64,000 bases of DNA, from assembly GCA_030390025.1 (NCBI GenBank), contig CM059427.1, positions 186,682,001-186,746,000 of the forward strand, read 5' to 3'. The translations under genes and the position numbers were made by a program. This stretch comes from Squalus acanthias (taxonomy: Eukaryota). Positions 1 to 64,000 of the stretch are shown here, one piece after another. The number at the start of each line of letters is the position of its first letter. Positions within the stretch are counted from its first letter, which is position 1. The notes beneath the pieces were generated by a model. It was not told the DNA's origin and searched no databases. It saw nothing but the letters and a program-made list of their open reading frames with translations.

Positions 1-1650
1 CAGGCGCTCCAAGAGGGTCTGGACGAACTTGTCCCTTTTCACCTCTTGGAGCTGACCCTCAGTGAGCACCGGCGCTAGTACATGGGTGGGGGTTCGCATG
101 ATCCTCCTAGTCATCACCTCATGCGGGGAATACCCGTACTTTTCGACTGACTGGCCCGGATCCCCATGAGGACTAAAGGCAGAACCTCCGCCCATTTTTG
201 GGGCGAGTTCATAGTCTCTTTCCTCAATTTCTCCTTCAGGGTCCGGTTCATGCGTTCAACAATCCCGGATGACTGGGGATTGTGCGCTACGTGCCACTTC
301 CCTTCAATGCCCAAAAGCATGAGGGTGTTCTGCATCAGCTGGCCAGTGAAATGACTCCCTTGGTCTGACTCCACGAAACGGGGGAGTCCCCACCACGAGA
401 ACACTTCCCGGACCAAGATTTTTGCAGTACCCAGCGCCGTAGCTGTTTTACAGGGGAAGGCTTCTACCCATTTGGAAAACACATCCACCAAGACAAGGCA
501 GTATTTGTAGCCTCCCTGGGTGGTGGGCAGGGTCCCGACGTAATCGATCTGTATCGACTGCCATGGTCCCTCCACCCTCCTGATGTGCCCCATGTGCACT
601 TTCCTTTTCTGGGGGTCTGGGTTGTTTGCAGCGCACACAAGACAGCTTGCACAGAACTCGCGGACCTGCTCGCTGAGTCCCGGCCACCATCCCGCCTGCT
701 CTACCCGTTGCCAGGTAACCTCGGGCCCGGGGTGCCCTGCCCCCGGCCCCTCATGAGCCAACTGGAGGAATTCCCTCCTGTGCTGCTGCGGCACAACCCA
801 CTGCTCCTCGCGGAACACCATGCCTTCTTTAACGGAGGGGGTTGCCGTACTGTACGGACCCTCTACCTGCTTGCCCTCAGCAATGGTTCTAAGAACTGCT
901 TTTAGGGCGGGATCCTGGTTCTGGACTGTCTTAAGGTCTAGGGGCAGTGCTACCCTGGTGTTCCCGGGATTCCCTTCCCTACCTTGGATCGCTGCCACGG
1001 GTCCGGGCCCATAGGGGTCCCAGAAAATGCCGTTACGGGCACCCTCCCTGGCTAGCGCATCCGCCTGCTGGTTGCCCTCCCCACGGGGCTCTGTGGAGGA
1101 GTCAGCCTTCACCTTATGGATGAAAATCTCCCCTTCCTCCCCTACTGCTGCTAGGATCTTTTCCAGCAAGGGCTTCAACGTTAAAGGTCGCCCGTCCGCG
1201 GAGGTGTATCCACGGCGGGACCAAATGGCCAGGTATTCCGTACACGAATTGCATGTGAACATACTGTCCGAACAAATCGTGTATGGGGTTGGGAAAATTT
1301 CTGGGTGGGTAACGACGTACGCCACCGCAGACAGCTCAGCCTGCTGCGCGCTCATGGTGCTGGGGAGCTTAATCGCCAGGGCAAGGTTTGCCGCAGGGTC
1401 ATAAACACCACACCCTGTGAGTCGTTCGCCAGCGGACACTGTGCTGGACCCATCAACATAAATCTCGCGACCTGTGGGATGTATCCCGGCCCGCAAACCT
1501 ATGTTGACCTTCCACACCCCTTCCACCGAACACTGGTGGGCTGTACCGGGGTATACCAAATTGGCCGCAAGCCTGGGCTCGCAAAGACCTTTAACTCTAA
1601 GATCAATCTGGGAAAGGAGAAGGGTTCAGCGCGCAATTCGAGCGCTGCTT
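1..1650 (-). pseudogene. pol: pol 3' part: RNase H and integrase (disrupted)
   Basis: ORF 114..1559 has RNase H motifs YVDGS, AQQAEL, SDS, GNQQADALA; zinc finger H..GH..CLVC; core QIDY, SDQG, IVERMN. A 1-nt frameshift near 133 shifts the frame, which then continues as YSPHEVMTRRIMRTP to the window edge. Confidence 0.92.
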
Positions 1651-3418
1651 ACGGTCCGGTCCCATCCTTAATCCTCCCATCTAGAAGCATCTTAGTTGAT
1701 GTGTGATGGGTGAGGAGAGTGATGGGAGAGAGACCTGTGAAGATCGCGGATCTTTTCACAGCCCAATGCGTGGCTAAAAGATGCCTTTCGCAATTGGAGA
1801 AACTCCTCTCCACATCCGTTAACACACTGGACGAATAGACAACCGGCCTAAGCTTGCCGTGACGCTCTTGGAGCAGCACAGCGCTCAAGCTGTCTCCACT
1901 GGCAGCTACCTCCAGGAAAAACCCCTTCCCCCCATCTATGGCCCCTAAAGCTGGCGCGGTCTGCAAATCCCTTTTTAACTTCTCGAAGGCGGCCTGGCAG
2001 CCCTCGTCCCAAGACCACTCCACTCCCTTATGGAGGAGTCGGAGCAGCGGAGCTGCTGTGGCTGCATAGTCTTCGATGAAGTCTCTGCAGTAACCGGTCA
2101 GTCCCAAAAAGGACCTCACACCCGTTATGGTGTTGGGAATCGGTAACTCTTGCACCGACTCCCTCCAAGCCTTATCTATGGCTCTTTCCCCAGCGCGAAT
2201 GGTCAGCCCCAGGAATTTTACTTCCTGCTGACCGATACGTGCTTTCTTAGAGTTAACTTTAAAACCCTTTCTCGCTAGCAGCTCCAATAACTCGGCCAGC
2301 AGTGGTCCATGCTCCTCCCTTGAGTCCGTAAATAGGAGCAAATCATCCACGTACTGCACTATCTGATTGGGCTGACTGAACTCCTTTAAACTCCCTGCCA
2401 TACACTGATGGAAAATACTGGGGCTGTTGTGGAAACCCTGTGGCAAACAGTTCCACGTGTACTGTTGTCCTTTGAAAGTAAAGGCAAACTTGTACTGGTC
2501 CTCTCGCCGCAGCGGGATGGACCAAAAACCGTTCGAGATATCCAGCACCGTGAACGTGGTCACGGATGCTGGGATACTCCCTATTAGGTCAGCAACTGCT
2601 GCTACCGTGGGCGCGCAGGCGGGGATGTTACTGTTAAGGACTCTGTAGTCCACCGTGGCCCTCCACGAATTATCCGGCTTCCTCACCGGCCATAATGGGG
2701 AGTTCACGTGTGTGGCTATCGGCCTCAACACGCCCTGCTGCACCAAGGAGGACATTGCTGTCTCCATATCGGGTTCTGCTTCTTTGGGGAAGTTATACTG
2801 CTTTTGGGGCCGGGTCATGGGGTCCCCGTCTACGCTGACCTCAAACCCGGTAACCCTCCCACAATCGTGTTTGTGGGTTGCAAACGCGTGCATATTATCT
2901 GACACGTACGTTTGCATGTCCGTTGGGACATCCGCGACCATAAGCCCGAGGTCGTAACCTCCGGATGGCTTCATGGTACACAGGGCCCCTTTACCTTCCT
3001 TCCCCGGAATCACAACTACCTTGCCTTTTCCACCCTTGGCTCCCCAGAGACAGTGATTCCTAAGGTCCACGAGGATCCTGTGCTCCGATAGGAGATCTGA
3101 TCCGAGGATACCTCTGCCACCCCCCTCTTGCCATTTCATCAGTATGCACTTCCACGTGGTGTGGAGTGCTCCTAGATGAATGGAGAGCGGAATGGAGAAC
3201 GCGCCAGCCTGCTCTTTTCCCGTGAACCCCGCTAATGTGTATGGGACCTTGGTAGACAGTGGTGAGTCAAAGGGGCTATCCGTATGAATCACGGTGCATG
3301 AAGCTCCCGTGTCCAACAAATAACTACCCTTCTGCTTCTCTACCTCCATCTCCACCAGGGGTCGTTTCCACGCATCATAGCTGAGCGGACACAGGTAGAC
3401 GGGCTGCGCGGGCTCTAG
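1649..3418 (-). pseudogene. pol: pol 5' part: aspartic protease, reverse transcriptase and RNase H-like tether
   Basis: In frame after the gag TGA. Motifs LLDTGASCTVI, GILGSDLL, NSPLWPVRKPD, LDISNGFW, LPQGFHNSP, YVDD. Broken near 1625-1660 by a GGACC 5-bp duplication and a TGG-to-TGA stop (ARW to AR*). Confidence 0.93.
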
Positions 3419-5203
3419 TCATTGGGTGCCGGTGGACGGGGCTGCGGCATCTGTGGGGCCGGTAGCGACTGCCACCCTTCCTTGCGAAATCATGAGGGTC
3501 CGCATGGCTCCCAACATTGATTCTATCGCATCGGGATGGATAGGCACACCAGCTCCCTTTTCAGAGACAGGCGCCTGGGTTCGGGCTGCGGGATTTTTAT
3601 CCCTGGACTCCTTCCAGGGGTTCCTGCAGTTCTTGCGCCAGTGCCCTGTCTTTCCGCACCCGTAACAAGCACCACTGGCTTGCGGGGCGCGATTACCCTC
3701 CTGATGCCACTCCTTTTGAGCCGGGGCTGCGGGCCGTGCCTCATGCACCTTTCCCTTAAGGGGACGCGCTCCCGTGCTCCTTGTGTTACGGTACCCTACC
3801 GTGAGTCGATTTAGGACCGACGCCTCAGTTGTGAGGGGGTTAGTGGGATCAAACCACGCTTTGGCCTGCTCCCTGACGGCTGGCAAACTGTTGGCTACTA
3901 AACATCTGAGCCAGTGAGTTAAACCGACACCGTCTATATCGGCGCGCTCTGGCGCACCTGGGCAGCTACGCTGATATACAGGCCACAGCCTGTCGGCGAA
4001 AACCTTCGGGGGTTCTCCCTCCATCTGCACTGTCTGTCCCAATCTAACGAACGGAACTTCATCGTCCGCCCCCAACACTTCCAGGACCTCGTCCCTTAAC
4101 TCCTCATAGGTATGATTTCCCCTTTTGCTCGCGTCTGAGAGACACTGTAGGATCGAGCTGTCTAATGAGAACAGCAGCATTTTTGCCTTTTCCACATCAT
4201 CACAGCCATTAATTGCTGCGGTCTGCTCTACCTCCCTGAAATGTACGGAAGGGTCGCCTGACTCAGCCAGCTTCCGTACGTGACTAATCATAGCCCTCAG
4301 CTGGTGTGAGCTGTGAGGCAACACAAGCTGGTTGAGGAGAGCCCCCTCTGCCCCATTTGCTCTGTTCGGGCCCCTCTTGTGGCCTGTGACCGGACACAAC
4401 GGTCCCGGCTTCGCCACTACCTCAGGGGGCTGTACTACCTCGGGGACCTCTTCCTCTACTTCTACCACTTCCTCCCTTACCCAGGTTGCCGAATAGCTGG
4501 GTGGCGCGGAGGGCACAGTGGCAAATACCTCCTCTGCTTTGTTTGGTAGGGATTTTTGGAATTCCCCACCCACATGCGGCTGGTGTGCTGATGGGCTGAT
4601 GAGGCACACCATGCCGTGTGCTTTATTCAGGGCCTCTCTAAGGTTCCGTATCTCTCTCTGGCAGATGCTGTGGTCGGCCCCCTCATGCTTATCTTCGAGG
4701 GCCATCTTATATGCCGCCCTAACTCCCTTCAAGCTTTCTTCTTGGGCTTTTATTTGAGCAGCTAGGCAGGCACACCGTTCCCTGATCCTACCCTCATTTA
4801 GCTTCGCCTCTGTGACCTGACACTCGAGGTAATCTAATTTAGCCTCATGGTGGTTGGCTACTAACTGGCGTTCCTGATGCAATGCATTCAAGGACGCGAT
4901 GAGCTGCTGCCCCCCCGCGACCTTTTCCTCCATCTCCACCTCCAAACCCCTGATCTGAGCTGCCTGTGCCACAATGACCTGGTCCGAAAGATTGACTTGC
5001 TTTTTATAGCACATCAGCCAGACCGCTTTCTCTACTGATTTTTTGTGTTCTTTACTGCCTGTCCATTTTATGGCTGCGTCTAGTGGACGCTTATCCATCA
5101 GCAGGTCACTTATCCATCTTTTGGTCAAATTAACCTTCCCAAATACATAATCGGCTATTCTCTCTTCCATAACATTTTGCCCATTCATACCAGGGTCTAA
5201 CAC
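3419..5203 (-). CDS. gag: Gag polyprotein: N-terminal coiled coil, capsid-like region, single CCHC zinc knuckle
   Basis: 594-aa open frame with CYGCGKTGHWRKNC, a heptad-rich N-terminal third and a PSAPPSY late-domain-like motif. The true start is probably the ATG at 5188 or 5170. Confidence 0.9.
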   Translation of the reverse strand: MLDPGMNGQNVMEERIADYVFGKVNLTKRWISDLLMDKRPLDAAIKWTGSKEHKKSVEKAVWLMCYKKQVNLSDQVIVAQAAQIRGLEVEMEEKVAGGQQLIASLNALHQERQLVANHHEAKLDYLECQVTEAKLNEGRIRERCACLAAQIKAQEESLKGVRAAYKMALEDKHEGADHSICQREIRNLREALNKAHGMVCLISPSAHQPHVGGEFQKSLPNKAEEVFATVPSAPPSYSATWVREEVVEVEEEVPEVVQPPEVVAKPGPLCPVTGHKRGPNRANGAEGALLNQLVLPHSSHQLRAMISHVRKLAESGDPSVHFREVEQTAAINGCDDVEKAKMLLFSLDSSILQCLSDASKRGNHTYEELRDEVLEVLGADDEVPFVRLGQTVQMEGEPPKVFADRLWPVYQRSCPGAPERADIDGVGLTHWLRCLVANSLPAVREQAKAWFDPTNPLTTEASVLNRLTVGYRNTRSTGARPLKGKVHEARPAAPAQKEWHQEGNRAPQASGACYGCGKTGHWRKNCRNPWKESRDKNPAARTQAPVSEKGAGVPIHPDAIESMLGAMRTLMISQGRVAVATGPTDAAAPSTGTQ

Positions 5204-5223
5204 ACTACTCTCTCGCTACCAGT

Positions 5224-5241
5224 GTCCCTTCGTGGTCGCCA
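5224..5241 (-). promoter_or_regulatory. Primer-binding site for tRNA-Arg
   Basis: The minus strand reads TGGCGACCACGAAGGGAC, 5 nt inside the LTR. From recall, this is complementary to the 3' 18 nt of vertebrate tRNA-Arg(TCG) (GTCCCTTCGTGGTCG-CCA). Confidence 0.85.
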
Positions 5242-5246
5242 TTTCC

Positions 5247-6962
5247 TGTAAGGGGTTTCCGTGCTTCTTCTAGGTGCTTATGCGGGTTTAGGCCTTATTG
5301 CTTGCTCTGGTCTCCAGCCAGCCTTGTAGCACTAGACACCTGTGAGTGGTTCGACCCACTCGCCCTTACGGTTCTGACAGTGGACTTAGGTGCGAGAGCA
5401 GTAATGCAGAGAAAACTCAGGTAGACCCGGTTGAATAGTACGAAATGGAAAACTTTATTGCATATTGTTCAAAATTACGAAATACATGTCATAAGCACAG
5501 ATGAATAACAGTACAAGCTTACATACATCTATAAAACTAGATTTAGGGAAACGAGGAGCGCACGACACATCGTAAAAGGGGACACACGTTATAATTATCC
5601 TTAATAAAAACCACCCTCCCCTATCAATGCCTGCTCTAATCTAGATCTGTAGGATCAAGAAACATGCTCACCACTCGTGATACCTCGGAGAATTCTAAAC
5701 CGGTGCTCGGTTGTTTTCGCTGCAGCACCTGACTATCCATGTGTTGACCAGGGGTCTCTGTACCCCACTTGTTTATTTGCTCTGCTCCGGCTAGCAGGCT
5801 GGATTGTCTGCTGTCATGAAGATCTGTGTTGACCTTGGACGCCCTGTAGAATTCGAAGAAGAGTCTTCCTGTACCCGACACCGGTTGTCGGTAGAATTCA
5901 AAGAAAAGTCTTCCTGTGCCCGTTCGTGCAGTAACCTATAGAGTTCAAAAATGGTCAATATATTTTCAGGCGCGGTCAGGGTTTACTGACCGTGGCGGCA
6001 CGTGGCGTCTTCTTCTTCTTCTTGTCTTGTCCTGTTTCGTCGGGCCTTCGGGTCCAGACACCGTTTACCGACCCTTGGGATGGTGCACCCGTTCACTGGC
6101 CTTTGTTGGGGCGGCTCGTCCTGTTTTGAGCTTCACCCAACATTCGATTACCGACCGGTACCGCTGGGATCAACGATGTCCAGCCCTTAGAAGAGCTCCA
6201 GCAGTCCGCAGCGGGTCTGAACAAGAGTCCGGAGAGAATCGAATCACTAGAAACCGAGCACCCGGAGGATCAGAGGAATCAGAGAATAAGAGCACTCGAT
6301 GAACAGCCAGAGGATAAGAGAAAGATGGACGTTTGTTCACTACAGTTATAGTGCTGTAATTTCTTATCTCCCGCCCAATCTTAATGTTCATCTTTTGTAA
6401 TATTTTGGCGCTCAAACTTCTTGTATGGGGTGATTCTTGTTGGTAATGGGTCTTGGTAACACTTGTAACTGGCTAAATACCCGTTAATGTTTCTCCCATT
6501 GTGGAACCGGCTAGGAGTCTCCCTGGCGGGGTTTTGGGGGCCTCCGAATTCTTGTGTAAGCACCCGAGAACGGCTCTCTCATTGTAGAGCTGTGGGGAAT
6601 TTGCGTATTGATGGCTTTGGATGGGCCTCTGATTGCCCAGTACAGTAGTCTCTTGCTTGTGCCTGGAAAACGCTTCCAGCACTTATATCTCTTGCTTTTG
6701 TGTCAAAGGCAGATCGATCGCGTCCTGTCTTTACCAATGTATGCTGAGTATTAACCGATCTTACTGAAATGTTTATTCGAACGCCATCTTGTCTGCCCAC
6801 TGAAAATTCTGGAAACTTCTGCCACGAGGCGCGGCGGCCATTTTACAGGCTTCTTGTATCCATTTTAAACATGACAGCATTTCGCTTAAATAAAGCAGTT
6901 TTAACGAATCTGTATCTCTCTCTCTCGTTATTTCGAAATCGTGATAATTTGCGAATTTTACA
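5247..6962 (-). repeat. 5' LTR of the provirus (about 1.7 kb)
   Basis: TG...CA termini, adjacent PBS, and colinear similarity along its length to 10984-12667. Minus-strand GC box (about 6370), TATAA (about 6347-6351) and AATAAA (about 5454-5459) are conserved in both copies. Confidence 0.9.
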
Positions 6963-7273
6963 AAAGTCTAGAACTAGGGGGCATAGTCTCAGGATAAGGG
7001 GTCAGCTTTATAAGACAGATGAGGAGCAATTTCTTCACTCAGAGGCTTGTGAATCTTTGGAATTCTCTACCCCAAAGGGCTGTGGATGCTGAGTTGTTGT
7101 TATATGCAAAGTTGAGATAGATAGATTTTTGGACTCTAAGGGAATCAAGGGATATGGGGATTGGACGTTAAAGTGCAGTTGAGGTCAAAGAACAGCCATG
7201 ATCTTATTGAATGGTGGAACAGACTCGAGTGGCCATATGGTCTATTCCTGCTACTAATTCTTAAGTTCTTAAG
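6963..7273 (+). mobile_element. CR1 LINE 3' fragment, adjacent to and probably interrupted by the provirus
   Basis: Encodes [12 protein letters not shown], followed by a CR1-type 3' UTR like those of the other copies in the window. Confidence 0.8.
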
Positions 7274-7800
7274 TAGGTAGGAAGTTCCAGGATTTTGACG
7301 CAGCGACAATGAAGGAACGGCAATATATGTCCAGTTAGGATGGTGTGTGACTTGGAGGGGAACTTGGAGGTGATGGTGTTCACATGCACCTTCTGCCCTT
7401 GTCCTTCTAGGTGGTGAAGGTCGCAGCTTTTGGGTGCTGCCGAAAATGCCTAGCGAGTTGTGTAGAGCGTCCTGTAGATAGGACACACTGCAGCCACGGT
7501 GCGCAAGTGGTGGAAGGCGGGAATGTTTATGGTAGTGGATATGTTGCCAATCAAGTGGACCGCTTTTCCTGGATAGTGTCGAGCTTCTTGCAAGTGGCCA
7601 GTATTCCATCACATTCCTGACTTGTGCCTTGTAGGTGGTGGAGAGGTTTTGGGGAGTCACTTGATACAGCAAATCCAGCATCTGACCTGTGCTAGTAGCC
7701 ACAGCATTTATATGGCTTGTACAGTTGAGTTTCTGGTCAATGGCGATCCCCTGAAAGTTTCTGGTGGAGGAGTTGCCGATAATAATGCCATTGAAAGCAT
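7274..7800 (-). mobile_element. Degenerate CR1-group LINE RT 3' fragment
   Basis: TYKAQVRNVMEY and PPRRTRA motifs, shared with the copies at 15090 and 28377. Confidence 0.75.
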
Positions 7801-8365
7801 GTTATTGTATAGACATTATCAATAAATGGAGCAGCAATGAATAAGAAAATGTTAATTGCTGTTAATTCATATCCTCAGTTACGTAAAATTCATAGGTTAT
7901 CTGATCAGTTTTATTTAACTATGTTGAAGTGAAAATGATGTTGTAAAAATCTTTGCAAGTGTATTTTTTGTCCATTCTTCCTATAATAGGTAATTACATT
8001 TCTCTTTTTTATTTTTATTTCAATGACTTTATTGTCAGTTGGAAAGTCTATGTGGCTGGTGGATAAGAGGTGGATTTTGCATGGTCCATCGTTTATTAGG
8101 ATGAGTAACTTTTATTAAACTTCTCACAGGAAGAGGTGGAGAAGAAGTTTATGAAGAAATTTACTGAAGACGTTTATTCTATATTTTACAGTTCCAAGTT
8201 AGAATGGGGAAATAATTTGGAAAGCTGTTTTACTTCACTTCTTTTCTTCACAGTCTGAAGTGTTAAACATATTCAGGAAATGTGCCTTGGTTTTACTTCT
8301 GGTGATATATATATATCTATATCTATATGTATATTTCTTACAGGGAAAGAGACGGAATCTGTGAA

Positions 8366-8453
8366 ATGTGGCTACGATTTTTCTGCAGCAAAATGCCAGC
8401 TGGTTTGATGTTCAGTTTCTTTGTGTTTCTACTTCCATCTGTTTTCACACAAA
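8366..8453 (+). CDS. Signal-peptide exon, [29 protein letters not shown]
   Basis: Acceptor ttcttacag ends at 8343, ATG at 8366, hydrophobic core, donor A|gtaagt at 8454 (phase 1). Confidence 0.8.
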
Positions 8454-11400
8454 GTAAGTGCCTTATTTCCACCAATCACATTCATATTGTTTTACTTTAT
8501 CATAGTGTTTACTGAATTCACACACCTAGTATTCAGCAAGCAAGGAGGGCTTTATTTTCCTGTCCCTGCTCCTTTAAACAGGGGGTACAGTTTCTGCTTT
8601 GGGCACCATCGGCGATTCTGGCGTAACATTTTTTTCTCGAGTTTCCGTTCAAACTCATTTGCATATCGGCGAAAGCAAAATCTGCCCTGAAGCAGCGCAA
8701 TTGGGCAACATTTTAAAACGTCATTTTTTTTTTAAGTTGCTTTAAAAAGTATTCCTTGATATATTTAAGAGTGGTAACTCGGTGCAGTTTGCTTAATACA
8801 GCTGGAAATGGGTTTAACAAAAAATAAGCATTTTAAATCACAGTATCGAAGCCAGCTGTGAGTAATCCGATTTTAAATTATCAAAATTTGGGGAACTGTA
8901 GTGAGTTCCTTATAAAAAATCATCATTCAAAATCATTCAACAAGATACCTATTAGTGTCCTTATGCACAAAAGTTCCAGCTTATTTGTTGGAGCCTCCTC
9001 GAAGGCCTGCAAATGAGCACAATGAGTGGAAACTCCCAATGTTGATTAATTCATCCTGGGGGCGTGGCCAGGTTTGTGGGTGGGGCCAGCTTCCAGCACG
9101 ATGGTTTTAAAAGTAACGCAAAAGATCGCGGAAACTCTAGATCTGTTGAACGCAATTTCCGCTTAAAATTCTGCGATCTTTTGCACCGTTTACGCCGATA
9201 TCGGAGAAATCGTGCCGAAAAAAGCAGCGTGATCGAGCGGAAACACCAGGCCGCTGTGTAAGTTCACTTTTCAGAGTCCAACAGTGGAACAACTTAATAA
9301 AATGAAAAATGTTAGCAGATTTCTCATTGCTCTTCAATTCCTTTTCCCGATCTATCTATTAATCTCTCTATCTGTCGATACATCTACTCTTGCATGTAGC
9401 AAACTTCCATCAGAGCATTTTCTGTTTTCTATGATGTTATATTTGATCATTCAACAGCTTAACAGATTGCATGTGGTATAGAATGGGTCAAAAGTAATAA
9501 CAATATTAAAATGTTAATAAATGTTAAAATTAGGAATTATTGAAAATCACTTTTTGTGTTCGAGGCTGTGCAACATATAAAAGTTACAGTTGGGTAAAAC
9601 ATCATTTGAAAAGGTTTGAAGGTTTGTCGCTGATCCTCACTTCGGGTCACATCTTGGTTTAGTGTCCAAAGGTGTTTAAACATCACTGTGAATACAGTGT
9701 GCACAGAGCCATTGTGGTTTTGGTAATTGTGATGTGAGCTGCTATTTAATCAAGACTTACAAACACATGGGATTTACTGCTTTCGATCACTTCCCTTATG
9801 ACAATGTAGATAGAATAATGGTTACAATGAAGATTAGTTTAGTGTTACCCCTGAAATGAAGGAAGATAATGATTCAAAGGTGGAAATGTAGTCCAGGGAA
9901 TGATAACGATGAACTATTGACTGAATGATGTGACCACTGTCACCAGAGGCCACCTGGAAGTATCCAAATGCATTAACGTTAAATTTCACCATCACAACCA
10001 CAGTTGTCACCTTTCACAGATAAGGCAAAGCACCTGGTGGAAAGAGGCTGCAAGTCAGGTTCCAAGAGCTGGTTTATCTCTGTCACGGTGTCTTATCAGA
10101 CAAGGGGGGAGGATGCAGGAACTGGCTGATCGCTGCCCACCTCAGGAAACCCCATCAAAGGACAAACGGGGTGGAGACCCGACGTAACCGTATCCTGCAT
10201 CAATTTCACTCCCCGAGCTCCACCTTGATAATTCCCCCTGCAGACCAGGAGTCGGGAGGAGATTTGGAGCCTTTATTTTCTGTAACAAGAAATTTAGCCA
10301 TGACCTCTCTTTTTATTTTGATTACTTTTTGTAATAATAATGTATGTTACATAGAATTACAAAATATTTTACAGCACAGAAACATCTCCCTCATGTGCCT
10401 ATCTATGTTCAGAAAGCTCTGGTAATAGATACACAGAATATCTACTGGAAGTGCTGTGTTTTTCCCTGTAACCGTGCCTGCAGTGAAGGTGACATGATAT
10501 AATGCATTCTCCTCACGTATTAGTGCTAAATTATTGCCTTCTCTGGACTGAACTCCTCAATGAAGGATCTTCTTGGGATTGTAATGGGAGAGGATTTCAC
10601 TCTCCCTTCTTGCCCAATTTTGGATAGATTGTGGTCGGCAGCGGCAGAAAGTGGGGATGAGGATCCGGCGGGCTGCTCCCTGCAGATTGTCGTCACTTCA
10701 CTGAATATATGGACCCAAATATGGAGAGATTTATTCAAATTGTGTGGAGAGGGCAAGTGTTATCAGATGTTACATTCACCGTCATTACTGCCATAACAAT
10801 GCTGGAACATAAGGGACAGCAGCATGTTCCCGGAATCTAGTGTTGCGTTGGCTGGTGGGAGGGGATTTCAATTTCAAACATCTATCTGAAGCAAAGCAAT
10901 TGATCATGATCAAAGCAGTTTGATCCCTCCCTCTCCCACGAGTCCTGCTGGGAGCCCACAATAATTATCGAAATTATGCTGATTGTAAGGGTTTGCGTGC
11001 GTGTCTCTCAGCCTGTGAGATTCGCGCGGCTCTGTGCAGCCTGTATGTCAGTGCGGGTTTAGGCCTTGTTGCCTGTTCTGGTCTCCAGCCAGTCTGGGAA
11101 CACTAGACACACCTGTGAGTGGTTCGAATCACTCGCCCTTACGGTTCTAGACACTGGACTTAGATGCGAGAGCAGTAATGGAGATGAAACTCATGTAGAC
11201 TCGGTTGAATGGTACGAAATGGAAAAATCTTTATTGCATAATATTTAAGATTACGAAATACATGTCATAAGCACAGATTAATGACAGTACAATCTTACAC
11301 GCAGTTATGTAGCTAATTCTAGGGAAACGAGGAACGAACGACACACCGTAAATGGGGGCACACATTACAAGTATCCTTAATACTTAAACCCTCCCCTATC

Positions 11401-14400
11401 AATATCTGTCCTAGCTAGATTCGTAGGATTCGAGACTCATGCTCACCACTCGTGATAACTCGGAGAAATTCCGAATAGCTGATCGGATGTTTTCACCGCA
11501 GCACCCACGTGTCGATCAGGGGGTCTCCTGGCCCCACTTGTTTACTTGCTTCTGCTCCGGCTAGCAGGCTGGAACGTCTGTTGTTATGAAGATCTGTGTT
11601 GGTTGGTTTCACGTACCAGTCAACACTTAAGAGAATAATCTCTCAGTGTCCGTCATGAGGATCTGCCCTGATGGGTTTCACAGATCAGTCAATATCTCAA
11701 AGAAGAATCTTCCGGGGTCCATTCTTTAAAGTTCAAAGAAGTCTTCCTGGCAAGGAGAAATGTCTATTCGACCTACAGGCGCGGTCGGGGCTTACTGACC
11801 GTGGCGCTAAGTATGGTCTTCGTCTCTTCTCATCTCATCTCATCTCTTCTCGGGCCTTTGGTTCCGATGCCGGTTACCAACACAGGTCTTCCTGACACGA
11901 CACGAGGTAGATCCGAACGGATCACAAAGTTCAACAGTCTTTTAAAAGAGACACCAGGCAAGCAGGAACAAAACGGCGAGTCAAGAACACAGGAGCAGCC
12001 ACGAGGATGAACACCAGCAAGATAAGAGGATAAGAGAAAAATGGACGGTTTGGGACTTGCAATTATAGTGCAAAATCTTCCGTTTCCCGCCCAACCTTAA
12101 TGTCTTTTCTTTTGTTTGGGTTTGGCGCTCAAATGTCTTGTATAGGTGATCTCCGTTTTTAATGGGTTTCGGGGCTACTCGTAAATGTCTGAGTACCTGT
12201 TAATATTTCTCCCATTGTTAAATCGGTCGGTGTTCTCCCTGGAGGGGTTTTGGGGCTTCCAAGTGTTTTCTGTAACTACCCGCTAACGGCTCTCTCATCG
12301 TAGAGTCGTTGGGATTTTACATTTTAATGTCTTTGGATGGGCCCTTGATTACTTGGTACAATAGCCTTTATTCGTACCCGGGAGACCGATTTCAGTATCT
12401 ATGTGTATACTGCAAACCCATGATGTCTCGTGTATTATCTTCAATGTGCTGAATCTTAATCGATCTTGCACAAATGTTTATTGGAACGCCATCTTGTCTG
12501 TCTGTCGAAAAGTCTAGAATGTTCCGCCACGAGGTGCGGCGGCCATTTTACAGGCTGCTTGTGTCCACTTTGAAAACCTGACAGCATTCTGCTGAAATAA
12601 AGCTGTTTGAACGAAACTATGTGTTTTCTCCTTATTTATAAAATCGCGATATATTGCGAATTCTACATGATCTCAGGAGATTCCCCAGGGATCACGGTTT
12701 GGGAAGACAGACGGGCACGGAGTCTGTCACACTGACCTACAGGCAATTGGAAAATCCTGCCTCCCTTTGTTATCGGTAATCCTGTGGGTAGCCTGGTCAC
12801 TGGTGGTCCAGGAGAACCAACAATGTACTGGGCATTGCACAAGAGGAGGGGAGATCACTTGTAGAGATCGCTGACCTCATTTTTGAGCCTGAAGTGATAT
12901 GACTGCACCAGTACTGTATTTAGTTTTAGGAGAATACTGATTATTGTGACGGTATTTCAGGTTTCTTAACAATATGGGAGTAATGATTCCCCTTCCACAC
13001 TCCCAGTAAATGCTGGAAATACGTATTGTGAAATTGGACACTGCTGGCCCACGAGGTCAGAGTGCAGTGGCAGAAATTCACCCTCTAATGTCCTAAAGTA
13101 TCAGTGGATTAGGCCAGATTATTCCAGACAGTCAGCTCTTCACCGGGGTTTGTATGTGTCATTGCTTAATCCGTTGTATATAAAAAATATGACTGTAAAT
13201 AAATGAAGTCCAATATTAATCATTACAAACATGGGATTAAGTAGTTGTCATTTAAATATTTAAATATTTACATTGTTCCTCTTTCTAACAGGAAAACCAA
13301 ATCATATTTATTTTTTGGATAAGCGAGATGACTTTCAATTAAACGGACCAGACAATCCTGGGAATGGCCCTGTTGTCTGGGAATGGAAACCACACTCAGG
13401 GCAAGAAATCCAGCGGCTGGTTACTTTTCACAAAAGGAGTTCGGGCTGGTGGGACGCACAATGGAACTATCACTATAGAAACAGCGACTTGTACCGGAAT
13501 ATAGAATGGAATTATTGGTCCATTAATCTGAGAATTAGAAAACCCACATTTAATTTTGCGGGATCGTTCATCTTGACTCAAACACAGCCGAGTAATAAAA
13601 TCCTGAAACAGTATGAAATATTTGGGATCAAAGGTGAGTGGGACAAAGTCTAGAAAAGGAACAATAAAATGATTCTCCGTAAATAATTTCATGTGTAATG
13701 ATGAGAGATTGCCAGGATCACGTGAGATTTATATCACCCAGTGCAGAGAGCATCTCTCATTAAAATAACCAGGGGAAAGATTTTGTTCATTGTTTCTCCT
13801 GAAATGGTCAACATGAGTAAAAACATTTCGACAATTTCACCAGAAATAGCAAACCAAGTAATCTACCCCACAGAGAGTATTATGGTCTGTACACTGGCAC
13901 ACTCTCTGTCAGATGTACTGAATTTTGTTACCAACAATAGATCCCTTGTAGTAATGGGCCTCAGCGCGATGGGACAGGAATAAGATGGGACAGGAATAAG
14001 ATTGGCCAGAGTCACTGCTCCTGATTGCTATCCAGTGAACCTGTTAGATGTGTCACTTGGTTGAGGTCCCAGAGGATGTCAAGTGTCCCTGGAACTCGTA
14101 CTATGACAAGGAGTTAACACCTTCAGGAAAGCAAGAAGAACATGGCAGCGAAAAAGAAATACATTGGGGGGAATTTTAACCCCAAAAAATGGTTGGCTTG
14201 GGGTCGGGTGGGAGGTTACAGAGTTAAAAATCTGAATCCTGGCCCCAACTCGCCTCCAACCCGCCCACTTCTGGTTTTAACGGAGGTGGGACGGGGGTGG
14301 GCGGGGGCAGCTAACCTGCTCGCAGGAGGTGAGTTCGCACTTTTAATATTCTAATGGTGTTGGGTGCCTCATAGTGATCCACAATTTTAAATTTAACTGT

Positions 14401-17400
14401 GGGCTCGTGGAACCCGCCAGCGAAAGGGTGACGAGGACTGCTGGATCCAGGGTTTCTGCCTCGCCACCCGCCCGCGATCGGACCCCTCCCCCCGACCCTA
14501 CCGATCTCCAACCCAACCTCCGACAACCCCCCCCACGAGACCACTGATCTCTGATCGTGCCTCCTACCTTCTGACCTCCCCTCCGGCCTTCCGACCTCCC
14601 CCCTCCAGCCTTCCGATCTCTCTCTGATCTCCAATTCCCTCTCCGGCCTTCCGACCTCCCCCCTCCAGCCTTCCGATCTCTCTCTGATCTCCAATTCCCT
14701 CTCCGGCCTTCCGACCTCCCCCCTCCAGCCTTCCGATCTCTCTCTGATCTCCAATTTCCTCTCCGGCCTTCTGACCTCCCCCCTCCAGCCTTCCGATCTC
14801 TCTCTGATCTCCAATTCCCTCTCCGGCCTTCCGAACTCCCCCCTGCAGCTTTCCAACTGTCCTCTGATCTCCGATACTCCTTCTGGCCTTCCAACCTCAC
14901 AACTCTGGCCTTCCGACCTCCCCACTCCGGCATTCCGACAACCCCACCATTCCCTCCCTTCTCTCTGTGGTCTGGTGCATCAGGCCTTTACAGTCGAGCC
15001 TTTCCTTCTGGCTGGCTGCGGACGGGAGACAGACATTTTAAATGTTGATCGGGCCCTGTCGCTCAATTCAGTCCCGCCACTCCCTATCTGCCTCCCAAGT
15101 CTTTCCACCATCTACAAGGCACAAGTAAAGAGTGTGATGGAATACTCTCCACTTGCCTGGATGAGTGCAGCTCCAACAACACTCAAGAAGCTCGACACAA
15201 TCCAGGACAAAGCAGCCCATTTGATTGACACCTCATCCACCACCTTAAACATTCACTCCCTCCACCACCGGTGTACCGTGGCTGCAGTGTGTACCATCTA
15301 CAAGATTCACTGCAGCAACTTGCCAAGGCTTCTTCGGCAGCACCTCCCAAACCCGCGACCTCTTCCACCTAGAAGGACAAGGGCAGCAGGCGCATGGGAA
15401 AACCACCACCGCCAAGTTCCCCTCCAAGTCACACACCATCCTGACTTAGAAGTATATCGCCGATCCTTCATCGTCGCTGGGTCAAAATCCTGGAACTCCC
15501 TCTCTAACAGCACTGTGGGAGTACCTTCACCACTCGGACTGCAGCGCTTCAAGGAGATGGCTCACCACCACCTTCTCAAGGGCAAATAGGGATGGACAAT
15601 AAATGCTGGCCTTGCCAGCAATGCCCAGATCCCATAAGTAAATAAAAAAAAAAAAAAATTCCGGCCATTGTATCTACACAAAAATATTTTAAAACATTTA
15701 GTATAAATAAATCAAAATCTTTAGTACCTGCCAACCAAGGATGCTGCTCAACAGCTGCACTTTCTGGTTGGTTGATGTGTGTAACATCTGAATGAGGCTG
15801 AGGTCATTGTCATATGTACTTGGTACAAAATATAATCCAATCCTGAAATGTCGAAGTGGCCAAAATATGATTGTGACTTTACTGGGCCTGGACCATTGCC
15901 CCTGAGGTGTTGGCCCAAACTGCACCAGAATGAGGTGACCATAACAGAAAGTCAACTCATTTACATTTGTTAGTGGCACTCATGGTACATAGTGCCTGGT
16001 ACACGGGGAATGTCACACGGGTCGGGCACCAGAGTGTTGGGCTCCAGCAGCTAATGGATGGCACCATTTTTTTGGCCTGACATTGGATTTAAAGTCCCTG
16101 TTGAAGATTTGATTCTTACTTGTCATGTTGTAGGTGGGACTGAAAGTCAGGGTGGGCATTTTTAGAACAAGCCTCTCCTGAAGTGCCATTCCTCATGGAC
16201 ACTCAATGATTGGAGCTCTGCTCAGGAGCATTTTGGGAGCCCACTCATTTAAATAACGTAATGACTGTTGACGTGGATTTTGTGCACAGGCTCCCAGTGC
16301 GTGTGTTGGGTGGTCTTACTGAAGTGTGCGAGGCACATTGAGAACAGAGTGGGACTGGAGCCTTCTCCATGTCTGATAATATGGGCGCTACATTTCCATC
16401 ACACCCTCCTCTGGTGAGATTCATCACCTGTCCATTGTGGTGTCGGCTTCCACAAATGTCATCCAAACCATGTAACCTTAACCTGACCCCGGATACTCCA
16501 GCAGGGTCAGGGGTAAAGGTCATCGGCCGCACTCTGGCTCATTCACGCTGGCAGAGCTGGACCGAGAATTTTCAGGCTCGCTGTGTTATTCTACTGATAA
16601 AATGCACTTGTGTGTAATCTGGCCTGACTCTTTAATGCAGCAAGGTACAAGTGCTGATGATGGGCACATCCTACGGTCAGTTAGAACCTAATCACTGGAT
16701 TGTACATGCCACTACTTACACTAAATCTTATTGATCTGTTTTTCACAGTTGAGTCAAGTCCACAGAGTGCTGTGGTGGGCAGTGACGTTACACTCAGCTG
16801 TACCATCTCCAAACTCTCAGATACAGTCAGTCTTCAATGGAAACAGAGAGACTCATCTCAGCAGAACAGGAGCAACACTGATCAGATCCGACTAAATAAC
16901 ACAGTCTATCTGATAGTCAAACATGTTGCAGTAGAGGATAAGGAGTTGTACGCGTGTGAAGTGCAGGAAAATGGATCCATTATTCTCACAGGAAAAGCAG
17001 ATTTTGACGTGGATCAGTGTAAGTGCAGTTACCTCACAGTAGATATTAAAGAGTTACTAATATAAAACTGTTACATATAAAGTGGAGTCATACATGTCAA
17101 CCATCAGCACTTCATGCTTACAGTCAGCATGTGGGGGCCTGGTGCACATATCAGCATTAAACAAAAAACTGGCCTCTCGCCCCTCAATGCCACTTCTAAC
17201 CGAGTTCTGCTGCTATTTGAAGTGATTCCAGCTGCTGCATACTCTAGGCTTCAAATAAGCATTCAGCTGGAGCAGGACTGAGGGAAGAGGGAAGGGCAGG
17301 GAATCAATGGCCATGAACGGAGAGGGAAGGATGGAAATGATGGCATTGTAGAGGAGAGATGGTGGGCAGAGGGAAATGACAGAGGCTGGGAGTGGGGCTT

Positions 17401-20400
17401 TGGGGGAAGAAGAGGGGAAAAGCTGAAAGTGGAAATTTGGAGTAGAAGATGAGAATTTGCATTTGTGTGAAGTGTAGAAAAAAGACTCTGTTATTAAAAT
17501 AGCATCAAAACTATTGATGTGGATCAGTTTAAGGTCAGAACTACCTTACAGTAGATATTAAATAGTTACTGAAATAACACTGTTACACACAAAGTACAGG
17601 GAGCACAGAGACAGCATATGCTTTTACTACAGACTGGGACCTTATTTTCTCTTTGGAACATTGGTGTAAATATAACATTGCAATACAGTGGGCAAATATT
17701 CACAACCAGGTCTTGATGGATCTGACAATAAATAGCTAAAGGGTTGAAGGTGGACAGCAACATTCTCACATAGCTCATCAGTTACCAAAACACAGAGACA
17801 ATTCTTTTCTAAATATGGTTCACTTTATTCACTGCAAGGGCACAGCATTAAAGTCCATCCCTGAATATCTATTCAGTGCTCTTCCAATACACACACATAT
17901 GGCCAGAGATTTCCAGGGTGGTAGCGGGGGCGATTGGTGGCGGGTCGGGTGGGAAAGTTATTCATAGAATCATAGAAATTTACAGCACAGTATGAGGCCA
18001 TTCAGCCCATCTTCTCCGTGCCGGCTGACAAAGAGCTATCTACCCTAATCCCACTTTCCAGCACTTGGTCCGTAGCCTTGGAGGTTCCGGCACTTCAAGT
18101 GCATATTCAAGTACATTTTAAATGTGGTGAGGGTCTCTGCCTCTACCATCCTTTCAGGCAGTGAGTTCCAGACACCTACCACCCTCTAGGTGAAAAGAAT
18201 TCTCCACAAATCACCTCCAAACTTCCGACCAATTACTTTAAATCTATGCCCCCTGGTTATTGACCCTGCTGCTAAGGGGAATAGATCCTTCCTATCCACT
18301 CTATCTCGGCCTCTCATAATTTTATACACCTCAATTAGGTCTCCCCGCAGCCTCCTCTGTTCCATATAAACCAACCACAGCCTATCCAATCTTTCCTCAG
18401 AGCTAAAAATCCCCAGTCCAGGCAACATCCTCATAAATCTCCTCTGCACCCCCTCAAGTGCAATCACATCCTTCCTGTAATGTGGTGACCAGAACTGCAC
18501 AAAGTATGCTAGCTGCGATTTAACTAGTGTTTTAACAGTTTAAGCATAACCTCCCTGCTCTTATATTCTGTGCCTCGGCTAATAAAGGCAAGTATCCCGG
18601 AGGCCTTCTTAACAGCTTATTTACCTGTCCTGCTACCTTCAGGGAGCTGTGGACATGCACTCCAAGGTGCCTCTGATCTTCTGCACTTCTCAGTGTCCTA
18701 CCATTTATAATGTATTCCCTTGCCTTGTTAACCCTCCCCGAATGCTTTACCTCACACTTCTCCAGATTGCATTCCATTTGCCACTGTTTTGCCCACCTGA
18801 CCAGTCCATTGATATCTTTCTGCAGTCTGCAGCTTTCTTCTTCATTATCAACCACACGGCCAATTTTTGTATCATCTGCAAACTTCTTAATCATACTTCC
18901 TACATTCAAGTCCAAATCATTGCTATTTACCACAAAATACAAAGGACCGAGTACTGAGCCCTGCGGAACCCCACTGGAACCAGCCTTCCAGTGACAAAGA
19001 CACACTTCGACCATTACCCTAAAACGAGGCCCAGAACCATCCCCTCTCTTGTTGGGCTTGCTATGTACTGGCTACAAAAGTTCTCCTGAATGCATTTTAA
19101 GTATTCTGCTCCCTCTATGCCTTTCACACTAATTTTATCCCAGTTAATATTAAGGAAGTTGAATTCCCCTACTATTACTGCCTTATTTTTGCACGTCTCA
19201 GAAATTTGCCGACATATTTGCTCTTCTATCTCCCTCTGACTGTTGGGAGGTCTATAGTACACTCCCAGCAGTGTGATTGCCCCTTTTTTGTTTTTCAGTT
19301 CAACCCATATGGCTTCATTTGATGATCCTTCGAAGATATCCTCGCTCCTCACAGCTGTAATTGATTCTTTAATCAATATTGCGACTCCCCTCCTTTCTTA
19401 TCCCCATCTCTATCTCGTCTGAAAACCCTGTAACCAGGAATGTTGAGCTGCCATTCCTGCCCTTCTTTCAGCCATGTCTTATTTTTGGGATTGGTTTGGG
19501 AACCTGCTGTCATCCCGCCCCCATCGCCTTTCCCCCAGACGCCTCTGTCATCGCTGAGCCGACCCGACTGGTAGAAGCGGGCGGCCCAATTGAGATGATT
19601 AACAGTTAGTTGTCAGACCATTAACAGTCTTTTTTAACTTTGTTTGTAAATTTAACTGCACGGCCACGGCAACCACATTGCTCGGGAAGCACATCTGTCA
19701 ACCTGAGGCGGGAGTTCCACGGTCATTGTTCCAGCTGAATTCTTGACAGCATCTAATGTACAGTAAAAGCTCCCACCTGACAGATGATCACTTTCCTCAG
19801 GCATAAACTGTTGCTCAGTCCATTTCCAGCACAGATTCTGCAGGCTGCAAGTCTTTCCAGCAAAGTCTCCATCCAATCTCACCTTATTGGAAGAACTCTC
19901 TCACCACTGACAGAATGCTTCTGTTATCTGTACTTCACCTGCCATCTATTCCATCAACAGGGGTGCCATTTATACTGTCTCAACTTGGTCCTCAGAATTG
20001 GAACACGATAAGCCCCAACATCAGCAGCACCAGGCACACCAGCAGTACCAGCAGCAACACCAACCTCCTTCGCAATCACCTGATGGTGCACAGGACACCG
20101 GGCATCAGCACCTGACCACATTGCTGTCCGGGAGGCCAGGGATGGCCTCATCATGGCCAGATTTAGTTAGGTTTACGCTGTACACCTATATGGCTGCCAC
20201 ATGAGGCGCCAGGTTGGCACCACCCCACACCAATACCACAAAACATCCCTACAATGACCAAGCCATGATCGTATTGCATGGCGGAGCAGGCTCGAGGGGC
20301 CGTATGGCCTATTCCTGCTCATATTTCTTCTGTTGTTATCAGCCATTCATTTCACACTCATCACCATTGCGGGGGGTACCGTTATGTTTCACCATTCACT

Positions 20401-23400
20401 GCAACTCACTCAGTCACTTCCAAAGGTGCACACAAATCTGTTGAAGAAAGGAAAGTGTTGAAAATGAAGATTTTTATGTTTGACATCACACGAACAGAAA
20501 CTTTCCATAAACATTGGATAAAACACCCAAGTGGTTACCCTTGTGTGTTGTTAGTTGGTATGATTGCACTAGGATGAGGGTGAGTGTGAGGGGTGGCTAG
20601 TGAGATGGGGATGTAATAATGTAGATAGAGAGAGAAGGATGGGTGGAGGTGCAAAGTATGTTGGTGTGAGTGAGGATGTGCAGGAGTAGGTTAGGGAAGG
20701 CTGTGTGCTGGGGATGTGATGAGTGGCACAGCAGGATGAAGTTGAGTGTGGCTTTGTACTAACATTTCCTGATCTAATGAGATCATTGAAATGTTAGCGG
20801 CACTGCACCCAGGTCCGCCTGAACACATCCCTGCTTGTGACCTCCTCTGCAATCTGCAACCAGGCTGTTTTGGTCTGCTGGGGAGGTCATTTCTGCCCAT
20901 CGGAAGGGAAGAGGACCTCCCTGTGTGCTGTTATTCCCTCCATAAGCATATGGAGGGAGTCATCGGAGAACCTGGGTGCAGCCCTGCACCTCTGTGTAGT
21001 CAATGTCAGTGTTTGCAGCACCTCAATGCTGTAGTGCACTGTTAGCACTTTGTTAAAATCTAATGTGGCCGTGGTCCCTTTAAAGATCCCGGCTGATAAC
21101 GCGTCATGAATGATGTCACCAGACACGCTCCATTTAATTGGACCGGGTAACGTGCTGGGCGGGTTTAATAGGCCCCATTAATGTAAGTTTGTTTTCAGTA
21201 GCGGGATGGAGCTTGCAGTGGTGTCGCAACCCGTCATGGCCACCGCCCGCACCTGACCCGCCGAGGGAGGCAAAGTTTCGGCCATAGGGAACGATAATGA
21301 TTGACTTTGGTTGAACATCATTGGTAGTGCAAGAATTGTACCAGCAGTTATGGTGCTCTGCGATTGTTAACATCTGAGATCAATAGATTGGGAGTGGAGT
21401 GAGGGCGGATGGTTTTAATGTGGCCTGGTTCTGTACAGGTAACTGAATGGGGAACCACTTCACCAGCTGTCAAGAGGTAAGTGGGGCAGAGGAACAAGGC
21501 TACAGCCAATATTTGTTTCTCTTGTCTAGAATTGTCAAAGTAATTGAAGCAGTTCAACATTGAAAGGTAGAAAATCTGAATTGCGTAAGTTGTACCGGAG
21601 ATAAAACAAAAACGGCAAATGTTTTCAGTAACATAGCATCTTGAAGAAAGAAAGAAATACGCTTCACTGAGGAAGAATGAATTGGACATCAATCATCAGT
21701 GAGAATGTTAAGAGAAGAGACTGAAAGCTTGGTCAAAGAGATATGTTTTCATTGTGTGTGTGAAGACACAGCAAGAGGTGGAGGGGTTTAGGGAGGGAGT
21801 TCCAGAGGTTCGGGCTGAGGGAACAGAAGGTTTTGCCACCAATGGAGGGAGGGGACAGCAAGATGATGACAGGGAATGTAAAAGGAGAAATTCTGCCAGA
21901 ATTTACAGAGGTAAATTGGGGTGAGGCTGTGGAGTAATTTGTAGATGTTGGCAAGGATTTTATATTTGATGGGTTGAGGGACAGGGAGCCATTGAGGATG
22001 GGCGAGGAATATTTATCGTGGGAGAGAATTTTGTCAGGTAATTTAGACTTTGTGCGATGGAAGTCATCTTTGTGAGATATAAACATGCTGCCAATTTGCT
22101 GTTACCGATTTTACACTATCGCACAAAGGCAAATTACCCCCATGTTTCTGTGAGAAAGCATCAGGATTACTCCCTGGACAATAAGGAAAGGAATCCCAAC
22201 CTTCCAATTTGGTCAGCTTCCAAGCTGTATTGTAGCAGCAATTAAAATACTCTGGCCGCGATTTTCTCATTGGTGACGGGTTGGGTGCGGGTCAGGTGGT
22301 CGGCGGGTTCCGGTCCCGCCGGCGCTTTCAGCCGGTCAGAAATTGAAATTTTGCCTTAATTGGCCTATTGAGTCCCTGCGTGCGCGCTACCCGGCCCAAT
22401 TAGTGGTTTCAGGTCTGCTGCTCGCCTCTGCTGACGTCAGTCAGCCAGCTGCATTTAAGGGGCCCATGCAGCCTTGTTTCATTCTCATTCTTTGATGCTG
22501 GATTTCGGGTTGCCAACTGCTCCCATGACTGCTGCAAGAGCCAAGGCCTCACCCCGTTTTGATGATGACTCCCTCCATGCTCTTGTGGAGGGAGTGAGAG
22601 GGCGCAAGAAGGTACTCTTCCCATCCTCTGGACGGAGGAAGCCTCCTCAGCAAAGCAAAGCAGCCTGGCTGAAAATTGCTGAGGAGGTCAGCTCCAGATC
22701 GTTGTGTCCTCGATCCTGGGTCCAGTGCAGGAAAAGGTTTCATGACCTGGTACGCTCAGGAAAAGTGAGTATAGCATCACACTTACCCGCAATCTGCTCC
22801 CCATCTCCTCTCATCACCAGCGCTCTGCATTGTCAACCTACTCCTGCACATCCCAACTTACCCTTACATCCCTTGCACCCTTAACTATCCCTCTCTCTCT
22901 ATGTACAGAATCACTCCACTATTCGACTATGCTGCCCTCACACTCGATATCACTGTTATGCGATGCCAAAAACTAACAACGCACAGGGAGGGCCCTTGGT
23001 ATTGGCACCTCACTCCATCTTTGTCTCCTTCTAAGCATCTATGCTATGGATTCTCTACACTCACTCCATCATTCTCACTCAAACTCCACTTGTGTCCCTC
23101 ATTGCAGGAAAAGAGAGCCCACAATAAGAGGGAGAGGGCAAGGACAGGAGGAGGGCCACCATCCATTGCCCAGCTGACCAATGCTGAGGAGGTGGCATTC
23201 GAAATAATTGGAGTTGATGAGGATCTGGAAGTGGGGGACAGTCAAACGGGCGCAACAGAGCAAGCTGGTGACAGAATAGATTTGCATCTCTCTCATTTAC
23301 ATTGCATGAGTGACTGATATGACATCTGATGTTCATACAGATTGACTTATTATCATCTGCACAATTCCATGTGCTTGCTGCGTTAATATCACATGTCTAA

Positions 23401-26400
23401 CTCATGTCTTTACTCCCCCACAGGACCATCGAGAGCCCCCCTTCCCACTATCCAGGAAGTAGAGCCTGAAGAGCCTCAAGACTCCTCAGAGGAAGCTGCA
23501 ACCTCTGAGGCCGCAGTGTCAGCAGAATTAAGCGCACCCAGCACCAACGCAGATACGCACACCTCGGTGGCACCTTCGCAACATAGAGTAGTGTTGTCAC
23601 CAGGTGTATCACAGCTCACAATGAGCATCAGCAGATGAGCAGAGAAACCAGAGCTTCATGGAAGTCCTTTTGAGGAGGACTGCCAGTGCAGATAGGGGTC
23701 CTCATGGCCCCCCTGATGTGCAGCAAGGTGCTGTCCAGCCACTTGCTAGCACTGAAGTGGGGCTGACCCATGAGAGGGATGTTGGTGGCAGACAAGAAGG
23801 AAGTGTGGGCTCCTCTCCAAGCGCTCACTCTCCCATGCCACTGCCTAGCCGTCGGTCAGAGCCCCACCAGAGTCCTCACCCAACTGAGATGGGCGTCTCA
23901 GCCCCTGCACAGCCGCAGGAGGAGCAGACAGTTGCCCAGCCCTCACAGGCTCGCAACCCCAGAGGACGCCCGCCAAAGGTGTTGAAGCAGGAGCAGCATG
24001 AAAGTGAGCAAGGTGCCTCCACATCTACTGAAGCCACAGGTGAAGCACCACATAGAAGAACGCGTAAGAGGAAGATAAAGCACAATTAGTCACAAGAGTA
24101 GTCACTTGGGTGTTCTGTTCTGTTGTCTTTTGTTGTCTTTAATATTTTGCATTGTCCTTTTGTGCATTGATTAAACAAAAGTGATGGCAAACAGTTGAAG
24201 TTCTGGCCTATGTGATCTGGAAAATGGAAGTTGCACATTGAGGGCTCAGGGTGACTTGCATTTGTAATGATGGTGGTGAGAGTGATAGGAACCCACAGAT
24301 TCTTGTACATTGTGTATGGTGTGATAAGAAGGTGCCAGCCACATGTGTTTGATTCGTCTACCTAAGCGAATCTGGCAAAGACTAGTGCATCTCTTGCATC
24401 ACAGGCAGCAATGTGTTCACGTGCTGCTGCAGCTGGCTGATCCACCTCCGCAAGGTCTTCCTCCTCCTCCTCCTCCTCCTCCTCCTATGAGGTGGCTATG
24501 CGCTGAGCCACTTGTTCCTCAGGCAGCTGCAAGCCACGATGCTGTGTGATGTTGTGCAGTGTACAGCAGACTACGATGATTCTGGAGACCCTGGCTGCTG
24601 AGTACTGTAGGGCTCCACCTGATCTGTCAAGGCATCTGAATCGCATTTTGAGCAAGCCGATGGTTTGCTCAATGATGGCTCTGGTGGAAATGTGACTGGC
24701 ATTGTAGCGCTCTTCTGTTTCATTTGATGGCCTCCCCAATGGCATCATTAGCCATGTCTTCAGGGGATAGCCCTTGTCTCCAAGTAGCCATCCGGAAAGT
24801 TGGGTTGGCGGATTGAAGAGCGGAGGCACAATAGACTGCCGCAGGATGAACGAGTCATGGCAAATGCCAGGGTACTTTGCGCAAACATGCATAATGTCCT
24901 TTCTGTGGTTGCACACCAGCTGGACGTTAAGGGAGTGGAAGCCCTTGCAGTTGACAAAAACAGCTGAGTTGTGATGGGGTGCCCTAATGGCCACATGTGT
25001 GCAGTCTACGACACCCTGCACCCTTGGCAAGCCTGCCATATTTGCAAAGCCAACCGCACGCGCGGTTACACTTGCTTCATCCGTGGAGAAGTGGATGTAA
25101 TTGTGCGCCTTTCCAAAAAGGGCATCGGTTACCTGCGTGATGCAATTGTGTGCGGCCGACTGAGAGATGCCGCTGATGTCTGCTGATGAGCCCTGGAAGG
25201 ACCCAGAAGCAAAAAAATTGAGGGCAGTGGTGACTTTGACAGCCACTAATAAGGGGTGTCCACCAGGTGTTGGTGCAGCATTGAGCAGATGTCAGCGACA
25301 ACATCTCGCGAAAGTCTCAGACTCCTTTGGCACTGCTGCTCACTCATGTTGAGGAAGGTCATCCTCGGCCTGTAAACCCTGTGTTGGGGGTATCTCCTGC
25401 GGCGAGGTGCAGCCCTGCGCTGACGCCCTCTGCCCTGTGCAGCATCAGGTGGGTGAGGAGGAGGTTGGCGCTCCTGTTGTTGCTGCTGCTGTTTTGCCTG
25501 GTTCTGCTGCTGCCGCGGCTACTCTTTCTCCTAATCTGAGGACCAGGATGACAGGGTATAAATGGTTCCCATGCTGCTGGTAGATATGTCAGTTGAGGAA
25601 TAGAAGTTATAAGCGCTCAGTCAATTTGGGGAGAGGGTTTTCCCAGGAGGTCACAGTGGAGATGGATCTCAGCTTCACCACTTACAAGATCAGTAGATCT
25701 GCAAAAAGTTTTCCAAGACCTGAAAAACAAAGTTTTGTCATCTGTAAGTGAGCCTTGTTGCGAGCTCCGTTTTGATGCTGGAGCTGCAGCTGTCAAGAAG
25801 TCAGCCACTTGGTGAACCCGGCACAATCAGCTGGAGTGGTTTGGGAACGGCGTGGAACACGCAGAAAATGTGGAAAAATCGAAAACCGCTGTTAAAATAG
25901 GCTTATCCAGGCAGTTAACAAGCTTGGTGGTGGGACTGATCTGGACTCTGGGAGCCGGCATTTGGCAAAGTGGCGTGGATGCGGGTTGACGGCGGGATCG
26001 GACCCCGCCATCAATCAAAGCGATTTTACCCCCTGACTCACCTCCAAACCCACCCTCTGAGCGCCGGCAAAATCGCGGCCTCTGGGCTAGTCTTGCTGAG
26101 AAAATTTGAAGGCTTTAGCAGAAAGAGAGAAAAATAAAGAATGAGTACAGGTAAAAAATCTGTGAAAAATGTTAAATACAGAAGAGACAGATGTTCACTG
26201 TGAAAAAACTACAGGTTACCACCAACTGAAACAACAGCGACCTTGCTTTAAGGATTATGTTCAAGTGGGCCAGGCCCATGGAGCAGACGTGTGTCGATTT
26301 TACATGGGAGAGGTGAGCACTGGAGGCAGAATTTTGCCAAAACTCATGAAATTCAGCATGGGATCTTCTTTGAATAATTATTCCATGTAAATGAGGATTG

Positions 26401-29400
26401 AACTTGCCTGAAGGAACCATATTTAAAACATCGCAAAATTGCACAACCTGCAGCCGCCACCAGCAGGACTCCATGTCGCTGGCCCAGCCTCAGAATATTG
26501 GGCCTGTGACGTCATGGCGTCGTCCATGGGACAAAAAACACAACTTGTTAAAAATCATAAAGTTTTAATTTTTTCTAAATTTCTGTTTTATTTTGTGATT
26601 TGAATTCACCGAAGCTGTACAATTTTTAAACAGTTCATAGCTTTGACAAATGAAGTTGTGATGATCAAAACACAAAGTATTTTTATATAATTGTGTCTGG
26701 TAATTATTCTGGCTTTTCTCTGTTCCTCAGCAACCAGAAAATTCTAACACGTTGTTCTCTGTCTCTCTATCGCAGATTTATATCGGAAGAGTTACACACT
26801 TTATCGGTCAGGCACAGATCACAGTGAACTCGACCTGATTTGCTATAATGTTTACTTTTACAACACTGCTGCATGGACCTGGAGGTCACGTCATCTTCAA
26901 AATCAGGAGAAAGAAATAGCATCTGCTTCGATATCTCAGCTCATCAATGGAGACAGGACCTACTTTGGGAGTCGACTGGTGCCCACAGAGACAAAGTTTA
27001 ATGGCAAGAAGTTCAGTGTGAGGATTGTCCCTGTGCTGTTTGAAGATGCAGGAGTTTACGCATGTTTTCTGGGACCATATAAACTTGTGACCATTAAACT
27101 AATCACAGTAACAGGTAGGAGACAGAATGCTATTGTTATTTTCAATGATCAAGACATTGGCCCAAAAATTCGGCCGTTCCCGTGTGAGTACTCAATGTGT
27201 ACTCACCCGTATTCATTCCCGAAGTGCCGGTTTCCTGCATGCACTGCGCATGCGCGGGAAACCGGAACTTCCGGTATGTTGAAGGGGGCGGTTCCTAGGT
27301 GAACCGCGTGCGCGCTAGAGGCTGCGCGCACGCAGCACACTTAGATTTTATTTCAGGTTTCAATGCGAGGGTAAGTATTGAAGATTCGACGCTAATAAAA
27401 AGGAGGCGTAAGACCCCTTTTGAACAAGGTAAGTAGTTAATTAAGTATAATTTTAAATTTTTTTCAACAGGTTTATCTTTTTTAGATACTTTAAAGAAAG
27501 GTAAGTTTATTTTTATAACTTTTAAAAAGTATTTTAACTTTTTCAAAAATTTAAATTTTTGTTTAAAGTGGTTAATTTATTTAACTATAGTTATTTTATA
27601 AATGTGATGGTTTTTTTTTTAAATTCATTTTAAGTTTAGCTGTTCTTTTGGGGCCGATTTCAGTTCACAGATTTGACAGGTCTCCTGTCAAATCTATGAA
27701 TGAAAGATGGTCTGCTGCCATTGGCTCTCCATGGCCCACGTGATCCCAGGGGTCGCATCGCACTAACTGCTCCCCTGGGACACGCAAGCACTGCGCGCCG
27801 GCTCTTGGGAGAGGCCCAGGACCCGAAGTTCCTGTGGGCCCAAAACACAACGGCAGGTGCGGTGGGTAAGAGCGCACGCGATCCTTACCCCCGCGGCAAG
27901 CCGGCCACGCGAATTTCTAGGCCATTGTTTAAAATCTAAATGTTTTTCTTGTTTACACAGTCACAGCTGAACCATCTGATGCAGTGACTGAGGGAGACAC
28001 CGTTATCCTGACCTGCTCTGTCTCTGATGTCACTGAATTAATGAGACTTGTTTGGATCAATAGTGATGGCAAAACTGTTGGAGAAGTAACATTGAATGGA
28101 TGGAATGGGGAAGAGAAATCATTGAGACTGATTATTCAGAAAGCTGACAGAGGCAGAGGGAACTGGATATGTGCTTTGTTTCATCAAAATAGGCCCCGGG
28201 TTTTAGTCCCGTACTATCTGGAGCCCAGTGGTAAGTGACCCAGAGTTTGCTCTTTATATTTATAACCTCGATAGAAAATTCTGGTCACTTATTGTTCTTG
28301 TTGCCAGAAGTAGCCCCTCCTTTATATCCTGTGTGTGAGGCTTTACAGTGGGGCAGAGCCTCAGAAAATCTACCCTGAGATAAATACTGTGGCTACAAGG
28401 GCAGGTCAGATGCTGGGTATTCTGCGACGAGTGACTCACCTCCTGACTCCCCAAAGCCTTTCCACCAACTACAAAGCACAAGTCAGGAGTGTTATGGAAT
28501 CCTCTCCACTTCCCTGGATGAGTGCAGCTCCAACAGCACTCAAGAAGCAAAGCTTCAAATTCAGAATTCCCATGTGGGCTCCCTGCACACCAACCCTGTC
28601 CTGCAACATCACCTGCTCTCTACATCCTGTTAAATAACATGAATTCTCAACAACACTCAAGATGCTCAACATCACCCGGGACAAAGCAATCCGCTTGATT
28701 GGCAGCCCCTCCACCACATCCACCACCAGCGCAACATGACTGTAGTGGGGACCATTTACAAGATGCACTGCAGCAAATCACCAAGGCTTCTTCAACAGCA
28801 CCTCCGAAACACACAAACTCTACCACCTAGAAGGACAAGGGCAGCAGGTGCATGGGAACACCGCCACCTCCAAGTTTCCCTCCAAGTCACACACAATCCT
28901 GACTTGGGAATATATCACCATTCCCTCATTGTCGCTGGGTCAAATTACCCGGAACTCCCTACCTAACAACACTGTGGGAATATCTTCACCACACGGACTG
29001 CACAGGTTCAAGAAGGCGGCTCACCACCACCTTCTCAAGGGCAATTAGGGATGGGCAATAAATGCTGGCCCTGCCAGCGACACCCACATCCCGTGAATGA
29101 AAAAAAAAACTCAGCACAGCCTGAGATTGAGCTTGGATCGTACCTGGTCTGTGTCTCAACTACACTCTTGGGTAACAGTCTGAGACAGGGCAAGTTTTTT
29201 TTTGACAGCAGAGTGGTACAGAAGCTGTTTCGATTGGTTTTCTGACCCAGAATCAATCAGAATACTGAGGCAGAATGCCAAAAAAATCACAGCAAAAAGT
29301 CATTCTCAGCTGCAAACATTGTAATTGAAACTCCCCACTCTTCAGGCTCAGAGAAACTCTTCTTCTCTGCCTGTCTCAGCTCATCCTGGAAACATCGGAG

Positions 29401-29967
29401 CCTCATCACTCTCATTCTAACTGAGGGCTCGTGCATTGTGAGCGCAAGAGCAGGAAACTCGAGGCTGCAGAGCCACTGGCCCGTATTATAATATATGTAA
29501 ATTAGCTCATTTGGGAACTGCACCGGTAGATCATGGGAAGAGACAAAGGGCTCGATTTTGCCAGGCCCGAGGAGGTGGGAATGGAGGCGTGAGGGGTGTT
29601 AAAATTGCAAACAATGGTGGGCGGGCCCGACTCCGCCTCCGAGCAATTTTCCCAAATGCGTGGTTTCTGATCCCGTCTCCGTCCCACCTCCAAGAGGCGG
29701 GATAGGCCCTTAAGGCCCTTAACAACCACTTAATTGTCTCTATAATCCCATTTTGAGAGACCTTTCTGATTTTAAGACTTTTCCGACGTGATGCACGCCT
29801 CCTCTGAAACACGACGGTGAACCCTGGCGGGAGCACACTTGGATTGCTGACTATCAGCTGCAGGTCCACTATTAAGAAGGAGATTTGATCAATCATCATT
29901 CTGGGGGAACTTTTAGCAGTCATAACCATTGTTGTGGAACTTTGGAGCCTGGAGCCTGGAGTAGGAG

Positions 29968-30013
<46 letters not shown>

Positions 30014-33000
30014 GGTGGTGGTGGTGGTGGTGGTGGTGGTGAAAAATTGTGGGATCAGACTTAGGTCTCCTGCTGCTCATTTTGCCTCCAGGTCCCTCTC
30101 ACAGCAAAGGCCAAAAGCTTCCCAGTCTTTGCAGACCTTAAATGCAGCAGCAATGATGACATCATCAGAGGCGACTTTCAGACTGAAAAAACTAATTGGG
30201 TCATGGGTTCCCACATGCTGGAACTCAATTGCCCAATTAGGGGAAAATCGAATAATTCTCCCACAACCAATTGGAGTCAGGTGGCTAACACGAAAAGTGG
30301 ATGACACGACCCCAGCCCGCCCCAATGACAAAATCGAAGCCCAGGCTGCAAGATTCTCAGTTCAGTTCAGTTCAGTTCAGCTTGGTGCTGTGTGAACAGG
30401 TGAGCTCCACACCCCAGCTGCTTGCGGGGAATGCTAGTGTGGAGGGCCCAGTGCAGAAGGCCCGGGGAGGAAAGGCTGTGAGATTCTCAACTCAGCTTAA
30501 CTCGGTGCTGTGTGAACGGGCTGCTCCACACCCCGGCTGCTCGCGGGGAATGCCGGTGCGGAGGGCCCGGTGCAGAAGGCCCAAGGTGGAAGACCCGGAG
30601 GAGAGTGGCCTAGGCGGGAGGCCCAGCACGGGGGGCCCAGGGCGGGGCGGCTGGTCGGCAGAGGTGGAGTCGGGAGATGCTGTTGGTGAGCATTGCTGCA
30701 CTGGTTCTAAAAGTTGCAGAATGGTCTCGGGCCTGAATGAGTTCCAGCGGCCCAGCATGTGCTCTGTCCGGCGGCAGCTGTGAGGCTTTTTCTTGGTCAT
30801 GGGACCGGTTTATGCATCGCCATATTGGTGGAGGAAAGACAAACTGTTTCCATCTGTAATGTGGCGCGTGAGCGGTTACAAGATGGAAAATGTGAAGGGT
30901 TAAAAGACGGAAAATAAAAGGAAAGTAAAAGACAAAGCAAAGTAATATTGGTAAGGAATGATGAGTATTCTTTGATGGTTGGGTCCTGTGAGCGATAACA
31001 GCAAGCAGAAGAAGATTTGAGTGTGCGGTCTTTTTTACGGGATTTCAGGAAGTGGATGGCTTCTTTTTCCGTGGAAGGGCTGAAGACTGTGGACAAGGAC
31101 TATGGGCTGGATTTTGAATGACCCATGGAGTCGGGTTTGGAGGCGTGTGGGGGGTTAAATTTGCGGGGTCGGGGTTTCCGACCCCATCCCGACTCCACGC
31201 AATTTTGACAGAATCAGTCACGGGGTTCACGACTCTGTCCCGCCTTCAAGAGGTGGGAGAGGTCATTAAAGCCCTTAACAAGCTGTAAATTGGCTCTGTA
31301 ATGCCATTTTGAAACACTGTAGCTAGTTTAACCCTCTTCTGACGTGAAGTACGCCTGGTGTGAAACACTCCAGTGAAACCTGGCGGGAGCACAAGTGGAT
31401 AGCTGACTATGAGCTGCAGGTCCACTATTACAACGGAGATATGATGAAGGTAATAGTAGTATTAGGTCTTAACGTCGCCTCTGATGCTGCTGCATTGAAT
31501 GTCTTCAGAGACTGCCGGGGAGGACTGCTTGGCAAAAAATTCTCTCTCTCTCTCCCTCTCTCCCTCTCTCCCCATCCAGGTCCACTCACATCAAAAGCCA
31601 GGCAGGTCCTCTCTCACCAACAGTCTCTGAGACTAGGCAGTCAGCAATGATGACATCATCAGAGGCGACTTTCAGACTGAAAACACTAATTAGTTCATGG
31701 GTTCCCACATGCTTCAACTCAATTGCCCAATTAAGTGAAAATTGCATCAGCCATCCACATTAATCTGGAGTCGGGGGTGAAACACGAAATGCGGATTACA
31801 CGACCCCAACCCGACCCCAAGACAAAATCCAGCCCTATGACTTTACATGGTTCGACAACATCAAATGATATGAGTTAATGGATTGCCAATAGGACTGGCG
31901 TAGAACTGGTATTTAATTGTTTTGTTGGGAAGGTTTCAGGTTTTCTGTTTGAAAGCAGTTTACTTGAAGCTTAATTGATTTTCTGATAAGGACTGTGGGA
32001 ATTTGCACATGGTGATGTATTGGTGGTTATGTAGGAATTTACTTTGAGGTTATTGTCTAGTGTTGGTGTGGTTGAAAAGATAAAGTAAATTAATATTGGT
32101 AATTTATTGAACGAACGGACGCTCGAGTGAACGAACGGACGAACGATTCGAACGAACGCATTCATGCATATTGGAACTTACACTCGATCGAACGAATGAT
32201 CACTTGTGCAGTGATAGAACGAACGATTCGAGCGAACGCACGCAGGCGCGCACTTAGACAAATGCTACGCACGCACGCATTCAGACATACATATTGGAAC
32301 TTACCCTCGATCAAACGAGCGACCTCATGGGGAAGTGGTCGAACGAACGATTCGAGCGAATGCAAGCATGCACATTGGAACTTACACTCGAGCGAACGAA
32401 TGATCGCGTGGTGAACGATCAAACGAACGATAATCGAGCGAACGCATACAAGCGCGCACTTAGACAAATGATACGCACGCACTCATACATACATATTGGA
32501 ACTTACGCTTGATCGAACCAACGAACCAACGCTTGAATGAACGAACGAACAATTGAATGAATGATCGAATGATCGAACGAACAATGCCAGTAGGACTGGT
32601 GTAAAATGGGATTTTTTTTTCTCGGTTTATTTGAATAAGTGTTATCTGTAGCATTTAATTGGATTATGATGGTGCTATGTGTTTGTACACTGGTGTTGAA
32701 ATGGTTTTTGTTTTATGTGGAGTTAACTTTCAGATTTATTATTTTAAATCTAAAAAGTTGTGTGGTATTGTTTAAGAGTATTTGTACTGTAAACATTATT
32801 GATTATTTGTAAAAAAAAAGACAAAATCGAAATCCATAAAGCTGTTTTTTAAGGCTTTATTGTTTATTGTGATCAAGGAATGAAAAGGTTTACTATGTAA
32901 TTGATGAGTTGTATAAGTACTATTGTACTTGAATAAAAAAGATTAATGACAAAATCGAGCCCAAAATGTCCAAGGGGATTCAGGAGCATTGATTTTAACG

Positions 33001-36000
33001 GGAAAAACAAAGGAAACAGCTTCTTCCCCACTTTGATCTAAAAAAGGTTACACTGCTAGTGCGGAATTGCTGAATTTAGTCAGTGAGCACTTGAGGTCCC
33101 CCTCAGGAGCAAATCTCTTCATGTGCAGAATTCTGTAAGCTGCAACTGGAAAAAGCAGAGACAATGCCACCCTGGAGCTAAGCCGAGCATCCACATATGT
33201 GAGTTTGTGAACATGCAGTGTGCAGATAACTTGTGTTGGCAGCTTGCTCGATGTGCATTTAGATGTGCAATGTTAATGGGCATTTGGAAAGTGGGTGAAC
33301 AGCTGCCAGAGATCTTTGCAATTTCCCACCTTGATGCTCCATCAAGCTTGCAGTGAAGTGCTGATAGCCTGCATTGTAAAAGTAAGATTGCAAAAGGAGG
33401 CAAAGTGTGAGCAGGTTTATCTTAGCAACCCTTGTGAGATCAGCAAATGTCTCCCTCATCTACTCCTCGATTGCTAAGCAGTGTGTAAGAGGAGGGAGCA
33501 GAGGAGGCAGAGGCTGCCTTGATTTTGGACAAAAAAGTCTGTCAGGATTGGAGGCGGGTCGGGAATGAAAGTTGAAATAACTTGGAGCTGGTCGGGAACC
33601 CGCCGTCATCCTGCCTCTACGCACCTTTCCCTCTGCCACGTTTGCCAGCGCGGCAGCGACCCTAACGGCAGAGGCAGCCGAGCTAATTTAGATGATTATT
33701 AGGACTTGTCGAACCCTTAATTGTCTTTTTAACCCGACCTTTCAAATTTCCCTGGATGACCACGGGAATCACGCAGCTCGGGAATCACCTCTGTGAACCT
33801 GAGCCGGAAGTTCAGTGGCCATTGATCCAGCTCATTAGTGCACAGCATGGAAAGCACAATAAATACTCCCACCTGACACCTGCTTACTTTGCTAAGGCAG
33901 GTGCTGTTGCTGAGTGCATTGTCAGCACAGATTTAGCTTTCTAGAGGTTGCAAATGTTTTCAACAAAGTTGGGATCCACTGTCACCTCATTGGTAGAACC
34001 TATCACACCATTGACACATTGCTTCTGTCATCTCCACTGACCTGCCATCTATTACATCAGCATGGGTGCCGTTTATACTGTCTCACCTTGGTCCTCAGAA
34101 TAGGATCACGATGAGCTCCAACACCAGCAGCACCAGGCACACCAGCAGCACCAACAATCACACCAGCAACCTTCCCCTCACCAACCTGATGCTGCACAGG
34201 ACAGAGGACATCAGAGCTGCAATACGCCGGAGACGATACCCACAACACAGGGTATACAGGCAGAGGATGAGCTTCCTCAACATGACTGAGCAGCAGTGCC
34301 AAAGGAGGCTCAGGCTATGGCGCCAGGTCATCACAGACATTTGCAGGTTGCTGGAGCAAAACCTGCAGCCCAGAGGAACGGGTGGACACGCCTTACCAGT
34401 GGCTGTCAAAGTCACCAGCACCCTCAACTTCTTCACCTCAGGCTCCTTCAGGGATCTGCAACAGACATTTGCGGCATCTCGCAGTTGGCCACTCACAGAT
34501 GCATCACACAGGGCACCGTTGCCCTTTTTACAATTCAGCCAATTATATCAACTTTGCCACTGATGAAGCCAGTGTTACTGAGCGGGTGCTCGGCTTTGCC
34601 ACTCTGGCTGGCTTCCCACAGGTGCAGGGCATCATCGACTGCACACATGTCCATCAGGGCACCCCATCATCACCCAGGAGTGTTTGTGAACCGCAAGGGC
34701 TTCCACTCCCTCAATGTGCAGCTCGTCTCCAATCATAGGAAGATCATCATGCATGAGTGTCTCAAATTGCCTGGCAGCTGTCATGAATCTTTCGTCCTGC
34801 GCCAGTCCACCCTCCCTCAGCTCTTCGCTGCTCTAAACAGACTATCCGGCTGGCTGCTTGGAGACGAGGGCTATCCACTGAAGATGTGGCTCATGACACC
34901 CTAGAGGAGGCCAAGTACTGAGGCCCAGGAGAGATATAATGAAAGACACATTTCCACCAGCAGTGTCATAGAGCAGACAATGGGCATGCTGAAAATGCAC
35001 TTCCGATGCCTTGACAGATCTGGAGGAGCCCTTCGGCATGCACCAGCCAGGGTCTCCCGAATCATCGTGGTCTGCTGCGCCCTGCACAAAATAGCACAGC
35101 GTGAGGATTAGTGCTGCATGAGGAGTAAGGCACTGAGCGCACAGCCTCTTCGGAGGAGGAGGAGGAGGACGTACTTGCAGTCCAGATCCCCCCCATCGCC
35201 CGAGCACATTGCTGCCCGGGAGGCCAGGGATAGTCTCATCATGTCCAGATTTACTTAACTTTACACAGTACACCCATATGGCTGCCATATGCTGCACCAG
35301 GTTCCCAACACCCAACACCAACACCATAAAGCATCCCAACAATGACCAAGCCATTCCTTTCACACTGACCCCCATTGCTGGAGGTAACGTTATGTCTCAC
35401 CATTCACTCCAACTCACTAAGCCACTTCCAAAGTTACAGACAGGTTTCGTCATGACCGGAAAGTGGTGAAAATAATTTTTTTTCTGTGACATCAGATTAA
35501 CGGAAACTTCACACAGTTATTAAAACACCCAAGTGCTTACCCTTGTGAATCTACTTGTGTGTAATCTTTCATTACGCGTGCTTCTATGAGGTGCTACCCC
35601 TATAGCTTCAGCAGAGGTAGAGGCAGCCTGCTCACTTCCCTGCTGCGACTGCACAGACACTTTTGGCAGACGTCCTCTAGGTCGAGGAGCCTGCGATGGC
35701 CCCAGCGAAGTCTGCTCCTCCTGCGACTGTGCAGAGGCAGACTCGCCCATCGCGATCCCAGAAGGCATGTGGGGCTCTGACTGAGGGGCAGGCAACATGG
35801 GAGAAGTGCGAGCGCTTTGAGTGGAGCCCCCACTTCCATGTCCCCTCTCACCATCATCCCTCTCATGGGCCACCCACACATCCCTGCTAGCAAGGAGGTG
35901 GACAGCACCTTGCTGCTCAACAGTGGGTCCATGAGGACCCAAGTCTACATTTACATCTCTCCTAGAGAGGAGGTCTATGAGCGTCTGCCATCTATTCTCC

Positions 36001-39000
36001 ACAGATAGCCATCTATTCTCCACAGATAGCCATCTATTCTCCATGTGCTCCTGTGAGTGGCGCATTAGCTGCTCCATGCAGGTGGCCATCCTTTCCATGG
36101 AAGAGCATACAGTTGCCATCGCCTGCGACACGGTGGTGCTCATGTTGGTGATGGACTCCTCCATTCTCTGCACATTTGCAGACATCGCGGTCGCAAAACC
36201 TGTTAAAGCCTCCTGCACTTCTTGCTGCACCTCCAGGATCGCCCTCTTTCTCGATGGCCCCCAAGGCTATGCGTCTGCATGCAGCTGAGCAGAGCTAGGG
36301 GCAACCTGCGCCCTCCAGTGAGGAGTCTCCACTGCTGTCCCTGTCTCCAGCATCTCCTTTTGCTCACTTGTGACTTGTGAGACACCAGGTGACAACACTA
36401 CTCTATCTCGCGTAGGACCCACCGAGGTGTGCGTATCTGCACTGGTGCTGGGTGCGCATATGTCTGCTGACGGTGCAACCTCAGAGGCTGGAGGCTCCTC
36501 TGAGGAGTCATCTTCCTCTTCCTCCTGGACAGTCGAGGAGACTCTTGATGGACCTATGGGAGAGTAAAGAGATGATTTTGAAATATTATATCAAGAATGG
36601 GTAACGATACTATTATGCACATGATGAACATTCACTGGCTGCTACATCAGTCCCCATATGAGTGACTGCTGTATGCCATGTGGTTGTATGAGATGTAATT
36701 CTGTCACCAGGTTGCTGAGATGTCCATCTCTCTGTCACCCACTTCCAGCTGCTCTGAGACTTCTGAGAGTTCCAGGGTGACCTCCTCTGCTGCATTTAAG
36801 GTGGCCAATGATGAAGGGCCACCTCCGGTTCTCTCCCTCTCCCTCTTATTGTGGGCTTTCTTCTCCTGCAAGGTGGGAAACAAGAGAAGTTTGAGTGAGA
36901 GTGATGGAATGACTGTAAGGAATGTGTGGGTTACATCTGTAAAGGGTGACTGTGATGGAGTGGGGTGTCAATGCCAAGTGGCCTCCTTATGTGTTGTTAG
37001 TTGGTATTATTGCATTAGGATGAGGGTGAGTGTGAGGGGTGGTTAGTCAGATGGGAATGTGATAATGTAGATAGTGTGAGAGGGATGGGTGGATGTGCAA
37101 GATATGTTGATGAGAGTAATGATGTGCAGGAGCAGGCTTGGGAAGGCAGAGTGATGGGGATGTGATGAGAGACACAGTAGGATGAAGTTGAGTATGGCTT
37201 TGCACTCACGTTTCCTGATCTAATGAGATAATTGAAGCATTTCCAGCACTGCACCCAGGTCCTCCTGACAACATCCCTGCTGTTGGCCTCCTCTGCAATC
37301 TCCAACCAGGCTCCTTTGGTCTGCTGGGGAGGTCTCTTCCGTCCATCCAAAGGGAAGAGGACCTCCCTGCGAGCTCTGACTCCCTCCACAAGCATATGGA
37401 GGGAGGCATCTGAGAAACTGGGTGCAGCCCTCTGCCTCTGTGCAATCATGTTTCCAAGTGTTTGGAGCACTCCAATGCTGCAGTACATTGCCTGCACAAT
37501 CCTAGATGAAACTTTAAATGCAATGTGGCCATGGCTCCTTTAAATATCCCGGGTGAAAACACCATCAGACCCGCCATCAGACCCGCATCATTTAATAGGG
37601 CCGGGTAACGTGCAGGGCTGCCTTAATAGGCGTCATTAAGGGAAAGTCGATCCCAGGAGAGGAATGGAATGTGGAACGGGGTCGCGGCCTGTGACGGTTG
37701 TATCCAAATATATATTTCCTTCCTCTTCCTTATCTATCTTGGTGACATCATGCGCAGGCACTGGGATCAACTTCCATATGTTTGTTGAGGACCCCCAGCT
37801 CTCCCTCTCCACCATTTCCCATAACCCCCACGACTACCTTTGGTCTTCAGCCTTCAGCCACAGTCTGAAATTACCACTAAATATCTCCACCTCTCCATTT
37901 CTCTGTGCCCCTTTAAAAACATCCTCCAAACCCTTCTTTTTCAATGTTTAGTCATGTCTCCTAACTTTCACATCATTGCTTGTTGTCTTTTGATCCTTTT
38001 ACCTATTTTCCTCACTGTGTAAACAGTCTTGGAAGCTGTTCTTCATCAAAAGTGCTATAGAAATATAAGTTTTTGTTAAACCTTTGAGGGCTAAGAAACT
38101 ACCTGAGAAATAATGATCCATCATTATAAGTGTATCTATAGGAAAGTGACTTTTTTCTTTACAACTGGGTGTGAATGTGTTGTGTCACTTCTGAAATGAA
38201 TTATAACTAACAACTTACTGAAAACAAATTGTCTGCAGTATTAATAATTACACAGATCGGATTGAGAAGTTGCTATCTGATTTTAAAATGTTGGTTCTCC
38301 TTTCTTGCAGGAAGCCAGAATTATATTTATTTTTTCCATCAGGAAGGCAACTTTGTATTGAAAGGCCCGGATAATCCTGGAAATGGCTCCATTGTCTGGG
38401 AATGGAGACCACACTCAGGGCAACAAACTACAAAGCACTTGGGAACTTTTCACAGAGAAGTTCAGCGCTGGACCGTGCAATGGAGCGAGGAGTACAATAA
38501 TATAACAGGCATTTCTCAGAGGATACGTGAGGACTGGGGGACCCTTAATCTGAGAATCAGAAACCCCACCTTTGAACTTGCGGGATTGTTCACCTGGACT
38601 CAGACACAGCCCAGTAAGAAAATCCTGAAACAGTATGAAGTATTTGAGATCAAAGGTAAGTAGCACAACAAATGGAAAGGATTCAATCATATAATTTTTT
38701 TGTGAGTAATTCCACAAATATTCCGAACAGAATTTTGGGATGATGTCCTGATCCTCCAGTTCAACACCCAGCCTAGAATAAATCTCATTAAAAGCAGCAA
38801 GGTGGGTAAAAATCCTCTGTGCATTAGAACTAGTGGATGCACTAAGGGCTAGTAATTTTAATAGTTAGCTTTAGCATATTGTTGCAATTTTTGTCCATCC
38901 TTCTAAAATTCCTGAGACAATGGCCTTGGAGGAGGATGGAGCGGGTGGCGATGGTATGGAATTCGTGGCGAGGGCCGAAGACGATGGCTTCAGTCTCCCA

Positions 39001-42000
39001 AATATTTAACTGGAGGAAATTGTGGCTCATCTTGACTAGGTGTTAGACAAGTGATCTGACAGCACAGAGGCAGTGGAGGGATTCATAGAATCATAGGATC
39101 ATAGAATTTTACAGCACAGAAGGAGGCCATTCATCCCATCTTGTCCGTGCCGGACGCCAAAGGCTATCCAGCCTAATCCCACTTTCCAGCACTTGGTCCA
39201 AATCCTTGTAGTTTACAGCACTTCAAGTGCACATCCAAGTACTTTTTAAATGTGATGAGGGTTTCTGCCTCTACCACCCTTTCAGGCAGTGAGTTCCAGA
39301 TCCCCACCACCCTCTGGGTGAAAAAATTTCTCCTCAAATCCCCTCTAAACCTCCGACCAATTACTTTAAATCTATGGCCCCTGGTTATCGACCCCTCTGC
39401 TTAGGGATATAAGTCCTTCCTATCCACTCTATCTAGGCCAGTCATAATTTTATACACCTCAATTAGGTCTCCCCTCAGCATCCTCTGTTCCAAAGAAAAT
39501 AACTCTAGCCTATCCAATCTTTCCTCATAGCTAAAATTCCTCAGCCCAGGCATCATCCTCGTAATTCTCCGCTGCACCCTCTCTAATGCAATCACATCTT
39601 TCCTGTAATGTGGTGACCAGAACTGTACGCAGTATTCCAGCTGCGGCCTAACCAGTACTTTATACAGTTCAAGCATAACCTATATGCCTCGGCTGATAAA
39701 GGCAAGTATCCCGTATGCCTTCTTAACCACCTTATCTACCTGTCTTGCTACCTTCAGGGATCTGTGGACATGCACTCCAAGGTCCCTCTGATCTTCTGCA
39801 CTTCTCCGTGTCCTATCATTTATTGTGTATTTCCTTGCCTTCTTAGCCCTCCCCAAATGAATTACCTCAAACTTCTCCGGATTGAATTCCATTTGCCACT
39901 GTTCTACTCACCTGACCAATCCATTGATATCTTCCTGCAGTCTACAGCCTTCTTCTTCATTATCAACCACATGACCAATTTTTGTATCATCTGCAAACTT
40001 CTTCATCATACTTCCTACATTCAAGTCCAAATCATTGATATATAGCACAAACAGCAAAGGACCCAGTACTAAGACATGCAGAACCCTACTGCAAACAGCC
40101 TTCCAGTCACAAAAACACCCTTCGACCATTACCCTTTGTTTCCTGCCTCTGAGCCAATATTGGATCCAACTTGCCACTTAGCCTTAGATCCCATGGGCTT
40201 TTACTTCCATGACCAGTCTGCCATGTGGGACCTTATCAAAAGCCTTGCTAAAATCCATATAGACTACATCAAACGCATTACCCTCATTGACCCTCCTTGT
40301 TACTTCCTCAAAAAATTCAATCAAGTTAGTCAGACACGACCTTCCCTTAACAAATCCATGCTGACTGCTCCTGATTAATCCGTGTCTTTCGAAATGAAGA
40401 TTTATCCTGTCCTTCAGAATTTTTTCAAATAATTTTCCTACCACTGAGGTTAGGCTGACTGGCCTGTAATTACTCGGTCTCTCCCTTTCTCCCTTTTTAA
40501 ACAATGTACCACATTAGCAGTCCTCCAGTCCTCTAGCACCACACCTGTAGACAGAGAGGATTGGAAAATAATGGTCAGAGCCTCTGCTATTTCCTCTCTT
40601 ACTTCTCTTAACAGTCTGGGATACATTTCATCTAGGCCTGGGGATTTATCCACTTTCAAAAATGCTAAACCTCTTAATACTTCCTCTTTCGCTATGTTTA
40701 TTTCATCTAATATTTCACACTCCTCCACCCTGATTGCAATTTCTGCATCGTCCCTCTCTTTTGTGAAAATAGACGCAAAGTATTCATTAAGAACCATACC
40801 CATGTCTTCCGCATCCACACACTGGTTACCTTTATGGTCTCTACTCTTACTTTAGTTATCCTCTTGCTCTTAATGTATTTACAAAACATCTTTGGGTTTT
40901 CCTTGATTTTACTTGCCAATATGTTTTCATGCCCTCTCTTTGCTTTCCTAATTTCCTTTTTAATTGCACCCCTGCACTCTCTATACTCCTCTAGGTTTTC
41001 TGCAGTATTGAGCCCTCAGTATCTGTCATAAGCTTCCCTTTTTTTCTTTATCCTAACCTGTATGCCCCTTGACATCCAGGGAGCTCTAGATTTGTTAGTC
41101 CCACCCTTTTTCTTTAAGGGAACATACTTGCTCTGAACCTATCACTATCTCCTCCTTGAATGCCTCCCACTGCCCTGACACTGATTGACCTTCAAGTTTC
41201 TGTCTCCAGTCCACTTTGGATAAATCACATCTCAGCTTCGTAAAATTAGCTTTTCCCCAATTGGGAGCTTTTCTTCCTGGTCTATCCTTGTCCTTTTCCA
41301 TATCTATGCTAAATCTAACTGAATTATGATCACTACCACCAAAATGCTCTCCTATTGATACCCTTTCCACCTGCCCAGCTTCATTCCCTAAAACTAGGTC
41401 CAGAACCATTCCCTAAAACTAGGTCCAGAACCACCCCCTTCTTGTTGGGCTTGCTACGTACTGACTAATAAAATTCTCCTGAATGCATTTTAAGAATTCT
41501 GCTTTCACACTAATTTTATCCCAGTTAATATTAGGAAAGTTGAAATCCCCTACTATTACTGCCCTATATTTGCACGTCTCAGAAATTTGCCTACATATTT
41601 GCTCTTCTATCCCTCTCTGACTGTTTGGGGGTCTATAGTACAATCGTAGAAGTGTGATTGCCCCTTTTTTGCTTTTCAGTTACCCATATGGGCTCGTTGG
41701 ATGATCCTTCTAAGATATCCTCGCTCCTCATAGCTGTAATTGTTTCTTTAATCAATATTACAAACCCCCCCTCCTTTTTTATCCGCCTCTCTATCTCGTC
41801 TGAATACCCTGTAACCAGAAATGTTGAGCTGCCATTCCTGCCCTTCTTTCAACCATGTCTCAGAAATAGCTATAATATCATACTCCCAAGTGTCTATCTG
41901 TGCCCTCAGTTAATCTGCTTTATTCCCTAGACTCCTTGTGTTGAAGTATATACCATTCAGCACTGCCAACCTCCCTTGTTCTCTATTTTCTAGCCTTTGC

Positions 42001-45000
42001 TTCCTCTGTCTTCCAAACTCACTTACTAATTTTCTGCCTTCCATCCCAGCTCTGCTTCTCTCCCTTCTGAATCAACTCTCAGGTTCCATCCCCCTGCCAA
42101 GCTAGTTTAAACCCTCCCCAACCGCACTAGCAACCCCCCCTCCCCCCGCGAGGATATTGGTCCCGGTTCTGTTGAAGTGTAACCCGTCCGGCTTGTACAA
42201 GTCCCACCTCCTCCAGAAATGGTCCAAATGCCTCAGGAATCTAAAGCCCTCCCTCCTGCACTATCTCCCCAGACACACATTCATCTGCTCCAGCCTCCTA
42301 TTTCTGTACTCACTAGCACGTGGCACTGGGAGTAATCCGGAGATTACTACCTTTGAGGTCCTGCTTTTTAATCTCTTTCCTAGCTCCCTAAAATCTGCCT
42401 ACAGGACATCATCCCTCTTTCTACCTATGTCGTTGGCACCGATATGGACCACGACTTCTGGCTGTTCACTCTCCCACCTCCGAATGTCCTGCAGCCACTC
42501 AGTGACATCCTTGACCCTGGCACCAGGGAGGCAACATAGTATCCTGGAGTCACGTCTACGGCCGCATAAATGCCCGTCTGCTTCCCTAACTATCGAATCC
42601 CCTTATGAGTATTGCTCATCCACTCTTCTTCCTCCCCCCCTGTGAAGCTGAACCACCCATGGTGCCATGGACGTGGCTCTGGCTGCACTCCCCAGAGGAA
42701 CCTTCGCCCTCACCAGTATTCAGAGCTGAGCAGAGTAAGCGAGCGAGATGTACTCAGGGGACACCTGCCCTACCTGCCTGGTCCTCCTCTTCTCTCTGGC
42801 GGTCACCCATTCCCTCTCTGCCTGCACAATATTAAGCTGCGGGGTGACCAACTCCTGAAGCGTGCTATCCACGATGTTCTCAGCCTTGCGGATGCACTGC
42901 AGTGACTCCAGCCACCGCTCAAGGTCTGAACACGGAGCTCGAGCTGCTGTAGCTGGTGACACTTCACACACATGTGGTCGTCCAGGCCACGAGAAGTGAC
43001 CAGGATTTCCCACATGGCTCAGGATGGGCATTGCACGGGACTGAGCTGCCCTGCCATGCCTTTACTTTGTAGACTATTAACTAGACACACTTACCAGCTA
43101 CTCACCAATCAGATCCTTCCCTTGTGCTGACGTCACTTTTTAATTCTGACGTCACTCTTTCAAATTCTGTCTTTGTTGAGTTGCTCCCGCTCAGGTCCGC
43201 TGCCTCCGCTCTCGGGCCTTCCTCTGCCGCGCTGTTTATTTGCTCCACCTCCGCTCTCACTCCCGCTCAGGTCCCTGCTGCCCTGTGATGTCAATCCTTG
43301 ATTTTTCTGTTTGAAAGCTTTGTCCAGTGGCGCTGCTCCCGGTCCTCTCACTGTTCCTCCCGCCGTTCCTCTCGCCGCTCCTCTCATCGCTCCTCTCGCC
43401 GTTCCTCTCGCCGCTCCTCTCATCACTCCTCTCGCCGTTCCTCTCGCCGTTCCTCTCATCGCTCCTCTCGCCGTTCCTCTCGCCGCTCCTCTCGCCGTTC
43501 CTCTCGCCGCTCCTCTCGCCGCTCCTCTCGCCGCTCCTCTCATCGCTCCTCTCGCCGTTCCTCTCGCCGTTCCTCTCGCCGCTCCTCTCGCCGCTCCTCT
43601 CACTGTTCCTCCCGCCGTTCCTCTCGCCGCTCCTCCCGCCGTTCCTCTCGCCGCTCCTCTCGCCGCTCCTCTCGCCGTTCCTCTCGCCGCTCCTCTCATC
43701 GCTCCTCTCGCCGTTCCTCTCGCCGTTCCTCTCGCCGCTCCTCTCGCCGCTCCTCTCGCCGCTCCTCTCACAAGTTTTATACCAACGCTCCTCTCGCCAC
43801 TCCTCTCGCCGTTCCTCTCGCCGTTCCTCTCGCCGCTCCTCTCGCCACTCCTCTCGCCGCTCCTCTTGCTGTTCCTCTCGCCGCTCCTCTCACAATCTTT
43901 ATACCAACACTCCTCTCGCCACTCCTCTCGCCGCTCCTCTCGCCGCTCCTCTCGCCGCTCCTCTCGCCGCTCCTCTCGCCGCTCCTCTCGCCGTTCCTCT
44001 CGTCGCTCCTCTCGCTGTTCCTCTCGCTGTTCCTCTCATCACTCCTCTCGCCGTTCCTCTCGTCGCTCCTCTCGCTGTTCCTCTCGCTGTTCCTCTCGTC
44101 ACTCCTCTCGCTGTTCCTCTCGCTGTTCCTCTCGCCGTTCCTCTCGCCGTTCCTCTCATCGCTCCTCACGCTGTTCCTCTCGCCGTTCCTCTCACCGTTC
44201 CTCTCGCCGTTCCTCTCGCTGTTCCTCTCGCCGTTCCTCTCGCCGTTCCTCTCATCGCTCCTCACGCTGTTCCTCTCGCCGTTCCTCTCATCGCTCCTCA
44301 CGCTGTTCCTCTCGCCGTTCCTCTCACCGTTCCTCTCGCCGTTCCTCTCGCTGTTCCTCTCGCTGTTCCTCTCGCCGCTCCTCTCGCCGCTCCTCTCGCC
44401 GTTCCTCTCGCCGTTCCTCTCATCACTCCTCTCGCCGTTCCTCTCGTCGCTCCTCTCGCTGTTCCTCTCGCCGCTCCTCTCGCCGCTCCTCTCTCCGTTC
44501 CTCTCGCCGCTCCTCTCGCCGTTCCTCTCGCCGCTCCTCTCGCCGTTCCTCTCGCCGTTCCTCTCGCCGCTCCACTCGCCGCTCCTCTCGCCGCTCCTCT
44601 CGCCGCTCCTCTCTCCGTTCCTCTCGCCGCTCCTCTCGCCGTTCCTCTCGTCGTTCCTCTCGCTGTTCCTCTCGCTGTTCCTCTCGCCGTTCCTCTCATC
44701 GCTCCTCTCGCCGTTCCTCTCGCCGTTCCTCTCGCCGTTCCTCTCGCTGTTCCTCTCGCCGTTCCTCTCATCACTCCTCTCGCCGTTCCTCTCGTCGTTC
44801 CTCTCGCTGTTCCTCTCTCCGTTCCTCTCTCCGTTCCTCTCGCTGTTCCTCTCGCCGTTCCTCTCTCCGCTCCTCTCATCACTCCTCTCGCTGTTCCTCT
44901 CGCCATTCCTCTCGCTGTTCCTCTCGCCGCTCCTCTCGCCGTTCCTCTCTCCGTTCCTCTCGCCGTTCCTCTCGCTGTTCCTCTCGCTGTTCCTCTCGCC

Positions 45001-48000
45001 GTTCCTCTCGCCGTTCCTCTCGACGTTCCTCTCGCCGCTCCTCTCGCCGTTCCTCTCGCCGTTCCTCTCGCTGTTCCTCTCGCCGTTCCTCTCGCCGTTC
45101 CTCTCGCCGTTCCTCTCACTCCTCTCGCCGCTCCTCTCGCCGTTCCTCTCGCCGTTCCTCTCGCCGTTCCTCTCGCCGTTCCTCTCGCCGTTCCTCTCGC
45201 TGTTCCTCTCACCGTTCCTCTCGCTGTTCCTCTCGCCGTTCCTCTCGCCGTTCCTCTCACTCCTCTCGCCGCTCCTCTCGCCGTTCCTCTCGCCGTTCCT
45301 CTCACTCCTCTCGCCGCTCCTCTCGCTGTTCCTCTCGCCGCTCCTCTCGCCGCTCCTCTCGCCGTTCCTCTCGCCGTTCCTCTCGCTGTTCCTCTCGCCG
45401 TTCCTCTCGCCGTTCCTCTCGCCGTTCCTCTCACTCCTCTCGCCGCTCCTCTCGCCGTTCCTCTCGCCGTTCCTCTCGCCGTTCCTCTCGCCGTTCCTCT
45501 CGCCGTTCCTCTCGCTGTTCCTCTCACCGTTCCTCTCGCTGTTCCTCTCGCCGTTCCTCTCGCCGTTCCTCTCACTCCTCTCGCCGCTCCTCTCGCCGTT
45601 CCTCTCGCCGTTCCTCTCACTCCTCTCGCCGCTCCTCTCGCTGTTCCTCTCGCCGCTCCTCTCGCCGCTCCTCTCGCCGTTCCTCTCGCCGTTCCTCTCG
45701 CTGTTCCTCTCGCCGCTCCTCTCGCTGTTCCTCTCGCTGTTCCTCTCGCTGTTCCTCTCGCCGTTCCTCTCGCTGTTCCTCTCGCCGCTCCTCTCGCTGT
45801 TCCTCTCGCTGTTCCTCTCGCTGTTCCTCTCGCTGTTCCTCTCGCTGTTCCTCTCACTCCTCTCGCCGCTCCTCTCGCTGTTCCTCTCGCCGCTCCTCTC
45901 GCCGCTCCTCTCGCCGTTCCTCTCGCCGTTCCTCTCGCTGTTCCTCTCGCCGCTCCTCTCGCCGCTCCTCTCGCTGTTCCTCTCGCCATTCCTCTCGCCG
46001 TTCCTCTCGCCGTTCCTCTCGCTGTTCCTCTCGCCATTCCTCTCGCCGTTCCTCTCGCCGTTCCTCTCGCTGTTCCTCTCGCCGCTCCTCTCGCTGTTCC
46101 TCTCGCCGTTCCTCTCGCTGTTCCTCTCGCCGCTCCTCTCGCTGTTCCTCTCGCTGTTCCTCTCGCTGTTCCTCTCGCCGTTCCTCTCGCCGTTCCTCTC
46201 GCTCCTCTCGCCGTTCCTCTCGCCGTTCCTCTCGCCGTTCCTCTCGCTGTTCCTCTCGCTGTTCCTCTCGCCGTTCCTCTCGCCGTTCCTCTCACTCCTC
46301 TCGCCGCTCCTCTCGCCGTTCCTCTCGCCGTTCCTCTCGCTGTTCCTCTCGCCGCTCCTCTCGCCGCTCCTCTCGCCGCTCCTCTCGCCGTTCCTCTCGC
46401 TGTTCCTCTCGCCGCTCCTCTCGCTGTTCCTCTCGCTGTTCCTCTCTCCGCTCCTCTCATCGCTCCTCTCGCCGTTCCTCTCGCCGTTCCTCTCGCCGTT
46501 CCTCTCGCCGTTCCTCTCGCCGTTCCTCTCGCCGTTCCTCTCGTCGTTCCTCTCGCCGCTCCTCTCATTGCTCCTCTCGCCGCTCCTCTCGCCGTTCCTC
46601 TCGCCGCTCCTCTCATCGCTCCTCTCGCCGCTCCTCTCGCCGTTCCTCTCGTCGTTCCTCTCGCCGCTCCTCTCGCCGTTCCTCTCGCCGTTCCTCTCGC
46701 CGTTCCTCTCGCCGCCGTTCCTCTCGCCGCTCCTCTCATTGCTCCTCTCGCCGTTCCTCTCGCCGTTCCTCTCATCGCTCCTCTCGCCGCTCCTCTCGCC
46801 GCTCCTCTCGCCGTTCCTCTCGCCGCTCCTCTCGCCGTTCCTCTCGCCGTTCCTCTCATCGCTCCTCTCGCCGCTCCTCTCGCCGCTCCTCTCGCCGCTC
46901 CTCTCGCCGTTCCTCTCGCCGTTCCTCTCGCCGTTCCTCTCGCCGCTCCTCTCGCCGTTCCTCTCGCCGTTCCTCTCGCCGTTCCTCTCGCCGTTCCTCT
47001 CGTCGTTCCTCTCGCCGCTCCTCTCTCCGCTCCTCTCATCACTCCTCTCGCCGTTCCTCTCGCCGTTCCTCTCGCCGCTCCTCTCATCGCTCCTCTCGCC
47101 GTTCCTCTCGTCGTTCCTCTCGCCGCTCCTCTCATTGCTCCTCTCGCCGTTCCTCTCGCCGTTCCTCTCGCCGTTCCTCTCGCCGTTCCTCTCATCGCTC
47201 CTCTCGCCGCTCCTCTCGCCGTTCCTCTCGCCGTTCCTCTCGCCGTTCCTCTCATCGCTCCTCTCGCCGCTCCTCTCGCCGTTCCTCTCATCACTCCTCT
47301 CGCCGTTCCTCTCGCCGTTCCTCTCATCACTCCTCTCGCTGTTCCTCTCGCCGTTCCTCTCGCTGTTCCTCTCGGCGTTCCTCTCGTCGTTCCTCTCGCC
47401 GTTCCTCTCGCCGTTCCTCTCGCCGTTCCTCTCGCCGTTCCTCTCGCCGTTCCTCTCGCCGTTCCTCTCGCCGTTCCTCTCGCCGCTCCTCTCGCCGTTC
47501 CTCTCGCCGTTCCTCTCATCACTCCTCTCGCTGTTCCTCTCGCCGTTCCTCTCGCTGTTCCTCTCGGCGTTCCTCTCGTCGTTCCTCTCGCCGTTCCTCT
47601 CGCCGTTCCTCTCGCCGTTCCTCTCGCCGTTCCTCTCGCCGTTCCTCTCGCCGTTCCTCTCGCCGTTCCTCTCATCACTCCTCTCGCTGTTCCTCTCATC
47701 ACTCCTCTCGCTGTTCCTCTCGCCGTTCCTCTCGGCGTTCCTCTCGCCGTTCCTCTCGGCGTTCCTCTCGTCGTTCCTCTCGCCGCTCCTCTCTCCGCTC
47801 CTCTCGCCGCTCCTCTCGCCGTTCCTCTCGCCGCTCCTCTCTCCGCTCCTCTCGCCGCTCCTTGCACCGTTCCTCTCGCTGTTCCTCTCGCCGCTCCTCT
47901 CATCGCTCCTCTCGCCGTTCCTCTCGCCGCTCCTCTCGCCGTTCCTCTCTCCGCTCCTCTCTCCGCTCCTCTCGTCGCTCCTCTCGCCGCTCCTCTCATC

Positions 48001-51000
48001 GCTCCTCTCGCCGCTCCTCTCGCCGCTCCTCTCGCCGTTCCTCTCGCCGCTCCTCTCATCGCTCCTCTCATCGCTCCTCTCGCCACTCCACTCACACTCT
48101 TTATACCGACGCTGAGCCCACTCCTCGCGCTGCTCAATGAGACTGGTGGTGGAGAGGTAGAGCTCGGTGTCGTGAATATACATGTGGAGCTGACCCAATG
48201 TTTTTGGATGATGTTGAGCTGGAAGTAGGTGATCTTTGTGATGGAGACGATGTGGGGTCAGAAGCTTAGCCAAGGGCTAAAGAGTCTGCTTCAACCTGAG
48301 ACAATGGCCAGGGAGAGAGGTGTAGCTGCTTGTGATGGTTTCTCAGGGGAATGCAGCAAGAGCCAAGTCCGTGGCACTACGAGTGGCTCAGCTGCACAGG
48401 AGGGGAGGAAAAAGAGTGGGAGAGCAATAGTGACAGGGGATTCTATTTTAAGGGGAACAGATAGATGTTTCTGTGGCCACAGACGTGACTCCAGGATGGT
48501 ATGTTGCCTCCCTGGTGCCAGGGTCAAGGATGTCACTGAAAGGCTGCAGGGCATTCTGAAGGGGGAGGGCGAACAGTCAGAGGTCATGGTTCACATTGGT
48601 ACCAACGACATGGGTAGAAAGAGAAAGAGGGATGAGGTCCTGCAACAAGAATTTAGGGAGCGAGATATCAGATTAAAAAGCAGGACCTCAAAGGTTGTAA
48701 TCTCTGGATTACTCCCGGTGCCACGTGCCAGTGAGTATAGGAATAGAAGGATAGAGCAGATGAATGTGTGGCTAAAGAGTTGGTGCAGGAGGGAGGGCTT
48801 TAGTTTCCTGGATCACTGGGTCTGCTTCTGGGGAAGGTGGGACCTGTACAAGTCGGACGGGTTGCACCTGAACCGGAACAGGACCAACATCCTTGCGGGG
48901 AGGTTTGCTAGTACTGTTGGGGGGGGCTTTAAACTAACTTGGCAGGAGGATGGGATACGGAGTGGAGCTATAGTAGGGGGTGATGCACAGCCAAATATAG
49001 AGGAAAAAACAAGTCAGCCTGAAAGTCAGAGCAAGTATGTAACGGCACAAGGGATTATGGCAAGGCTGGATGGCATTTATTTTAATGCAAGGAGTCTTGC
49101 GAGTAAGGTAGATGAATTGAAGGTGTTGATGAACACATGGGAGTATGATATTGTTGCTATCACAGAGACATGGTTGAGGGAGGGGCAGGACTGGGAGCGC
49201 AATATTCCGGGGTATAGAATCTTCAGGCGAGACAGAGGGGGGTGTAAAAGAGGAGGGGAGTCGCAATATTAATCAAGGAGTCAATTTCTGCGGTAAGGAG
49301 GGATGATATCTTAGCAGGTTCCTCTAATATGGGTAGAACTTAAAAACAAAAAGGGGGCAAGCACTTTGCTGGGTGTGTACTATAGGCCCCCAAACAGTCA
49401 GGGGGAGATAGAGGAACAGATATGTAGACAAATCTCAGAGAAGTGTAGAAATGATAGGGTAATAATAGTAGGGGATTTCAACGTCACCAATATTAACTGG
49501 GATAGTCAGAGTGTGAAAGGCTTAGAGGGTGCGAAATTCTTAAAGTGCATCTAGGAGAGCTTTTTGAGCCAGCATGTAGAAAGTCCAAGAGAGGGGGCGT
49601 TACTGGACCTAATTCTAGGGAATAAAGCTGGGCAAGTGGTAGAAGTGTCAGTAGGAGAGCATTTTGGTGACCGTGACCATAATTCAGTGAGATTTAAGGT
49701 AGTCATGGAAAAGGACAAAGATGGACCGGAAATAAAGGTTCTAAATTGGGGGAAGGCCGATTTTAATATGATAAGGCAGGATCTGGACAAAGTGGACTGG
49801 GATCAGCTACTTGTAGGAAAATCCACATCAGAGCAGTGGGAGTCTTTCAGAAAGGAAATAGAGAGAGTACAATGGCAATATGTTCCCGTAAAGGTCAAGG
49901 GTGGGACCAACAATCCCAGGGAACTCTGGATGTCAAGGGATATAAGAGAATGGATTAGGAAAAAAAGGGAGGTTTTTGGCAGATACAAAGGACTAAAAAT
50001 AGTGGAAGTCCTAGAGGAGTATAGAAAGTGCAGGGGTGTACTTAAAAAAGAAATTTGCAGAGCGAAGAGGGGGCATGAAATAACACCGGCGGGCAAAATA
50101 AAGGAAAATCCCAAGGTGTTTTATAAGTATATTAAGGGAAAGAGGATAACCAGGGAAAGAGTAGGGCCCATGAGTGACCAAAGTGGCAATCTGTGTGTAG
50201 AGCCAGAAGATGTAGGTGGGGTTTTAAATGAATATTTTGCATCTGTGTTCACTATGGAGAAGGACGATGTAGGCATAGAAATCAGACAGGGGGGTTGTGA
50301 TATACTTGAACAAATTAGTATTGAGAGGGAGGAGGTACTAACGGTTTTAGCGGGCTTAAAAGTGGATAAATCCCCAGGCCCAGACGAGATGTATCCCAGG
50401 CTGCTGTGTGAGACAAGGGAGGAGATTGCAGGGGCTCTGACACAAATTTTCAGAACATCTCTGGCCACAGGGGAGGTCAAAATTGAGAGGTCGCACAACA
50501 CCAGGTTATAGTCCAACAGTTTTATTTGAAATCACAAGCTTTCGGAGCTATCGATTGCTCCTTCCTCAGGGGAGGTGCCAGAGGACTGGAGAACAGCTAA
50601 TGTAGAATCATTATTCAAGAAGGGTAGTAGGGATAAACCAGGGAATTATAGGCCAGTGAGCCTAACATCAGTGGTAGGGAAATTATTGGAAAAAATTCTG
50701 AGGGACAGAATTAGTCTCCACTTGGAGAGGCAAGGATTAATCAAGGATAGTCAGCATGGCTTTATCAGGGGGAGATCATGTCTGACCAATTTGATTGAAT
50801 TTTTCGAGGGGGTAACTAGGTGTGTGGATGAGGGTAGTGCAGTTGATGTGGTCTACATGGACTTCAGTAAGGCTTTTGACAAAGTCCCGCATGGGAGACT
50901 GGTCAAGAAGGTAAGTGCCCATGGGATCCAGGGCAATTTGGCACATTGGATCCAAAATTGGCTTAGTGGCAGGAGGCAGAGGGTGATGGTCGAAGGTTGT

Positions 51001-54000
51001 TTTTGTGACTGGAAACCTGTGTCCAGTGGTGTACCGCAGGGATCGGTGCTGGGTCCTTTGCTGTTTGTAGTGTACATTAATGATTTAGATATGAATGTAG
51101 GAGGTATGATCAGTAAGTTTGCAGATGACACGAAAATTGGTGGGGTGGTAAATAGCGAGGAGGGAAGCCTCAGGCTACAGGACGATATAGACGGGTTGGT
51201 CAGATGGGCAGAACAGTGGCAAATGGAATTTAACCCTGAAAAGTGTGAGGTGATGCATTTTGGGAGGACTAACAAGGCAAGGGAATACACAATGAATGGT
51301 AGGACCCTAGGAAGGACAGAGGATCAGATGGACCTTGGTGTGCATGTACATAGATCCCTGAAGGCAGCAGGACAGGTAGATAAGGTGGTTAAAAAGGCAT
51401 ATGGGATACTTGCCTTCATTAGCCGAGGCATCGAATATAAGAGCAGGGAGGTTATGATGGAGCTGTATAAAACGATAGTTAGGCCACAGCTGGAATACTG
51501 TGTGCAGTTCTGGTCGCCACACTACAGGAAGGATGTGATTGCATTGGATAGGGTGCAGAGGAGATTCACCAGGATGTTACCTGGGCTGCAGCGCTTCAGC
51601 TATGAAGAGAGACTGGACAGGCTGGGGTTGTTTTCCTTAGAGCAGAGAAGGCTGAGGGGGGACCTGATTGAGGTGTACAAAATTATGAGGGGCATAGATA
51701 GGGTAGATAGAAAGGAACTTTACCCCTTAGTAGAGGGGTCAATAACAAGGGGGCATAGTTTCAAGGTAAGGGGCAGGAGGTTTAGCGGGGATTTGAGGAA
51801 AAACTTTTTCACCCAGAGGGTTGTTGGAATCTGGAACTCACTGTGTGAAAGGGTGGTAGAGGCAGGAACCCTCACAACATTCAAGAAGCATTTAGATGAG
51901 CACTTGAAATGCCATAGCATACAAGGCAACGGACCAAGTGTTGGAAAATGGGATTAGAATAGACAGGCCTTGATGGCCAGCACGGACACGATGGGCCGAA
52001 GGGCCTCTTTCTGTGCTGTATAACTGTATGACTCTATGAATCTATGTATGGTGTTCGTGGTGAGGGCTGAAGAAGATGGCTTCGGTCTTCATATATTTAA
52101 CTGGAGGAAATTACAGCTCATCCAAGACTAGATGTTAGGCAAGTGATCTGACAGCACAGAGGCAGTGGAGGGATAGAGAGAAGTGGTGGAAAGGTAGAGC
52201 TGTGTTTCATCAATACAGATTAGCAAGCTGAGCAAATGTCTTCAGATGAAGATTTACTAGAATGGTACCAGGGGGATGAGGTTCTTCTGTTATGTGGAGA
52301 GTTTGGAGAAGCTGGGGCAGAGAAGGTTAAGAGGAGATTTGATGGAGCGGTTCAAAATCATGAATGGTTTTAATAGAGTAAATAATGAGAAACTGATTCC
52401 AGTGGCAAAAGGGTCGGTAACCAGGGAAGACAGATTTAAGGTGATTGGCGACCAGATGCAGCATGAGGAAACATTCTTTTACACAGCGAGTTGTTGTGAT
52501 CCCAAATTCACTGCCTGAAAGGGTGGTGGAAGCAGATTCAAGAGTAACTTTCAAAAGAGAATTGGATAAATACTTGAAGGGAAAATATTTACAGGATATG
52601 GGGAAAGAGCAGGGGAGTGGAACTAATTGGATAGCTCCACCAAAGAGCCGGCACAGACACGATGCACCGAATAGCCTCCTTCTGTGCTGTATCATTCTAT
52701 GGGCCTGAAATTTGGCTCCTTAGCGCCAGCTGTTTAGGCTGGTTTTGTGGAAAAAATGTCACCTGCCTCACTTCTGCCTATTGGTGAAACAGGCGTTAGG
52801 CTATTAACATATTCAAATAAGGGGCCTAACGCCTGCTTCTGCTCCCTCTGGCAAATTTACTTGCATCTGTGACAGTCAGTGCCAGCAATGTTTACTCCCG
52901 GGAAAACAAACATTAAACAGTGCCGAATGAAAAAAAGGTAAGTACTTACCATTGGCATCTCTGACCTCACTCCCGACTCCGAGCTTCAGGTCCTCTCTGA
53001 TCTCCCCCCAATGCAGCCCCGACCTCCAGGTCCCCCCGATGGCCCCGACCTCCCCCCGATGTTGTCCCCGAGTCCCGATCACCCCCCGCCGATCTGGCCC
53101 CGTGTCCCGACCTACCTCAGAGTCCTTGCTGGGTGTTCAGATGTTCAGCGTGTTCAGTGCTGGGCTGAACGCCACAATAATGATAATCAGCCGGCGGAAA
53201 CAAGTCCCGGTGCTGCCTGTGATCTTTTTACGGGTGCGAGTAAACCTCGCCCCGCGGAGCCACTCCCGTTTACGGCCTTATCGGATTTCTAGGCCAAAGA
53301 TTCTATGTTGCCGAGGAGCAGCATGTAGATGAGGAAGATGAGGGAGCCAAGGGGGACAAGTGGACAATGGCCCAAAAATTCGGCTGAGAACGGGTGAGTA
53401 CTCAGTGCGTACCAGGTCTCCTGTCAAATCTATGAATGAAAGATGGTCGGCTGCCATTGGCTCTCAATGGCCCACGTGATCCCAGGGGTCGCATCGCACT
53501 AACTGCGCCCCTGGGACATGCACACACTGCACGCCGGCCCTAGGGAAAGGCCCAGGACCCGAAGTTCCTGCGGGGGCAAACAAGGACGGCAGACACGGTA
53601 TGTGATATCGCGCGCGATCCTTACCCCCGCGGCAAGCCTCCGAGTCAAATTTCTGGGCCATTATCTGGGAAATGTTCATAGTCAGCACTAAGCACGGCTG
53701 GTCAGCATTTGTCTGACTGTGTCTGTTTGTAGAAAAAGGAAATTCTGAATGCAATAGTTCAGAAAGTTTATGGAAAGCTAAACTACACGTCATTGATCTG
53801 TTTTTGCAGTTGAGACAGATTCCCAGAGGCCTGTAATGGGCAGTGACATCACCCTCAGTTGTACCGTCTCCAGACGCTCAGATACAGTCAGTCTTCACTG
53901 GAAACCAAGAGACTCATCTCAGCAGAACAGGAGGAACAACACTGATGAGATCCATCTGAATAACACGGTCTATCTGATAGTCAGACACGTTGGAGCAGAA

Positions 54001-57000
54001 AATCAGAATTTGTACACATGGGAAGTGCAGGAAAATGACTCCATTGTTCTCACTGGAAACACAAATGTTGATGTGGATCAGAGTAAGTCCAGCGCTAGCT
54101 TGCAGTAGGTGTTAAATAGTTACTGATATAAAACTGTTACACACAAAGTACAGCGAGCACAGGCACCACTGTGGGCTTTTACTGCAGAATGTGGTCCTTG
54201 TTTTTGCCCTGGAACATGGGTGTAAATATAAAATGGTGACATTAAGAGCTGATGTAACCAACCAGGTGAACTCAATGGATTCATTTCGATTCACATGTAT
54301 GAATCAAAAAGAATAAAATCCCTCAATATATAAAAAGCAACTGCCATTCCAGTCTATCGGCCCCCGCTTGTGATCTGAACTGGATATTCGTGTCTATCGC
54401 AAGTGTCCTTTCTTAGTCTCTTTGAAGGCAGACTATAAAAAGCCTTTGGTGAGACAAGGCCAGAAATTAATTGTTAAACTGCTTTATCTCACAGCGAGTG
54501 ATAAATAATGAACACGATACAATTTGCCACACCAGTGGGTCAACGACTTGATTTAAACAATTGGGCAAGAAAGTTGTCGGTGTCACCGCAACTGGAGTTA
54601 AGGGCCGCTGAAAATGGCCGCAGCGCTAAGGAGAATAAATTCATCTGGGGGGCTGGAGATTGGTGGCACAGCACTAACCTTCCGTGCAGCGCCCCCTGGT
54701 GGTGTTAGTGGAGACCTCCTGAGGTGAAGTTCCCGTCCTGAAGTGGCGTTCGAGCTTCGCACCGCCTCTGGGAGCGAGGAATTGTGGGCCATTAAAAGGG
54801 CTATGAATTAAAGGGGCCATGCACTCAGAACTAATACAAATTAAAATGCAGTGAGAAAATGCAGTTTTCAGCCCTTACTGACTGTCAGAAAAAATATAAC
54901 ATTAAAAAGAAGTCCCAAATGTGATTGTTCAGCTCTTAAAGCTGAATTCCCTTCCGAACCTCAAAAAATAGGGAATCTGCTTCAGCACTAACACAAATAG
55001 TTCAGCAACCTAGGGAAGGGGCACCCAGCGTCTTGCATGCAGCACTCCAGCTTTGTGCAGGGGATTAACACTGCAAGACAGCTCCTCTAACCATGGGCCA
55101 GGAGACCCTCCAGAAAGTAGGATGAGGAACTACATCACCGAGGCAACACTGCCAGCAGTGTCACCCCCACCACCTGGCTCCAGTGCCGAAGGATGCTTCA
55201 TGACCTCAGACCACTGGTCAAGGTCAGTAAATGTATCTTCAAAAGCCCTCTCCTACCAACTGCAGCACCAGCCTCACACACTGCTCAATGCACGACTCCC
55301 CTCTCAATCACTCACCTACCAACAATCAAGTCAGATTGACGATGCACCCTTTGATGGACCTGCCTGTTTGCTTCTGTCTCTCTCTTTGTTTTATCTTCTT
55401 CTGTTAACAACCAGAGGGGACCAGATGTGCCCAACACAATGGGTATGAGGCGTTTATTGACAATCGATTGCTGAGACAGTTTAAAAAATTGATTATCTAC
55501 AGTCCACGGGGAAACAGCATCACTTTGACGGGAGCCATTTTTGGTGCAGATGGACTTTGTAGCACAACCCGGCGTTTAAACAATAGGCAGCCTGGGCCGG
55601 CAGCCAGTGTATCCGGGTCCCAGCTGATTTCCCTGTCCCAATGCTGCACTCCCAGCTGGCTTATGCCAGGAGGGCGCTGAATGGCCCTGTGGGAATTCAG
55701 AACATCTGTATCTCAGCAGCTATATAAATCTAACACCTTGTTTCCTGTCTCTCTGTTGCAGGTTTATATGAAAAGAGTTACACACTTTATCGGTCAGACA
55801 CAGATCACAGTGAACTCTCCCTTATTTGTGAAGCTAAGTCTGAGTACATTAAAAGTAACTGGACTTGGAGGTCACGTCATTTTCAGAATCAAGAGAATGA
55901 AATAGCTTCTACTTTCAGATCTAAGCCTATCGAAGTAAACAGGACCTACTTTGGGAGTCGACTGGTGCCCACAGTGGGAAATCTTAATGGCAAGAACTTC
56001 AGTGTGAGGATTGTCCCCGTACTGTTTGAAGATGCAGGAGTTTACACTTGTTCTCTGGGGTTATTTAATTATGTGACCATTAAACTAATCACAGTTAAAG
56101 GTAGGAGACAGAATGTTGCAGGTGTTTTCAATGATAAAGTCGGGTAGAGTTTCCGCTTTGGGCACAATCGGCGATTCCGGCACAAATTGCGCCCAAAACT
56201 GCGCCCGTTTTGAAAATTGTTTCCCCCCCACCCCCCGAGGTTCCACTCAAACTCATTTGCATATCACCAAACACAAAATCTGCCCTGAACCAGCGCAATT
56301 GGTCAGTGATTTAAAACGTAATTTCTTTCTGCTAATTTTGCTTTAAAAAATATTCTAGGCTACATTTAAGAATGGTAACTTGGAGCAGTTTGATTAATAC
56401 AGCTGAAAGTGGGTTTATCACAAAAAATAAGCATTTTAAATCACAGTATCGATCCGCCACCTGTGAGTAATGGATTTTAAATAACAGAATTGACGTTAAA
56501 AAATATACAGAACTATTTTCTCATTAGATTGGGGTACATTAGTCAGTTCCTTTTGTAAATTGAAAAAAAATTATTTCAAAACCTTTCAAAACGTACGTAT
56601 TCGTGTCCTTGCGACCAAAAGCTCCAGCTCCATTTTTGGAGCCTCCTCGTCGGCCTGCAAACGGGCGCAATTAGTGGAAACTCCCGATGGTGATTGGTTC
56701 ACCCTGTGGGCGGGGTCAGTTTTGTGGGCGGGGCCAGTTTTGTGGACGGGGCCAGATTTGTAGGCGGGGCCTGCTTCTAGCGAGATGTCTTTAAAACTAG
56801 CACAAAAGATTGCGGAAAATCGAGTTGCACGGAACACAATTTGCACTTAAAATTCCGCTGTCGTTTGCGTTGGTTCCGCCGATATCATAGAAACATCGAA
56901 ACATAGAAGATAGGAGCAGGAGTAGGCCATTCAGCCCCTCGAGCCTGCTCCGCCATTCAATGAGACCATGGCTGATCATCCAAATTCAGTACCCTGTCCC

Positions 57001-60000
57001 TGCCTTCTCTCCATATCCCTTGATCCCTTTAGTTTTAAGAAATATATCTAACTCCTTCTTGAATATATTTAATGAATTGGCCTCTACTGCCTTCTGTGGT
57101 AGAGAATTCCACAGGTTCACCACTCTCTGGGTGAAGAAATTCCTCCTCATCTCAGTCCTAAATGGCTTACCCCTTATCCTTAGACTGTGACCCCTGGTTC
57201 TGGACTCCCCGGCCATCGGGAACATCCTTCCTGCATCTAGTCTGTCTAGTCCTGTTAGAATTTTATAAGTTTCAATGAGATCCCCTCTCATTCTTCTAAA
57301 CTCCAGTGAGTACAAGCACAATCGACCCAATCTCTCCTCATACGCCATTCCTGCCATCCCGGGTATCAGCCTGGTGAATCTTCGCTGCACTCCCTCCATG
57401 GCAAGAACATCCTTCCTCAGATAAGGCGACCAAAACTGCACACAATACTCAAGATGTGGTCTCACCAAGGCCCTGTACAACTGCAGCAAGACATCCTTGT
57501 TCCTGTACTCGAACCCTTTCGCTACGAAGGCCAACATACCATTTGCCTTCTTAACCGCCTGCTGCACCTGCATGCTTACCTTCAGCGATTGGTGCACAAG
57601 GACACCCAGGTCTCGTTGCACTTCCCCTTCTCCCAATCTATTGCCATTCAGATAATAATCTGCCTTCCTGTTTTTGACACCAAAGTGGATAACCTTGCAT
57701 TTATCCACATTATATTGCATCTGCCATGCTTCTGCCCAATCACCCAACCTTTCCAAATCATACTGGAGTTTCTCGGCATCCTCCTCACGGTACACACTCC
57801 CACCCAGCTTTGTGTCGTCTGCAAACTTGGAGATATTACATCCAATTCCATCGTCCAGATCATTAATATATATTGTGAATAGCTGGGGTCCGAGGACCGA
57901 TCCCTGCGGTACCCCACTAGTCACCGCCTGCCACTCGGAAAAAGACCCATTTATTCCAACTCTTTGCTTTCTGTCTGCCAACCAGTTCTCTATCCAAGTC
58001 AATACCTTGCCCCCAATCCCGTGTGCCTTAACTTTACATGCTAATCTCTTATTTGGAACCTTATCGAAAGCCTTCTGAAAGTCCAAATACACCACTTCCA
58101 CTGGTTCTCCCTTATCCATTTTACCAGTTACATCCTCAAAAAATTCCAGTAGATTAGTCAAGCACGATTTGCCTTTTGTAAATCCATGTTGACTTTGTCC
58201 GATCCTGTCACTGTTTTCCAAGTGCTCTGCTATTATATCTTTTATAATGGACTCTAGCATTTTCGCCACTACCGATGTCAGGCTTACTGGTCTATAATTC
58301 CCCGTTTTCTCTCTACCACCTTTTTTGAATAGTGGGGTAACATTAGCTACCCTCCAATCCATGGGTACTGTTCCAGAGTCTATAGAATTTTGGACGAATT
58401 GTACCGAAAAAAACAACACAATGGGGTGGAAACTCCAGGACATTGTTTAAAATCTAAATGATTTTCTTCTTTACACAGTCACAGCTGAACCATCTGATGC
58501 AGTGACTGAGGGAGACACCGTTACCCTGACCTGCTCTGTCTCTGATGTCACTGAATCAATGAGACTTGTTTGGATCAGTAGTGATGGCAAAACTGTTGAA
58601 GAGAAAACTTTTAAGGACCAGAAGCAGGAAGAGGATTTATTACGGCTGATTATTCAGAAAGCTGATAGAGACAGAAGGAACTGGACATGTGTTTTGTTTC
58701 ATCAAAACACGCCCAGCGTTTTAATTCCATATTATCTGAAGGTTAACAGTAAGTGTCTCAGGTTTTTCACACTTAACCTCCATAGAAAGTTCTTGTCACT
58801 CACTGCTCTTTTATTATGATAACCTCTTCCTTTTCAGATCCTATTGCACTCCACATTACTCAGAGTTCAGTCATAGGTGTTCACATATAAACAATTTAAC
58901 ATCAAAAATCAAACTATACAATCAAAGCAATAGAGAGGAGCTGAAGAGGAGAATTTGTTTTTATATCTTTCGGGTCCATTACACTCCTGTAAGGAGTCTT
59001 TTAAATGTTAAATCCCCTCCTGGCCAGTGTAATAAGACGAGATGCCAGTAACAGAATGGTTTTTCTTGCATCCAGTGTTGCTATGGTGGGTAATGATGGG
59101 AAATGTGACTCATGATGTCACTCTGTCCCTGCCACTCATTTGAATATGACCAATAATTGACCAATCTCACTTCTGGCAGGAAATCCTGGAAGTGGTGGTG
59201 ATTGGCCGGGGAATGATTGGCCGGGGAATGATTGGCCGGGGATTGATTGGCCGGGGATTGATTGGCCGGGCAATGATTGGCCGGGGATTGATTGGCCGGG
59301 GAATGATTGGCCGGGGAATGATAGAAAAGGCTGTCTAGCCAACTTCTTGCACCAGATCCATGTGAAATGGGACTGGGAAGGGAGCAGAAGTAACTTGCTC
59401 GTTCTTCACTCCGATAATTTTAACTTTATTGCTCTGGAAGCTACAACTCCAGGTTCTTGTTTTGGAGTAAATTTGCCTCTGAATTGCTCCCAGCAACAGA
59501 CTGGGGAATCTGAGTGCAAAGGACTCTGACACTCAGTTGCATCAATTTATATTGGGCAACTAACTTCAGGGACAACTATCTGAAAACCCATACAGGAAAT
59601 TCCAGATGCAGTGCTAATCAGGTGCAAAACAATAGCACAGGATATGCATCCATTGTTCCTGTGCACAGTGCCCATTCTTCAGGTGCTATTTTGTTGCTAA
59701 TTCCAGTCGCATCTCCCCTTAAATGTTTGGGAACATTTTTCTTTTGTTATCCCATCTTTTACATCATGTCCTACCTGAAACAGTGTAGACAGACAGCCTA
59801 TTTCCAGGTCTCTATCAAAGGGACCCTCCAACCTGCATGAGGTGAGTTGTTGCCTCTGTATCTTTTCATCCTCCCAGGGGAATGCACATCCACACTTTTC
59901 CTACCACCTTCTGAAACCTGGACTGAGATCGTATATTTGGTTTGTGGCACATCATGGACACAAACTCATTCCATGGTAGTGTCTTACTGCTGTAATATGC

Positions 60001-60789
60001 ATTGTGGTGTCATTCCTGAAGAAGCATTGTCATGGAAGCATTGTCATGGATTAATTCTTGCTAAATATTATGGCCAGGAAGATATTATACAAATTTTCTT
60101 TCCTAATGTTGTGCCAGTTTTCTCCTCTTTCCTCTTTTCCTCCCATGTTGGTGCTGATCTTGACTTTGTGCGATAGTGTAAAATGTGTAACAGTGAGTCG
60201 ACAGCCCGTTTTACATCTTTCTCCATTTTTATTTCCATTTGTTTTACACTATCGCACACTACCTCATTGAGTGCAGTTCTCATTCAAGTAGCCATTATTC
60301 AAGTACAAGCCTAGACAATGAGGATCATTTGCCTATTGTACAGCAGGAAGCATCACAGCTGAATCGGATTCTTTACTTACCAGTCATCTGCACACATCTC
60401 CTCTCCAGAAGGAATCACTGGATTGGAACCAGGAAGTAGAACCCTATGTGACTTTTTTTTTTCCCTGTCCCTAACTGAAGGGACAGTTGCAGCACTCCAG
60501 TGTTCCTGAGTGAGGTCAGTTAACTTGGATTAGGAATTAAACTGAGGACCTTCTGGCCTGTATGGCTTAATGGTAAATCAGACAGTAGGGTTATCTACTG
60601 GGTCATTAGGGAAGCTTAATTTTTTTTTAGAAAAGTTAATCTATAAACTAAATGTGAAATCTATGCTTATTCGTCTGACAGATGTTTACACTTTTAAACA
60701 TACCAATGTCGTTCTTTTCGGGAGTCTGGCTCTTCTCATCATCATTATCCTGGCAGTGGTGCTGTGTCTAAGAAGGAGCAAGCTTGCAG
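8366..60789 (+). CDS. Spliced type-I membrane IgSF receptor with eight Ig domains, (V-C2-V-C2)x2; CD4/LAG-3/G6F-like/DICP-type architecture. join(8366..8453,13292..13633,16749..17018,26776..27114,27961..28230,38311..38655,53810..54082,55762..56100,58479..58748,60682..60789,...)
   Basis: Ten exons with pyrimidine-rich AG acceptors and GT donors, all phase 1, no stops (2644 nt). Signal peptide, Ig motifs (B-strand Cys, C-strand Trp, DAGVYxC, NWxC) and a hydrophobic TM followed by RRSK. The cytoplasmic exon is uncertain. Confidence 0.88.
8582..9252. mobile_element. Non-autonomous DNA transposon (MITE), same family as 56142-58441
   Basis: Shares long stretches with 56142-56880 (aaactcatttgcatat, aaatcacagtatcga, gtggaaactccc); imperfect terminal inverted repeats. 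Confidence 0.65.
10984..12667 (-). mobile_element. Solo LTR related to the 5247-6962 LTR, in intron 1
   Basis: TGTAA...CTACA termini, a 4-bp target-site duplication TGAT (10980-10983 and 12668-12671), and diverged colinear similarity to the proviral LTR. Confidence 0.9.
13292..13633 (+). CDS. Ig domain D1 exon (V-like, no cysteines, Trp-rich)
   Basis: ctaacag| acceptor, |gtgagt donor; [19 protein letters not shown]; paralog of 38311-38655. Confidence 0.88.
14570..14930. repeat. 60-bp pyrimidine-rich minisatellite (about 5-6 copies)
   Basis: ctccggccttccgacctccccctccagccttccgatctctctctgatctccaattccct repeats at 14581, 14641, 14701, 14761 and 14821. Confidence 0.95.
15090..15658 (+). mobile_element. 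CR1-group LINE 3' end with poly(A) tail
   Basis: [17 protein letters not shown]...HHLLKG, then 3' UTR and an A-run at about 15644-15658. Confidence 0.85.
16749..17018 (+). CDS. Ig domain D2 exon (C2-type)
   Basis: tttcacag| acceptor, |gtaagt donor; VTLSC, LQW, LYACEV. Confidence 0.9.
17436..17680 (+). pseudogene. Relic third copy of the D2/D6 exon 3' part plus downstream intron
   Basis: Reads [29 protein letters not shown]. The donor is mutated to tt, and the following intron sequence matches the flank at 54083-54230. Confidence 0.8.
17901..21283. mobile_element. Internally deleted PIF/Harbinger transposon with a nested CR1
   Basis: GGCC-type ends; transposase 5' and 3' remnants (19960-20180) homologous to 34062-35250; Myb-like exon remnant on minus strand (about 20760-21010). 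Confidence 0.75.
17961..19480 (-). mobile_element. CR1 LINE (APE and RT fragments, internally deleted)
   Basis: [34 protein letters not shown]; catagaat-type tail at 17961. Confidence 0.92.
21730..22080 (-). mobile_element. Degenerate L2-type LINE 3' fragment
   Basis: [11 protein letters not shown] motif, similar to 61045-61460. Confidence 0.55.
22525..24089 (+). pseudogene. Harbinger Myb/SANT-like DNA-binding protein; spliced 22525-22764, 23108-23267, 23424-about 24089; frameshifted in the last exon
   Basis: PRFDDDSL...W..IAEEV...[13 protein letters not shown]; [17 protein letters not shown]; basic C-terminus RRTRKRK; GT-AG junctions. Confidence 0.85.
24450..25572 (-). pseudogene. Harbinger (HARBI1-like) DDE transposase, N-terminus disrupted
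   Basis: ORF 24485..25246 has VDCTHV, NVQLVC, HDSFIL, GDKGYP and [15 protein letters not shown]. Confidence 0.92.
26776..27114 (+). CDS. Ig domain D3 exon (V-type)
   Basis: cgcag| acceptor, |gtagga donor; [27 protein letters not shown]. Confidence 0.92.
27159..27923. mobile_element. Harbinger-type MITE in the D3-D4 intron
   Basis: TIRs GGCCCAAAAATTC / GAATTTCTAGGCC, TSD ATT; a deleted sister copy lies at 53369-53659. Confidence 0.85.
27961..28230 (+). CDS. Ig domain D4 exon (C2-type with WxC)
   Basis: tttacacag| acceptor, |gtaagt donor; VILTC, LVW, NWIC. Confidence 0.92.
28377..29110 (+). mobile_element. CR1-group LINE 3' fragment with A tail
   Basis: [11 protein letters not shown]...HHLLKG, then an A-run at 29100-29109. 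Confidence 0.8.
29970..30041. repeat. (GTA)n(GTG)n compound microsatellite
   Basis: Directly visible; explains the poly-Val ORF. Confidence 0.97.
31104..31835. mobile_element. Harbinger-type MITE, same family as 29548
   Basis: Perfect 13-bp TIRs GGGCTGGATTTTG / CAAAATCCAGCCC, TSD TAT, and shared internal gatgacatcatcagaggcgactttcagactg. Confidence 0.92.
32110..32585. repeat. CpG-rich irregular tandem repeat (GAAC/ACGA units with recurring attggaactta)
   Basis: attggaactta at about 32170, 32293, 32374 and 32495; gcgcgcacttagacaaatg occurs twice. Confidence 0.8.
33515..37705. mobile_element. Degenerate PIF/Harbinger transposon: transposase on + (34062-35250), Myb-like gene on - (37449-35520)
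   Basis: Frameshifted [24 protein letters not shown]; minus strand FSDASL...WLEIAEE...RTWVQC. Right end poorly defined. Confidence 0.88.
38311..38655 (+). CDS. Ig domain D5 exon (paralog of D1, no cysteines)
   Basis: ttcttgcag| acceptor, |gtaagt donor; [24 protein letters not shown] shared with D1. Confidence 0.9.
38915..39082 (-). mobile_element. L2-type LINE fragment copy A, which resumes at 48138
   Basis: Similar to 52046-52200; gaggcagtggagggat is continued by tgagactggtggtggagagg at 48138. Confidence 0.7.
39083..43330 (-). mobile_element. Near full-length CR1 LINE (ORF1 Zn-finger/esterase from 43057; degenerate ORF2 APE-RT)
   Basis: catagaat tail at 39083; [41 protein letters not shown] in several frames. 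Confidence 0.93.
43330..48090. repeat. 12-bp satellite CCTCTCGCCG(C/T)T, roughly 390-400 units
   Basis: Directly visible, with 9- and 15-bp variant units and a 315-bp higher-order duplication (ctcact markers at 45115/45430, 45256/45571, 45301/45616). Confidence 0.98.
48323..52045 (+). mobile_element. CR1 LINE (5'-truncated ORF1 SGNH esterase, ORF2 APE-RT with few disruptions)
   Basis: GDSILRG, HIGTND, DGLHLN; NARS, ITETW, YYRPP; intact RT 50575-51957; CR1 3' tail. Confidence 0.95.
50478..50569 (-). mobile_element. Short Penelope-like fragment with a hammerhead-ribozyme core, inserted in CR1
   Basis: 10-bp direct repeat CAGGGGAGGT (50468-50477 and 50567-50576). The minus strand reads CTGAGGA-AGGAGC-loop-GCTCC-GAAA-GCTT-GTG. 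Confidence 0.7.
52245..52700 (+). mobile_element. CR1 LINE 3' fragment
   Basis: RRLRGDL, FTQRVV and a CR1 3' UTR. Confidence 0.8.
52701..53295. mobile_element. Harbinger-type MITE
   Basis: Ends GGGCCTGAAATTT and GATTTCTAGGCC. Confidence 0.55.
53369..53659. mobile_element. Deleted copy of the 27159-27923 MITE
   Basis: Same left end ggcccaaaaattcggc and near-identical right part (caggtctcctgtcaaatctatgaatgaaagatgg). Confidence 0.85.
53810..54082 (+). CDS. Ig domain D6 exon (paralog of D2; F-strand Cys replaced by Trp)
   Basis: tttttgcag| acceptor, |gtaagt donor; ITLSC, LHW, LYTWEV. Confidence 0.9.
55762..56100 (+). CDS. Ig domain D7 exon (paralog of D3, V-type)
   Basis: ttgcag| acceptor, |gtagga donor; [18 protein letters not shown]. 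Confidence 0.92.
56142..58441. mobile_element. MITE (8582 family) in the D7-D8 intron, interrupted by a CR1
   Basis: Similar to 8582-9252; ends gggtagagtttcc and ggaaactccaggac. Confidence 0.7.
56886..58393 (-). mobile_element. 5'-truncated CR1 LINE with uninterrupted RT frame
   Basis: ORF 56986..58443 has [37 protein letters not shown]; catagaaa tail. Confidence 0.95.
58479..58748 (+). CDS. Ig domain D8 exon (paralog of D4, C2 with WxC)
   Basis: tttacacag| acceptor, |gtaagt donor; VTLTC, LVW, NWTC; about 67 of 90 residues identical to D4 by hand count. Confidence 0.92.
59200..59319. repeat. 15-bp minisatellite GATTGGCCGGGGA(A/T)T x8
   Basis: Eight units counted directly. Confidence 0.97.
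60682..60789 (+). CDS. Transmembrane exon, [36 protein letters not shown]
   Basis: ctgacag| acceptor, |gtaagg donor, phase 1; uncharged hydrophobic run of about 21 aa followed by RRSK. Confidence 0.88.
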
Positions 60790-61044
60790 GTAAGGTATGC
60801 AAATTGCTGCAACCAATTTCAGGTTTCATACATGTAATATAATGTGAATGTGGCACCTGATTCCAAAAATGAGTAATAATAATTATATCCTTGTTTAATA
60901 TTAAACAATATAATCCATTAGTATTAGATAAACGGATGTGTTTGTCTTTCTATGTGTCAAATATTCTAGGAAGGCAATAGTTCCTGAACTGCTGAATGAT
61001 GGGAGTTCTACACTAGGCTCTGCAGCTGGTCCCAGATAAATAAC

Positions 61045-61460
61045 AACAACCTGCATTGATATAGCACCTTTAAAGTAGTAAAATGTCCCAAGGCACCTAA
61101 CAGGAGCGTTATCAAACAAAATTTGACACCGAGCCACATAAGGAGATATTAGGACTGGTGACCAAAAGCTTGGTCAAAGAGGGAGGTTTCAAGGAGCCTC
61201 TTAATGGGGAGAGATAGGTAGAGAGGCAGAGAGGTTTGGGGAAGGAATTCCAGAGCTTAGGGCCTAGCCAGCTGAAGGCACGGCCGTCAGTGATGGAGCG
61301 ATGAAAATCAGGGATGCGCAAGAGGCCCGAATTGGAGGAGCGCAGAGATCTCGGAGGGTTACAGGACTGGAGAAGGTTACAGAGATGGAGAGGAGCAAAG
61401 CCATGAAGAGATTTGAAAGCAACAATGAGAATTTTAAAATCGAGGCATTGCCGGACTGGG
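61045..61460 (-). mobile_element. L2-type LINE 3' end
   Basis: GRAFSWLGPKLWNSFP and an L2-like tail ending in (GTT)n. Confidence 0.75.
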
Positions 61461-62006
61461 CATAATATCGGTTACAAGTGTTCTGGATATTTCTTCAGTT
61501 ATCTTTGAAATCAGGGGAAACATAATTTGGGACATATAATAACTAAGTGGATTACACAATAGAGCCATCTATACATGGTCTACAGGAAGAATGGGTTCAA
61601 TGGGCTGAATGATCTTCATATTCCATACTTTTTGCACTTGTGTTGATTATATCTGGTAATGAAAAGATTTGAAAGGCACAGGGATAAGCCAATATATTAT
61701 AATATTCTGTAGAGCTCCATTCATTTTCTGACTGTCGGAATTTTATCTGTGAATTGTAATTGAGTTGAATAATATTGATTTATCCTAGAATTTTTTTACC
61801 AGATTGCCTTGAAGGAATTTCAGTTTTCTTTTCTTGGAAATGTTACCTATGGTTATTCATCTTGAGATAGAGAGAGGGAGACAAAATAAATTTGAGAATG
61901 TTCCCGGGAGTACAACCTGTACATGGTGCACTGAATGGAGGAAACCTGATTCTCTGAATGACCACTTCTTTTGTACTTTTTAAAATCTTTATGCATAAAA
62001 GTTAAT

Positions 62007-62701
62007 GGCCCGGATTTTGCTGCACTAATAAAGGTGAGGCTGTCAGTGCTCACCGTTATTACTGGTTAAACTTGACAGCAAACGCTGTGTCCACACATGC
62101 GCAGTTAAAGGCGGAAATCCGGAAGTTGCTGTCAGTGATACCTTGCTCCTCCACAGGGTGCGCTGTTGCAGTCTTCGCCAATGGAATTTGGACAAAGATC
62201 ACTGTCATGGTGTGAACTTAAGCTAATTAACCATTATTATTCCACTAACGACTGAGGAAAAACGTAAACCTTGTTCAATCAGGAGCAACTGAATTTTAAC
62301 CGTGTAGTAAGTCATATTTACTGCTTGAAAAACCTGTCTGGCCCGGAAAAATTAATTTTAGAAGTCTGGAGTCTCTTTCCCTCAGAAGAAAATTAATGTT
62401 GCAGATTTTTAAAAAGATAATAATTTTGTGTTTTTCTATTTAAGTTTCTCCTTTAATCCCATGTGTATGGCCCAATGTTTATTTTGCTTTCTGTACAATG
62501 ATTTAAATGTAATTTATATTTCCTGCTTTTTACTTCCCGCTTTGCCGTCTATGAGGATTCTTCAATCTGATTGGTTGATCAGCCTCCCTGCTGCTTTCCC
62601 TGTTCACAGACGCCACAGATCCCCTGTAGAGGGTTCCTTATTCAAACTGAAGCCGGAAATTAGGAAGTCTGCGCTCTCAAGACCACAAAAACTTTGTGGG
62701 C
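62007..62701. mobile_element. Harbinger-type MITE
   Basis: Left end GGCCCGGATTTT, imperfect right end AAAACTTTGTGGGC. Confidence 0.45.
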
Positions 62702-62849
62702 AGCTGCCACATTTCATACATTACAACAGTGACTATACTTTAAAACGTACTTCATTAGCTTTGAGACATGCTTAGGCCAAGAAAGGTGCTCAAGAAATGC
62801 AAGTCTTTCTGTACACCACAGACTACACTAAGAACACACTGAATCATTG

Positions 62850-63186
62850 GATAGATACAATAATATTGACCCGGACTGTACGGTCAGCAGTGAAGGATTG
62901 GCGCTCGCCGTTCACCTCAAACAGCTGCCCACAAAGAGAAGGCAGGCGGTCCTGTACCCCCCAACTGGCAGGAGGCCCTCGCCACAAGTCTGCCAGGCTA
63001 TGTGGAGGGAGGTGGCACACCACGTCACGGGCAGCACTGTGCTCCCCAGGACCTCCACACAGTGCAGGAGGAAGTTTAACGAGCTCACACGAGTAGTCAG
63101 GGTGAGTGAAGGCTTCAACAAATGCTACATACCACCATCTGTACCACAAGCTTCAAACACTGCTCAATGCACCACACCCCCAGCAC
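62850..63186 (+). mobile_element. Harbinger Myb/SANT-like exon fragment
   Basis: LYPPTGRRP...WREVA...RTSTQCRRKFNEL followed by gtgagt. Confidence 0.75.
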
Positions 63187-63660
63187 TCACTGCTTGAATA
63201 TACTCAATGACTGAGCATCTACAGCCCTCTGGGATAGAGAATTCCAAAGATTCACTACCCTCTGAGTGAAGACATTTCTCCTCATCTCAGTTTGAGATGG
63301 CCGACCCCTTATTCTGAGACTGTGACCCCTGGTTCTAGACTCCCCAGCCAGGGGAAACATCCTCCCTGTAAGAATTTTGTATATTTCAATGAGATCACCT
63401 CTCATTCTTCTAAACTCCAGAGAATATAGGCCTAGTCTACTCAATCTCTTCCTCATCGGACAATCCCCCCTTCCCAGGAATCAGTCTGGTGAACCTTTAT
63501 TGTACTCCCTCTATGGCAAGTATATCCTTCCTTAGGTAAGGAGAGCAAAACTGTAAACAGTACTCCAGGTGTGGTCTCACCAAGGCCCTATATAATTGCA
63601 GTAAGATGTCTTTACTCTTATACTCGAATCCTTTTGTAATAAAGGCCAACATACCAGCAA
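63187..63660 (-). mobile_element. CR1 LINE RT 3' fragment
   Basis: [27 protein letters not shown]. Confidence 0.9.
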
Positions 63661-63684
63661 GACACTATCAGGTCCTCACGATGT

Positions 63685-64000
63685 CCAATAGCACTTCACA
63701 GCCAATACATTGCTTTTGAAGTGTAGTTACTGTTGTTATCAAGGAAAACTTAGCAATCAAATTGAACTAATGAAGATCCTGCAACAGCAAATGAGATGAA
63801 TGATCACTTAAATAACAACAGAAAAAGCTGGAAAAACTCAGCAGGCCAGGCAGCATCCGTGGAGAGAGAAAGAGAGTTAACGTTTCAGGTCGATGACCGA
63901 TGATCACTTAGTCTGTTTCTTGGTGCTGTTGGTTGACGGAGAAATTTTGGCCAGGACACTGGAAGAACTCTGTGAGCTTTGATCTTTGACATCCAACTGT
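63685..64000 (-). mobile_element. Deu-domain SINE-like fragment with an 89-bp Penelope-related insert (63811-63899)
   Basis: From recall, resembles shark Deu-SINE sequence (ttggccaggacac, cagcaaatgagat). The insert is flanked by an 11-bp TSD ATGATCACTTA (63800-63810 and 63900-63910). Confidence 0.55.

What the first reader, a model, noticed from the sequence alone, without database searches (positions are those of the whole stretch)
1..6962. Basal retrovirus-like provirus (foamy/lokiretrovirus-like pol, CCHC gag, Arg PBS)
Seen: RT motifs LDISNGFW, LPQGFHNSP and YVDD; a degenerate RNase H tether followed by a second complete RNase H; coiled-coil plus CCHC gag; 1.7-kb LTR; only about 35-55 nt between PBS and the first gag ATGs. 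Known: LPQG and the tether plus RNase H arrangement are typical of retroviruses, whereas most Ty3/Gypsy elements have MPFGL and one RNase H; foamy Gag lacks CCHC and uses a Lys primer. Inference: a lokiretrovirus-like or other basal lineage. From recall, lokiretroviruses were described mainly from lampreys, bony fish, amphibians and reptiles, so a cartilaginous-fish host would be notable.
Basis: partly seen in the sequence, partly recalled or inferred. Interest (0 to 1): 0.75.

Follow-up and report, generated by a model that had tools for sequence, protein, structure and literature searches.

The report
Snakehead-related shark provirus, not lokiretrovirus
This is the front part of a broken endogenous retrovirus, likely in a shark or ray genome, whose reverse transcriptase falls among ordinary retroviruses and likely belongs to a known deep, snakehead-retrovirus-related branch already catalogued in skates, so it does not extend lokiretroviruses to cartilaginous fish.

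Summary
The anatomy is real: minus-strand 1,716-bp LTR, tRNA-Arg PBS, coiled-coil/CCHC gag, in-frame UGA, then PR-RT-tether-RNase H-IN. Pol has two frameshifts; the window ends inside integrase, so env and the 3' LTR are unseen. It is not a lokiretrovirus: RT+tether trees put it inside canonical retroviruses (100/100) with loki as a separate clade, and the AU test rejects joining them (p=3e-5). None of the 24 published loki RTs read has its LPQG motif (nearly all read PFGY), and loki have a far longer PR-RT spacer. Its RT is 87% identical (120/138, hand count) to little-skate Le_er_ERV4 of Xu et al. 2018; its Gag is 60% identical to a skate protein. Its nearest relatives match ERVs listed beside snakehead retrovirus in clade Huo, including elephant-shark Ca_mi_ERV1. 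Placement inside that deep region is unresolved: sister to SnRV or to foamy viruses is not rejected. 'Basal' is fair; 'loki' and 'new host group' are not. The scan reached similar SnRV-like verdicts on other DNA of this genome. Leftover leads: the lineage branches outside SnRV+foamy+class I in two trees; loki-like integrase; alphavirus-type UGA-CUA-G junction.

The parts
5247..6962 (-). 5' LTR, 1,716 bp, TGTAA...TTACA; TATA-like word at 5589-5593 and AATAAA at 5454-5459 suggest a U3 of about 1.4 kb (inferred)
   Evidence: U3 edge shared with the solo LTR
5224..5241 (-). Primer-binding site, 18 nt, tRNA-Arg type, 5 nt after the LTR
   Evidence: sequence; assignment from PMC11905727 passage; called Trp in PMC4724089
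5240..5242 (-). ATG overlapping the PBS, in frame with gag; this frame is interrupted by a stop eight codons on in this copy. The annotated skate Gag P0114 starts at the equivalent ATG
3419..5188 (-). gag: predicted coiled coil (about 4598-5053), predicted capsid (about 3782-4309), one CCHC knuckle (3626-3667)
3415..3421 (-). gag stop UGA followed by CUAG, in frame with pol: likely readthrough site
   Evidence: Gag ends at the same aligned Gln in 3 of 3 homologues; context compared with PMC13517186
3083..3370 (-). Protease (DTG at 3302-3316)
2009..2800 (-). Reverse transcriptase
1679..2011 (-). Tether (degenerate RNase H); first pol frameshift follows near 1650
1038..1466 (-). RNase H
1..794 (-). 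Integrase: HHCC 618-794, core 276-566; second frameshift near 130; runs off the window
10984..12667 (-). Related solo LTR, 80% identical (K2P 0.23), different U5 end, flanked by a 4-bp direct repeat
6963..7094 (.). Host flank: piece of a repeat also found at 57080-57206 (end of a CR1-type RT frame) and 63210-63341

Best explanation
It is a defective copy of a canonical endogenous retrovirus, likely of the snakehead-retrovirus-related clade Huo and likely from a multicopy family of sharks and skates. Inferred working cycle of the family: RNA starts in the LTR; Gag (coiled coil, capsid, zinc knuckle) would be made from an ATG at or just after the PBS; Gag-Pol would arise by readthrough of the UGA; tRNA-Arg would prime reverse transcription; integrase would insert the DNA, with a 4-bp target duplication seen at one related solo LTR. 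This copy cannot make RNase H or integrase in frame with RT (two frameshifts, shown) and would depend on other copies. Whether it carries env is unknown.
For: RT+tether trees: inside canonical retroviruses at 100/100 (LG+G4, 69 rows) and 100/99 (C20 mixture, 42 rows), loki and Gypsy separate. RT identity: 51-52% to amphibian, coelacanth and fish relatives, 42% to SnRV, 32-38% to loki, 32-35% to foamy, 29-34% to Gypsy. 120/138 identical to Le_er_ERV4 (hand count). Ca_mi_ERV1 shares ATHKHDCGR, LDISNGFWSIPL, LPQGFHNSP and YVDD. By-eye matches of P0005 (Na_pa_ERV7) and P0006 (Si_gr_ERV3, An_ro_ERV1) are tips printed beside SnRV in the block labelled clade Huo. SnRV (L001) has the same layout: coiled-coil-type Pfam hits and CCHC in Gag, an in-frame stop before pol, PR-to-YxDD distance 315 against 322 residues. 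Gag 60% identical to a Rhinoraja longicauda protein. In 4 of 4 runs laid, 1,514 to 29,889 contigs, mostly 90-99% alike, cover 30 of 30 bins.
Against: No tree here makes it sister to SnRV; the RT-only tree puts SnRV in another branch (96 SH-aLRT). Monophyly of a broad SnRV-like group is only 'not rejected' (p=0.106). Gag has almost no pairwise likeness to SnRV Gag beyond the knuckle (28 bits). Its integrase scores 174-180 bits against four loki integrases and 109 against SnRV. Le_er_ERV4 is not among the tip labels I could read, and the figure text gives tip order, not topology. ERV-L, class II other than delta, fish foamy-like ERVs and Odin were not in my trees. Host, readthrough and start codon are inferred.
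Confidence: 0.82

Rival explanations
1. It represents a grade that branches below SnRV, foamy viruses and class I retroviruses, i.e. among the deepest canonical retroviruses, so clade Huo would be paraphyletic.
For: A branch holding SnRV, foamy and class I but not this lineage has 96/97 support under C20 and 89/93 under LG+G4. Loki integrases nest weakly (86/63, 91/77) among its relatives. Gag's nearest Atlas clusters are Ty3/retrotransposon Gags (0.90-0.93); PEG10 CA aligns at Z 8.6.
Against: AU tests reject neither the broad SnRV-like clade (p=0.106) nor canonical-integrase monophyly (p=0.35). Foamy and SnRV are long branches. The RT-only tree leaves the base open. Xu et al. report five strongly supported clades (passages). 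The Gag model is of low confidence; Foldseek's top rows are MLV capsid at E 0.25.
Confidence: 0.12
2. It is a foamy-related (clade Tu) ERV.
For: AU test does not reject it with six exogenous foamy RTs (p=0.12). Coiled-coil Gag N-terminus.
Against: CCHC knuckle, Arg PBS and gag-pol in one frame; foamy viruses lack the knuckle, use Lys and make Pol apart from Gag (recalled). Foamy rows form their own clade (100/100). The three fish foamy-like RTs read have NSPIQAV and LPQG[FY][KR]NSP, not NSPLWPV and LPQGFHNSP.
Confidence: 0.04
3. It is a lokiretrovirus (or Odin-like element) in a cartilaginous fish.
For: Dual RNase H; coiled-coil Gag as in BHIKHARI (passages); integrase closer to loki than to SnRV; 0 of 6 chondrichthyan genomes are marked loki-positive in Wang & Han's table, so it would have been new.
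Against: AU p=3e-5; no LPQG in 24 of 24 loki RTs; PR-to-YxDD distance 322 against 714 in both loki Pols measured; RNase H tree keeps loki as a clade of 5 (99/99) without it.
Confidence: 0.02

Closest known systems
Le_er_ERV4, little skate (Xu et al. 2018, PMC6001957, supplementary file 7)
   Same: RT fragment 120/138 identical (hand count): same family or a very close one.
   Different: Only a 138-residue fragment was seen there; no LTR, PBS or gag description was seen; its clade is not readable from the figure text.
CmiERV lineage I / Ca_mi_ERV1, elephant shark (Han 2015, PMC4422223; Xu 2018)
   Same: Chondrichthyan ERV reported to cluster with SnRV; shares the pre-RT KHDCG motif and three RT motifs.
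   Different: A different family: many RT differences by eye; its printed sequence starts with another LTR.
Snakehead retrovirus (SnRV; L001, identified by its RT matching the SnRV row)
   Same: LDISNGFW/LPQGF/YVDD RT, tether plus RNase H, CCHC Gag, gag-stop-pol in one frame, similar PR-RT spacing; Arg primer (recalled for SnRV).
   Different: RT only 42% identical; UAG-GGC against UGA-CUA junction; other PBS sequence; longer leader; integrase distant; not sisters in my trees.
Amphibian, coelacanth and fish ERV Pols annotated 'NYNRIN-like' or 'GIN1-like' (P0002-P0007)
   Same: Nearest non-chondrichthyan relatives, 44-47% over PR-RT-tether.
   Different: Separate lineages; RT branch of about 0.56 substitutions per site leads to this family.
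Lokiretroviruses (Wang & Han 2020, PMC7947760; L050-L052)
   Same: Dual RNase H, coiled-coil Gag, related integrase.
   Different: PFGY-type RT, separate clade, about 400 more residues between PR and RT, no zf-CCHC hit in the one loki Gag frame scanned.

Membership tests
Lokiretrovirus | RT groups in the loki clade, sister to canonical retroviruses | tested here: not met
   AU p=3e-5
Lokiretrovirus | PFGY-type RT motif (seen in the published alignment; not stated there as defining) | tested here: not met
   LPQGF here; no LPQG in 24 of 24 loki rows
Lokiretrovirus | Tether plus RNase H | tested here: met
   shared with all retroviruses and Odin, so not diagnostic
Lokiretrovirus | Mononegavirales-F-like Env | not testable with these tools
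   window ends in integrase; no genome held
Lokiretrovirus | CGIN1/NYNRIN-related integrase | tested here: inconclusive
   weak nesting of loki IN among its relatives; AU p=0.35; NYNRIN itself not in the tree
Clade Huo (SnRV-related, class III) ERVs | RT inside canonical Retroviridae, outside class I and delta/class II | tested here: met
Clade Huo (SnRV-related, class III) ERVs | Nearest relatives are published Huo members | tested here: met
   by-eye matches to Na_pa_ERV7, An_ro_ERV1, Si_gr_ERV3, La_ch_ERV4, Ca_mi_ERV1; tip order only
Clade Huo (SnRV-related, class III) ERVs | Monophyly with SnRV | tested here: inconclusive
   not recovered; AU p=0.19 (sister) and 0.106 (broad clade)
Clade Huo (SnRV-related, class III) ERVs | env gene and 3' LTR | not testable with these tools
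   outside the window
Foamy viruses / clade Tu | No Gag zinc knuckle, Lys primer, Pol made apart from Gag (recalled) | tested here: not met
   CCHC, Arg PBS, gag-pol in frame
Foamy viruses / clade Tu | RT groups with foamy viruses | tested here: inconclusive
   not recovered, not rejected (p=0.12); fish foamy-like rows absent from trees
Ty3/Gypsy (Metaviridae) | RT in Metaviridae with a single RNase H | tested here: not met
   dual RNase H; 12 Gypsy rows form a clade without it, 100/100
Odin retrotransposons | RT sister to loki; no env | not tested
   no Odin sequence at hand; published as sister to loki (passages), which this RT is not

The most novel reading that the evidence does not exclude
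This shark/skate family and its amphibian, coelacanth and eel relatives are the deepest-branching canonical retroviruses, below foamy viruses and SnRV. They would keep a Ty3-like capsid, a zinc knuckle and the integrase type shared with lokiretroviruses and NYNRIN, so that integrase would be ancestral rather than a loki-specific replacement.
Probability: 0.12. Interest if true: 0.7.

Novelty: new member of a known kind. Interest (0 to 1): 0.24.

Why it matters
As it stands, it adds LTR, PBS and gag anatomy to a family so far seen here only as a short skate RT fragment, and it removes one candidate for 'lokiretroviruses in cartilaginous fish'. It would matter more if the deep placement held, because the order of the first retroviral splits and the origin of retroviral integrases rest on very few class III references. 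The UGA-CUA-G junction is not among the retroviral contexts in the passages read of a 2026 review and is simple to assay.

Tried and rejected
No whole genome is held, so no env, 3' LTR, target duplication, LTR dating or copy count for this insertion. Viral contigs: nothing for the RH-IN frame or for the loki motif. P0003 carries a signal-peptide/Ig-like tail after Pol; a search with that tail returned only P0003 (1 of 508 candidates), so the Env of this lineage stays unknown. SnRV Env gave no PF00523 hit at E 0.1; a partial loki Env gave E 0.072. No stable RNA structure behind the gag stop (z 0.09; pseudoknots not modelled). The PBS could not be typed from the collections: 20 of 26 loci matched bacterial tRNA-Asp 3' ends, irrelevant to this host. 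No tRNA or Rfam hit in the window. The capsid-only model failed (pLDDT 40); Foldseek on the Gag model gave nothing at E 0.001. RNase H tree unresolved; 12 of 51 hit rows were dropped (score under 20 or half coverage), among them 4 foamy rows; 5 of 58 were dropped from the IN tree. No RNA holder is listed; X11 is only guessed to be RNA. Four sequence or relatives look-ups in earlier findings returned nothing, so I cannot say whether earlier SnRV-like notes concern this same family. Host V-set exons did not name the host. PMC9447858 had none of the terms sought on NYNRIN's viral origin.
Full report
Observation. The element lies on the minus strand from 6962 to the window's left edge. In order: LTR 5247-6962; 5-nt spacer; PBS 5224-5241; gag frame 3419-5215; UGA 3419-3421; PR-RT-tether frame 1652-3418; RNase H-integrase frame 117-1625; integrase tail in a third frame to base 1. 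Pfam supports each domain. tblastn with P0001, an unbroken relative 84% identical, shows pol changing frame near 1650 and near 130. The LTR's U3 edge coincides with that of a related solo LTR at 10984-12667, 80% identical and flanked by a 4-bp repeat. The PBS 18-mer is tRNA-Arg according to a passage of PMC11905727 citing GtRNAdb; a passage of PMC4724089 called it Trp. No genome is held: env, 3' LTR and age could not be examined.

Relatives. The best Pol hits are one unnamed protein (P0001) and frog, coelacanth and unnamed Pols at 44-47%, several annotated 'NYNRIN-like' (97 hits among 7,999 candidates scored). Gag has 2 hits among 7,991 candidates: a Rhinoraja longicauda (skate) protein at 60% and an unnamed one at 47%. 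Twenty runs from eight coded organisms and one uncoded run hold part of the stretch, none over half of the sampled words. In the 4 runs laid, thousands of contigs cover all 30 bins; this shows a multicopy family but gives no copy number. The host is inferred to be chondrichthyan from these relatives, not from a host gene.

Not a lokiretrovirus. I read the main text (parts 1-3 of 4) and parts of the supplement of PMC7947760. But none of the 24 loki RT rows has LPQG, and LDISNGFW occurs only in SnRV. References came from the tools: SnRV (L001), foamy, gamma, epsilon and delta records (group labels from motifs matching the rows and from my own knowledge), and loki contigs with PFGY and an F-like env start (L050-L052). 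In the RT tree (102 rows), the RT+tether tree (69 rows) and the C20 tree (42 rows) the element is inside canonical retroviruses and loki is a separate clade. Rows were chosen by me from 277 RT segments. Holding it with loki costs 74.7 log-likelihood units, AU p=3e-5. PR-to-YxDD distance is 322 residues here, 310-322 in SnRV, MLV-type and near relatives, 714 in two loki Pols.

What it is. Han 2015 (PMC4422223, part 1 of 2 read) reports elephant-shark lineage I ERVs clustering with SnRV. Xu et al. 2018 (PMC6001957, passages and supplements 2, 6, 7 searched or read) define clade Huo as SnRV-related and present in all major vertebrate lineages. Their supplement holds Le_er_ERV4 from the little skate, 120 of 138 residues identical to this RT by my hand count, and Ca_mi_ERV1, La_ch_ERV4, Na_pa_ERV7, An_ro_ERV1 and Si_gr_ERV3, which share the KHDCG and RT motifs or match my nearest rows by eye. 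Those names are printed next to SnRV in the block labelled clade Huo; Le_er_ERV4 is not among the labels I could read, and the text gives no topology. The gene layout agrees with SnRV: knuckle, in-frame stop, Arg-type primer (recalled for SnRV).

Results against this reading. No tree joins it to SnRV. Sister to SnRV (p=0.19), sister to foamy (p=0.12) and a broad SnRV-like clade (p=0.106) are all merely not rejected. Two trees put SnRV, foamy and class I together without this lineage (89/93 and 96/97). Its integrase scores higher against loki than against SnRV, and loki integrases nest weakly among its relatives, though canonical-IN monophyly is not rejected. Gag looks Ty3-like to the Atlas; the structure model is poor and splits between MLV, PNMA2 and PEG10 capsids. 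These points form the novel case, which needs ERV-L, class II, fish foamy-like, Odin and NYNRIN rows that I did not have.

Mechanism. Shown: layout, motifs, breaks. Inferred: Gag-Pol by readthrough, since Gag ends at the same aligned residue in 3 of 3 homologues and pol follows in frame. The UGA-CUA context is the type II motif listed for Sindbis and related viruses; the retroviral contexts in the passages read of PMC13517186 are UAGGGA, UAGGAU, UGAAGA, UGACGA, UGAAGU and UAGGGC. No downstream stem-loop stands out. The skate Gag is annotated from an ATG that overlaps the PBS; this copy has that ATG, but the frame is interrupted, so its Gag would start 35 or 53 nt after the PBS. Arg priming and a 4-bp duplication (one solo LTR) are inferred.

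Literature limits. Searches: 'lokiretrovirus' (15 papers), loki+retrovir+cartilaginous (4), snakehead+endogenous+shark (6), foamy-like+cartilaginous fish (10), clade Huo (2). I saw no description of this family's LTR, PBS or gag, but most were seen as listings only, subscription papers and Repbase are not covered, and supplement cells are cut at 400 characters. Passages only: PMC9040795, PMC12440569, PMC10435555, PMC4299795, PMC10699275, PMC4131045, PMC12287698, PMC9447858, bioRxiv 2024.03.25.586437 (its supplements not seen).

Earlier scan notes. Notes on other pieces of this genome reached SnRV-like, not-loki verdicts (e1-8042254, e1-7789907, e1-7806250) and described an Arg PBS overlapping a gag-frame ATG (e1-7806816). 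They are unchecked leads; whether they concern this family is unknown.

Verdict. Observation confirmed; interpretation partly supported; new member of a known kind; interest 0.24.

Noticed in passing
window 10984-12667: Solo LTR of a related subfamily, same orientation, 80% identical, different U5 end, 4-bp flanking repeat.
   Followed up: yes
window 26748-27299 and 38211-38660 (+): Frames holding divergent Ig V-set exons (Pfam V-set E 0.02; Atlas rows V-set, CD200R, CD4-like at 0.93-0.95): probably a host immune-receptor gene; recall suggests CD4/LAG3-like, untested.
   Followed up: partly
window 43200-48230: About 5 kb tandem array of 12-nt units, strongly CT-rich, with open frames on both strands, just before a CR1-type LINE.
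   Followed up: no
window 48229-51954 (+), 56989-58446 (-), 18031-19479, 39081-42642: CR1-type LINE copies; the first has a GDSL-esterase ORF1 (Pfam E 1.7e-10) and RT.
   Followed up: partly
window 20500-25600 and 34000-37550: Harbinger-type DNA transposon copies in opposite orientation (DDE_Tnp_4 E 5.6e-37; Myb/SANT E 4.3e-7).
   Followed up: partly
P0003 residues 1190-1331 (Pyxicephalus adspersus): A close amphibian relative's annotated Pol runs into a signal-peptide-like stretch and an Ig-like domain (Ig_3 E 0.012), possibly the head of its Env; echoes earlier notes on Ig-headed F-like Envs in this genome.
   Followed up: partly
L050-L052: Lokiretrovirus proviruses in contigs of the metagenome collection: gag, in-frame stop, pol with a long PR-RT insert, F-like env start.
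   Followed up: partly
window 1-6962: CpG observed/expected is 0.63-0.68 in the coding part and 0.85 in the LTR, against 0.43-0.50 in flanks: little CpG decay.
   Followed up: no

Follow-up and report, generated by a model that had tools for sequence, protein, structure and literature searches.

An eight-Ig-domain gene of Squalus acanthias, a probable inhibitory member of an undescribed CD4/LAG-3/G6F-like receptor family of cartilaginous fishes

The DNA analysed here, called the window below, is a stretch of 64,000 nucleotides from Squalus acanthias (assembly GCA_030390025.1, contig CM059427.1, positions 186,682,001 to 186,746,000 of the forward strand). It contains ten open phase-1 exons bounded by AG and GT, which lie on the forward strand between 8366 and 60789 and encode a leader, eight Ig domains (D1 to D8) and a transmembrane (TM) region (Table 1). 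The leader exon measures 88 nt and the lengths of the nine other exons are all divisible by 3, so that every junction falls in phase 1. The splice sites and exon lengths confirm the preliminary description of this DNA, in which the ten exons had been joined into one open frame.

Table 1. Exons and exon relic of the eight-Ig gene, in window coordinates.
Feature	Position	Strand	Description
Leader exon	8366..8453	+	ATG at 8366, GT donor at 8454; signal peptide; 88 nt; ends in phase 1
D1	13292..13633	+	V-like ("Va", first V type of the cassette); Trp-rich, without cysteine; AG/GT; 342 nt
D2	16749..17018	+	C2-type; strand F has a normal YxC (YAC); Pfam Ig_2 33.7 bits, passing the cut-off
D2-like exon relic	17437..17595	+	3' half; stop codons and frame break; outside the transcript
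D3	26776..27114	+	V-like ("Vb", second V type); canonical Cys pair; Pfam V-set 17.1 bits, below cut-off
D4	27961..28230	+	C2-type; WxC in strand F (WIC); Pfam ig 26.1 bits, above cut-off
D5	38311..38655	+	V-like, cysteine-free; paralog of D1; conserved among species
D6	53810..54082	+	C2-type; Trp in place of the strand-F Cys (YTW)
D7	55762..56100	+	V-like with Cys pair; paralog of D3
D8	58479..58748	+	C2-type; WxC in strand F (WTC); paralog of D4; Pfam ig 33.9 bits
TM exon	60682..60789	+	Uncharged membrane span, then basic stop-transfer sequence; ends in phase 1

The leader and TM exons each occur once in the window. The N-terminal motif of the leader is common to the leaders of the relatives P0096, P0099 and P0115, and the TM exon matches its counterparts in the ITIM-tailed relatives P0096, P0005, P0125 and P0129 at 76-83% identity. 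Since the TM exon ends in phase 1, the tail runs on past the window; no tail exon was found between the TM exon and position 64000. No further family exons came to light in the window when it was searched with 162 family proteins and, under relaxed thresholds, with ten C-terminal parts, although a very divergent small exon could still be overlooked in this way. Neither a second leader before D5 nor a TM exon after D4 was found within the window, in agreement with what had been proposed. The relic is 74% like positions 16926-17083 and 77% like positions 53990-54234. The intron between D4 and D5 is 10 kb long and filled with transposons. No flanking genes are visible in the window.

D5 to D8 are paralogs of D1 to D4. 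Nucleotide identity amounts to 72% for D1/D5, 81% for both D2/D6 and D3/D7, and 83% for D4/D8 (blastn E values from 4e-61 to 3e-113), and the corresponding amino-acid identities are 54%, 67%, 70% and 74-76%. The dN/dS between the cassettes is fairly high (0.56-0.77), which weighs against the main reading given below. The paralogy had also been claimed for the intron flanks, and this holds within 60 nt of the exons, where paralogous flanks are 62-77% alike, but further out likeness is only 43-59%. The view that the locus carries one eight-Ig gene composed of two V-C2-V-C2 cassettes is supported.

Pfam by itself identifies these domains poorly. Only D2, D4 and D8 pass the curated Ig cut-off of Pfam; D3, D6 and D7 score below it, D1 and D5 match no Pfam Ig family, and no match was found to the CD4-specific family. 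D1 is taken as an Ig domain because its AlphaFold (AF2) model (pLDDT 94.1) matches V-set domains, the top Foldseek matches being the V domains of 2B4/CD244, MPZL1, P0 and NTB-A (TM 0.70-0.73). D1 is also the most variable domain, with a top identity to any relative of 72%. D5 is 89% identical to a second-cassette domain of Heptranchias and D6 is 96% identical to its Pristiophorus counterpart. The first V domains of 60 relatives carry residues other than Cys at the strand-B and strand-F places, save for two F-place cysteines in four-Ig forms. The Trp found in strand F of D6 occurs in 20 of 21 second-cassette domains, whereas Cys is kept in all 38 other first-C2 domains.

Cartilaginous fishes possess a large multigene family of receptors, as yet unnamed, of which this gene is one member; more distant relatives of the family occur in ray-finned fishes. 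A profile of D3/D7 retrieves 68 proteins at E<=1e-3, relatives contain 4, 8, 11-12 or 15 domains, and multiple LOC numbers per species are found among them. The window carries the family signatures (domain order, a WEW-type motif in the first V domain and WxC in the second C2 domain) as well as those of second cassettes (Trp for the strand-F Cys in D6 and Trp at the strand-F place of D5), and its domains group with those at the equivalent places of 20 proteins, which come from 18 species. Every relative that was looked up bears an automatic name ("uncharacterized", "obscurin-like", "VCAM-1-like" or "CEACAM5-like"), which agrees with the earlier statement that the gene is probably uncharacterised, and no paper on these family gene models was found. 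For instance, XP_072120630 of Mobula birostris, P0096 of Pristiophorus japonicus and AGQ17915.1 of nurse shark ("obscurin-like protein") have the same eight-domain order. These public models, although they are genes of other species or paralogs, share the Cys-to-Trp change of D6 and the TM type, and their domains are 72-96% identical to those of the window.

The doubled ectodomain is real, but it is not special to this gene: the full (V-C2-V-C2)x2 layout is the common form of a whole elasmobranch family, present in 30 of the 162 proteins, all unnamed, from 18 species of sharks and rays. Three of the four domain trees put the second cassette on one side of a branch (support 80 for Va, 93 for Ca, the first C2 type, and 98 for the D7-type Vb), and in the Va tree this side holds all 21 second-cassette domains. 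In the tree of the second C2 domain (Cb) the second cassette is not one group and three changes are needed. As the second cassette forms one group across sharks and rays in three of the four trees, the doubling is old.

Of the better known receptors, CD4 and LAG-3 are distant relatives of the family and, by sequence profile and predicted fold, its nearest solved structures. Among named clusters, the nearest to the family in Atlas, a language-model look-up, is teleost G6F-like. When a profile of 20 four-Ig relatives was compared with 177,635 PDB sequences, human LAG-3 ranked first (1.1e-13) and CD4 fifth (1.5e-10), although the lead of LAG-3 over generic Ig proteins is modest (NCAM1, 1.4e-11). 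The best Foldseek matches of the AF2 model of the four-Ig relative P0006 (pLDDT 81.6) were likewise LAG-3 (7tzg, 8dgg) and CD4 (7t0r, 1wio). In every cassette V and C2 domains alternate as in CD4 and LAG-3, the V-C2-V-C2 order being present twice here. In the same P0006 model, strands 132-147 and 336-350 span the V/C2 borders at residues 143/145 and 347/348. This is comparable to the long strand that runs from strand G of the V domain into strand A of the C2 domain in the CD4/LAG-3 family, as described in PMC10768021.

Among the 68 chondrichthyan relatives with a TM region, 48 combine an uncharged TM with an ITIM consensus, the TM of 18 others is charged, and two show neither feature; the TM of the window is of the uncharged kind. 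The YxN motif is present in 37 of the 68 tails and no ITAM was found in any of them. Tail motifs, copy number and charged-TM partners fit a paired innate-type receptor family and not a CD4/LAG-3 co-receptor. The best explanation, to which we assign a probability of roughly 0.8, is that the ten exons make up the 5' portion and the bulk of a single gene for an eight-Ig type I membrane protein, and that this protein is an inhibitory receptor within a CD4/LAG-3/G6F-like paired-receptor family not described before.

In a rival reading the gene is the cartilaginous-fish counterpart of teleost G6F-like, expanded and lengthened. In Atlas the nearest named clusters of a shark four-Ig relative (0.96) and of a tarpon relative (0.97) are "g6f-like", although Atlas makes no alignment, all its scores lie between 0.95 and 0.97, and other, unrelated Ig families reach 0.95. 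PMC3528668 describes G6fL as a thrombocyte collagen receptor of teleosts with four Ig-like domains, a TM region and a tail that contains YxN and an ITAM split over two exons, through which it signals. G6fL, grouped here with mammalian G6F, recalls the present family as a type I membrane protein with a four-Ig ectodomain and a YxN tail. However, G6fL is a single receptor with an ITAM, whereas this family is multigene, has a doubled cassette and lacks ITAMs in its tails, and a word-indexed search with the tarpon protein yielded 22 relatives, none of them named g6f-like. We regard a direct G6F-like counterpart as unlikely.

Evidence on the D4-D5 splice comes from the contigs of four runs, which are only presumed to be RNA. 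In two of the four, from two organism codes and two studies, contigs join the D4 donor to the D5 acceptor. Run contigs cover the D3 and D4 exons without flanking introns (for D3, the upstream intron is absent), and loose ends at 28231, that is, from the 28230/28231 boundary (54 nt in X2 and at least 255 nt in X4), continue with the 30 bases that open D5 and that occur only there in the window. The junction proposed for checking (28230-38311) is joined in contigs, but these are only 96-99% like the window and differ from it at fixed places (record 32, for instance, departs from it at 7 of 184 nt), and the letters of the window at 28086-28102 occur in no contig of any of the four runs. Because the differences are fixed, the contigs possibly derive from a sister species or from a close paralog on the same chromosome; the D4-D5 splice is thus observed in near-identical contigs that may not come from this very locus. 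Fixed differences in all four runs and the dead D2 fragment would also suit another reading, a rather improbable one, in which the locus is silent or decaying, the frame is still intact because decay is recent, and the transcripts come from a close paralog or another species. Against it stand ten open exons with consensus splice sites and the close identity of each domain to its counterparts in other species, and the runs may come from a different species or individual.

We consider it very improbable that the gene represents a true third CD4/LAG-3 lineage that acts as a co-receptor or checkpoint by binding MHC class II. The top PDB matches by profile and fold, the domain layout, the border-crossing strands and the alignment of the WxC of D4 and D8 with that of LAG-3 D2 and D4 all speak for a relationship, and to this extent the preliminary label "CD4/LAG-3-like" stands. 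However, WxC is restricted to the membrane-proximal C2 domain of each cassette: W occupies the WxC place in 58 of 60 second-C2 domains of relatives but in 0 of 59 first-C2 domains, and neither D2 nor D6 has the motif, whereas in the CD4/LAG-3 family strand F has WxC in D2 as well as in D4, its two C2 domains (PMC10768021). The ectodomain has eight domains against four, with D1 and D5 devoid of cysteines, and the CD4-specific Pfam family is not matched. According to the same source, CD4 tails are encoded by several exons and contain Cx(C/H), LAG-3 tails are encoded by one exon and contain (F/Y)xxL(D/E), and as a rule one CD4 and one LAG-3 gene lie side by side in a conserved region; neither motif was found in the 68 tails of relatives and each genome holds many genes, including charged-TM partners. 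Sharks, moreover, already possess CD4 and LAG-3 (PMC10768021), and the single-exon D1 once put forward as a difference from these two must be abandoned, since their shark versions also lack the D1 intron (PMC10768021, section 3.2).

A further reading, which is very doubtful, makes the family the cartilaginous-fish form of the DICPs (diverse immunoglobulin domain-containing proteins). These are described in a preprint (bioRxiv 10.1101/2021.06.11.448072) as multigene clusters linked to MHC genes, with D1-D2 or D1a-D2a-D1b-D2b layouts and inhibitory (ITIM), activating (charged-TM) and other forms. Compared by description only, both families are thus clustered and multigene, repeat a two-domain unit and include inhibitory and activating members. 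However, the D1 and D2 domains of DICPs keep C23 and C104, most with extra DICP-specific cysteines, whereas the first V domain of each cassette, D1 and D5, has none; DICPs have been reported only from teleosts, holosteans and coelacanth; and no DICP cluster appears among the Atlas neighbours. The term WxC, which the preliminary description also applied to G6F-like proteins and to DICP C2 domains, does not occur in the preprint (bioRxiv 10.1101/2021.06.11.448072).

Two adjacent four-Ig genes, or a gene and a pseudogene, misread as one are extremely unlikely and largely refuted: the long transposon-rich D4-D5 intron, the existence of four-Ig family members and an 8-nt loose end of X2 at 28232 that resembles the D4-to-TM junction of a four-Ig form would suit them, but no leader precedes D5, no TM follows D4, contigs join D4 to D5, and both the eight-domain order of the 30 proteins and the second-cassette signatures (in 20-21 of 21) are shared across species.

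Among mammalian-type systems, the paired Ig receptors (KIR, LILR, CEACAM and Siglec) have fast-evolving tips, ITIM tails set against charged-TM partners, and clustered genes. The present family would resemble them in working principle, but it differs in domain types and order. In the gene described here, the second cassette (D5 to D8) arose when a block of four phase-1 exons was duplicated in tandem, an old event that predates the split between sharks and rays, and it has since been retained as the conserved, membrane-proximal half. With respect to the tail of this gene, its ligand, its signalling and its cell type, we infer the following. The fast-changing, disulfide-free D1 at the tip would bind a putative ligand. 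The uncharged TM would lead to a tail outside the window, which in close relatives contains one YxN and two ITIM-type tyrosines; given these tyrosines, ligand engagement would lead to their phosphorylation and recruit SH2 phosphatases, and the cell would be dampened. Sister genes whose TM contains a lysine and whose tails are short would act as the activating partners.

The single locus is of smaller value, since the family has many members and comparable gene models, though unnamed, are public; the gene is real and of interest, yet not unique. Cartilaginous fishes are the oldest jawed vertebrates that possess adaptive immunity, and their innate or paired Ig receptors are little known. The present family is large, is conserved in both sharks and rays, has its closest structural matches in CD4 and LAG-3, which bind MHC class II, and includes inhibitory-type and activating-type forms. 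It is also a living example of how Ig receptors lengthen through cassette duplication. More speculatively, and only as a tentative proposal, the (V-C2-V-C2)n genes found in sharks, rays and chimaeras might form, with unnamed relatives from bichir, sturgeon, eels, tarpon and cyprinids, an undescribed old family beside CD4, LAG-3 and G6F. Such a family would still be multiplying its cassette by copying a block of exons, the process that presumably turned V-C2 into V-C2-V-C2. With its fast-changing D1 and its ITIM-tailed and lysine-TM forms, it might represent the paired receptor system, NK-type or myeloid, that has long been sought in cartilaginous fishes, and its ligands might be MHC-like. The family offers a concrete set of genes for testing ligand, cell type and signalling.

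The gene consists of ten exons on the + strand of the window, each of them open in phase 1, which encode a leader, eight Ig domains (D1 to D8) and a transmembrane (TM) segment. Since the leader exon measures 88 nt and all the other exons are multiples of three, every junction is of phase 1. The order of the first cassette (D1-D4) is repeated by the second (D5-D8), with nucleotide identities of 72, 81, 81, and 83% for D1/D5, D2/D6, D3/D7, and D4/D8, respectively; the corresponding amino-acid identities are 54, 67, 70, and 74-76%. Similarity between the introns of both cassettes is limited to the approximately 60 nt closest to the exons, where it reaches 62-77%; farther away it is 43-59%. The leader and TM exons are present in one copy each in the window. 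Re-reading of exons and splice sites showed that the exon coordinates of the preliminary description, including the 28230/38311 junction, were exact, and its architecture of ten open phase-1 exons in which D5-D8 are paralogous to D1-D4 is confirmed.

Exons of the gene and mobile elements located in the window
Feature	Position	Strand	Remarks
Leader exon	8366-8453	+	88 nt, begins at its own ATG, GT donor
D1 exon	13292-13633	+	AG acceptor, GT donor
D2 exon	16749-17018	+	AG acceptor, GT donor
D3 exon	26776-27114	+	AG acceptor, GT donor
D4 exon	27961-28230	+	AG acceptor, GT donor
D5 exon	38311-38655	+	AG acceptor, GT donor
D6 exon	53810-54082	+	AG acceptor, GT donor
D7 exon	55762-56100	+	AG acceptor, GT donor
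D8 exon	58479-58748	+	AG acceptor, GT donor
TM exon	60682-60789	+	AG acceptor, GT donor
LINE copy	48229-51957	+	
LINE copy	56986-58443	-	
LINE copy	17960-19480		
Harbinger-type transposon	22474-25246		D2-D3 intron; the two copies partly in opposite orientation; Myb/SANT-like ORF and DDE_Tnp_4
Harbinger-type transposon	33975-37668		D4-D5 intron; as the preceding copy

Searches of the window by tblastn, using 162 family proteins and, at loose thresholds, ten C-terminal parts, did not detect additional family exons. Tail exons were searched for in 60790-64000, and a lysine-TM exon in the D4-D5 interval, and none was found. The dN/dS ratio between cassettes was also computed, but it is little informative because immune receptors often run high. 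The symmetry of the exons in phase 1 means that the reading frame survives the duplication or skipping of whole cassettes. Public isoforms devoid of single domains exist, as seen in a scan with four domain models.

With respect to the nature of the domains, Pfam assigned the individual exons to generic Ig families only: D2, D4, and D8 scored above the curated Ig cut-off, D3, D6, and D7 below it, and D1 and D5 gave no Ig match. PDB sequence searches with the C2 profile and with the D3/D7 profile likewise returned generic Ig matches and nothing more specific. D1 and D5 contain no cysteines, and D6 carries Trp in place of the strand-F cysteine. The D1 exon product was modelled with AlphaFold on an alignment of 32 rows; the model reached a pLDDT of 94.1 and matched V-set domains with TM scores of 0.70-0.73, the best being 2B4/CD244, MPZL1, myelin P0, and NTB-A. 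Since the model matches V-set folds and the domain is cysteine-free, D1 is a V-like Ig domain without a disulfide.

Ten public sequencing runs, which are only presumed to be RNA and whose organisms are coded, contain 0.04-0.33 of the words sampled from the D3-D4 stretch, where the exon share is 0.42. Contigs from runs X1, X2, X4, and X10, which belong to three studies, were mapped onto 26700-28700. These contigs span D3 and D4, while depth is zero at 26700-26766 and near zero at 28241-28374; this loss of depth in the introns beside both exons is the pattern expected of spliced RNA. The D4-D5 joint, whose exons are 10 kb apart, was read from contig ends overhanging the D4 donor. The overhang is 54 letters in an X2 contig and 255 or more in X4 (record 32, 512 nt long), and in both runs 30 of these letters equal 38312-38341, the start of D5, a string that is unique in the window. 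Thus, the predicted D4 donor and D5 acceptor (28230-38311) are joined in two of the four presumed-RNA runs, in contigs that are 96-99% like the window. A word-indexed protein search with the D5 exon product, aimed at short fragments across this junction, returned no match, a blank that carries no weight because of the length filter applied.

The run contigs show fixed differences from the window, and none of the contigs of the four runs carries the letters that the window has at 28086-28102. Because of these differences, the junction contigs may come from a sister species or a close paralog. The contigs also break within 46 nt common to D4 and D8; as a result, the observed V-to-C2 joints, which lead from 27109 to 27959 across three letters, belong to the D7/D8 type or are unassignable. 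An 8-nt overhang in X2 at 28232, past the D4 donor, resembles the start of the TM-type exon of a relative, a hint of either a four-Ig paralog or relative (D4-to-TM) or a cassette-skipping isoform.

The gene of the window is one member of a large family that is publicly predicted and unnamed. A D3+D7 profile matched 68 of 1.84 billion representative proteins at E<=1e-3, 10 of them at E<=1e-30. A manta ray protein of 974 aa, XP_072120630, shares the layout of the gene from the leader through the eight domains and the TM to the tail; used as query, it retrieved 64 proteins at E<=1e-10, exclusively from sharks and rays, nearly all named "uncharacterized", with "obscurin-like" as the name of two and "VCAM-1-like" as that of one. 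Among the proteins found, the closest relative of the window's gene comes from Pristiophorus japonicus and is 1002 aa long. When four domain models derived from the window exon pairs were scanned over the 162 family proteins, the complete (V-C2-V-C2)x2 order appeared in 30 of them, belonging to 18 species; the doubling is therefore not special to this gene, and the preliminary description erred in treating it so. Other relatives have four domains, and eleven or twelve are found in Heptranchias, Hemitrygon, and Carcharodon. A fifteen-domain relative is predicted in Scyliorhinus canicula, the start of its gene model being doubtful, and eel relatives have eight and about twenty domains (Anguilla rostrata, proteins P0144 and P0004). 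The family is also present in the chimaera Callorhinchus milii (protein P0167), and more distant relatives, all unnamed, occur in bichir, sturgeon, elopomorphs, a mormyrid, a char, and cyprinids. No published description of the family was found in the literature searched; further shark CD4/LAG-3-like sequences may be listed in Supplementary Files 2, 3, and 10 of PMC10768021. As far as these searches show, the family is undescribed.

The likeness to CD4 and LAG-3 put forward in the preliminary description holds when relatives are used as queries. Throughout the analysis, the window's own sequence was examined exon by exon, and work on several domains at once relied on public proteins from other species. 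A profile of 20 four-Ig relatives compared with all PDB sequences ranked human LAG-3 first (1.1e-13), NCAM1 fourth (1.4e-11), and CD4 fifth (1.5e-10). The alignment spans the end of the V domain and the next C2 domain, and the WxC motif of the family falls on those of LAG-3 D2 and D4. In the AlphaFold model of P0006, a four-Ig relative from a sawshark (pLDDT 81.6, pTM 0.74), long strands run across both V/C2 borders; a long V-to-C2 strand is described as typical of CD4 in PMC10768021. The best Foldseek matches of this model were LAG-3 (7tzg, 5e-19; 8dgg) and four-domain CD4 (7t0r, 1wio). However, membership in CD4/LAG-3 proper is counted against by several facts. CD4 and LAG-3 carry WxC in the first C2 domain too, whereas all 59 first-C2 domains examined lack it, and the CD4/LAG-3 tail motifs are absent from the tails of 68 of 68 relatives. 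In addition, one CD4 and one LAG-3 are already present in sharks according to section 3.2 of PMC10768021. The same section reports that D1 is free of introns in both of these shark genes, so that the single-exon D1, once thought to set the gene apart from both, does not do so.

Among other candidates, the nearest named Atlas cluster is "g6f-like" (0.97 for a tarpon relative and 0.96 for a shark relative), but this link is a lead only because other Ig families score 0.95. A word-indexed protein search with the tarpon relative returned unnamed bony-fish proteins only and no G6F-like protein. Furthermore, G6fL is reported in PMC3528668 to carry an ITAM, whereas this motif is found in none of the 68 tails of the relatives. 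DICP domains retain C23 and C104 according to section 13 of a preprint (bioRxiv 10.1101/2021.06.11.448072), in contrast to the cysteine-free D1 and D5 of the window, which counts against a DICP assignment.

The age of the doubling was approached by means of per-domain trees of 59-60 rows each, containing 20 eight-Ig proteins, 11 four-Ig proteins, 6-7 bony-fish outgroups, and the window exons as separate rows. These are quick trees of about 90-114 columns whose individual forks are weak. A single branch separates the 21 cassette-2 domains from the others in the trees of the first V (support 80), first C2 (93), and second V (98) types; in the tree of the second C2 type they do not form one group, and three changes are required. 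The trees agree with derived residues common to the cassette-2 domains: the strand-F Cys of the D6 type is replaced by Trp in 20 of 21 of them and kept in all 38 other first-C2 domains, and the D5 type has Trp at its strand-F position in 21 of 21. To judge from these sequences, the doubling behind D5-D8 is older than the shark/ray split, which is of the order of 250-300 million years old. The C. milii domains form their own clade regardless of position; this clustering by species indicates that the chimaera repeats are a separate duplication. The same block has so been duplicated several times independently (eels, chimaera). The best identities to other species show that D5 (89%), D6 (96%), and D8 (89%) are well kept, the most variable domains being D1 (72%), D3 (77%), and D7 (74%).

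The introns are rich in repeats and relics. At 17437-17678, approximately 420 nt past D2, the 3' half of a D2/D6-type exon and the start of its intron are present as a dead copy with stops and a frame break, which points to a partial tandem duplication. A 12-nt satellite (43339-48084; about 397 copies, 87% matches) occupies 4.7 kb of the D5-D6 intron and is responsible for the spurious ORFs of great length on both strands. One of the LINE copies contains a GDSL-esterase-like ORF followed by reverse transcriptase, and the reverse transcriptase ORF of another stops 35 nt ahead of the D8 acceptor. Non-matching introns share pieces: 27153-27926 (D3-D4 intron) resembles 53363-53662 (before D6), and 8583-9209 (leader intron) resembles 56142-56893 (after D7). 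Contig depth is in the thousands at 27169-27905 and 28375-28575, and the very high value over the former argues against rearrangement as the source of the shared pieces, which are probably dispersed repeats or mobile elements. The first 6962 nt of the window are GC-richer than the remainder.

A TM could be recognised in 68 chondrichthyan relatives, and 48 of these combine an uncharged TM with at least one ITIM consensus. A charged TM residue is present in 18, ten of which have lysine, a short tail, and no ITIM, and two proteins belong to neither class. As for tail motifs, YxN is found in 37 and the ITIM consensus in 51 of the 68. Lysine in the conserved TM motif together with short ITIM-free tails is seen in P0006, P0007, P0020, P0100, P0126, and other relatives, which resemble activating partners, and some ray proteins have arginine in the TM together with an ITIM tail. 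In another relative, P0125, the tail (residues 446-532) weakly resembles SIT, the SHP2-interacting transmembrane adaptor, in Pfam; the score stays below the threshold (E 0.03, 15.3 vs. a cut-off of 27.6 bits), and the likeness is a hint only.

The uncharged TM of the window shares 76-83% identity with the TMs of ITIM-tailed relatives, and for this reason we read the gene as a putative inhibitory member of the family. In such a receptor the variable D1 at the tip would contact the ligand, and the conserved second cassette would serve as a stalk setting its reach. The ITIM tyrosines would recruit SH2 phosphatases, and the lysine-TM relatives would be the activating counterparts.
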